This document shows, one piece after another, positions 1 to 20,989 of a stretch of 20,989 nucleotides of DNA. The translations under genes were made by a program, and so were the position numbers. A model generated the notes under the pieces. The model worked only from the letters and a program-made list of their open reading frames with translations, ran no database searches and was not told the DNA's origin. This DNA comes from an uncultured bacterium. GTDB lineage: Bacteria; Cyanobacteriota; Cyanobacteriia; Cyanobacteriales; Aerosakkonemataceae. The stretch's first letter is position 1. The number at the start of each line of letters is the position of its first letter. Location of the stretch: assembly GCA_964463555.1 (NCBI GenBank), contig CAYXCW010000132.1:1-20989 (forward strand), written 5' to 3'.

Positions 1-1
1 T

Positions 2-142
2 TTGCTTCGCGTTGAAATCTCGCGAATCTCTTTCCTCTTTGTCCAAAGTCCAATACCTGAACCGGCGACGATCTTAGGATTAGTAGCGGTTGCTGGTTTG
101 GGTGCGACGCTGAAGCGCAAACAGCAACAAAAAGCGCAGTAG
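2..142 (+). CDS. 3' fragment of an upstream gene, truncated by the window edge. It encodes a PEP-CTERM-type C-terminal sorting tail (...SPIPEPATILGLVAVAGLGATLKRKQQQKAQ*).
   Basis: Frame 2 is open from the window start to TAG at 140-142. The final 28 aa have a PEP motif (codons 56-64), a hydrophobic Gly/Ala/Leu-rich helix and a basic K/R tail, which is the canonical PEP-CTERM (exosortase-target) architecture. This is motif recognition only. Confidence 0.5.
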   Translation: MLRVEISRISFLFVQSPIPEPATILGLVAVAGLGATLKRKQQQKAQ

Positions 143-252
143 TAGATTCTTGTAAGATATTATGCCTCCGGTACGCTGCGCGATCGCTCACACCGCCAAC
201 AACTCGCGCTCTCAAAAAATAACCTTAGCTGTTGGCTTAACCGAATTTTGGA

Positions 253-290
253 CTGCCCTGTCTCCCACGAGACAAGGCAGTTATTGTTTT
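253..290 (+). terminator. Candidate intrinsic terminator for the upstream PEP-CTERM gene
   Basis: Hairpin CTGCCCTGTCTC-ccac-GAGACAAGGCAG (11/12 bp stem) followed by the T-rich tract ttattgtttt. Confidence 0.4.
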
Positions 291-410
291 AGGGGTGTGG
301 CGTGCCAGATCGGATCGTATGTGCCAGAGGGTGTTGGTGATGCGATCGCCCGACGCCAAACATCGTACCCCTTCAGTGGTACGCTAAAAATTAGCATTGC
401 TAAATGTTAA

Positions 411-1892
<1,482 letters not shown>

Positions 1893-1894
1893 TA

Positions 1895-1978
1895 GGGAAT
1901 TGGTAATTGGTAATTGGTAATTGGCAGAACTATTGCGATTACCGATTACCGATTACCCATTACCTATTACCTATTACC
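1895..1978. repeat. Inverted pair of tandem heptamer arrays. (GGTAATT)x4 at 1895-1922 and the complementary (GATTACC/CATTACC/TATTACC)x6 at 1937-1978 are separated by a 14 nt loop. This STRR-like long hairpin lies in the atpD-atpC intercistronic spacer.
   Basis: Direct reading of the sequence. The two arrays are reverse complements apart from single-base unit variants, giving a predicted stem of about 28 bp. Confidence 0.9.
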
Positions 1979-1995
1979 AAAGGACAGAAATTGAG

Positions 1996-2412
1996 ATGAC
2001 TTTAACCGTTCGCGTAATTGCTCCAGACAAAACTGTCTGGGATTCGAGTGCTGAAGAAATTATTTTGCCCAGCACGACGGGGCAACTCGGTATCCTCAGC
2101 GGTCACGCACCTTTGTTGACTGCTTTGGATATCGGCGTGATGCGCGTCCGCACTGGCAAGGATTGGTTTCCTATTGCCTTAATGGGCGGATTTGCGGAAG
2201 TGGAAAGCAACGAAGTGACCATTTTGGTCAATGGTGCCGAACGCAGCGATAAGATTAATCTGGACGCGGCGAGGGCTGAATATACTCAAGCTCAAGAACG
2301 TTACAACCAAGTTCAAGCTGGCGGTAACCGTCAAGAGCAAATTCAAGCAACGCAAGCTTTGAAGCGCGCCCGCGCCCGATTTCAAGCCGCTGGCGGCATG
2401 GTTCAAGTTTAA
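1996..2412 (+). CDS. atpC: F0F1 ATP synthase epsilon subunit. The ORF-track start at 1921 runs back through the heptamer repeat. The ATG at 1996 ([12 protein letters not shown]...) is the likely true start.
   Basis: N-terminal beta-sandwich motif [13 protein letters not shown]...[22 protein letters not shown], which is typical of epsilon subunits. The gene is immediately downstream of the beta subunit. AAGGA lies 11 nt upstream of the ATG. Confidence 0.92.
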
Positions 2413-2441
2413 AACTTATCAAATTTGGATTTGTACGAGTG

Positions 2442-2476
2442 GAGATGCGATTAGTCGCATCTCTATTTTTTTTATG
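2442..2476 (+). terminator. Rho-independent terminator of the atpD-atpC operon
   Basis: Perfect 9 bp stem GAGATGCGA-ttag-TCGCATCTC followed by tATTTTTTTTa. It lies 30 bp after the atpC stop codon. Confidence 0.8.
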
Positions 2477-2510
2477 AAGGGGTTTGCGATCGCTTATCGG
2501 TAACGTCAGC

Positions 2511-2739
2511 CGGGGCGGGTTTATTTAATCTTTGGGTAGCCTTCAAACATTTCTGGTAAAACCCGCCCCTACGATGCACAACCTTTCGGCTCGAAATTGA
2601 TATTAGATTAAAAACGCGATCGCATCTTTACAATCATAGGACTTACGCAGAGAAACCGGGTTTCTATGAAAAATCGTCGGTTTGGCAACGAAAGATCCAC
2701 GCAGAAACCCGGTTTCTAGGATCTTCGCGCGTAAGTCCT
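2511..2739. repeat. Copy A of a nested-palindrome repeat family. Inverted repeat GGGGCGGGTTT(2513-2523)...AAACCCGCCCC(2559-2569). A second inverted repeat AGGACTTACGC(2638-2648)...GCGTAAGTCCT(2729-2739) follows it. That second repeat encloses the palindromic pair AGAAACCGGGTTTCT(2651-2665)/AGAAACCCGGTTTCT(2703-2717).
   Basis: Seen directly. The same GGGGCGGGTTT and AGAAACCGGGTTTCT modules recur at 16136-16252 and 18374-18493. The 35 bp between the inner palindromes (ctatgaaaaatcgtcggtttggcaacgaaagatccacgc) aligns with the corresponding spacer of copy C. Confidence 0.6.
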
Positions 2740-2912
2740 AAATCAATCTAATTTCTCGCTTAAAACCGACAATTTTGACCACAAACTCGGTTGCTGGTGG
2801 AAGCGATCGCATACCAAATATTAAGAAATTCTGTAAATCAAAGAAAGTTTTAAGAACTCGGTCAACTCCAAACTGAATTGCTAGTGTAGATACACATTGC
2901 TCCCTTTGGGGG

Positions 2913-5033
2913 ATGAATTTTTTTATGAAAAGTTTCAAAAAAAGCCATAAACTACTGGGGCTGGCAGCCTCGGTATTCGCTTCGATGGCAGTCACTTCTT
3001 TTACCCCTGCCAATGCTGCATCCCGCAACGAGTATCAGATACCGGAAAAACACGTCGCACAACAAGTGCAACCTGCTTCCCCCGTGTCCTTGCCAACTAA
3101 CAACGCTCAAATTCAAACGATGCAAGTGGTAGAACCTTGGGCGCTGATTCCCATTGTTATAGTGGGCGGTATTGTTATATTTGTGCCGCTATTTTTTGGC
3201 GGACTTGTAGTAATTGGCGAACGGGAAGTCGGTATAGTTGTAAAGAAATTTGCGCTTTCCGGTCGCGGACTGCCTCCAGGGCGTTTAATTGCTTTAAATG
3301 GGGAAGCTGGCTATCAAGCGGATACCCTAGCACCGGGATGGCATTGGGGTTATTGGCCTTGGCAATATGCTGTCCGCAAAGAAAACGTTACCGTCATCCC
3401 GCAAGGGGAAATTGCCTTAGTTGTCGCCGCCGATGGTGCTTCGATTCCCCTAGAAAGAATTTTGGGCAAAGTAGTAGATTGCGATAATTTTCAAGATGCG
3501 CGGAAATTCCTCACGAATGGCGGGGAAAAAGGGCGACAATTGGGTATTCTAACTGCTGGAACTTACCGCATCAATACGGCTTTGTTCAAGGTGATTACAG
3601 CAGCTAATGCCAATCAGCATGGCATGAGGCCGGAACATTTGCACATTCATAGCATTTCACCCGATAGAGTCGGAATTATTACCACTTTAGACGGCATTCC
3701 GATTGATGAAGGCGAAATTGCAGGCGCAATTATTCCCGGTCACGATAACTTCCAAAACGGTCAAAAATTCATCAATGGCGGCGGACGCCGAGGTTTGCAA
3801 GAGCAGGTATTATTATCTGGTTCGTGGAACTTAAATCCTTGGTTTGTCCAAGTTGAACAAGTCCCGATGACGGAAATTCCCATCGGCTATGTAGGCGTGG
3901 TAATTTCTTTCGTGGGGACGGCATCGGAAGATATCAGCGGTGCGGCTTTTACTCACGGTCATTTAGTCGAAACTGGACACAAAGGTGTGTGGGTGGAACC
4001 GCTTTATCCAGGCAAACATCCGCTGAATACGCGCGTGATGAAAGTGGAATTGGTGCCGACGACTAATATTGTGTTGAACTTTACGGCGCGAATTACTGGC
4101 GGACACGGGTACGATACCAATTTAACGGCGTTGAAATTACTGTCATTTGATGGATTTAGCTTTGATTTGGAAGTATTTCAAGTCATCCACATCGGTTCGA
4201 TGGATGCGCCAAAGGTGATTTCCCGCTTGGGTTCGATGCAAAATGTTGTAGATCAAGTTTTGCGTCCAATTGTGGGAAATTATTTCCGCAATTCTGCTCA
4301 AGAATACACGATTCTGGATTTCTTAACTGCTCGCAGCGAACGACAAGCAGAAGCGGCAGAATATGTAAAAGCGGCGTTGCGTTCTTATGATGTACAAGCG
4401 GTGGATACTTTGATTGGTTTGATTACACCGCCGCCGGAATTAATGCACACGCTAACTGAACGCAAGTTAGCGGAAGAACAGCGCAAAACTTACGAAGTGC
4501 AGCAGATGGCGCAACAGCAACGCCAGTTACTGGTGCGGGAAACGGCGCTGGCAGATATTCAGCAAGAAATGGTCAAAGCTGAGCAAAATGTTAGTATCGC
4601 CGAACAGAAAGCGAATGCCAACATTAAGCAAGCGACGGGTGAGGCGGAGTCTACTAAGTTAAAAGCAATGGCGGAAGCGGATGCTATTCGCGCTACGGGG
4701 AATGCGAAGGCGGAAGCTTATCGCGCTGGTGTGGAGGCGTTGGGGGCGCAGGGTTACACTTCGATGCAGTTGATGCAAATTGTAGGCGATCGCAAGGTGC
4801 GCTTAATCCCCGATGTGTTGGTTAACGGTAACAATGGCGGTAATGGTTTGGTTGATGGTTTGCTCACCATGCTGTTGTGGAATCAATCTGAAAAATCCCA
4901 TAACGGCACCCCGCCGGAAGTGCCAAAAGTATCGGGTACGGATGCAATAGTTCCTTCCCTGGATAAACCTCCGGTAATTCCGGTTGAGATTCGACCTAAA
5001 CCAAACGGTCAACCTCCATCAAGTCGTCAATAA
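2913..5033 (+). CDS. Flotillin-like SPFH/band-7 family protein. It has an N-terminal signal peptide, one TM helix and a Pro-rich C-terminal tail.
   Basis: 706 aa. The N terminus is MNFFMKSFKKSHKLLGLAASVFASMAVTSFTPANAA, followed by the TM helix LIPIVIVGGIVIFVPLFFGGLVVI. An SPFH-like core begins at EREVGIVVKKF...LAPGWHW. The C-terminal Glu/Ala/Gln-rich heptad region (AEEQRKTYEVQQMAQQQRQLL...AEADAIRATGNAKAEAYRAGVEALGAQG) is characteristic of flotillins. Confidence 0.85.
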   Translation: MNFFMKSFKKSHKLLGLAASVFASMAVTSFTPANAASRNEYQIPEKHVAQQVQPASPVSLPTNNAQIQTMQVVEPWALIPIVIVGGIVIFVPLFFGGLVVIGEREVGIVVKKFALSGRGLPPGRLIALNGEAGYQADTLAPGWHWGYWPWQYAVRKENVTVIPQGEIALVVAADGASIPLERILGKVVDCDNFQDARKFLTNGGEKGRQLGILTAGTYRINTALFKVITAANANQHGMRPEHLHIHSISPDRVGIITTLDGIPIDEGEIAGAIIPGHDNFQNGQKFINGGGRRGLQEQVLLSGSWNLNPWFVQVEQVPMTEIPIGYVGVVISFVGTASEDISGAAFTHGHLVETGHKGVWVEPLYPGKHPLNTRVMKVELVPTTNIVLNFTARITGGHGYDTNLTALKLLSFDGFSFDLEVFQVIHIGSMDAPKVISRLGSMQNVVDQVLRPIVGNYFRNSAQEYTILDFLTARSERQAEAAEYVKAALRSYDVQAVDTLIGLITPPPELMHTLTERKLAEEQRKTYEVQQMAQQQRQLLVRETALADIQQEMVKAEQNVSIAEQKANANIKQATGEAESTKLKAMAEADAIRATGNAKAEAYRAGVEALGAQGYTSMQLMQIVGDRKVRLIPDVLVNGNNGGNGLVDGLLTMLLWNQSEKSHNGTPPEVPKVSGTDAIVPSLDKPPVIPVEIRPKPNGQPPSSRQ

Positions 5034-5088
5034 TCAAGGCAGAAACCAGCGTTTTTTGAACAATATCTTCGCCAATTATCTGCAACGC

Positions 5089-5199
5089 CTACACCCTAAA
5101 GGGTGTGGCTACATAAACGAAGCCTGCCTACGCAGGCTTAAATCAAAACCAGCCCGCCTTCGCGGGCTTTGTTTGTCAAGCGCGCACCCTTCAGGGTGC
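5089..5199. repeat. Cluster of four short GC-rich hairpins with overall mirror (inverted-repeat) symmetry. H1 5089-5108 is ACACCC-taaa-GGGTGT. H2 5121-5138 is GCCTGC-ctac-GCAGGC. H3 5151-5168 is AGCCCGC-cttc-GCGGGCT and is followed by tttgtttgt. H4 5184-5199 is GCACCCT-tc-AGGGTGC.
   Basis: Read directly. H1 resembles H4 and H2 resembles H3. The reverse complement of the right half aligns with the left half, including the inter-hairpin spacers. H3 plus its T-rich tail is a plausible terminator for the flotillin gene. Confidence 0.7.
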
Positions 5200-5248
5200 C
5201 GGATTGTGGCGAAGGTATGATTAAGCCCGTATCAATCGCTAATCACTA

Positions 5249-7204
5249 ATGGCTTTAAACAATCGTTACCGCATAATTGAATTAATTGCTCAAGGCGGAT
5301 TTAGCAAAACTTTCCTGGCTGTGGATGAGCTTAAATCGCCAGCTTTAAGTTGTGTCGTTAAACAATTTTTAGTTCAAAGTCAAGAAAAAAATATAACAAT
5401 CTTTGAAGAGGAAGCAAGGAAACTGAAGGAATTGGGGCAGCATCCGCAAATTCCGGCGCTGTTAGATTTTTTTGAGTCAGATGGATTTTTTTATTGGGTG
5501 CAAGAGTTTGTTGATGGGATGAATTTGGCTAAGGTGGTTGAGTTAGAAGGCGTTCTTAATGAGTCGCAGGTTTGGGATTTGTTGAATAATCTGTTACCTG
5601 TTTTGAAGTTTATTCACGATCGTGATGTTATTCATGGGGATATTAAACCAGCAAATATTCTTCGAGTTGGAAGCAAGGCGGAGCCTTGGGGAAGGCGTTC
5701 TCCGGGCTTACCGCCTGGGAACGAGAAGGTGGGGCAGTTTGTATTGGTCGGTTTTGGAAATGGTATGGGGAGTGCGGAATATGTCGCGCCGGAACAATTG
5801 CAGGGGAAGGCGGTTTTTGCTAGCGATCTTTATAGTTTGGGGGTAACTTGTTTTTATCTGTTGACTGGGGTTTCTCCGTTTAATTTATCGCCTGGGATAT
5901 GGACAGAATACTTGCAGGAGAAAATAAGCGATCGCTTCTCCCACATCCTCGATAAACTCCTACAAAATGACCCCAAGCAACGCTTTCAATCCGCAGATGA
6001 AGTTATGAGAATAATGGGGACAAAACCCCAAATCTCAAATCTCAAATCTCAACTCTCAAATTCCCTATGTTTGCAAACTCTCACCGGGCATGGGGGTTTA
6101 TTTTCGGGGGTGAATTCTGTTGCTATTAGTCCCGATAATCAAGTTTTAGCTAGCGGTAGCGATGATAAATCAATTCGCTTGTGGAATGTTGCGACGGGGG
6201 AAGTAATAGCCACTCTCGTCGGGCATACAGGCTTTGTTCAATCTGTTGCTTTTAGCCCGGATGGAGCTATTCTCGCTTCGGGTAGCGATGATAAAATGAT
6301 TAAACTCTGGGACTTACAAACTTATCAAGAAATTTGTACCTTATCCGAACATTCGCGCGCTGTTAAATCGGTGACATTCAGTCCGATCCCCCCCCAACCC
6401 CCCCTTGCCAAGGGGGGGCAGTTCGATCCCCCACTGGCTCAGGGGGGGCAGTTCGATCCCCCCCAACCCCCCCTTGCTAAGGGGGGGCAGTTCGATCCCC
6501 CACTGGCTCAGGGGGGGCAGTTCGATCCCCCCCAACCCCCCCTTGCTAAGGGGGGGCAGTTCGATCTCCCCAACCCTGCGGATCAAAAAAGCACCGTATC
6601 CGTTGGCTTCCCCCTTTTTAAGGGGGATGGGAGGGGGATCTTCGCTAGTGGGAGTTGGGATAAAACGATTAAATTATGGGATTTGAAGGCAAAAAAGGCC
6701 ATCTGCACGCTAACTGGACATCAATTGCAGGTGACTTGCGTAAGTTTTAGCCCTGATGGACGCTATCTTGCTAGTGCCAGTTTTGACAGAACTGTACGGT
6801 TGTGGGATTTGCAAAACTGGGAATTATTGACGCATCAAATTTTTAAAGGGCATTCTTGGCCTGTTTTTTCGGTGGCTTTTAGTCCCAAGGGGGATATTCT
6901 CGCCACGGGTAGCGGTGATAACACAATTAAATTGTGGGACTTAAAAACCGGGCAAGAAATTCGCACGATTTTGGGTCACTCTTGGTCTGTGGTGGCGATC
7001 GCTTTTTCTCCGGATGGGGAGACTTTGATTAGCGGCAGTTGGGATAAAACTGTCAAACTTTGGCAGGTTAGTACTGGCAAAGAAATTGATACCCTTGCTG
7101 GGCATTTAGACGCGGTTTCCACTGTTGCCGTTAGCCCTAACGGACAAATTATTGCCAGTGGCAGCAAGGATAAAACTATCAAATTGTGGCGGCGCGATGC
7201 TTAG
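5249..7204 (+). CDS. Ser/Thr-protein-kinase-like domain fused to a C-terminal WD40 beta-propeller. The kinase motifs are degenerate, so this is a predicted pseudokinase or atypical kinase.
   Basis: 651 aa. The kinase fold retains the G-loop AQGGFSKT, the Lys in VVKQF and the APE motif YVAPEQ. The catalytic loop is [10 protein letters not shown], not HRD. The position expected for DFG reads VGFGNG. About 25 aa are inserted between the catalytic loop and that position. At least 7 WD40 repeats follow, each ending in the WD40 consensus [15 protein letters not shown]. Confidence 0.9.
6385..6645. repeat. Intragenic, in-frame palindromic repeat array inside the WD40 gene. Alternating 39 bp and 30 bp units form a 69 bp (23 codon) period present about 2.5 times, followed by a degenerate CCCCC-tttttaa-GGGGG hairpin at 6611-6627. 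The 39 bp unit is gatc-C7-aa-C7-TTGCCAA-G7-cagttc. The 30 bp unit is gatc-C5-actggctca-G7-cagttc.
   Basis: Read directly. The array encodes [23 protein letters not shown] repeats. These sit in the loop between WD40 blades, between SVTFSP and [16 protein letters not shown]. The reading frame is preserved. Confidence 0.85.
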
Positions 7205-7518
7205 TTGCTGCCAGTAAATGCCACTTCTGGGAATTTAGATTGCGCTTCTGACATGGGGCGGCGCTTGCCTTCCTCTTGCCAGTAGTCAATCACTTCGGTG
7301 GCTTTATTGAGCATTTCGACGCGGTCGATATCGGAAATCCAGTGCTTGGACTCCAACTCACTTTTTAACTCTTCCCATGCATCATTTCGAGGCCAGAAAA
7401 AGTATTTGGTTAAAGGACTGGTTCCTTTACCTACTACTTGGTCAACCGCGATCGCAACATCCTTCTCTAGCCAGAGAACCTTTAAAATAAACTTCGACAA
7501 GCACACCTCCGGGTTCAT
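7201..7518 (-). CDS. Hypothetical small protein (105 aa). It is convergent with the WD40 gene, overlapping its stop by 4 bp, and divergent from the HAD gene.
   Basis: Non-repetitive ORF with a protein-like, mixed charged/hydrophobic composition. No recognisable motif and no clear SD sequence. Confidence 0.45.
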
Positions 7519-7595
7519 CCCAGATTCTTTACAACTCTACAACCTTATTATTATATCGTATCTATTGCCGGTTGATTAAAACGGGGAAGGCAGTA

Positions 7596-8357
7596 ATGAC
7601 TCCGATTGTGGTTTTTGATATTGATGGTGTCGTGCGCGATGTGGGAGGGTCTTATCGGAGAGCGATCGCAGATACGGTAGAATATTTTACCAATAATGCT
7701 TATCGTCCTACGGTGGAAGACCTCGACCGCCTTAAATCGGAAGGCATCTGGAATAATGATTGGGAAGCGTCGCAAGAGCTAGTTTATCGTTATTTTGAGG
7801 CGCAGGGACGGCAAAGAACGCACATTCCGCTCAATTATGACGACCTGGTTGCTTTTTTCCAATCGCGGTATCGCGGTGCAAATTGGGATGGTTATATCTG
7901 TTCCGAAGCGTTACTGTTGCAACCAAGTTATTTTGAACAACTCACGAATGCGGGAATTCGCTGGGGATTTTTTAGCGGCGCACCCCGCGAGGAAGCGATG
8001 TATGTTTTATCCCGACTCGGTTTAAACTCTCCCGTGTTAGTTGCAATGGAAGATGCACCGGGAAAACCCGATCCCACAGGTTTATTTGCCACTGTGCGTC
8101 AACTTGAGGAAGCGTCATCGGTAATTTACGTAGGTGACACGGTGGCGGATATGTACGTGGTGGAAAAGGCGCGTAACTTGCAAGACAACCGCACCTGGAT
8201 TGCTGTAGGAATTTTACCGCCCCACGTTCTGGAAACACCACTACGCCTGGATGCCTATACTGCTACTCTGCAACAAGCGGGTGCTGCTATAGTTTTGAAC
8301 AATGTGCAGGAATTGACGCCAGCGAAAATTTACGGATTGCTTGATATAGATTTATAG
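7596..8357 (+). CDS. HAD-superfamily hydrolase (phosphatase-like). The ORF track begins at a TTG at 7572. The ATG at 7596, preceded by GGGGAAGG, is preferred.
   Basis: N-terminal motif I VVFDIDGVVRD (DxDG[TV]). A C-terminal YVGDTVADM segment resembles the HAD motif III/IV Asp region. Confidence 0.7.
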   Translation: MTPIVVFDIDGVVRDVGGSYRRAIADTVEYFTNNAYRPTVEDLDRLKSEGIWNNDWEASQELVYRYFEAQGRQRTHIPLNYDDLVAFFQSRYRGANWDGYICSEALLLQPSYFEQLTNAGIRWGFFSGAPREEAMYVLSRLGLNSPVLVAMEDAPGKPDPTGLFATVRQLEEASSVIYVGDTVADMYVVEKARNLQDNRTWIAVGILPPHVLETPLRLDAYTATLQQAGAAIVLNNVQELTPAKIYGLLDIDL

Positions 8358-8380
8358 GTAGCGATCGCTCAAAAACCTGT

Positions 8381-8506
8381 GGAAAATACGGATATTTTTC
8401 TAGTTACCCCGTGTTTTTCCCTGGTAATATACAGTTCATTTGTTCGCGCATCCGTATTTTCCGCAATCAAAAAGCGCGCTCGATAAAACTTTGTTGATTT
8501 ATCGAG
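8381..8506. promoter_or_regulatory. Candidate operator/promoter region upstream of the large sensor-kinase gene. It holds a perfect 13 bp inverted repeat, GGAAAATACGGAT (8381-8393) / ATCCGTATTTTCC (8450-8462). It also holds a 9 bp inverted repeat, CTCGATAAA (8480-8488) / TTTATCGAG (8498-8506). A TATAAT lies at 8562-8567.
   Basis: Seen in sequence. The 316 bp intergenic region is AT-rich. No convincing -35 element was found, so a promoter role is inferred only. Confidence 0.3.
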
Positions 8507-8673
8507 ATAATTATACATATAATAAAACAGCAATATCAAAATCTCTATTTTGAGATAGCCGTATAATTTTAACTGATTTTAGTAAGTTTTTTATTGGCTA
8601 AGGGTGCAGGCTAAGCGAGAAAAATATCGATCCTAGAAAACTATTGCCCTGAAAGTGGTGTAGGTAAGGAAAT

Positions 8674-11600
8674 ATGGCAGATAATATTGCAATTGTGGCT
8701 GGATATGCCATCCTGAAAAAAATTCATCAAGGAAGCAGAACATTAGTTTATCGAGGAGTGCGCGATCGCGACCAAAAACCCGTCATTATAAAGCTACTTA
8801 AAAACGAATATCCTACCTTCAGCGAACTGGTACAATTTCGCAATCAGTATACAATTACCAAAAACCTGGACATACCAGGAATTGTGAAACCTTTAGCTTT
8901 AGAAAAATATGGCAATGGTTACGTGCTAGTGATGGAAGACTCTGGGGATGTTTCCCTATCAGATTATATGGCTAATTTGGGGGAAAACCAGTCAGATAAT
9001 AGCTTAGCGGTTGATAAATTTTTGCCTATAGGGATCGAGATTGCAAAAATCTTGTCAGGACTCTATACAGAGCGAATTATTCACAAAGATATTAAACCTA
9101 GTAATATTCTGATTAATCCAGAAACAAAGCAGGTAAAACTGATTGACTTCGGCATCGCCTCATTATTGCCTAAAGAAAACAGCGAAATTGCTAATCCCAA
9201 GGTTTTAGAAGGAACGTTAGCGTATATTTCTCCGGAACAAACCGGCAGGATGAATCGCTGTGTTGATTATCGCACGGACTTCTACTCGCTGGGGGTGACG
9301 TTCTACGAATTACTAACCGGACAACTGCCATTTAATGCTGCCGATGCGATGGAGTTAGTTCACTGTCATATAGCTAAAATTCCTCAATCGCCAATAGAGA
9401 TAAATTCAGCAATTCCTCAAGTGGTTTCTGATATTGTAATGAAATTAATGTCGAAAACCGCTGAATTGAGATATCAGAGTGCTTTTGGGCTGGGATATGA
9501 CCTGGAAATTTGCTGGAAAAATTGGCAAGAGAAGGGCAGAATTGACCGATTTATTTTAGGGGAGAGAGATGTATGCGATCGCTTCCTCATCCCTGAAAAA
9601 CTCTACGGCAGAGAAACCGAAGTCGCTACACTATTAAATGCCTTCGATCGAGTCAGCAATCCCCCCCTTGCCAAGGGGGGGATAGAAATCATGTTAGTGG
9701 CGGGATTTTCTGGCATTGGTAAAACTGCTGTAGTCAATGAAGTTCACAAACCGATTGTCCGCCAAAGTGGTTACTTCATCAAAGGGAAATTTGACCAATT
9801 CAAACGCGATATTCCCTTCTCGGCTTGGGTGCAAGCATTTCAGAATTTGATGCGGCAATTACTGACTGAAAGCGCTGCCGATGTGCAGAAATGGCGAGCC
9901 AAAATCTTAGAGGCTTTGGGTGAAAATGGTCAAGTCATTATTGATGTCATTCCCGAACTAGAACACCTGATTGGCAAGCAGCCAGAGGTTCCAGAATTAG
10001 AAGGAAATGCCGCCCAAAATCGCTTCAACTTACTGTTTGGTAAATTTATCCGATTGTTTGCCACAAAAGAGCATCCTTTAGCGATATTCTTGGATGACTT
10101 GCAGTGGGCAGATTCGGCTTCATTGAAGCTGATACAATTGTTGATGAGCGAGACGGATAGCAGCTATATATTATTAATCGGAGCATACCGGAATAACGAA
10201 GTTTTCGCTGCCCATCCCCTCATGCTAACCTTGGATGAGATTCGCAAACAGTCAGTAACAGTCAATCAAATTACTTTAGCACCCCTAGACCAACTTGCCC
10301 TAAATCGCCTGATTGCCGATACCCTGAGTTGTCCATTAGAAACAGCATTTCCTTTGACAGAACTGGTATTCGCTAAAACCAAAGGCAATCCTTTTTTTGC
10401 AACGCAATTCCTCAAGTCTCTGCATGAGGATGGGTTAATTTCATTTGATTTTAGTTGCGGGTATTGGCAGTGCGATATTGCTCAAGTCAGGGCGCTGGCA
10501 TTGACTGATGATGTAGTTGAATTTATGGCGATTCAGCTACAAAAATTGCCTCTAAATACGCAGGATGTTTTAAAGCTTGCAGCTTGTATAGGCAACTCTT
10601 TTGACTTGGCAACCCTAGCAATAGTTTATGAAAAATCTCAAGCAGAAACGGCGGCTGACTTATGGAAAGCATTGCAAGAAGGATTGGTAATTCCCCGCAC
10701 TGAAGTATACAAGTTCTTTCACGATTCTGAATCAGTTGAAGTTGTACCAGCATCTGATTTATCAGTTACATATAAATTTTTACATGACCGAGTACAACAA
10801 GCGGCATATTTTTTAATTCCCGAATCCCAGAAACAGTTAACTCATTTAAAAATTGGGCAACTGCTGTTAAACAACACCTCTCAAGCAGAAATAGAAGAGA
10901 AAATTTTTGATATTGCCAACCAATTGAATATCGGGGCGGAGTTAATTACCCATCAGAATGAGAAAGATGAACTAGCTCAATTAAATCTTATTGCTGGACG
11001 CAAAGCTAAAGCGTCTACAGCTTATGCAGCTGCTCTCAAATATTTGACTATAGGCGTACAAATTCTAGCTAATTCTAGTTGGCAAACCCACTATGAACTG
11101 ACATTATCACTGTATAATGAAGCCGCAGAAGTGGCATTTTTAAACGGCAACTTTCAGCAGATGGAGGAATGGACTGATATTGTCATCAAACAAGCCACAA
11201 TTATTCTAGACAAGGTGAAAGTTTATCAAGTCAAAATTCAAGCTTGTATGGCACTCAACCAGCAACTTGAAGCCGTTAATATCGCCTTACCAATTCTGAA
11301 ATTATTGGGGGTGGAGTTTCCTCAAAAACCCAGCGATTCAGATGTTCAGCTAGCACTGGAGGAAACCAAGTCAAATTTGAGTGGCAAGCGAATTGAAGGC
11401 TTAATTGACTTGCCTCAAATGACAAACCCTGAGAAGCTAGCAGCGATGAAAATTCTAGCGAGTGTATTTTCTGCTGCGTTTCAAGCTATTCCAGAAATGT
11501 TTCCCCTGATTGTGTGCAAACAGGTTAATTTATCCCTTGAATATGGGAATGATTCGGGATCGGCTTTTGCTTATGCTACCTACGCATTAATTCTCTGTGG

Positions 11601-14289
11601 AATTGTGGGAGATATTGAATCTGGCTATCAAGTTGGTAAACTGGCTCTAGGTCTGCTAAACCGGGCAAATGCTAAAGAAGTTAAAACTAGAACGATGCAA
11701 ATAGTTTATAGCTTCGTCATCCATTGGCAAGAGCATCTTAATCAAACAATACAACCTTTACAAGCAGCTTATCAACATGGATTGGAAATTGGAGATGTAG
11801 AATATGCTGCCTATTGTGGAGCAGTTTACTGTCTCCATGCCTTTTTTATTGGTAAAGAACTTAGTATTTTAGAGCAAGAGATGGTAACTTACAGTGAAGC
11901 GATCGCTCACCTCAAGCAAGAAACAGCATTAAATTATCATCAAGTTTATCAACAGTTTGTAGAAAATTTATTAGGTAATTGCGTTAATCCCTGCCAGTTG
12001 ATTGGTGAGAGTTACAACGAAGATAAGATGCTGCCACTGCATCTAAAACTCAAGGATAAAACAGCAATTTCTTATTTATATTTTAACAAAAGTCTTCTTT
12101 GTTATTTGTTTGGGGAGTTAGAGGAGGCTGCTAAATTTATCGCCCTAGCCGAACAGTATTTAAATGGATTAACTGCAACCATCAATATTCCTTTGTTTTA
12201 CTTTTACGATTCTATAATCAAGTTTGCTGTATACAAAAATAATTCAAAAACTGAGCAAAATGATATTCTTAATAAGGTAAAAAACAATCAGGATAAAATT
12301 AAAAAATGGGCAGATTATAGTCCGAACAATTATTTACATAAATTTTATTTAGTTGCAGCGGAAAAGCATCGGATTCTAGGGGAAACTATTGAGGCTATAG
12401 AATGTTACGATCGTGCAATTCAACTCGCGCAAGAAAACAAATTTATTAACGAAGAAGCATTAGCTCACGAACTTGCGGCTAAATTCTATCTTTCCTGGGG
12501 TAAAGAAAAGATTGCCCAAGTCTATTTAACTGATGCTTACTATGCCTATGCTCGTTGGGGTGCTAAAGCTAAAGTTGAAGATTTAGAAAAGCGGTATCCC
12601 CAATTACTCGCTCCGATTCTGAACCAGAAAAATCACCTAAATCCAAACGAAACAATTACCCAAATGTCGAGCGGAACGATCGCATCCACCAGTTCAGATG
12701 TATCAAACATTCTGGACTTAGCGACGGTGATTAAAGCTTCGCAATCGCTTTCAGGGGAAATCGATCTCAATCGGTTGCTTTCAACATTGATGCAAGTGAC
12801 GATCGAGAATGCCGGAGCGAATAAAGGCGCTTTGATTTGGGTAGAGGGAGATGCATTAACGATCGCAGCTCAATGTGCGATCGCTCAAGGCTGCCACCTA
12901 CAGTCTACTCCGATTGATAGCTCTCAAGATATTCCCATTACCCCGATCAATTATGTGTGGCGCACAGGGGAAACTTTAGTCATTAATGATGCTACTACTG
13001 AAACAACCTTTGCTGCCGATCCCTACATTATTCAACAGCAACCTAAATCGATTTTGTGCTTGCCAATTCAACACCAAGGAAAAGCGATCGCTCTGCTTTA
13101 TCTAGAAAACAATCTAATTACCGGAGCCTTTACCCCCGCCAGATTGGAACTTTTAAAAGTCCTATCTGCCCAAGCAGCAATATCGCTATCTAACGCACAA
13201 CTGTACGCCCAACTTAAGAAAAGCGAGAATTTACTAGCAGAATACAATCGCACTTTAGAACAACAAGTTGCCGAACGAACTCAAGAACTATCCCAAGCTC
13301 TGGAACAACTCAAAAATACCCAAGACGAACTGATTCAATCGGAAAAAATGGCAGCTTTGGGACAACTCGTGGCTGGTGTTGCTCACGAAGTAAATACACC
13401 CTTGGGAGCCATTACATCCTCAATTAAAAATATTGACAATTTTTGGAAAGATCGTTTAGATAACTTAACAGTAATTTCCCAAGAACTCTCTTCAGAAATT
13501 AAACCTTATTTTTTAGCATTGGTGCAAAAATCTAGCGAACAAAATCAAACTTTATCTACGCGAGAACAACGGCAAATTAAAAAAGCTTTAGCCGAACAGC
13601 TTAAAGCGCACCAAGTCGGAAATGAAACAGCGATCGCTAATACGTTATTAAATATTGGCATCTATGATAATGTAGAAAGCTTTCTGCCTCTGTTAAACCA
13701 CCCAGATAGCCAAAAAATTCTACAAATGGTCAACCAAATAGCCAACGTACAAATTAGCACTAAAACTATTATTACAGCTGCCGAACGAGCTGCTAAAGTA
13801 GTGTTTGCTCTGAAAACTTACGCTCGCTACGATAGCATGGGAGAAAAAGTCAGAGCCAATCTTATTACTGGGATTGAAACTATCTTAACTCTCTACCAAA
13901 ACCAAACTAAGCACGGTGTAGAGATTATCCGCAACTTTGACTATTCTATACCAGATATTTCCTGCTATTTTGACGAACTCAATCAAGTCTGGACAAATTT
14001 AATTCACAATGCCTTGCAAGCAATGGATTACAAAGGTAAATTAACGATTGATGCGACTAAGCAAGAAAATCAAATTCACATCGCCATTACCGATAGCGGT
14101 ACGGGGATTCCTCCAGAAATTATGCCCAAAATATTTCAGCCTTTCTTTACGACTAAACCTGCTGGGGAAGGCAGCGGTTTGGGTTTAGACATTGTCCGGA
14201 AGATTGTTGAGAAACATGGGGGCAAAATCTCCGTGGAGTCTGTACCGGGTAAAACTACGTTTACCGTATCTTTACCGATAAACAGCTAA
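8674..14289 (+). CDS. HstK-type multidomain sensor (1871 aa). N-terminal Ser/Thr kinase domain, then a P-loop NTPase (AAA/STAND-like), a long helical/TPR-like region, a GAF domain, and a histidine kinase (HisKA plus HATPase_c).
   Basis: Kinase: VIIKLLK, HKDIKPSNIL, KLIDFGIA, AYISPEQ. NTPase: Walker A GFSGIGKT and Walker B IFLDDLQWAD. GAF-like segment around aa 1345-1500 (...LYLENNL...). H-box: VAGVAHEVNTPLGAI. HATPase G-boxes: DSGTGIPPEIMPKIFQPFFTTK and GSGLGLDIV. SD-like taaGGAAat lies before the ATG. Confidence 0.93.
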   Translation: MADNIAIVAGYAILKKIHQGSRTLVYRGVRDRDQKPVIIKLLKNEYPTFSELVQFRNQYTITKNLDIPGIVKPLALEKYGNGYVLVMEDSGDVSLSDYMANLGENQSDNSLAVDKFLPIGIEIAKILSGLYTERIIHKDIKPSNILINPETKQVKLIDFGIASLLPKENSEIANPKVLEGTLAYISPEQTGRMNRCVDYRTDFYSLGVTFYELLTGQLPFNAADAMELVHCHIAKIPQSPIEINSAIPQVVSDIVMKLMSKTAELRYQSAFGLGYDLEICWKNWQEKGRIDRFILGERDVCDRFLIPEKLYGRETEVATLLNAFDRVSNPPLAKGGIEIMLVAGFSGIGKTAVVNEVHKPIVRQSGYFIKGKFDQFKRDIPFSAWVQAFQNLMRQLLTESAADVQKWRAKILEALGENGQVIIDVIPELEHLIGKQPEVPELEGNAAQNRFNLLFGKFIRLFATKEHPLAIFLDDLQWADSASLKLIQLLMSETDSSYILLIGAYRNNEVFAAHPLMLTLDEIRKQSVTVNQITLAPLDQLALNRLIADTLSCPLETAFPLTELVFAKTKGNPFFATQFLKSLHEDGLISFDFSCGYWQCDIAQVRALALTDDVVEFMAIQLQKLPLNTQDVLKLAACIGNSFDLATLAIVYEKSQAETAADLWKALQEGLVIPRTEVYKFFHDSESVEVVPASDLSVTYKFLHDRVQQAAYFLIPESQKQLTHLKIGQLLLNNTSQAEIEEKIFDIANQLNIGAELITHQNEKDELAQLNLIAGRKAKASTAYAAALKYLTIGVQILANSSWQTHYELTLSLYNEAAEVAFLNGNFQQMEEWTDIVIKQATIILDKVKVYQVKIQACMALNQQLEAVNIALPILKLLGVEFPQKPSDSDVQLALEETKSNLSGKRIEGLIDLPQMTNPEKLAAMKILASVFSAAFQAIPEMFPLIVCKQVNLSLEYGNDSGSAFAYATYALILCGIVGDIESGYQVGKLALGLLNRANAKEVKTRTMQIVYSFVIHWQEHLNQTIQPLQAAYQHGLEIGDVEYAAYCGAVYCLHAFFIGKELSILEQEMVTYSEAIAHLKQETALNYHQVYQQFVENLLGNCVNPCQLIGESYNEDKMLPLHLKLKDKTAISYLYFNKSLLCYLFGELEEAAKFIALAEQYLNGLTATINIPLFYFYDSIIKFAVYKNNSKTEQNDILNKVKNNQDKIKKWADYSPNNYLHKFYLVAAEKHRILGETIEAIECYDRAIQLAQENKFINEEALAHELAAKFYLSWGKEKIAQVYLTDAYYAYARWGAKAKVEDLEKRYPQLLAPILNQKNHLNPNETITQMSSGTIASTSSDVSNILDLATVIKASQSLSGEIDLNRLLSTLMQVTIENAGANKGALIWVEGDALTIAAQCAIAQGCHLQSTPIDSSQDIPITPINYVWRTGETLVINDATTETTFAADPYIIQQQPKSILCLPIQHQGKAIALLYLENNLITGAFTPARLELLKVLSAQAAISLSNAQLYAQLKKSENLLAEYNRTLEQQVAERTQELSQALEQLKNTQDELIQSEKMAALGQLVAGVAHEVNTPLGAITSSIKNIDNFWKDRLDNLTVISQELSSEIKPYFLALVQKSSEQNQTLSTREQRQIKKALAEQLKAHQVGNETAIANTLLNIGIYDNVESFLPLLNHPDSQKILQMVNQIANVQISTKTIITAAERAAKVVFALKTYARYDSMGEKVRANLITGIETILTLYQNQTKHGVEIIRNFDYSIPDISCYFDELNQVWTNLIHNALQAMDYKGKLTIDATKQENQIHIAITDSGTGIPPEIMPKIFQPFFTTKPAGEGSGLGLDIVRKIVEKHGGKISVESVPGKTTFTVSLPINS
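9661..9681. repeat. Single copy of the 21 bp hairpin element CCCCCCC-TTGCCAA-GGGGGGG, inserted in frame in the sensor-kinase gene. It encodes PPLAKGG between the kinase domain and the Walker A motif.
   Basis: It is identical to the core of the 39 bp unit of the 6385-6645 array, 3.3 kb upstream in a different gene. The flanking residues (DRVSN..IEIMLVAGFSGIGKT) fit the usual linker of this protein family. Confidence 0.8.
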
Positions 14290-14320
14290 AAACCCAACAA
14301 TAAAGTGAGGAGTTTAAAAT

Positions 14321-14716
14321 ATGTCAGAAGCAGTAATTTTATGCGTCGATGATGAAGCAATAGTTCTCAAAAGTTTGTCGATAGAGCTGCAAAATGCATT
14401 TGAGGATAGCTATATTTATGAATTTGCCGAAAGCCCAGATGAAGCATTAGAAATAATTGAGGAATTCCATGAAGATAAAATTCGCATTCTTTTAATCGTC
14501 TCAGATTGGCTGATGCCAGGAATGAAAGGAGATGAATTTTTAATCCGCGTACATGAAAGATATCCAAATATTGTCAAAATTATGCTAACGGGACAAGCTG
14601 ATGAAGCAGCAGTAGAACGTGCCAAAAAAGACGCCAATCTTTATCAATGCTTGCGAAAACCTTGGAAGTCTCAAGAATTAATTGAAACGATTCGTTCTGC
14701 TTTAGCAAAATTATGA
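14321..14716 (+). CDS. Stand-alone response-regulator receiver (CheY-like REC) protein
   Basis: 131 aa. Acidic pocket VDDE, phospho-acceptor Asp in LIVSDWLMPGMKG, Thr in KIMLTGQAD, Lys in LRKPW. Strong SD GTGAGGAG lies 8 nt before the ATG. Confidence 0.92.
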   Translation: MSEAVILCVDDEAIVLKSLSIELQNAFEDSYIYEFAESPDEALEIIEEFHEDKIRILLIVSDWLMPGMKGDEFLIRVHERYPNIVKIMLTGQADEAAVERAKKDANLYQCLRKPWKSQELIETIRSALAKL

Positions 14717-16020
14717 ATCAAGTTGCCATTACAATTATCTGCGTCGATGACGATCTAACTGTTTTAAACAGTCTGAAAATAGAGCTAGAAAACAATTTTG
14801 GCGAACAATACGTCATCGAATTGGCTCAAGATGGGGAAGAAGCTTTAGAGATATTCGCCGAATTAATGGATAATGGGTACGAAATCCCCATAGTAATTTC
14901 CGACTATATTATGCCAGGGATGAAAGGGGATGAGTTACTTCGATGCATTCATGCTATTTCCCCTAAAACGCTCAAAATTATGCTGACTGGACAAGCAGAT
15001 ATAGAAGCGATGGGTAATGCGATTAATTATGCTAATTTGTATCGCTTTATTACTAAGCCTTGGCACGATAAAGATTTAGTTTTAACGGTGAAAGAAGCTA
15101 TTAATAGCTATTTTAACGAGAAAGCATTGGCAGATAAAACCACCAAGCTTTTAAAAATCAATCGCGAATTAGAGCGATTAAATCAAGCTTTTTCTCGCTT
15201 TGTTCCCAAGCAATTTCTAAAATTATTGAATAAATCTAGTATTGTTGAAATTGAATTAGGCGACGCGGTGCAGCAAAATATGTCAATATTATTTGCTGAT
15301 ATTCGCGATTTTACCAAGCTCTCGGAAAAGATGACTCCCAATGAAAATTTTAAATTTATCAACTCTTATTTAAGTTGCATGGAACCAGCCATTATTGAAA
15401 ATGGTGGATTTATTGATAAATATATTGGCGATGCAATTATGGCGCTTTTTCCTGAGAGTGCCGACGATGCTCTGAAAGCGGCAATTGGTATGCTGACTGC
15501 CTTAAATGAGTACAATCAAGACCGTCAAACTATTGGCTATCCCTCAATTAGAATTGGCATTGGAATCAATACAGGTTTGCTGATGCTGGGAACTGTAGGC
15601 GGAAAAAGTCGCATGGATGGTACGGGGATTGGTGATGCGGTAAATTTGGCTTCTCGCGTCGAATCTCTAACTAAAGATTACGGGGTGTCGCTGTTAATTA
15701 CGCAACAAACTTTTGAACTATTGCAAGATCCAAATCGGTACGCACTGCGCCTAATTGACCGAGTCCAAGTTAAAGGGAAATCTGAATTGGTCACAGTTTA
15801 TGAAGTATTTGAAACCGATCTACCTACGATCAGAGAAGCAAAGTTAGCAAATAAGACAAAATTTGAAGAAGCCTGGTTACTTTATAATCAGGCTTCTTTT
15901 CCAGCAGCAGCAAAATTGTTTAGGCATTGCTTGTGCCAAAATCCGGGCGATCGCGTGGCGCAAATTTATCTCGAACGCTGTCAAAATAATTTTAACTATC
16001 ATCTAGATGAAGCTGTTTGA
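14713..16020 (+). CDS. Response-regulator receiver fused to a class III nucleotidyl (adenylate/guanylate) cyclase catalytic domain
   Basis: 435 aa. The N-terminal REC is paralogous to the preceding gene (VDDD, VISDYIMPGMKG, KIMLTGQAD, ITKPW). The cyclase motifs are FADIRDFT, YIGDAIMALF, IGIGINTG and GIGDAVNLASRVE. Its start overlaps the upstream stop in ATGA (14713-14716), consistent with translational coupling. Confidence 0.92.
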   Translation: MNQVAITIICVDDDLTVLNSLKIELENNFGEQYVIELAQDGEEALEIFAELMDNGYEIPIVISDYIMPGMKGDELLRCIHAISPKTLKIMLTGQADIEAMGNAINYANLYRFITKPWHDKDLVLTVKEAINSYFNEKALADKTTKLLKINRELERLNQAFSRFVPKQFLKLLNKSSIVEIELGDAVQQNMSILFADIRDFTKLSEKMTPNENFKFINSYLSCMEPAIIENGGFIDKYIGDAIMALFPESADDALKAAIGMLTALNEYNQDRQTIGYPSIRIGIGINTGLLMLGTVGGKSRMDGTGIGDAVNLASRVESLTKDYGVSLLITQQTFELLQDPNRYALRLIDRVQVKGKSELVTVYEVFETDLPTIREAKLANKTKFEEAWLLYNQASFPAAAKLFRHCLCQNPGDRVAQIYLERCQNNFNYHLDEAV

Positions 16021-16069
16021 AATTTGTTAATTGCTAATTGTTAATTGCTAATTGCTAATTGTCAATTGC
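16021..16069. repeat. Tandem heptamer array of 7 units (AATTTGT TAATTGC TAATTGT TAATTGC TAATTGC TAATTGT CAATTGC). It is a one-base variant of the GGTAATT family and starts directly after the cyclase stop codon.
   Basis: Read directly. It is roughly the inverted partner of the (ATTACC)n array at 16302-16322, on the far side of element B. Confidence 0.85.
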
Positions 16070-16099
16070 CTCCTCCAGCAGCAATTAGCTATGATCGCT

Positions 16100-16296
16100 T
16101 ATATCATGTCCGGTAGCATCGGTAGCTGCACGTCCGGGGCGGGTTTAAAAAATTCCTCGATGGCAGAAACCGGGTTTCTTAGTATATTTTAGTTTCCAAG
16201 TCGAAAATTAATCGATAGAAACCCGGTTTCTTTAGATAAAACCCGCCCCTACAACATTAAAAATTATACACAACCTATGCTCTTAGACATGATATA
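16100..16296. mobile_element. Copy B of the nested-palindrome element; MITE-like, with no coding capacity. Three layers of inverted repeats. Outermost, a terminal inverted repeat: TATATCATGTC (16100-16110) / GACATGATATA (16286-16296). Inside that, GGGGCGGGTTT (16136-16146) / AAACCCGCCCC (16240-16250). Innermost, AGAAACCGGGTTTCT (16165-16179) / AGAAACCCGGTTTCT (16217-16231).
   Basis: Seen directly. The 11 bp terminal inverted repeats are perfect. The element lies between convergent genes and is bracketed by inverted heptamer arrays. Confidence 0.65.
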
Positions 16297-16301
16297 ACTC
16301 C

Positions 16302-16322
16302 GATTACCAATTACCCATTACC
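16302..16322. repeat. (GATTACC AATTACC CATTACC) heptamer array, the complement orientation of GGTAATT. It is followed by the aactattgc motif also seen in the loop of the 1895-1978 hairpin.
   Basis: Read directly. Confidence 0.8.
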
Positions 16323-16325
16323 AAA

Positions 16326-17129
16326 CTATTGCAATTTCAAAAATTTCTCCAATGCTGCGACCATATTAGGAGGCCAACGACGGATATTTTTGACCCAATC
16401 TATATCTTTATAACGCGCGTCCAGTCCGACAGCCGCTACCCAGTTACTTTCTGCTTCGCCTTGCTTTCCTTCTACCCAAAGTGCAGCACTGAGAGCAGCT
16501 CGCACATCGGGGAACATGCTATATTTGCGAGCAATATTTTTCAACGTGCGAATCGCCTCTTGGTTTTGACCTGTTTGATACAATGCTAGGGCATAATTGG
16601 CTCTAGCAAAGGCGAAATTAGGGGCGATTTCTGTGGCTTTTTGGTAATCAGCGATCGCATCTTCCCAATTCCCTAACCCGGCGCTGGCATTTCCCCGGTT
16701 ATTATATGCCATTGCATCGTTGGGATTGATTTCCAAAACGCGATTGTAGTCGGCAATTGCTTCTGTAAATCTTCCCAATCCTTCTAACGCCGCACCGCGA
16801 TTTAAATAAGGATCGGCAGCATTAGGGGCGAGTTCTATTGATTGATTGAAATCGGCGATCGCATCTTCTAATTTATTCTGACTGGTTCGAGAATTTCCCC
16901 GATTGCTCCAAACCGCCGGATTTGTGGGAAATTTTTCGATTAACTGCGTCCAGTATGTTTCTGCTGTGGCAAAATCGCCTTTATCCGTCGCATCGAAGGC
17001 TTTCTGCGCCAGAGCATCCCCTGCTTGCAACTCTGCTTCTGTAATTGTGGGGGCTGTTTGAGTTTGCGCGATCGCAGGCATTCCCCATAGCAACAGAATG
17101 CTTACTAAAGTCAGAATTAAGCGTATCAT
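16326..17129 (-). CDS. Exported TPR-repeat protein
   Basis: 267 aa. Signal peptide MIRLILTLVSILLLWGMPAIAQTQ. Multiple 34-aa TPR units with the pattern A/P..N..A..NRG.A......A..DY..A...NP (e.g. AIADYNRVLEINPNDAMAYNNRGNA). Confidence 0.85.
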   Translation of the reverse strand: MIRLILTLVSILLLWGMPAIAQTQTAPTITEAELQAGDALAQKAFDATDKGDFATAETYWTQLIEKFPTNPAVWSNRGNSRTSQNKLEDAIADFNQSIELAPNAADPYLNRGAALEGLGRFTEAIADYNRVLEINPNDAMAYNNRGNASAGLGNWEDAIADYQKATEIAPNFAFARANYALALYQTGQNQEAIRTLKNIARKYSMFPDVRAALSAALWVEGKQGEAESNWVAAVGLDARYKDIDWVKNIRRWPPNMVAALEKFLKLQ

Positions 17130-17221
17130 TTATTAACCGCTGACTATCAACTGAGTTAATTTTATTTTCCCATACATTGTCTACCCGGTCAATTCGTTTT
17201 AAACTTTAAATAATAAATTTT

Positions 17222-18268
17222 TCATGACTTATATTGTATGTTATTAACTGCAACTGGGATGCCGCCTTGATTGAGAGATGCGGTTAAAGCGGTAAGAATT
17301 TCCACGAGTTGAGTGCCGATCCAACCCGAGGAAATCGAGTCAGGTTTATTTTGAATCACGCTGGAGAGGAAGCGATCGCAAACTTTTTTCAATGGTTCTG
17401 TTGGTTCTAGCTTTAACACTTTGCAGCGTTGATTAATGGGAATAAATAGCTCGTCTTTAACTGCAAAATTTCCATATTGAATTGTTAAAGGAGCATCAAC
17501 AGACATTTCGTCAAAAATTAACGTGCCGTTGCTTCCTACTACTGCTAAACGCCGCTGTTTATCGGGATTGAGCCAACAGAGGTGAATTGTAGCTTGAAAC
17601 CCGCTTTTGTAAGTCAGATTAACCCAAACTAAATCGTGTAAATTTTGGATGGGAGGATGGCTTTGATTTTGTTGCAACCAAACTCTACCTGTAGCTTGCA
17701 CTTGGATCGGAATTTCACCCAGCCAAGTGTTGAAAATGGCGATATCGTGAATCGCTAAATCCCACAAAGCATCAACATCGTAGCGCACGGGGCCTAAATT
17801 AGTTCGGGTAGCGTAGCCATAGCGCAAGTCTCCTAATATACCCGTTGCCAAAACAGTTTTGCCTCGCTCTACAGCCGGATGGAATAAATAAGTGTGGTCA
17901 ACGAAGAGTTGGCGCTGCTGTTTTTCGGCTAATCGACACAGTTCGACGCATTCTGTAGGATCTAGGGTTAAAGGTTTTTCGGTGAAAACGTGGTAACCTT
18001 GCTCCAGAGCGTCGGCGATCAAATTGTAATGGGTAGATGCTGGAGTGACGATCGCTACCGCATCGAGTCCGGGTAATTGTCGCACGGTTGCCCAGTCGGT
18101 GGTTAGAACTACAGTATCGTTTAACTCAAAGCGCGATCGCAAATCGGCTAACCGCTCCTCGTTTGAATCTACCACGGCTACCAAAGTTGCTTGGGGATGT
18201 GCCAAAAAATTTCGCACCAAGTGTACTCCCCAACGTCCAGCCCCTAATACAGCGATTTTTATCGTCAT
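17222..18268 (-). CDS. Gfo/Idh/MocA-family NAD(P)-dependent oxidoreductase. The ORF-track start at 18397 is an artefact of reading back through the heptamer array and element C. The true start is the ATG at 18266-18268 (MTIKIAVLGAGRWG...).
   Basis: N-terminal Rossmann motif KIAVLGAGRWG and the family-typical segment EKPLTLDPTECVEL (EKP motif). The upstream track extension encodes only the repeat-derived YQLPITN peptide. Confidence 0.85.
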   Translation of the reverse strand: MTIKIAVLGAGRWGVHLVRNFLAHPQATLVAVVDSNEERLADLRSRFELNDTVVLTTDWATVRQLPGLDAVAIVTPASTHYNLIADALEQGYHVFTEKPLTLDPTECVELCRLAEKQQRQLFVDHTYLFHPAVERGKTVLATGILGDLRYGYATRTNLGPVRYDVDALWDLAIHDIAIFNTWLGEIPIQVQATGRVWLQQNQSHPPIQNLHDLVWVNLTYKSGFQATIHLCWLNPDKQRRLAVVGSNGTLIFDEMSVDAPLTIQYGNFAVKDELFIPINQRCKVLKLEPTEPLKKVCDRFLSSVIQNKPDSISSGWIGTQLVEILTALTASLNQGGIPVAVNNIQYKS

Positions 18269-18326
18269 TGGTAATTGGTAATTGGTAATTGGTAATTGGT
18301 AATTGGTAATTGGTAGTTGGTAATTG
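18268..18326. repeat. (TTGGTAA)x8 tandem heptamer array plus one degenerate unit. It abuts the start codon of the oxidoreductase gene.
   Basis: Read directly. It is the inverted partner of the 18549-18590 array. Confidence 0.9.
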
Positions 18327-18529
18327 ATAATATCATGTCTGTTAGCAATGGTTATGCAAGTGTTTTTAATGCTGTAGGGGCGGGTTTTACCAATCAATTC
18401 TTGGAAAGAAACCGGGTTTCTATGAAAAATCTTTGAGCAAGGAAAGAGATCTACAAAGAAACCCGGTTTCTGGATTCGTTAAACCAGCCCCAGGTTACGC
18501 TAACGATGCCGCCAAACATGATATAATTC
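18327..18529. mobile_element. Copy C of the nested-palindrome element; MITE-like. Terminal inverted repeat ATAATATCATGTC (18327-18339) / ACATGATATAATT (18517-18529). Inside it, GTAGGGGCGGGTTTT (18374-18388) with a degenerate partner AAACCAGCCCC (18481-18491), and AGAAACCGGGTTTCT (18407-18421) / AGAAACCCGGTTTCT (18457-18471).
   Basis: Seen directly. Its module order and terminal inverted repeats match copy B. Its inner spacer matches copy A. It occupies the rnc-to-oxidoreductase intergenic space on the minus strand. Confidence 0.65.
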
Positions 18530-18548
18530 CTAATTGTAAAGGCGATTC

Positions 18549-18590
18549 ATTACCAATTACCAATTACCGATTACCCATTAGCCATTAGCT
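18549..18590. repeat. (ATTACCA ATTACCA ATTACCG ATTACCC ATTAGCC ATTAGCT) heptamer array. It overlaps the 3' end of rnc.
   Basis: Read directly. The last rnc codons (...K-L-M-A-N-G-stop, 18571-18591) are read from the repeat units. Confidence 0.85.
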
Positions 18591-19290
18591 TTACTTGCTC
18601 AAACGCTTGTTTAGCGGCGGCTTGTTCGGCAGCTTTTTTCGATCCTCCAATTCCTTCTCCCCAGGGTTTTCCTAAGATTTTAACCACAGCTGCGAAGGTG
18701 ATGGAAGTTCCTCGCATCGGCTTTAATTCTGTCACTTCGTATTCTGGCAAAACTTTGTAAGCGCTTTGGGTGAATTCCTGAAGTGCGGCTTTATAGTTTC
18801 GCAAAGCTGGATCGGTGCGAATTTGTGCGGCTAAAGTTTGGAAGTGAGTATCTAACCAGGGACGGACTAATTCTAAAGTGTTGGTGCTGAGGAAAAGCGC
18901 GCCCAAGACGCCTTCTAAGGCATCTGCTAAGCGCGATTCTCTTCCGGCAACATCTCCGGCGGCACTTTTATCCATCAGTAGGTATCGTTCTAAGCCGTAA
19001 CTGTCGGCAATTTGCGATAGGGTGCGATCGCTGACCAAATTCGCTCTGATTTCGGAAAACTCCCCTACCGAAGAGTGAGGATAACTTTCCCATAAAAATT
19101 GCGAAGCAGCCAGCCGCACGACTGCATCTCCCACAAATTCCAGCTGTTCGTAGTTTGCTGTGGGGGAGGATGTCGGATGAGTTAGCGCCAAATCCAAAAG
19201 CTGCCACTTGACTTTTGCTATTTCAGGAATTCCGAGTTTTTGAACTAAGACTTCGAGTTGATTTTGGCGACGGGGATATCGGAGATTCAT
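18571..19290 (-). CDS. rnc: Ribonuclease III
   Basis: 239 aa. N-terminal LLDLALTHPTS and the catalytic signature NYEQLEFVGDAVVRL (ERLEFLGDA-type). The C-terminal dsRBD has KILGKPWGEGIGGSKKAAEQAAAKQAFEQV. Confidence 0.9.
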   Translation of the reverse strand: MNLRYPRRQNQLEVLVQKLGIPEIAKVKWQLLDLALTHPTSSPTANYEQLEFVGDAVVRLAASQFLWESYPHSSVGEFSEIRANLVSDRTLSQIADSYGLERYLLMDKSAAGDVAGRESRLADALEGVLGALFLSTNTLELVRPWLDTHFQTLAAQIRTDPALRNYKAALQEFTQSAYKVLPEYEVTELKPMRGTSITFAAVVKILGKPWGEGIGGSKKAAEQAAAKQAFEQVKLMANG

Positions 19291-20560
19291 TGAAGGAAGG
19301 CGGATCTTTAGGTTCCCAAATTGTTTTGGCTACTTCAGTGTACAGCCCCTCGACCTCTGCCATCAGTTCTTGTTGAATTGGTAACAGAGGGGCTTCGTCG
19401 TGCAATCTTTGCTGCAAGTACAGCAACCTTGCCATTGGTTTGCGTAACTTGGTCAGCATTTGTTCGAGTTGTCTGGCGCGACGCAGTTGCAGGACGATAT
19501 CGCCGCTGACTTGAGCCTTTTGCTCTATGATAACCGCCAGCCCCGTTGCGATCGCCATTACTGTTTTACCGTCTTCTTCATTCCAGGCGTTAGGGGTTTT
19601 GCTACCTACGGTGACGACGCCATAAACGCGGCGACGTCCTGGAATCGGTGCCGATATCAGGCTTACCGCTTCCGGCATCAAGATGTCTTTTTGACCAGGT
19701 TGTACCACATTGGCAACGGAGATTAACTTACTTTGATTAAGAGCAATACCACTAGCTCCAACTCCCAAAGATGATAAGCGCTGGTTGCCGTTACTGAACT
19801 TACCATCCAAGGAAAAAATCATGAACTGATCGCCTTGAAAATTGAGCGCGATCGCTGCATTGCTAGCCCCGAAGATCGTCGATAAAATCCGCACCGCGTC
19901 TCGCAATATACAAGGCAACGGCTGATGCTGCAACAAGATGGCTGAAAATTCGTGCAACGTAGAAAGCTGCATCGAACGTCGCTGACTGCCTATTTCTGCT
20001 GCTTCGAGTAGCTGCAACAGACGGTTGTTCATTTCTGCTATATGTGCGTTTTGCTGCATGTAGTTCCGCGTTTGTACTGCCTGATACTCACAACCCGCGA
20101 TTTGTGCAACCAACAGCGATACTTGCTCGACCATTTGTCGATTGTAGAACCACCCCCCGTCCAATTCGGTTGTTGCAGACAATCCGCGATCGCTTTCGAC
20201 TTTGGTTGCTACCATCCCTGCCCAAAAATCGGGGGAATTTACTACTACAAACCTTTCCCGCGATCGCGCCGCTCCCGTTTCTACTGGTATAAATTTTACG
20301 CCTTTAATTGAGGGTGGCTCAATATCAGCGACGCCAAATGCTAAAACTTGCTTGCACGTCGCCCCTAAGCGGGTATATTTTTCCACTTGAGCGGCAAACT
20401 CAGAGAACCGCTCTAAGCCAACAAAAAGATCGACAGCGAGTTGATGGTTGAGTACTTGCTCAATCAGCAAATTACTCATCGCGTTTGCAGCCGTGATGGT
20501 GCTAACGCTGCGCCAATCTTCGTAGTGGCTAGAAATTGAACCAAACAAAGATATATCCAC
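19223..20560 (-). CDS. GAF-domain sensory protein with no recognisable output domain. The N-terminal ~150 aa may be a DICT-like sensory domain; I could not verify this from motifs.
   Basis: 445 aa. GAF-like core around aa 200-360, ending ...RVYGVVTVGSKTPNAWNEEDGKTVMAIATGLAVIIEQ (the typical GAF C-terminal strand-helix). A coiled-coil-like C terminus runs into a low-complexity Ser/Pro tail. That tail overlaps the rnc start by 68 nt in another frame. Confidence 0.7.
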   Translation of the reverse strand: MDISLFGSISSHYEDWRSVSTITAANAMSNLLIEQVLNHQLAVDLFVGLERFSEFAAQVEKYTRLGATCKQVLAFGVADIEPPSIKGVKFIPVETGAARSRERFVVVNSPDFWAGMVATKVESDRGLSATTELDGGWFYNRQMVEQVSLLVAQIAGCEYQAVQTRNYMQQNAHIAEMNNRLLQLLEAAEIGSQRRSMQLSTLHEFSAILLQHQPLPCILRDAVRILSTIFGASNAAIALNFQGDQFMIFSLDGKFSNGNQRLSSLGVGASGIALNQSKLISVANVVQPGQKDILMPEAVSLISAPIPGRRRVYGVVTVGSKTPNAWNEEDGKTVMAIATGLAVIIEQKAQVSGDIVLQLRRARQLEQMLTKLRKPMARLLYLQQRLHDEAPLLPIQQELMAEVEGLYTEVAKTIWEPKDPPSFNESPISPSPKSTRSLSSKTRNS

Positions 20561-20989
20561 AATTATGTCACCCTGATTAATTTTACCCTTGAGGTTTATG
20601 CAAAGTTAGAACCGAGGCTTGCCAGCCTAGCTTTAGGGTAGCAGGACTTAAGTATTTTCTCGCTTCAACCAACAAGCCAGTACGGGTGGTGAAACCCTTC
20701 GCTGGGATCGATCGTATGCTTTTTGGTTTGTTTCCTAAATTTTGAGTTTACTTTCATCCCTGGGGTTGGGATTAGCCAACTGGTTTGATTGTATCGCCAG
20801 GGCTTTCAGTTTACCTTAAATATTTCTTTACATTTTTGTCGGTAACTTTTTTGGCAACTTGTATATTTATTAACAGAAAAATACGCAGACAAGATTAATA
20901 GACTCACATCTTGCACTTACCCGATAAACAGCCTCCAAATAAATTTGGGGCTGAAAGCTTAAGTTAGCTTTAGCTAACTATAATCAAGG

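Follow-up and report, generated by a model that had tools for sequence, protein, structure and literature searches.

A MITE insertion within a pre-existing heptamer-repeat hairpin of a Microseira-like cyanobacterium

Introduction

STRR heptamers of Nostoc, Anabaena, and Lyngbya are tandem 7-nt units in spacers that often form inverted-pair hairpins between co-oriented genes, and those between hupS and hupL (Lyngbya included) have been proposed to act in transcript stability or translational coupling (PMC2670836). The arrays described here share this organization, but their host is a Microseira-like oscillatorian and not a heterocyst former. Similar 7-nt repeats build the P6b stem of the trnL intron (tRNA-Leu(UAA) of Nostoc), which resembles our hairpins in its complementary arms, in the switching of one repeat class for another, in copy-number change on both arms, and in extra sequence recurrently inserted at one hairpin position (PMC4476775). 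The heptamer helix of cyanobacterial RNase P RNA has its parallel in our sample in an inverted heptamer pair within rnpB of L002. However, the P6b and RNase P helices sit inside functional RNAs while the hairpins studied here lie in mRNA spacers, and the insert found here can be recognized as a MITE and has a target-site duplication.

Among mobile elements, the Nezha MITE has a length of 130 to 170 bp, and its mobility was argued from empty versus filled orthologous sites (PMC3184786). Nezha is defined by terminal and direct repeats in common with ISNpu3. The elements described below resemble Nezha and the MITEs of Anabaena PCC 7120 in being small, non-coding, multicopy, and strongly folding palindromes with terminal inverted repeats, but differ in a second hairpin module nested at their center; the likeness to Nezha is one of size and general features. 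Tourist and Harbinger elements make 3-bp, T-N-A-like target duplications, and Tourist-type MITEs are mobilized by PIF/Harbinger or IS5-type transposases. Insertion sequences that target REP/BIME repeats likewise place a mobile element within a repeated extragenic hairpin, but they are site-specific for the palindrome, whereas the MITE described here shows no excess at hairpins and has the trinucleotide T-N-A as its target. The nested module is reminiscent of the small dispersed repeats (SDRs) of Nostoc punctiforme, which Elhai et al. reportedly described in 2008 as hairpin-forming sequences of 21 to 27 nt, nested in other repeats and without target duplication; compared by description only, our elements are longer (100 to 190 nt) and have clear duplications.

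The window analyzed here is a stretch of 20,989 nt from a host whose closest relatives are Microseira. A first-pass annotation had noted MITE-like elements B and C between heptamer arrays and proposed that they either insert preferentially into hairpin loops or form the core of a composite element with the arrays as its outer layer.

Results

Six arrays of period 7 were found in the window, all with 3.1 to 9.3 copies and 84% to 94% matches (Tandem Repeats Finder; Table 1). Because their units (GTAATTG, TAATTGC, ATTACCA, and GCTAATG) differ from those of canonical STRR1-3 (CCCCAGT, TTGGTCA, and CAACAGT), we file them as STRR-like; other sampled loci do have TGACCAA and ACTGGGG, the latter complementary to CCCCAGT. 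Such arrays are common in related cyanobacteria, with 547 of them in 1.45 Mb of loci, 76 of 81 sources having them, and 26% of the intergenic gaps at sampled loci carrying one. Adjacent arrays separated by no more than 40 nt are inverted in 36 cases and direct in 5 across the same 1.45 Mb, an excess of inverted pairs beyond chance. At the same site in different species, the array units change and the flanking genes are conserved.

Table 1. Positions of repeats, MITEs, and associated motifs within the window
Feature	Position	Strand	Remark
atp hairpin left arm, (GTAATTG) x 5.1	1889..1924	+	starts at atpD stop codon
atp hairpin loop, cagaactattg	1925..1935	+	one of seven window copies of AACTATTGC here
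atp hairpin right arm, (CGATTAC) x 6.1	1936..1978	+	ends 17 nt upstream of atpC ATG (1996)
Element A, old degenerate copy of the B/C MITE family	2490..2612	+	no heptamer arrays around
Family D MITE, ~104 nt	2637..2740	+	flanks AATCA/AATCA
Cyclase-side array of B, (TAATTGC/TAATTGT) x 6.6	16024..16069	+	lineage-specific, absent from L004
GCAATTAGC, 9-nt inverted partner of the 16024-16069 array	16081..16089	+	weak local hairpin
MITE B, 193 nt	16102..16294	+	ends TATCATGTCCGG and TTAGACATGATA
MITE B stem GGGGCGGGTTT/AAACCCGCCCC	16136-16146 and 16239-16249	+	inside B
MITE B K module	16165-16231	+	inside B
TPR-side array of B, (ATTACCA) x 3.1	16303..16324	+	ancestral single array adjoining TPR stop codon
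AACTATTGC	16324..16332	+	reverse complement of TPR end: CAA (Gln), TAG stop, two bases downstream
Site C hairpin arm, (ATTGGTA) x 9.3	18267..18331	+	Tandem Repeats Finder
MITE C, 193 nt	18331..18523	+	perfect TAA/TAA target-site duplication at 18328-18330 and 18524-18526
MITE C G stem	18377-18387 and 18481-18491	+	inside C
MITE C K module	18407-18471	+	inside C
Apex remnant of ancestral site C hairpin, ttcctaattgtaaaggcgatt	18527..18547	+	gctaattgtaacggctagcc in relatives
Site C hairpin other arm, (CATTACC) x 5.7	18548..18587	+	Tandem Repeats Finder

The spacer between atpD and atpC folds into a single long hairpin with a loop of ~11 nt and a DNA energy of -24.4 kcal/mol, more stable than shuffled sequence by z = -8.5 and equaled by none of 200 shuffles. 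The earlier description of two arrays that face each other with nothing inside was correct, and this spacer holds the same kind of hairpin as site C, here empty. Orthologous-site comparison shows an atpD-atpC hairpin in relatives too, likewise without an element: The position is kept across genera, and the loop sequence varies. Microseira-like genomes, Argonema, and Coleofasciculus have the hairpin with differing units, and Crinalium has a partial version. If an intercistronic STRR hairpin is defined by a stable inverted stem between genes, the atp and C structures belong to this class and the arrays of B do not.

Site C offers a direct comparison of empty and filled states. One arm of its hairpin (18267-18331) borders on a GFO/IDH/MocA oxidoreductase gene, whose ATG (18266-18268, minus strand) it takes in, and differs in unit copy number among members of one population; the other (18548-18587) overlaps the final codons and stop codon (18571-18573) of the minus-strand RNase III gene, and an inverted-repeat search finds the arms 85% to 93% complementary across 37 to 39 nt. 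Since four related Microseira-like genomes (L001-L004) have the same hairpin without an element at this position, C is a later insertion into an already existing heptamer hairpin, and the presence/absence polymorphism that the first-pass annotation had proposed to look for is real. The element is present in the window, in L218 and L219, and in L220 to the extent of its contig, all from one population. Its target was a TAA within one arm, in a degenerate heptamer roughly one unit off the apex, and the old apex still lies beside it (cgcctttaca here versus gccgttaca in relatives). Once C and one duplication are deleted in silico, the site again folds into a hairpin (-54 kcal/mol). Compared to control spacers, the rnc-oxidoreductase spacer showed no excess structure (p = 0.11).

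Target-site duplications, likewise suggested for scrutiny at the element borders, were found as 3-bp T-N-A sequences that are perfect at C and imperfect at B, where TTA (16099-16101) and TAA (16295-16297) are not an exact duplication. At B, only the TPR-side array is ancestral, and the two arrays are of different unit type and age. The array at 16303-16324, with 3.1 units that are the complement of TAATTGG, differs in type from that at 16024-16069 and is found unpaired in L002, L003, and L004; the last of these carries an orthologous MITE at the position of B, but the far-side array is missing. As an inverted pair, the two arrays of B gave no match in the inverted-repeat search and paired poorly in the fold, and the array at 16024-16069 instead pairs weakly with GCAATTAGC (z = -2.5). 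The layout of array, element, and inverted array that had been described for two loci thus stands for C and only in part for B, whose arrays pair poorly and are unlike in their units. We also considered B as a hairpin insertion and rejected this reading on the same difference in unit type and age. Copies of B with 90% to 91% identity are flanked by perfect duplications at the array-free loci L115 and L142, and the composite is thus mobile without arrays.

The motif aactattgc (AACTATTGC), previously taken as a sign of homology between the atp site (1928-1936) and site B (16324-16332), does not bear out this relationship. It occurs at five more sites in the window with unrelated flanks, and its copy at 16324 is the reverse-complemented end of the minus-strand TPR gene (16326-17129), where it is conserved in MITE-free orthologues; relatives do not have the motif in their atp loops.

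The ends TATCATGTCCG and CGGACATGATA are common to B, C, and 67 other sites among the matches listed. With at least 67 unique dispersed sites and non-coding elements of 130 to 193 nt, this is a well-defined T-N-A MITE family with a wide distribution across oscillatorian and some Nostoc genomes, for which we found no published description; the census pattern demanded the G stem and so sampled only part of the family. The canonical element has ~130 nt including the G stem and reaches 193 nt with the 67-nt K module, a second hairpin nested at the center of the MITE in the B/C subfamily. Identical 3-nt flanks, all T-N-A, border the element at 52 of the 67 unique sites among the matches listed (TTA 20, TAA 13, TGA 13, and TCA 6). 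The family thus combines the hallmarks of MITEs: terminal inverted repeats, a duplication of fixed length, small, non-coding, and multicopy elements, and empty as well as filled orthologous sites. Because a search of 2.4 Mb of loci and of PLSDB plasmids turned up no autonomous insertion sequence that shares the ends of the MITE, we infer its transposase only from the T-N-A duplication, which suggests an IS5- or PIF/Harbinger-like enzyme. Element A retains the G stem (2512-2522 and 2559-2569), is missing the K module, and has terminal repeats that are still recognizable in relatives. Family D, with terminal repeat TAGGACTTACGC and K core AGAAACCGGGTTTCT ... AGAAACCCGGTTTCT, is represented by an element that is missing at the orthologous site of relatives.

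We compared the distance of MITE sites to arrays (near meaning within 30 nt) with that of non-coding T-N-A positions on the same contigs. Among the sites listed, 7 of 67 (10.4%) are near an array versus 9.7% of the T-N-A positions, and only one lies inside an inverted array pair; as short-read metagenome contigs, these may end at a MITE or a long hairpin and so under-count insertions within arrays, a property shared by the null. For the second MITE family (D), one site out of 16 is near an array. With C inserted in an arm and not in the loop, preferential insertion into hairpin loops, as first proposed, is unsupported. Within the window, two of the three MITE copies touch arrays, which at a background rate of 10% has P ~0.03, but the window was picked out for this very layout. 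We also rejected targeting of a palindrome at a defined position, given the single site in an inverted pair, the lack of an array excess, and the location of C. A weak structural bias could slip past a short-read census of 67 sites.

Discussion

We consider it highly probable that heptamer hairpins and MITEs are unrelated kinds of repeat and that B and C reflect chance landing at T-N-A. The hairpins would be long-standing features of short spacers such as atpD-atpC and rnc-oxidoreductase in filamentous cyanobacteria, with arrays that lengthen and shorten by slippage and shift in unit type as their arms remain complementary. Judging from the literature, their likely role is that of intercistronic RNA hairpins in transcript stability, processing, or translational coupling. 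B and C would be conventional non-autonomous DNA transposon copies, mobilized in trans by a transposase that presumably cuts with a 3-bp stagger at T-N-A. Because the GGTAATT unit contains TAA and much of the non-coding DNA consists of arrays, some insertions should fall within arrays or next to them by chance; for annotation, overlap of arrays and MITEs is likewise to be expected by chance because about a quarter of sampled intergenic gaps have arrays. C landed at TAA within one arm of a pre-existing hairpin, and B beside a single ancestral array that now faces a different second array on its other side.

If insertion were instead directed by structure, with the transposase or the replication-fork context favoring extruded hairpins or cruciforms, heptamer hairpins would be preferred sites in a manner resembling insertion sequences that aim at REP sequences. 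The array contacts in the window would fit this reading, as would the copy at L139 within an inverted pair and those at L096 and L118 within direct arrays, but it appears very unlikely given that array proximity is not enriched, that among the 67 sites listed only one lies in an inverted pair while two lie in direct arrays, which make no hairpin, that C sits in an arm, that the duplication is defined by sequence, and that family D shows no array association either. A composite element, in which a larger mobile unit would have the arrays as its outer layer and gain or lose its core, was suggested by the repetition of the array-element-inverted array layout within 2.3 kb. This proposal is refuted and retains next to no probability: The orthologous C hairpins and the atp hairpins are empty and older than the core, the duplications lie between arrays and terminal repeats, 60 of the 67 copies among the sites listed have no array within 30 nt, near-identical copies of B are array-free, and array units at the same site vary by species between conserved flanking genes.

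The reverse dependence, in which replication stalls at a long palindromic MITE and slippage arrays nucleate alongside, would account for the lineage-specific array at 16024-16069. In its favor, this cyclase-side array is missing in L004, which has the same MITE insertion, and L001 has 2.5 heptamer units just past its MITE. We nevertheless hold it to be quite unlikely, as the majority of MITE copies have no adjoining array, the arrays at C and beside the TPR gene are clearly older than the MITE, and intergenic gaps carry arrays with or without a MITE. We also think it improbable that the hairpins are structure-selected RNA elements at fixed intercistronic sites whose arms are rewritten in concert, with a palindromic MITE near the apex tolerated or weakly favored. 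The sites concerned would be the atpD-atpC spacer and the one that follows the RNase III gene, and a near-apex MITE would merely lengthen the hairpin.

Either of the two original readings, if true, would have implied a novel mechanism of targeting or a new layered class of mobile element in cyanobacteria, and neither holds. Site C is a clean empty-versus-filled case of a MITE within a heptamer hairpin, and the heptamer hairpins themselves stay in place even as the sequence of their units is replaced.

Heptamer arrays of the window

The window is near-identical to ENA contig ERZ1066112 NODE_501 and derives from a Microseira-like filamentous cyanobacterium whose nearest genomes in the GTDB set are Microseira species, UBA11372 and a Phormidiaceae MAG (protein identity ~90%). 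An exact-match look-up of the oxidoreductase protein returned no record, Rfam at its gathering threshold gave no family on the window, and a full-text literature search with the repeat sequences themselves matched unrelated primers only. Intergenic heptamer STRR hairpins have been reported in Nostoc, Anabaena and Lyngbya, with transcript stability or translational coupling proposed as their roles (PMC2670836), and the trnL intron contains stems of 7-nt repeats with repeat-class switches and recurrent insertions (PMC4476775). Period-7 arrays lie exactly where the first-pass annotation had placed them, but it had partly over-read site B: the arrays there pair poorly with each other, no inverted repeat was reported between left and right, and the left array is matched instead by a short partner at 16081-16089.

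Features of the window, with positions in nucleotides
Feature	Position	Description
atpD	444-1892	
atpD-atpC hairpin	1889-1978	(GTAATTG)5 opposite (CGATTAC)6, ~11 nt between; one long hairpin, fold z = -8.5
atpC	1996-2412	
Element A	2490-2612	
MITE of second family	2637-2740	
Ser/Thr kinase-WD40 ORF	5249-7204	
CCCCCCCTTGCCAAGGGGGGG tandem	6379-6595	69-nt period, 2.8 copies
Large ORF	8674-14289	
CCCCCCCTTGCCAAGGGGGGG, identical copy	9661-9681	
Site B	16024-16324	left unit TAATTGC; right, three units complementary to TAATTGG
Partner of left array, site B	16081-16089	
Element B	16102-16294	
TPR gene	16326-17129	minus strand
Last degenerate unit, CAATGAC	18266-18272	oxidoreductase ATG falls within it
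Site C	18267-18587	two arms, 85-93% complementary, around element C; the RNase III gene (rnc) shares its final codons and stop codon with one arm, the opposite arm abuts the ATG of the GFO/IDH/MocA oxidoreductase gene
Element C	18331-18523	
Array units at end of RNase III	18571-18590	encode C-terminal residues and stop (...KLMANG, stop)

The atpD-atpC hairpin is found empty in five relatives, with the unit GCTAATG/ATTAGCA and a loop different from that of the window. Judged by single-sequence folds of the atp spacers, Argonema and Coleofasciculus also have it, built from other units, as does Crinalium in part, and the corresponding spacer of Phormidium LEGE 05292 holds a GC hairpin and a single array. 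An RNAalifold consensus of atp spacers from six lineages was uninformative because the tandem repeats were aligned out of register. GGTAATT/AATTACC units predominate in the lineage of the window and GCTAATG/ATTAGCA units in relatives (the close Microseira-like L001-L004, and L086-L090 at the atp site), a difference seen at two unlinked orthologous hairpins, between atpD and atpC and at site C, with both arms changed together. On the rnc-side arm of site C in the window, the units farthest from the apex have kept the GCTAATG type. RNase III of L001 ends in ...KANG and a stop, as read by eye from the DNA rather than translated by a tool.

In loci L001-L080, 400 nt 5' of the oxidoreductase start were surveyed; 75 loci have rnc directly upstream, and in 51 of these the rnc-oxidoreductase spacer holds a period-7 array (26% in other intergenic gaps), usually ending <20 nt from the ATG and with a genus-dependent unit sequence. 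A conserved RNase III substrate following rnc is not supported: arrays are frequent there, but the 150 nt 5' of the oxidoreductase gene show no significant excess of structure over control spacers (z < -3 in 29% versus 21%, p = 0.11).

Orthologous sites of elements B and C

The mobility of Nezha, a cyanobacterial MITE, has been argued from empty versus filled sites (PMC3184786). Using the oxidoreductase protein as query, we retrieved 80 loci spanning both the B and C sites. In all four close relatives, site C consists of (GCTAATG)n, gctagccgttaca and (ATTAGCA)n immediately 5' of the ATG, with the element absent. The apex remnant cgcctttaca is retained next to MITE C in the window, which together with the empty relatives indicates that the target of C was a TAA within a degenerate unit on one of the arms, roughly one unit off the apex. 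With C and one TAA excised in silico, the site again folds as a hairpin of -54 kcal/mol. The proposal that C had inserted into a pre-existing hairpin is thus borne out by the empty orthologous hairpins of four close relatives. The element is also found in two further samples from the population of the window, each lacking one CAATTAC unit.

At site B, the array adjoining the TPR stop codon is found in L002-L004, where it is unpaired. Relative L004 carries a MITE at the position identical to B, with neither a K module (the central pair described below) nor a far-side array, L002 has no MITE at this site, and the MITE of L001 lies right at the TPR stop codon. This comparison shows that B is an old insertion next to a single array and that the far-side array was gained later, in a lineage-specific manner.

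Structure and copies of the MITE family

Elements B and C are each exactly 193 nt long and run from TATCATGTC to GACATGATA (family ends also given as TATCATGTCCG), with an inner stem GGGGCGGGTTT/AAACCCGCCCC (G stem) and a central pair AGAAACCGGGTTTCT ... AGAAACCCGGTTTCT (K module). A metagenome scan using one MITE end plus the G stem as query yielded at least 119 contig stretches, and at least 67 to 69 independent insertion sites were resolved from the listed matches. The canonical element, ~130 nt long, includes the G stem but no K module. Identical 3-nt flanks, all of them T-N-A, occur at 52 of the 67 sites among the matches listed; those of C are TAA/TAA and those of B TTA/TAA. Element A, downstream of atpC, is an old and degenerate member of the family and has neither a K module nor surrounding arrays. 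The K core is also found alone inside a different MITE, the second family of the window, whose terminal repeat is TAGGACTTACGC and whose duplication is AATCA; relatives lack this element at the orthologous site. Yet another MITE, with ends CATATGATGTCCG ... CGAACATCATATC, follows atpC in relatives in one to three tandem copies (L086 1990-2165; L087, L088), and the window lacks it.

Relation of the MITEs to arrays and hairpins

The first-pass annotation had offered two readings of this association, namely that the MITEs favor hairpin loops or that the arrays form the outer layer of a composite element. Arrays are abundant (547 in 1.45 Mb; 26% of intergenic gaps contain one), the arms of empty hairpins make up 13% of them, and adjacent arrays are inverted in 36 cases and direct in 5. 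Even though inverted pairs are therefore not rare, the inference of a preference fails. Among the matches listed, 7 of 67 MITE sites (10.4%) are inside a period-7 array or no more than 30 nt from one: a single site falls in an inverted pair, two fall in direct arrays, and four have an array on one side only. This is no enrichment over the 9.7% of non-coding T-N-A positions, or 7.6% of all non-coding positions, that are near an array on the same contigs. Contigs assembled from short reads may be interrupted at long hairpins, but a null taken from the same contigs carries an equal bias. In the second MITE family, one site out of 16 has an array nearby. A composite element is refuted by copies of B (90-91% identical) at loci L115 and L142, which have perfect duplications and no arrays.

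The motif AACTATTGC (aactattgc) had been taken as support for homology between the atp site and site B, and this argument does not survive. The copy at 16324-16332 is, on the opposite strand, the final codon(s) and TAG stop of the TPR gene; it is conserved in orthologues without MITE, while the atp loops of relatives lack the motif. The seven copies in the window (1928, 4944, 8639, 10618, 14357, 15716 and 16324) have unrelated flanks; four are in coding sequence and another overlaps the TPR stop codon. Their number exceeds expectation (0.25 from shuffles; 0.4-1.5 per 21 kb in related data).

Sequences between inverted array pairs in other genera were also considered as MITEs; these are heterogeneous (e.g., part of rnpB), and none is recognizable as such. 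RNase P RNA (RF00010) lies at 7027-7483 of L002, just past the right end of the window-equivalent region, and also in L018 and L080. An inverted heptamer pair sits inside rnpB of L002 (7162-7185 and 7204-7238), with equivalent pairs in L001, L003 and L004. Another repeat of the window, the 21-nt G7/C7 palindrome CCCCCCCTTGCCAAGGGGGGG with linked CAGTTCGATCCCCC units, forms a tandem within the Ser/Thr kinase-WD40 ORF and has its identical copy within the large ORF.

Mobilization of the family

The B/C family is a conventional MITE mobilized by a transposase. Its T-N-A target-site duplication points to a presumed enzyme of IS5 or PIF/Harbinger type. No autonomous copy was found in the fetched loci or PLSDB: terminal-repeat pairs 500-4000 nt apart enclosed ordinary genes or belonged to two separate MITEs, and the MITE consensus matched no PLSDB plasmid. 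The K-bearing 193-nt form is a subfamily and moves as a single unit. Nostoc sp. CreGUA01 (L033) carries two MITEs of ~85 nt (10320-10410 and 13999-14095) with the TATCATGTC ... GACATGATA ends and T-N-A flanks of B and C, a different interior and no G stem. Given these shared ends, the clientele of the B/C-type transposase appears to extend to Nostoc.

Follow-up and report, generated by a model that had tools for sequence, protein, structure and literature searches.

Heterocystous and other filamentous cyanobacteria reportedly carry the STRR heptamer repeats, said to have been described by Mazel et al. in 1990, and the SDRs of Nostoc punctiforme, attributed to Elhai et al. in 2008, are said to be single units of 21–27 nt. 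In Anabaena variabilis, REP dimers are found inside long palindromic sequences (PMC3733652). The Nezha MITEs of filamentous cyanobacteria (Zhou et al. 2008; summarised in PMC3184786 and PMC6042816) are intergenic elements of 130–170 bp with terminal inverted repeats (TIRs) and a predicted stable hairpin; they are associated with a 10-bp direct repeat (CATTATCTAC in the reference copy) and share their ends with ISNpu3. In the REPIN–RAYT systems of Pseudomonas and E. coli (Bertels & Rainey 2011, PMC3116915; 4ER8), imperfectly palindromic REPs form inverted doublets with a short spacer, which are dispersed between genes, differ in presence between strains and are clustered on both sides of the Y1/HUH gene for a REP-associated tyrosine transposase (RAYT). 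Bacterial REPINs and palindromic repeats are an ordinary and already known kind of element, and no description of the particular sequence family reported here was found in the searchable literature.

The window analysed here, a stretch of 20,989 nt from an uncultured filamentous cyanobacterium, contains three repeats of about 200 bp (copies A, B and C). These repeats are real: every motif was found where it had first been placed, and the motifs occur far above chance. The original prediction saw in them one three-copy family of shuffled modules. Instead, they are likely to reflect the nesting of two distinct families of palindromic, non-autonomous mobile DNA, namely a REPIN, a small selfish hairpin moved by a RAYT (inner element), and a MITE-like palindrome (outer element), accompanied by unrelated heptamer arrays. 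As had been proposed, all three copies are non-coding, non-autonomous palindromic repeats in intergenic positions, with A located between the atpE and Band7 genes, B between convergent cyclase and TPR genes, and C between rnc and a GFO-oxidoreductase gene. A further ~13 kb, derived from this strain or from one that is 98% identical to it, contained no additional copy.

The inner element consists of AGAAACCGGGTTTCT and its reverse complement AGAAACCCGGTTTCT, each a REP of 15 nt, separated by 35–37 nt. The 15-mer AGAAACCSGGTTTCT occurs six times in exact form in the window (at 2651, 2703, 16165, 16217, 18407 and 18457; chance expectation 0.05), and a search with three mismatches added just two sites, both doubtful. 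One pair per copy, 35–40 bp apart, had been expected, and three exact pairs were found, forming the REPIN cores of A (2651–2717, plus strand), B (16165–16231, minus strand) and C (18407–18471, plus strand), with spacers of 37, 37 and 35 nt, respectively. The 15-mer itself is not the perfect palindrome it had been taken for, as it has an odd number of bases, with G or C in the middle; within each pair, one 15-mer is the exact reverse complement of the other, so it is the pair that constitutes the inverted repeat. A weakly conserved AAATTT lies 6–11 nt inward of each REP. A longer form of the REPIN is bracketed by AGGACTTACGC/GCGTAAGTCCT, the pair correctly described as enclosing the inner module of copy A (2638–2648 / 2729–2739). 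The spacers of A and C have the same orientation and are 76% identical, while that of B is oriented oppositely. All six 15-mers are perfect, yet the spacers are just 54–76% alike. Simple neutral decay after insertion is insufficient to account for this pattern, a hint that the REPs are subject to selection or conversion. Within the species, a T>C SNP was seen in one 15-mer of copy C.

A scan of one genome per species identified the exact doublet at no fewer than 116 loci, in dozens of cyanobacteria (including Lyngbya, Microcoleus, Oscillatoria, Calothrix, Spirulina, Tychonema, Kamptonema and Prochloron) and in some Chloroflexi, represented by MAGs, with the same 30 core bases across cyanobacterial orders and Chloroflexi. 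In a survey that permitted spacers of 25–55 nt, the 147 instances had spacers of 30–39 nt with a mode of 35. The inner module stands alone, without the outer termini, at more than 100 loci. The bracketed form also occurs in Brasilonema (L011), at L062, L083 and L159, and beside the RAYT of Nostoc PCC 7524, and inverted repeats of at least 8 nt flank 16 of 105 isolated REPINs, as compared with 2.4% of re-paired controls, which is suggestive.

Around transposase genes, the 15-mers are repeated in tandem, in arrays that can reach 10 or more units. An ORF adjoining such arrays (in L045) scored 81.6 bits against the NCBIfam equivalog model REP_Tyr_transpos, whose cut-off is 80 bits, and also matches Pfam Y1_Tnp; its sole relative in the PDB is TnpAREP of E. 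coli (4ER8), and the HuH and Y motifs of the two proteins align. In all nine loci that encode this RAYT or a homologue (L045, Kamptonema, Microcoleus, Nostoc PCC 7524, Capilliphycus, and four metagenome or MAG contigs), 15-mers are present no more than 500 bp away on both sides. The proposal to look for an IS200/IS605-type transposase was thus right for the inner module, as the REP doublet flanks genes for RAYTs, Y1/HUH enzymes of the IS200 superfamily. Neither the window nor the additional ~13 kb from this species yielded a RAYT gene, and a cognate RAYT is assumed to be encoded in the present genome. By its motifs (NHYH, FQ and YIHLNP), compared with the table in PMC6006769, the L045-type protein looks like a member of RAYT subclass 2.1, which was reported to lack flanking REPs (PMC6006769), so its family assignment within the RAYTs is tentative.

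The same observations bear on the idea that the 15-bp near-palindromes are host-conserved operators of a dimeric regulator, with sites ~50 bp apart from centre to centre, or about five helical turns. Such operators could account for the perfect preservation of the 15-mer in six window copies despite divergence of the spacers, for its identity across two phyla, and for a spacing fixed at 30–39 nt, but would hardly form long tandem arrays around transposase genes. In addition, the sites in B lie between convergent genes, with no promoter there to regulate, the sites are embedded in other repeats at inconsistent positions relative to gene starts, and the only consistently linked protein is the RAYT, whose binding is already part of the REPIN explanation. 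An operator role is therefore very improbable.

The outer element is ~137 bp long and comprises ATAT[C/G]ATGTCC termini, subterminal ATCGGTA, and a stem of 11 bp (GGGGCGGGTTT) that has TAC next to it (GTAG when read from the opposite strand) and a loop of 36 nt. The predicted G-rich inverted pair common to all copies was recovered: GGGGCGGGTTT occurs six times in the window as three inverted pairs (2512/2559, 16136/16239 and 18377/18481, with one mismatch in the arm at 18481), against 0.38 expected by chance. Likewise, the 11–13-bp terminal inverted repeats of B and C are both present, with TATATCATGTC occurring four times as two inverted pairs (chance expectation 0.17), exact in B (16100/16286) and with one mismatch per arm in C (18329/18515). 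When the REPINs are removed, B (plus strand), C (minus strand) and positions 2494–2610 of the window can be aligned with one another and, over their full length at ~73% identity, with elements of 137–142 bp from Microseira wollei (L073) and the MAG UBA11372 (L111), other genera in which the outer element occurs alone, free of REPINs. In C, the outer element runs in the opposite direction to those of A and B. The submodules had been thought separately mobile, and the parts do have separate histories; the G-rich stem and the TATATCATGTC termini, however, are, on the strength of these alignments, parts of one element.

These TIRs raise the question of whether the ~200-bp unit as a whole is a classical MITE that arose from an IS with a DDE transposase (e.g., IS630/Tc1) through internal deletion and is moved via its TATATCATGTC ends, in which case the inner palindromes would simply be internal sequence. 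Its size is within the MITE range, it lacks coding capacity, the outer element is kept from end to end in other genera, and a paralogue of the B-type composite is bounded by the same clear 11–13-bp termini. However, more than 100 loci carry the inner module without TATATCATGTC termini, the outer element can be found free of the inner module, and the composite was found in the present species only among the at least 116 loci listed, with one more copy found later in the related strain L211. Furthermore, 1.48 Mb of fetched cyanobacterial DNA contained no element with TATATCATGTC termini longer than ~200 bp, no parent IS, and no transposase gene adjoining or with matching ends. Neither TA nor any other target is visibly duplicated at B, at C or around the copy in L211, so the IS630/Tc1 origin suggested in the original prediction is unsupported. 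For the unit as a whole, derivation from a DDE-type IS is quite unlikely; the outer element alone may be a MITE of this type.

In copy A, the G-rich pair does lie beside the inner module, as had been noted, but the copy turned out to be two neighbouring elements and not one. The first (2494–2610, plus strand) is the degenerate, REPIN-free outer element of the above alignment. Its left TIR is deleted and its right TIR has decayed (GAAATTGATATTA), while the G-rich stem (2512–2522 / 2559–2569), its 36-nt loop and the adjoining TAC (GTAG on the other strand) are present; the orthologue in L211 (6679–6826) retains the left TIR, TTATATTATGTCC. The second, ~30 bp downstream, is a 102-bp 'long' REPIN (2638–2739, plus strand) composed of AGGACTTACGC, 2 nt, the REPIN core, 11 nt and GCGTAAGTCCT. 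This unit is missing from L211, where the flanks are 89–95% identical. The 'empty' site in L211 holds AAAAATCTGGTTTTT, which matches the REP at 11 of 15 positions, so a deletion there is as possible as an insertion here.

In copies B (16099–16297, plus strand; TIRs 16100–16110 / 16286–16296) and C (18328–18526, minus strand; TIRs 18329–18339 / 18515–18525, one mismatch each), the REPIN is located in the apical loop of the outer element. The G-rich stem that encloses it is found at 16136–16146 / 16239–16249 in B, followed by TAC, and at 18377–18387 / 18481–18491 in C, with GTAG at 18373–18376. In B, 18 nt separate the REPIN from the left G arm and 7 nt from the right one; in C, the distances are 9 and 19 nt (in the orientation of the outer element), and of the 19 nt on its right side, 15 agree with the uninterrupted loop of the Microseira element. 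These unlike positions point to two insertion events, and the REPINs probably entered the two outer elements independently, to the extent that short, poorly conserved loop alignments of two copies can tell. A paralogue of B in L211 (1797–1994; 79% identity) shares the REPIN position and has a spacer that is 86% identical, which suggests that the B-type composite has also been copied as a unit.

Copies B and C are each flanked by heptamer arrays in inverted orientation, which do not belong to the element. In the case of B, these are (TTGCTAA)n at 16024–16069 and its partner (ATTACCA)n at 16303–16324; in the case of C, (ATTGGTA)9 at 18267–18331 and its inverted partner (CATTACC)n at 18548–18587, which pair as a ~27-bp stem. 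The array left of C has nine repeats here and eight in L117/L118. Between atpB and atpE, the inverted arrays (GTAATTG)5 and (CGATTAC)6 (1889–1978), 11 nt apart, represent a heptamer hairpin free of any insert. Among other cyanobacteria, in the orthologous rnc–GFO spacer of L183, a different palindromic element occupies the apex of the heptamer hairpin, a suggestive finding, and the apex is empty in L184, L193 and L194. As a separate observation, 21-nt CCCCCCCTTGCCAAGGGGGGG units are present inside two kinase genes of the window; they are more SDR-like than the elements reported here.

Single-strand folding produced nested hairpins, with z-scores relative to shuffled sequence of −4.3 for A, −6.8 for B, and −9.2 for C including its heptamer arrays. 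Folds of such stability are also consistent with the alternative of a structured ncRNA family or of cis-acting RNA hairpins (terminators, RNase III sites or mRNA stabilisers) that are functional and not mobile. B lies between convergent genes, C directly downstream of the RNase III gene, some hairpin-forming repeat is found in the rnc–GFO spacer of most cyanobacterial relatives, and both REPs and MITEs have known effects on how stable mRNAs are (PMC3184786). Nevertheless, we consider an ncRNA rather unlikely: no Rfam family was matched even at E ≤ 1 (spurious hits to miRNA-precursor hairpins aside), and an alignment of six outer elements gave no covariation support, with double changes in 4 of 33 pairs, many pairs broken and an unfavourable covariation term of +2.31. 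Moreover, the elements occur in both orientations relative to the neighbouring genes, and the inner module differs in presence between strains and accompanies a transposase gene in nine of nine cases. There is no canonical terminator in B or C; the lone terminator-like match is a 5-bp stem in C (18400–18416), and such matches are no more numerous than in shuffled sequence. The elements may nonetheless have been exapted for a secondary role as RNA.

If the elements are nested mobile DNA, as we favour, the REP doublet would fold in single-stranded form into a long hairpin, as in the REPIN/RAYT model (PMC3116915), and a single-copy RAYT of the HUH/Y1 type may then bind, cut and rejoin this hairpin, giving rise to copies at new sites. 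This mechanism also draws on in-vitro work on E. coli TnpAREP, reportedly by Ton-Hoang et al. in 2012. The REPIN would have entered the apical loop of the outer element in B and C, and these two copies are themselves centred between inverted heptamer arrays. On every level of nesting, the insert is thus found at the tip of a pre-existing hairpin, which would fit insertion into exposed single-stranded loops.

The heptamer arrays resemble the STRR heptamers in being tandem, intergenic and of (T/C)TGGTAA type, with a copy number that varies between strains. They are mere context of B and C, since the L211 paralogue of B and the elements of other genera lack them. SDRs are likewise very small palindromic mobile repeats of filamentous cyanobacteria, with insertions into other repeats and, in some cases, in-frame insertions into genes, but they are single 21–27 nt units, whereas the REPINs are 65-nt doublets tied to a RAYT. 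The outer element shares its approximate size, TIRs, predicted stable hairpin and intergenic location with Nezha, but neither a direct repeat nor parent IS ends were found for it. The REPINs have the REP structure, doublet organisation, intergenic dispersal and strain differences of the REPIN–RAYT systems (PMC3116915), as well as the clustering around a Y1/HUH gene, which here meets the NCBIfam RAYT model. They differ in the REP sequence, which is unrelated and is also distinct from the Nostoc punctiforme REP GTTGGGTTTCGTTCCTCAACCCAAC listed in PMC3116915, and in the protein motifs, which resemble those of a RAYT subclass reported without REPs. Unlike in canonical REPs, no conserved GTAG or CGTC tetranucleotide was seen beside the 15-nt REP. 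In addition, described REPINs are lineage-specific, whereas the present core spans cyanobacterial orders and Chloroflexi. In the GTAG-12, -15 and -16 families of cyanobacterial REPs (Di Nocera et al. 2013, PMC3733652), a 'large' loop measures 9–15 nt, as opposed to 36 nt in the outer stem, which is always within a TIR-bounded element of ~137 bp; GGGGCGGG is absent from the text and supplements of that paper, to which the comparison was confined, the family consensus sequences being in a figure. Like those families, the outer G-rich stem is GTAG-tagged (GTAGGGGCGGGTTT), and the nesting of one palindromic repeat within another follows the same principle as the nested REP dimers of Anabaena variabilis (PMC3733652).

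The window has a cyanobacterial signature (atpB/atpE, numerous GCGATCGC (HIP1) sites and heptamer tandem repeats), matches metagenome contigs of the ERZ10661xx samples and is 98% identical in its atpB region to MAG GCA_003501785.1. All three repeat copies that it contains, A (an element at 2494-2610 and a unit at 2638-2739), B (16099-16297) and C (18328-18526), are intergenic. The original prediction took them for one family of about 200-bp elements assembled from shuffled palindromic modules. All the motifs that it listed lie where it placed them, in copy numbers far above those expected by chance. The observation therefore stands, but the interpretation survives only in part: each copy combines a REPIN (two 15-nt REP sequences inverted around a spacer) with a separate outer element, in or beside which the REPIN is nested.

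The inner module is built from the 15-mer AGAAACC-S-GGTTTCT (AGAAACCSGGTTTCT), present in six exact copies in the window against 0.05 expected. This 15-mer, predicted to be a perfect palindrome, is an imperfect one; the two members of a pair are exact reverse complements, so that each pair forms an inverted repeat. Short, imperfectly palindromic, highly repeated and mostly extragenic, the 15-mer has the properties of a REP, and the inverted doublet those of a long hairpin, with a 15-bp stem predicted in every fold. When one genome of each bacterial species was scanned for exact 15-mers with a permitted gap of 25-55 nt, the exact doublet was seen at at least 116 loci, from dozens of filamentous and some unicellular cyanobacteria as well as from Chloroflexi MAGs; the exact 15-mer copies counted in these listed loci number 176 + 172. 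Across the 147 doublets among the matches listed, the spacer is 30-39 nt long with a mode of 35, and a weak AAATTT motif is seen in both halves, 6-11 nt inward of the REP. No conserved position was found in the 30 nt flanking 145 doublets, nor was a GTAG or CGTC guide tetranucleotide found beside the 15-mer; the GTAG tag is part of the G-rich stem of the outer element. BLAST of copy B against the PLSDB plasmids gave no match.

At one of the loci fetched from other genomes (L045), doublet arrays lie on either side of a 186-aa ORF, the product of which scored 81.6 bits against the NCBIfam RAYT equivalog model NF047646 (cut-off 80) and matches Pfam PF01797 (Y1_Tnp). Its sole PDB match is E. coli TnpAREP (4ER8), with HYH/HMH and YIHLNP/YIYINP aligned, and by all three comparisons the protein is a transposase of the Y1/HUH RAYT family. 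It has thousands of homologues, the best 120 of which are apparently cyanobacterial wherever an organism is given and in many cases already named RayT. Eight further RAYT loci were fetched, from Kamptonema animale, Microcoleus, Nostoc PCC 7524, Capilliphycus salinus and four metagenome or MAG contigs. In 9/9 loci, 15-mers are found within 500 bp of the RAYT gene on both sides, with few or none elsewhere in the locus. REPs that flank a RAYT gene on both sides are the defining signature of the REPIN-RAYT system (PMC3116915), and the inner module is a REPIN. A tblastn search of the window and the 116 listed motif loci detected a RAYT in L045 only, as expected of a single-copy gene. Neither the window nor about 13 kb of additional sequence from the same species yielded one, and no link between RAYT clusters and the ERZ10661xx samples was found.

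Tandem arrays of doublets occur in some genomes, where they adjoin RAYT genes and repeat at intervals of about 81-100 bp (L045, 4950-5670; L053, 6150-6700; L072, 6200-7360). The arrays of L045 and L053 were considered as CRISPR arrays and rejected as such, their units being inverted doublets, their 'spacers' near-identical and a transposase gene being flanked. In Nostoc sp. PCC 7524 (L127, 2840-3640), the entire REPIN-RAYT-REPIN block has GGACTTA as its left bracket and GCGTAAGTC as its right one; the transposase gene appears to sit here within one 'long REPIN', a possible autonomous form. Many RAYT genes lie at the end of a contig or on a contig that is very short, so that short-read assemblies are probably interrupted by REPIN arrays. 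Such arrays form the end of many RAYT contigs, and the REPIN family could therefore explain assembly breaks.

The identical doublet, with a spacer of 30-32 nt, was identified in Chloroflexi MAGs of Thermoflexales, Anaerolineae and Ardenticatenaceae (loci L007, L008, L017, L023, L033, L047, L054, L061, L092, L098, L106 and L116). With a GC content of 55-61% and HIP1 almost absent, these loci are genuine, and the REPIN core is common to two phyla, Cyanobacteria and Chloroflexi. Somewhat unusually, the REP core is identical across both phyla and also among RAYTs that share only 60-65% identity with the L045 protein. Likewise, 6/6 15-mers of the window (2651-2717, 16165-16231 and 18407-18471) are perfect, whereas their three spacers are only 54-76% alike. 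This difference is not explained by neutral decay after insertion; selection, gene conversion or recent replacement would be needed.

The remaining motifs define the outer element. GGGGCGGGTTT occurs in six copies in the window, arranged as three inverted pairs (0.38 expected), and TATATCATGTC in four, arranged as two inverted pairs (0.17 expected). Once the REPINs are removed, B (plus strand), C (minus strand) and the left part of A (2494-2610) align over their full length, also with REPIN-free relatives of 137-142 bp in Microseira wollei (L073, 3462-3598) and MAG UBA11372 (L111); partial copies were detected in Kamptonema (L014) and Capilliphycus (L059). The layout comprises ATAT[C/G]ATGTCC termini, a subterminal ATCGGTA and an 11-bp GGGGCGGGTTT stem with TAC after it (GTAG on the opposite strand), with a 36-nt loop; the total length is 137 bp, or 195-198 bp if a REPIN is included. 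Both the G stem and the terminal repeats belong to this one element, separate from the REPIN. The left terminus of copy A has been lost in the window and is kept in the orthologous copy of a related strain (L211). A canonical intrinsic terminator just after atpE (2437-2468, a 14-bp stem and then a T run) precedes the start of copy A by about 25 nt and is distinct from it. Between this terminator and the outer element, the related strain has a 348-nt insert relative to the window (L211, 6358-6704) that consists of two tandem units of about 150 nt, each starting with a miniature pair of terminal inverted repeats, CATATGATGTCC ... CCCATGATATAA, which resemble the ends of the outer element.

With its terminal inverted repeats, small size and lack of coding capacity, the outer element is MITE-like, and for this element alone a classical DDE-type MITE is possible. 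However, it showed no match to Nezha features and no target-site duplication (no shared direct repeat in the flanks of B, C and the L211 copy, three sites only), and 1.48 Mb of fetched cyanobacterial loci yielded no parent insertion sequence, with no pair of its terminal repeats more than 200 bp apart; a transposase with matching termini, for which a search had been suggested, was not encountered there either. For the whole composite, a DDE-type MITE is contradicted by the independent existence of both parts: as the original prediction had supposed of its submodules, the REPIN and the outer element are each found alone in other genomes.

Folding as single strands yields nested hairpins (z = -6.8 for B, -9.2 for C with its heptamer arrays and -4.3 for A), as a structured RNA family would. 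This alternative, raised together with the original claim, has no support from the other comparisons. Rfam searches at gathering and at permissive thresholds returned nothing relevant, and the alignment of six outer-element copies has a palindromic consensus with many pairs broken; RNAalifold gave for these six copies a covariation term of +2.31, with double changes in only 4/33 pairs and no covariation support. Moreover, the elements occur in both orientations. Consensus scans for promoters and terminators found nothing beyond chance inside the elements. A role of the 15-mers as the binding site of a host regulator is hard to square with arrays that surround transposase genes and with copies that also lie between convergent genes.

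Copy A consists of two adjacent parts: an outer element that has decayed and, bounded by AGGACTTACGC/GCGTAAGTCCT, a REPIN unit of 102 bp (2638-2739). AGGACTTACGC occurs twice in the window, as one inverted pair, and the same bracket encloses REPINs in Brasilonema, Microcoleus and other loci. The related strain L211 encodes an identical AtpB protein and has flanks that are 89-95% identical at this site, and the 102-bp unit is missing; its place is taken by 21 nt that include a REP-like stretch (11/15). The unit is thus a presence/absence difference, with gain in the window and loss in L211 both possible.

The REPIN of B is separated from the left G arm by 18 nt and from the right arm by 7 nt; in C, in the orientation of the outer element, the distances are 9 nt and 19 nt, and these 19 nt match the uninterrupted Microseira loop at 15/19 positions. 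The differing positions suggest, from few cases, two separate REPIN insertions into the same kind of loop in the same relative orientation. The related strain has a paralogue of B at another locus (L211, 1797-1994; 79% identity) with the same REPIN position and a spacer that is 86% identical, so the composite has also been copied as a unit. This paralogue has no heptamer arrays, which are therefore only context. Within the species, one heptamer unit and one SNP in a 15-mer vary in copy C; at the B site, the cyclase-TPR synteny was not conserved among the relatives fetched. Another repeat, the 21-nt palindrome CCCCCCCTTGCCAAGGGGGGG, is located in two protein-kinase ORFs (6379-6572 and 9661-9681), translated in frame as PPLAKGG in both, and resembles the small dispersed repeats of the Elhai type. 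In the WD40 kinase (5249-7204) it is repeated as a 69-nt x 2.8 array, whereas the 1871-aa kinase contains it once. The former kinase has 651 aa in the window and 631 aa in two other loci (L118 and L209), so the repeat number is variable within the species.

Both B and C are enclosed by inverted heptamer arrays. A heptamer hairpin of this type with no insert, (GTAATTG)5 and (CGATTAC)6 in inverted orientation 11 nt apart, is found in the atpB-atpE spacer (1889-1978). The rnc-GFO gene pair (RNase III and a GFO/IDH/MocA oxidoreductase) is kept in about 50 cyanobacterial loci (L130-L204), in which the intervening spacer measures from 10 bp up to several hundred bp. Inverted heptamer arrays are present in many of them, and the site is a repeat hot spot across these loci. 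In one of them (L183), a different palindrome of about 125 nt is located exactly at the apex of the heptamer hairpin, an apex that holds no insert in its close relatives L184, L193 and L194. In the closest relative (L132, GFO identity 70%) there are outer-element termini at the same rnc-GFO site with a different interior, and the G stem is present in this spacer in L146 and L147. RNase III could act on long hairpins placed immediately after its gene, rnc. Perfectly complementary flanks of at least 8 nt surround isolated REPINs in 16/105 cases, compared to 2.4% in re-paired controls, part of these flanks being HIP1 sites on both sides.

Judging from these few cases, an HUH enzyme acting on single-stranded DNA may insert elements into exposed single-stranded loops, and a preference of RAYT-type machinery for the apical loops of extruded hairpins would then lead to tip-in-tip stacking. 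A combined account, in which this preference produced the arrangement of REPIN, outer palindrome and heptamers and in which the identity of the REPs reflects recurrent cross-phylum RAYT-REPIN transfer or host-level selection on REPs, strikes us as doubtful. If true, the stacking would document in nature which targets REPIN transposition selects, a process that to our knowledge has never been reconstituted experimentally, and the transfer or selection would contradict lineage-specific, vertically inherited REPIN populations.

Research on REPINs and RAYTs has dealt almost exclusively with Proteobacteria. Our results point to a widespread cyanobacterial REPIN family, present in Chloroflexi too, with an easily recognised 15-nt core that could help in annotating these repeats and in accounting for assembly breaks. 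With this family, ideas on how REPINs persist can be tested in a second phylum, and its nested copies are a small natural data set on the landing sites of such elements. In the window, the elements are neither genes nor regulatory RNAs; they are selfish repeats, to be annotated as such or masked.

REPINs and RAYTs, GTAG-tagged cyanobacterial REPs, REP dimers nested in longer palindromes, cyanobacterial MITEs and heptamer repeats have all been described already (PMC3116915, PMC3733652, PMC3184786). A full-text search across 8 million papers found no occurrence of the 15-mer or its 13-nt core, and GGGGCGGG was not found in the text or supplements of Di Nocera (PMC3733652). The 15-mer differs in sequence from the Nostoc punctiforme REP of Bertels & Rainey (PMC3116915) and, unlike canonical REPs with their GTAG or CGTC tag, has neither of the two, which is mildly unusual. 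By its described features, the Nezha MITE has a direct repeat of about 10 bp and ISNpu3-type ends, whereas no direct repeat was found for the outer element. The motifs of the L045-type protein (NHYH, FQ and YIHLNP) resemble those of a RAYT subclass that is reported to be REP-less (PMC6006769).

Follow-up and report, generated by a model that had tools for sequence, protein, structure and literature searches.

A C7/G7 hairpin shared by two kinase genes of an uncultured cyanobacterium is the core of a dispersed, mostly intragenic repeat

How did two protein-coding genes of one uncultured cyanobacterium (Aerosakkonemataceae) come to carry the same 21-base hairpin in frame? The window, that is, the whole stretch of DNA analysed, comprises 20,989 nucleotides of contig CAYXCW010000132.1 (assembly GCA_964463555.1). 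An earlier description, made from its letters without database searches and called here the sequence-only reading, had noted one copy in a sensor-kinase gene and an amplified array in a WD40 gene. We followed up this description by computational analysis of the window and of matches in other genomes.

Results

The core CCCCCCCTTGCCAAGGGGGGG (C7-TTGCCAA-G7), a perfect palindrome of 21 bases, occurs exactly at 6398-6418 and 9661-9681, which confirms that one hairpin is present in frame in both genes. Copies with one mismatch (loop TTGCTAA) were found at 6467-6487 and 6536-6556, and at 9661 the palindrome is longer, 25 nt in all (AT-C7...G7-AT, 9659-9683). Counted on both strands, the exact and one-mismatch copies of the 21-mer gave 8 matches in the window against 0 in 100 dinucleotide-preserving shuffles, with a chance expectation of 0. 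Only one C or G run of at least 6 bases in the 21-kb window falls outside the two hairpin sites.

The hosts had been described as unrelated genes. This stands for the insertion sites, which lie in non-homologous regions, but not for the genes as wholes, because each opens with a Ser/Thr kinase domain (Table 1). Homologues of host gene 1 are annotated as serine/threonine protein kinase with WD40 repeats, and its AlphaFold model contains a kinase domain and a beta-propeller. Disorder is predicted for the WD40 insert, with pLDDT below 50 between flanking blades above 95. At its insert, the host gene 2 ORF translates as ...RVSNPPLAKGGIEIMLVAGFSGIGKT..., and the kinase-AAA linker concerned varies in length among homologues. 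Both observations agree with the proposal that the inserts preserve the frame and occupy tolerant positions. The solo core of gene 2 folds as a DNA hairpin of -12.5 kcal/mol (z = -3.3).

Splitting the array at GATC bore out that every unit begins with these letters. GATC-bounded units span 6385-6562, and Tandem Repeats Finder, over 6379-6572, reported 2.8 copies with 96% matches and the 69-nt period given earlier. Two details had to be corrected: the first unit opens with C8, not C7, and the insert ends with its degenerate tail at 6640, not at 6645. The B-type hairpin was seen only at this locus, in the window and in two assemblies (L120 and L122) of the same region. The tail, whose DNA fold was -7.8 kcal/mol, includes a third hairpin (C5-TTTTTAA-G5, 6610-6626) and closes with the G-rich GGGAGGGGGATC; the right end of the insertion is the inverted counterpart of its left end (GATC8AAC7...).

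Table 1 Host genes, repeat units and related motifs in the window
Feature	Position	Strand	Length	Description	Evidence
Host gene 1	5249-7204	+	651 aa	Ser/Thr protein kinase-WD40 propeller fusion	ORF, translation, homologue annotation, AlphaFold
Unit A1	6385-6424	+	40 nt	GAT-C8-AA-[C7 TTGCCAA G7]-CAGTTC, exact core 6398-6418	
Unit B1	6425-6454	+	30 nt	GATCCCCCACTGGCTCAGGGGGGGCAGTTC, variant hairpin	
Unit A2	6455-6493	+	39 nt	core 6467-6487, loop TTGCTAA	
Unit B2	6494-6523	+	30 nt		
Unit A3	6524-6562	+	39 nt	core 6536-6556	
Degenerate tail	6563-6640	+		decayed unit start (GATCTCCCCAACCC), spacer, hairpin, then AT-GGGAGGGGG-ATC	inverted repeats I1-I3, I7; hairpin list
G-quadruplex-type motifs (three)	6388-6404, 6458-6473, 6527-6542	-		G7TTG7/8, template strand	sequence match only
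Host gene 2	8674-14289	+	1871 aa	Ser/Thr kinase - AAA_16 NTPase - repeats - GAF - histidine kinase	ORF, translation; Pfam families of identical gene in L120
Solo core	9659-9683	+		AT-[C7 TTGCCAA G7]-AT, encodes PPLAKGG, kinase-NTPase linker	

The array is the sole variable site among three otherwise identical 17-kb assemblies (L120, L121 and L122), with zero differences across the compared 6.4 kb to its left and about 10 kb to its right. It measured 264, 195 and 371 nt, respectively, and 255 nt in the window; these copy-number differences could be assembly artefacts, because the sources are short-read metagenome assemblies. Tychonema carries a comparable in-frame tandem array in its GcvP gene (L102), and Microseira BLCC-F43 does so in two of its genes (L025, L072).

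Both segments are insertions relative to orthologues, as the sequence-only reading had supposed. The WD40 site was without the segment in three relatives (P0003, P0004 and P0006), and in the closest orthologue lacking it (L125) TTCAGTCC runs directly into GGATGGTCAATTT, encoding FSPDGQFLAS. Microseira sp. BLCC-F43 has the identical left junction and one A unit. In gene 2, 79 of the 108 homologues show the standard 29-residue spacing (RVSxGxxE), and about 29 of the 108 bear extra peptides at the same point, many of the PL.KGG type; the linker DNA of a Nostoc homologue reads A-C6-TCAAT-C6-TTAGTAA-G6-ACATA-G6-T. Since decayed versions are present in relatives, both window sites look old, and no clean recent insertion was seen between near-identical genomes.

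The genome scan showed copies scattered across the genomes of filamentous cyanobacteria and of several other phyla. The matches listed place the exact core at more than 119 loci, from Cyanobacteria, Planctomycetota, Nitrospirota and other phyla; the scan demanded the exact 21-mer, and the locus count is a lower bound. Loop diversity, per-genome copy numbers and taxonomic proportions are not representative, because only listed matches to the exact 21-mer entered. Many of the non-cyanobacterial matches come from MAGs, and for a few of the bins (Enterobacteriaceae, Alcaligenaceae) the binning may be wrong. Many independent isolates also have the core, as do the complete chromosomes CP181291.1 (Microcoleus) and CP089923.1 (Nodosilinea), and different Microcoleus species share it at orthologous positions (L018, L061, L111). 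Near-identical stretches of ~45 nt are shared by Gemmataceae (L034) and Microcoleus (L051, L064).

Comparison of these copies identifies the 21-mer as the core of a larger element, A-C7/8-NN-[C7 TT NNN AA G7]-(NN-G7/8-T or AGAAAGAG-like tail). By the same comparison, the consensus is C7-TT-NNN-AA-G7, usually extended on one side as A-C7/8-NN-core, or core-NN-G7/8-T on the other strand; the opposite side often has a weak purine-rich AGAAAGAG-like tail after the hairpin, and some halves face each other across a short spacer as an inverted pair. Half elements made up 129 of 150 copies among the matches listed, with 14 full elements and 7 cores only. In 147 of 157 cases an A lies just outside the outer run, and the spacer is mainly AA or AG, again among the matches listed. 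The sequence-only reading had missed the longer conserved element, its range well beyond cyanobacteria and its mainly intragenic placement.

Most copies are situated within real protein-coding genes, where they occupy loops and the linkers between domains, run in either orientation and in whichever frame is free of stops, and are read through as short Pro/Gly-rich peptides. Among the matches listed, 85% of copies fell within ORFs of at least 250 codons, compared with 69% of random positions in the same loci (ORFs measured from stop to stop and not from gene calls, save eight checked with Pfam). All three frames and both orientations (61 vs 37) were used, and copies were always compatible with an intact ORF, likewise among the matches listed; copies also occur outside ORFs. 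The Pfam-confirmed hosts are UvrA, LepA, PepN, oxoprolinase, SoxA, GcvP, DnaX and a CoA-enzyme activase, with inserts between domains or at domain edges.

Discussion

These hairpins most probably form a family of very small GC-homopolymer repeats, selfish or neutral DNA that is tolerated in protein loops and has been amplified locally. Several known systems resemble it in part. Rickettsia palindromic elements (Ogata et al. 2000, listed in PMC3184786) also lie in frame in genes, including housekeeping genes, are translated as extra peptide segments where the fold tolerates them, and have no known transposase; but they are ~105-146 bp, AT-rich and confined to Rickettsia, whereas the elements here are 21-45 nt with C7/G7 homopolymers, form tandem arrays and are common to several phyla. 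REP/REPIN sequences, mobilised by RAYT transposases, are described as short (20-40 bp) GC-rich palindromes, often paired in inverted orientation with a short spacer between them; their movement is believed to involve single-stranded hairpins and to leave no target duplication (PMC3116915, PMC3733652). By these accounts they lie outside genes and are marked by a GTAG or CGTC tag, whereas the present elements are mostly intragenic and untagged. MITEs (Nezha and Microcystis MITEs, as presented in PMC3184786) are likewise non-autonomous, and the L...R pairs here (A-C8-NN-hairpin ... hairpin-NN-G8-T) are reminiscent of terminal inverted repeats enclosing a short body. The present elements are much smaller, however, with solo halves the commonest form among the matches listed, and no target-site duplication, transposase or parent element, such as an IS with matching ends, was identified for them.

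Membership in the small dispersed repeats (SDR) of Nostocales, especially the 21-nt SDR5 that inserts into HIP1, is possible but doubtful. SDR1-8 of Nostoc punctiforme, which we compared by description only, are reported as 21-27 nt, dispersed and possibly mobile (Elhai et al. 2008; PMC4390886, PMC5861425, PMC3116915). SDR5 is given as a 21-nt sequence (bioRxiv 10.64898/2026.06.24.733823) associated with GCGATCGC/GATC sites, inserting between nucleotides 3 and 4 of GCGATCGC (PMC4390886). The core here is likewise a palindrome of 21 nt that is dispersed, lies inside genes and occurs nested or in tandem. GATC bounds the window units, one unit (L124) has GAGCGATC before and ATCGTC after its C7...G7, L025 shows flanks ...AGCG-G6-GATCGC-C5..., and a related full element is present in a Nostoc sp. 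gene. However, the host is Microseira-like (Aerosakkonematales), not Nostocales, and these sources report SDRs only from Nostocaceae, whereas the present family occurs in Oscillatoriophycideae, Planctomycetota, Nitrospirota and others. Only 3 of 150 other copies listed have GATC flanks, 2 of them in Microseira; as a lineage signature, this argues for copying within a lineage. In 100 kb of the N. punctiforme plasmid pNPUN01 we found neither a C≥5-TT-NNN-AA-G≥5 hairpin nor a recurrent split-HIP1 insert.

Selection might instead have favoured the C7/C8/G7 tracts and the G7TTG7 quadruplex motifs of the template strand as a means of switching or modulating WD40-kinase expression, which we consider unlikely. 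As in homopolymer contingency loci, C/G tracts of 7-8 lie inside an ORF, with 11 runs of at least 7 in ~170 bp (6388-6556). The three array motifs were the only ones returned by a scan of both strands of the window with (G3+N1-7)x3G3+, and the array RNA fold was -145.8 kcal/mol (z = -4.4). The L122 allele is frameshifted at a C6 run, which gives a 517-aa product and a separate downstream ORF, and the shifted frame remains open through the array. The suggested hotspot of slippage and expansion finds support in the sole variable site and this one allele, but the evidence for phase variation comes from one short-read assembly. Among contingency loci, tracts of 7 bases stand near the bottom of the length range that gives frequent slippage. 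Moreover, the solo copy of gene 2 was invariant in all four assemblies compared, and the tracts belong to a dispersed repeat also present in uvrA, lepA, gcvP and dnaX, housekeeping genes that are implausible as contingency loci.

Convergence without mobility is improbable as well. Hairpins would then arise and be perfected locally and repeatedly where Pro-Pro/Gly-Gly is encoded, by homopolymer slippage and by template switching that corrects quasi-palindromes. In its favour, arrays clearly gain and lose length locally, the same linker bears such segments in many paralogous kinases, the palindromes at both window sites are perfect although the sites look old, and transposition machinery was not found. 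Against this stand the identical 21-mer, the outer A (147/157), the AA/AG spacers and the common tail at more than 119 listed loci in different genes and phyla, the occurrence of copies in all frames and both orientations and also outside ORFs, and the zero chance expectation of the 21-mer in the window.

It is very improbable that a Pro/Gly-rich flexible linker or binding motif (PPxPPLAKGG) was gained as a selected feature by two signalling proteins. Both hosts are signalling kinases with in-frame, stop-free segments, but across loci the DNA palindrome is the conserved part and the peptide read from it depends on frame and strand (PPLAKGG, PPLSKGG, PPLLRG, PPCQGG, PPWQGG and others); the WD40 insert is predicted disordered, the closest orthologues are without it, and a protein search with the insert segment returned no match. 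A poly-G/poly-C or chimeric-read artefact, suggested by array lengths that differ among short-read assemblies (the window and three sister contigs), is scarcely credible given the always ORF-compatible core in independent isolates, complete chromosomes and orthologous Microcoleus positions.

On the reading of a tolerated hairpin family, a hairpin that entered a WD40 blade turn long ago (native FSP followed by DGQF) would have been amplified locally into the GATC-bounded array, with a unit that probably takes in the native DGQF codons. Replication slippage or unequal recombination between repeated hairpins is the likely route, and would generate a length-variable, occasionally frame-shifted segment; recombination between two hairpins could collapse an element to a solo core, as in gene 2. 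Our working guess is that spread to new sites would proceed either by mobilisation in trans as a single-stranded hairpin or by copying through template switching or gene conversion. We infer that, like Rickettsia palindromic elements, the repeats persist where the protein tolerates them, as selfish or neutral DNA.

A dispersed hairpin in two genes of the window

The hairpin in the window belongs to a family of GC-homopolymer hairpin repeats that spans several phyla and lies mostly within genes, and the finding is more general than the sequence-only reading supposed. The core of the element is a perfect palindrome, C7-TTGCCAA-G7; the window holds four copies including variants, and dinucleotide-preserving shuffles of the window predict none. 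That the same 21-mer stands in frame in two genes was confirmed by two exact copies, both within long ORFs: in gene 1, whose array encodes 23-residue repeats, and in gene 2, where a solo core encodes PPLAKGG. Tandem Repeats Finder likewise recovered the 69-bp period claimed for the array, and cutting the block at GATC confirmed that every unit is GATC-bounded, the A units holding the core and the B units a variant hairpin seen at this locus only. Save for small corrections, the earlier observation was correct. The degenerate tail of the array closes with a third hairpin, C5-TTTTTAA-G5, followed by GGGAGGGGGATC, and the right end of the whole insert is the inverted image of its left end, GATC8AAC7. 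All but one of the C or G runs of at least 6 in the 21-kb window fall within the two hairpin sites, and C7, C8 and G7 tracts are present inside the array ORF. The solo copy gave a ssDNA fold of -12.5 kcal/mol (z = -3.3), other units being less distinct, and the array an RNA fold of -145.8 kcal/mol (z = -4.4) in which many other registers are possible. The window has just three canonical G-quadruplex motifs: the G7TTG7 tracts of the A units, on the template strand. No Rfam family reached its gathering score in the window, and the sub-threshold matches to the array were generic GC hairpins. The window also carries heptamer tandem arrays of a kind typical for filamentous cyanobacteria, one of which encodes a 13-residue peptide in the linker joining the two domains of gene 1.

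Positions of the hairpin copies, their host genes and other features in the window and the compared loci
Feature	Sequence	Position	Detail
Gene 1, Ser/Thr kinase-WD40 protein	window	5249-7204	long ORF; hosts array
Gene 2, kinase-AAA_16-GAF-histidine kinase	window	8674-14289	long ORF; hosts solo core
Exact core in array	window	6398-6418	CCCCCCCTTGCCAAGGGGGGG
Exact core, solo	window	9661-9681	CCCCCCCTTGCCAAGGGGGGG; no GATC flanks
Core copies with loop variant TTGCTAA	window	6467, 6536	
69-nt period	window	6379-6572	
Array units cut at GATC	window		A1 40 nt, B1 30, A2 39, B2 30, A3 39, then 78-nt degenerate tail
Kinase-domain segment of gene 1	window	5672-5731	residues 142-161
Heptamer tandem arrays	window	1889-1978, 6029-6061 (within gene 1), 16024-16069, 16303-16324, 18267-18331, 18548-18587	GTAATTG, CGATTAC, CAAATCT, TTGCTAA, ATTGGTA, CATTACC
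Kinase fragment	L123, Microseira wollei	13528-13971	147 aa
IS605-type OrfB/TnpB gene	L124, Microseira sp. BLCC-F43	6068-7340	between atpE and Band_7
Big kinase orthologue	L124, Microseira sp. BLCC-F43	13552-18695	called as three ORFs
In-frame array	L025, Microseira sp. BLCC-F43	2256-2360	interrupts gene with flanking peptide SLGFRGEALHSLAQ
In-frame array	L102, Tychonema sp. BBK16	~1100-1300	GcvP gene; 26-residue peptide, x7
CoA-enzyme-activase ORF	L116, Nitrospirae MAG CG1_02_44_142	1280-6028	1583 codons, one ORF
Prophage-like region	L134, IMG/VR contig 3300032160_001195	4070-11352	60% GC
Nested repeats	L035, Gomphosphaeria aponina MAG	2200-7100	
Plasmid region	L138-L139, N. punctiforme pNPUN01	1-100000	

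Filled and empty sites in related genomes

The best named relatives of the gene 1 kinase were those of Microseira wollei and Microseira sp. BLCC-F43, a genus placed in Oscillatoriophycideae, order Aerosakkonematales, not Nostocales. The window and both Microseira genomes share the gene order atpB-atpE, Band_7, kinase-WD40, ycf65, HAD hydrolase, big kinase. Orthologue alignment upheld the proposal that the gene 1 segment is an insertion: it is missing in the homologues P0003, P0004 (M. wollei) and P0006, where FSP runs directly into (D)G-x-LASGSWDK. The empty site of L125, the closest of the insert-free relatives, reads TTCAGTCC|GGATGGTCAATTTTTAGCT, encoding FSPDGQFLAS. Strain BLCC-F43 (L124) has the identical left junction, AGTCCGATC8AAC7, with one A unit and then unrelated sequence, and M. 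wollei retains only a G-rich remnant, GGGGCGAGGGGAGGATC, resembling the right end in the window. These states indicate that the site already held an insert in an ancestor of these lineages, and that the insert later decayed, shrank or expanded. Array units finish with GGGCAGTTC (G-Q-F) and begin with GAT (D), which is the native D-G-Q-F order; judged from these ends, the amplified unit would consist of about 27 inserted bases together with the DGQF codons of the native site. Beyond the palindrome itself, duplication was not visible at this one filled/empty comparison. An AlphaFold2 model of gene 1, built with a 94-sequence alignment, placed the insert between strands 372-377 and 464-469, with pLDDT <50 at about residues 388-459 (block means <60 over 381-460) and >95 in the adjacent blades. 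The insert is thus predicted to be a disordered loop in a blade turn of an otherwise intact propeller, bearing out the suggested position between WD40 blades.

A second insert-like segment lies in the kinase domain of gene 1. Its DNA, GGCGGAGCCTTGGGGAAGGCGTTCTCCGGGCTTACCGCCTGGGAACGAG, is an imperfect palindrome (GGCGG...CCGCC) encoding a 21-residue peptide with AlphaFold pLDDT <40; P0007, P0011 and P0026 lack it, and P0003-P0006 and P0009 have variant forms of it. The segment seems to belong to another family of small repeats, likewise tolerated in frame. In the neighbourhood of these genes, M. wollei has just a kinase fragment in place of the 1871-aa sensor kinase and two response-regulator genes of the window, a remnant which indicates that the whole module was deleted there; a PhdYeFM/PIN toxin-antitoxin pair stands directly upstream of its WD40 kinase. 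In BLCC-F43 an IS605-type gene has its place in the same gene order.

For gene 2, we compared the kinase-NTPase linker in 108 homologues with locatable flanking motifs. The standard 29-residue spacing (F[DE]RVSxGxxE[ILM]MLVA) is kept at the PPLAKGG point in 79 of them, in line with the segment being an insertion as claimed, and about 29 are longer at precisely the hairpin point. Many extra linker peptides are of a like kind (e.g. NPPQSPLSKGGHRGVE, TPLSSPLTKGGQRGVE and NPIPPQSPLKKGGGSE). The linker DNA of a Nostoc sp. homologue reads A-C6-TCAAT-C6-TTAGTAA-G6-ACATA-G6-T. That of BLCC-F43 holds a different double unit, GATC6TGC7TTGGCATTGGGGAGCGATC7TGCTAAG7ATC, which carries an in-frame stop TAA, and the first ORF break in its big kinase lies exactly at the hairpin site. 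Such a record could mean that the linker itself is repeatedly hit by insertions, or that insertions are frequent at all sites and persist only at those where the protein tolerates them; we favour the second reading, because the same pattern is found at other host genes.

Local amplification and apparent variation of the array

Three near-identical sister assemblies of the window (L120-L122, ENA contigs of one project) are identical to one another in the flanks compared, 6.4 kb on the left side of the array and about 10 kb on its right side, and all three differ from the window at the same 7 SNPs. The order of array units is AAABA (L120), AAA (L121) and AAA*AB'ABA (L122), versus ABABA in the window; with flanks identical and arrays differing, the array is the sole variable site among the three. 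In unit A*, C6 replaces C7, and the resulting frameshift yields a 517-aa product and a second ORF (L122, a short-read assembly). Because all four, the window included, are short-read assemblies, in which repeats of 39-69 nt can be mis-traversed, the evidence that array length really varies is suggestive. The window array is locally amplified and apparently unstable, and phase variation of gene 1 through it is possible.

In-frame arrays built on the same hairpin were found in the GcvP gene of Tychonema sp. BBK16, in a WD40/NACHT-type gene of Microcoleus (L049) and in two BLCC-F43 genes (L025, L072), where GATC bounds units 33 and 35 nt long. By eye, the peptide flanking the L025 array resembles MutL. 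By unequal recombination or slippage between its two hairpins, a hairpin-spacer-hairpin pair would either grow into an array or collapse to a single core. GATC flanks are rare elsewhere (3 of 150 copies among the matches listed); they mark a Microseira-lineage subfamily, which supports copying within the lineage.

A cross-phylum family of mainly intragenic hairpins

An exact scan with the query CCCCCCCTTGCYAAGGGGGGG, one genome per species, yielded at least 119 loci, so the dispersal that the sequence-only reading anticipated extends well past the window. Among the matches listed, classed by the titles of their records, about 75 are cyanobacterial (mostly Microcoleus, Tychonema and other Oscillatoriales, also Scytonema, Richelia, Gomphosphaeria and Nodosilinea), about 26 belong to Planctomycetota and about 13 to Nitrospirota, with single matches in Armatimonadota, in a CPR bacterium and in other groups; two of the sequences are complete chromosomes.

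The copies share more than the core. Among the matches listed, a second homopolymer run (A-C7/8-NN-core = core-NN-G7/8-T) stands on one side in 129 of 150 copies and on both sides in 14, leaving 7 bare cores like the solo copy in gene 2. In 147 of 157 cases an A lies just beyond the outer run, and the spacer between runs is mostly AA, AG, GG or TG. The runless side carries a weak AGAAAGAG-like tail. Loops vary and mainly fit TT-NNN-AA, with arms of 9 bp and a loop of 3 nt. Half elements often occur as inverted pairs with a 15-130 nt spacer, the layout of the entire WD40 insert. Microcoleus (L051, L064) and Gemmataceae (L034) share almost unchanged stretches of the type AC8AGC7TTGCCAAG7AGAAAGAGG, a resemblance that convergence can hardly explain.

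Among the matches listed, 85% of the copies away from locus edges lie within a frame open for at least 250 codons, compared with 69% of positions drawn at random from the same loci. Copies occur in each of the three frames and in either orientation, so that the peptide varies (PPLAKGG, PPLSKGG, PPLLRG, PPCQGG, PPWQGG) while the DNA is unchanged. Pfam confirmed eight hosts as true conserved genes (UvrA, LepA, aminopeptidase N, oxoprolinase, sarcosine oxidase alpha, GcvP, DnaX and CoA-enzyme activase), in which the inserts lie between domains or within a stretched domain match; given the intact ORFs, the segments are presumably translated. The Nitrospirae activase ORF (L116), with at least four separate element copies, is an extreme case of a single gene colonised several times; it also has repeated SPIHPFTHSPV-type segments.

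A viral scan found the generalised core in only 10 of 2.9 million contigs. One of these contigs (L134) has 10 copies of C7TT(CGC/GCG/TCG)AAG7, most followed by CAG-G7-TCGGGTGAA, and also encodes a large serine recombinase and a phage tail-tube protein, an adjacency that points to no mechanism. In the G. aponina MAG (L035), a larger repeat, whose ends are TAGACCTCTTGC(G/A)AAA, encloses the hairpin together with a degenerate relative, CCCCACCCCAACCCTCCCC-TTGGTAA-GGGGAGGG, and adjoins 19-nt tandem arrays that form 156-nt inverted repeats 3.8 kb apart. We rejected an IS flanked by hairpins here: other repeats are nested in this region, and no transposase was tied to the motif. When metagenomes were scanned for the 20-nt left flank, one unrelated chance match and nothing else came up. 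The 85-aa insert had no protein match at E <= 0.001, with composition filtering the probable cause; a 48-nt consensus had no blastn match among plasmids, since low-complexity filtering masks it; exact-sequence look-up of both window proteins gave no match, and a literature search for PPLAKGG or the hairpin strings found nothing relevant.

Comparison with known repeat families

We rate the family among the small dispersed palindromic repeats, or selfish DNA in genes. Its closest functional analogue is the Rickettsia palindromic elements, which likewise lie in frame within ORFs, with translation inferred from intact ORFs. Size, composition and distribution differ: those elements measure about 105-146 bp and belong to the Rickettsia lineage, whereas the hairpin element measures 21-45 nt and occurs in other phyla.

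The small dispersed repeats (SDRs) of cyanobacteria, reportedly 21-27 nt long, fit in part. The hairpin resembles them, as described second-hand, in its dispersed 21-nt core with at least 119 loci. SDR5 is given as 21 nt in a preprint (bioRxiv 10.64898/2026.06.24.733823), and another description has it inserting precisely between nucleotides 3 and 4 of HIP1, GCGATCGC (PMC4390886). For comparison, the hairpin flanks read GAGCGATC|C7..G7|ATCGTC in L124 and a split GCG...ATCGC in L025, and all units of the window array are GATC-bounded, but the solo core and 147 of 150 copies elsewhere have no GATC flanks. Length and GATC association agree with these second-hand accounts, but the taxon does not: one report confines SDRs to Nostocaceae or heterocystous cyanobacteria and finds no SDR-like repeat outside Nostocaceae (PMC5861425), whereas the host's relatives are Microseira and further matches lie in Planctomycetota, Nitrospirota and other phyla. 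A stretch of 100 kb of N. punctiforme pNPUN01 contained no C>=5TTNNNAAG>=5 hairpin. The top repeated 16-mers of that plasmid are GACTCCT heptamer runs broken by a GAATTC-centred palindrome, CCTGACTCCTGAATTCAGGAGTCAGG, and may represent one of the published SDR families.

REP/REPIN-RAYT elements share the short GC-rich palindrome (here 9-bp arms and a 3-nt loop) and the inverted L...R pairs seen in many loci. Membership fails on location, REPs being extragenic and 85% of hairpin copies lying in ORFs of at least 250 codons with Pfam-confirmed hosts, and on the conserved GTAG or CGTC tag that REPs carry at one end (PMC3733652), in place of which the hairpin has A-C7/8 on one side and the AGAAAGAG-like tail on the other. 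In the loci, moreover, no RAYT gene was seen. Inverted half elements flanking spacers resemble terminal inverted repeats; MITE membership would further call for a target duplication and a parent IS with matching ends, and neither was found, the IS having been sought in the 8-kb loci. A Tn3-family link was dropped because the flanks differ between loci, although GGGGTCTGACGC beside some planctomycete copies resembles Tn3 ends, and a tRNA T-arm resemblance of G7CAGTTCGATC7 because the stem is unpaired.

Possible mobility and significance

The element of about 45 nt is nearly base-for-base common to Cyanobacteria, Planctomycetota and Nitrospirota. It is conceivable, if on our own estimate rather doubtful, that A-C7/8-NN-C7TTNNNAAG7-(AGAAAGAG or NN-G7/8-T) is mobile, horizontally transmitted and copied in trans, colonising coding sequence at least as readily as intergenic DNA. 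Such copying could be performed by a trans-acting system, such as an HUH enzyme that recognises hairpins, or a system on broad-host-range elements that works by template switching or retro-copying. If this held, the element would be among the smallest mobile sequences known, and bacterial proteins would widely owe to it disordered loops and arrays of variable length, a source not described before.

In practice, the arrays break short-read assemblies and gene calls, as in the split or frameshifted ORFs of L122 and L124. If the family is as it appears, a hairpin of a few dozen bases remodels proteins in several phyla, including core enzymes such as UvrA, LepA, GcvP and DnaX, entering in frame, being tolerated as a disordered loop, and then being able to expand into variable tandem arrays. 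This would widen the Rickettsia phenomenon of selfish DNA in genes to free-living bacteria and challenge the published view that SDR-like repeats are limited to Nostocaceae, and the conserved 45-nt sequence would offer a tractable case for how very small repeats copy.
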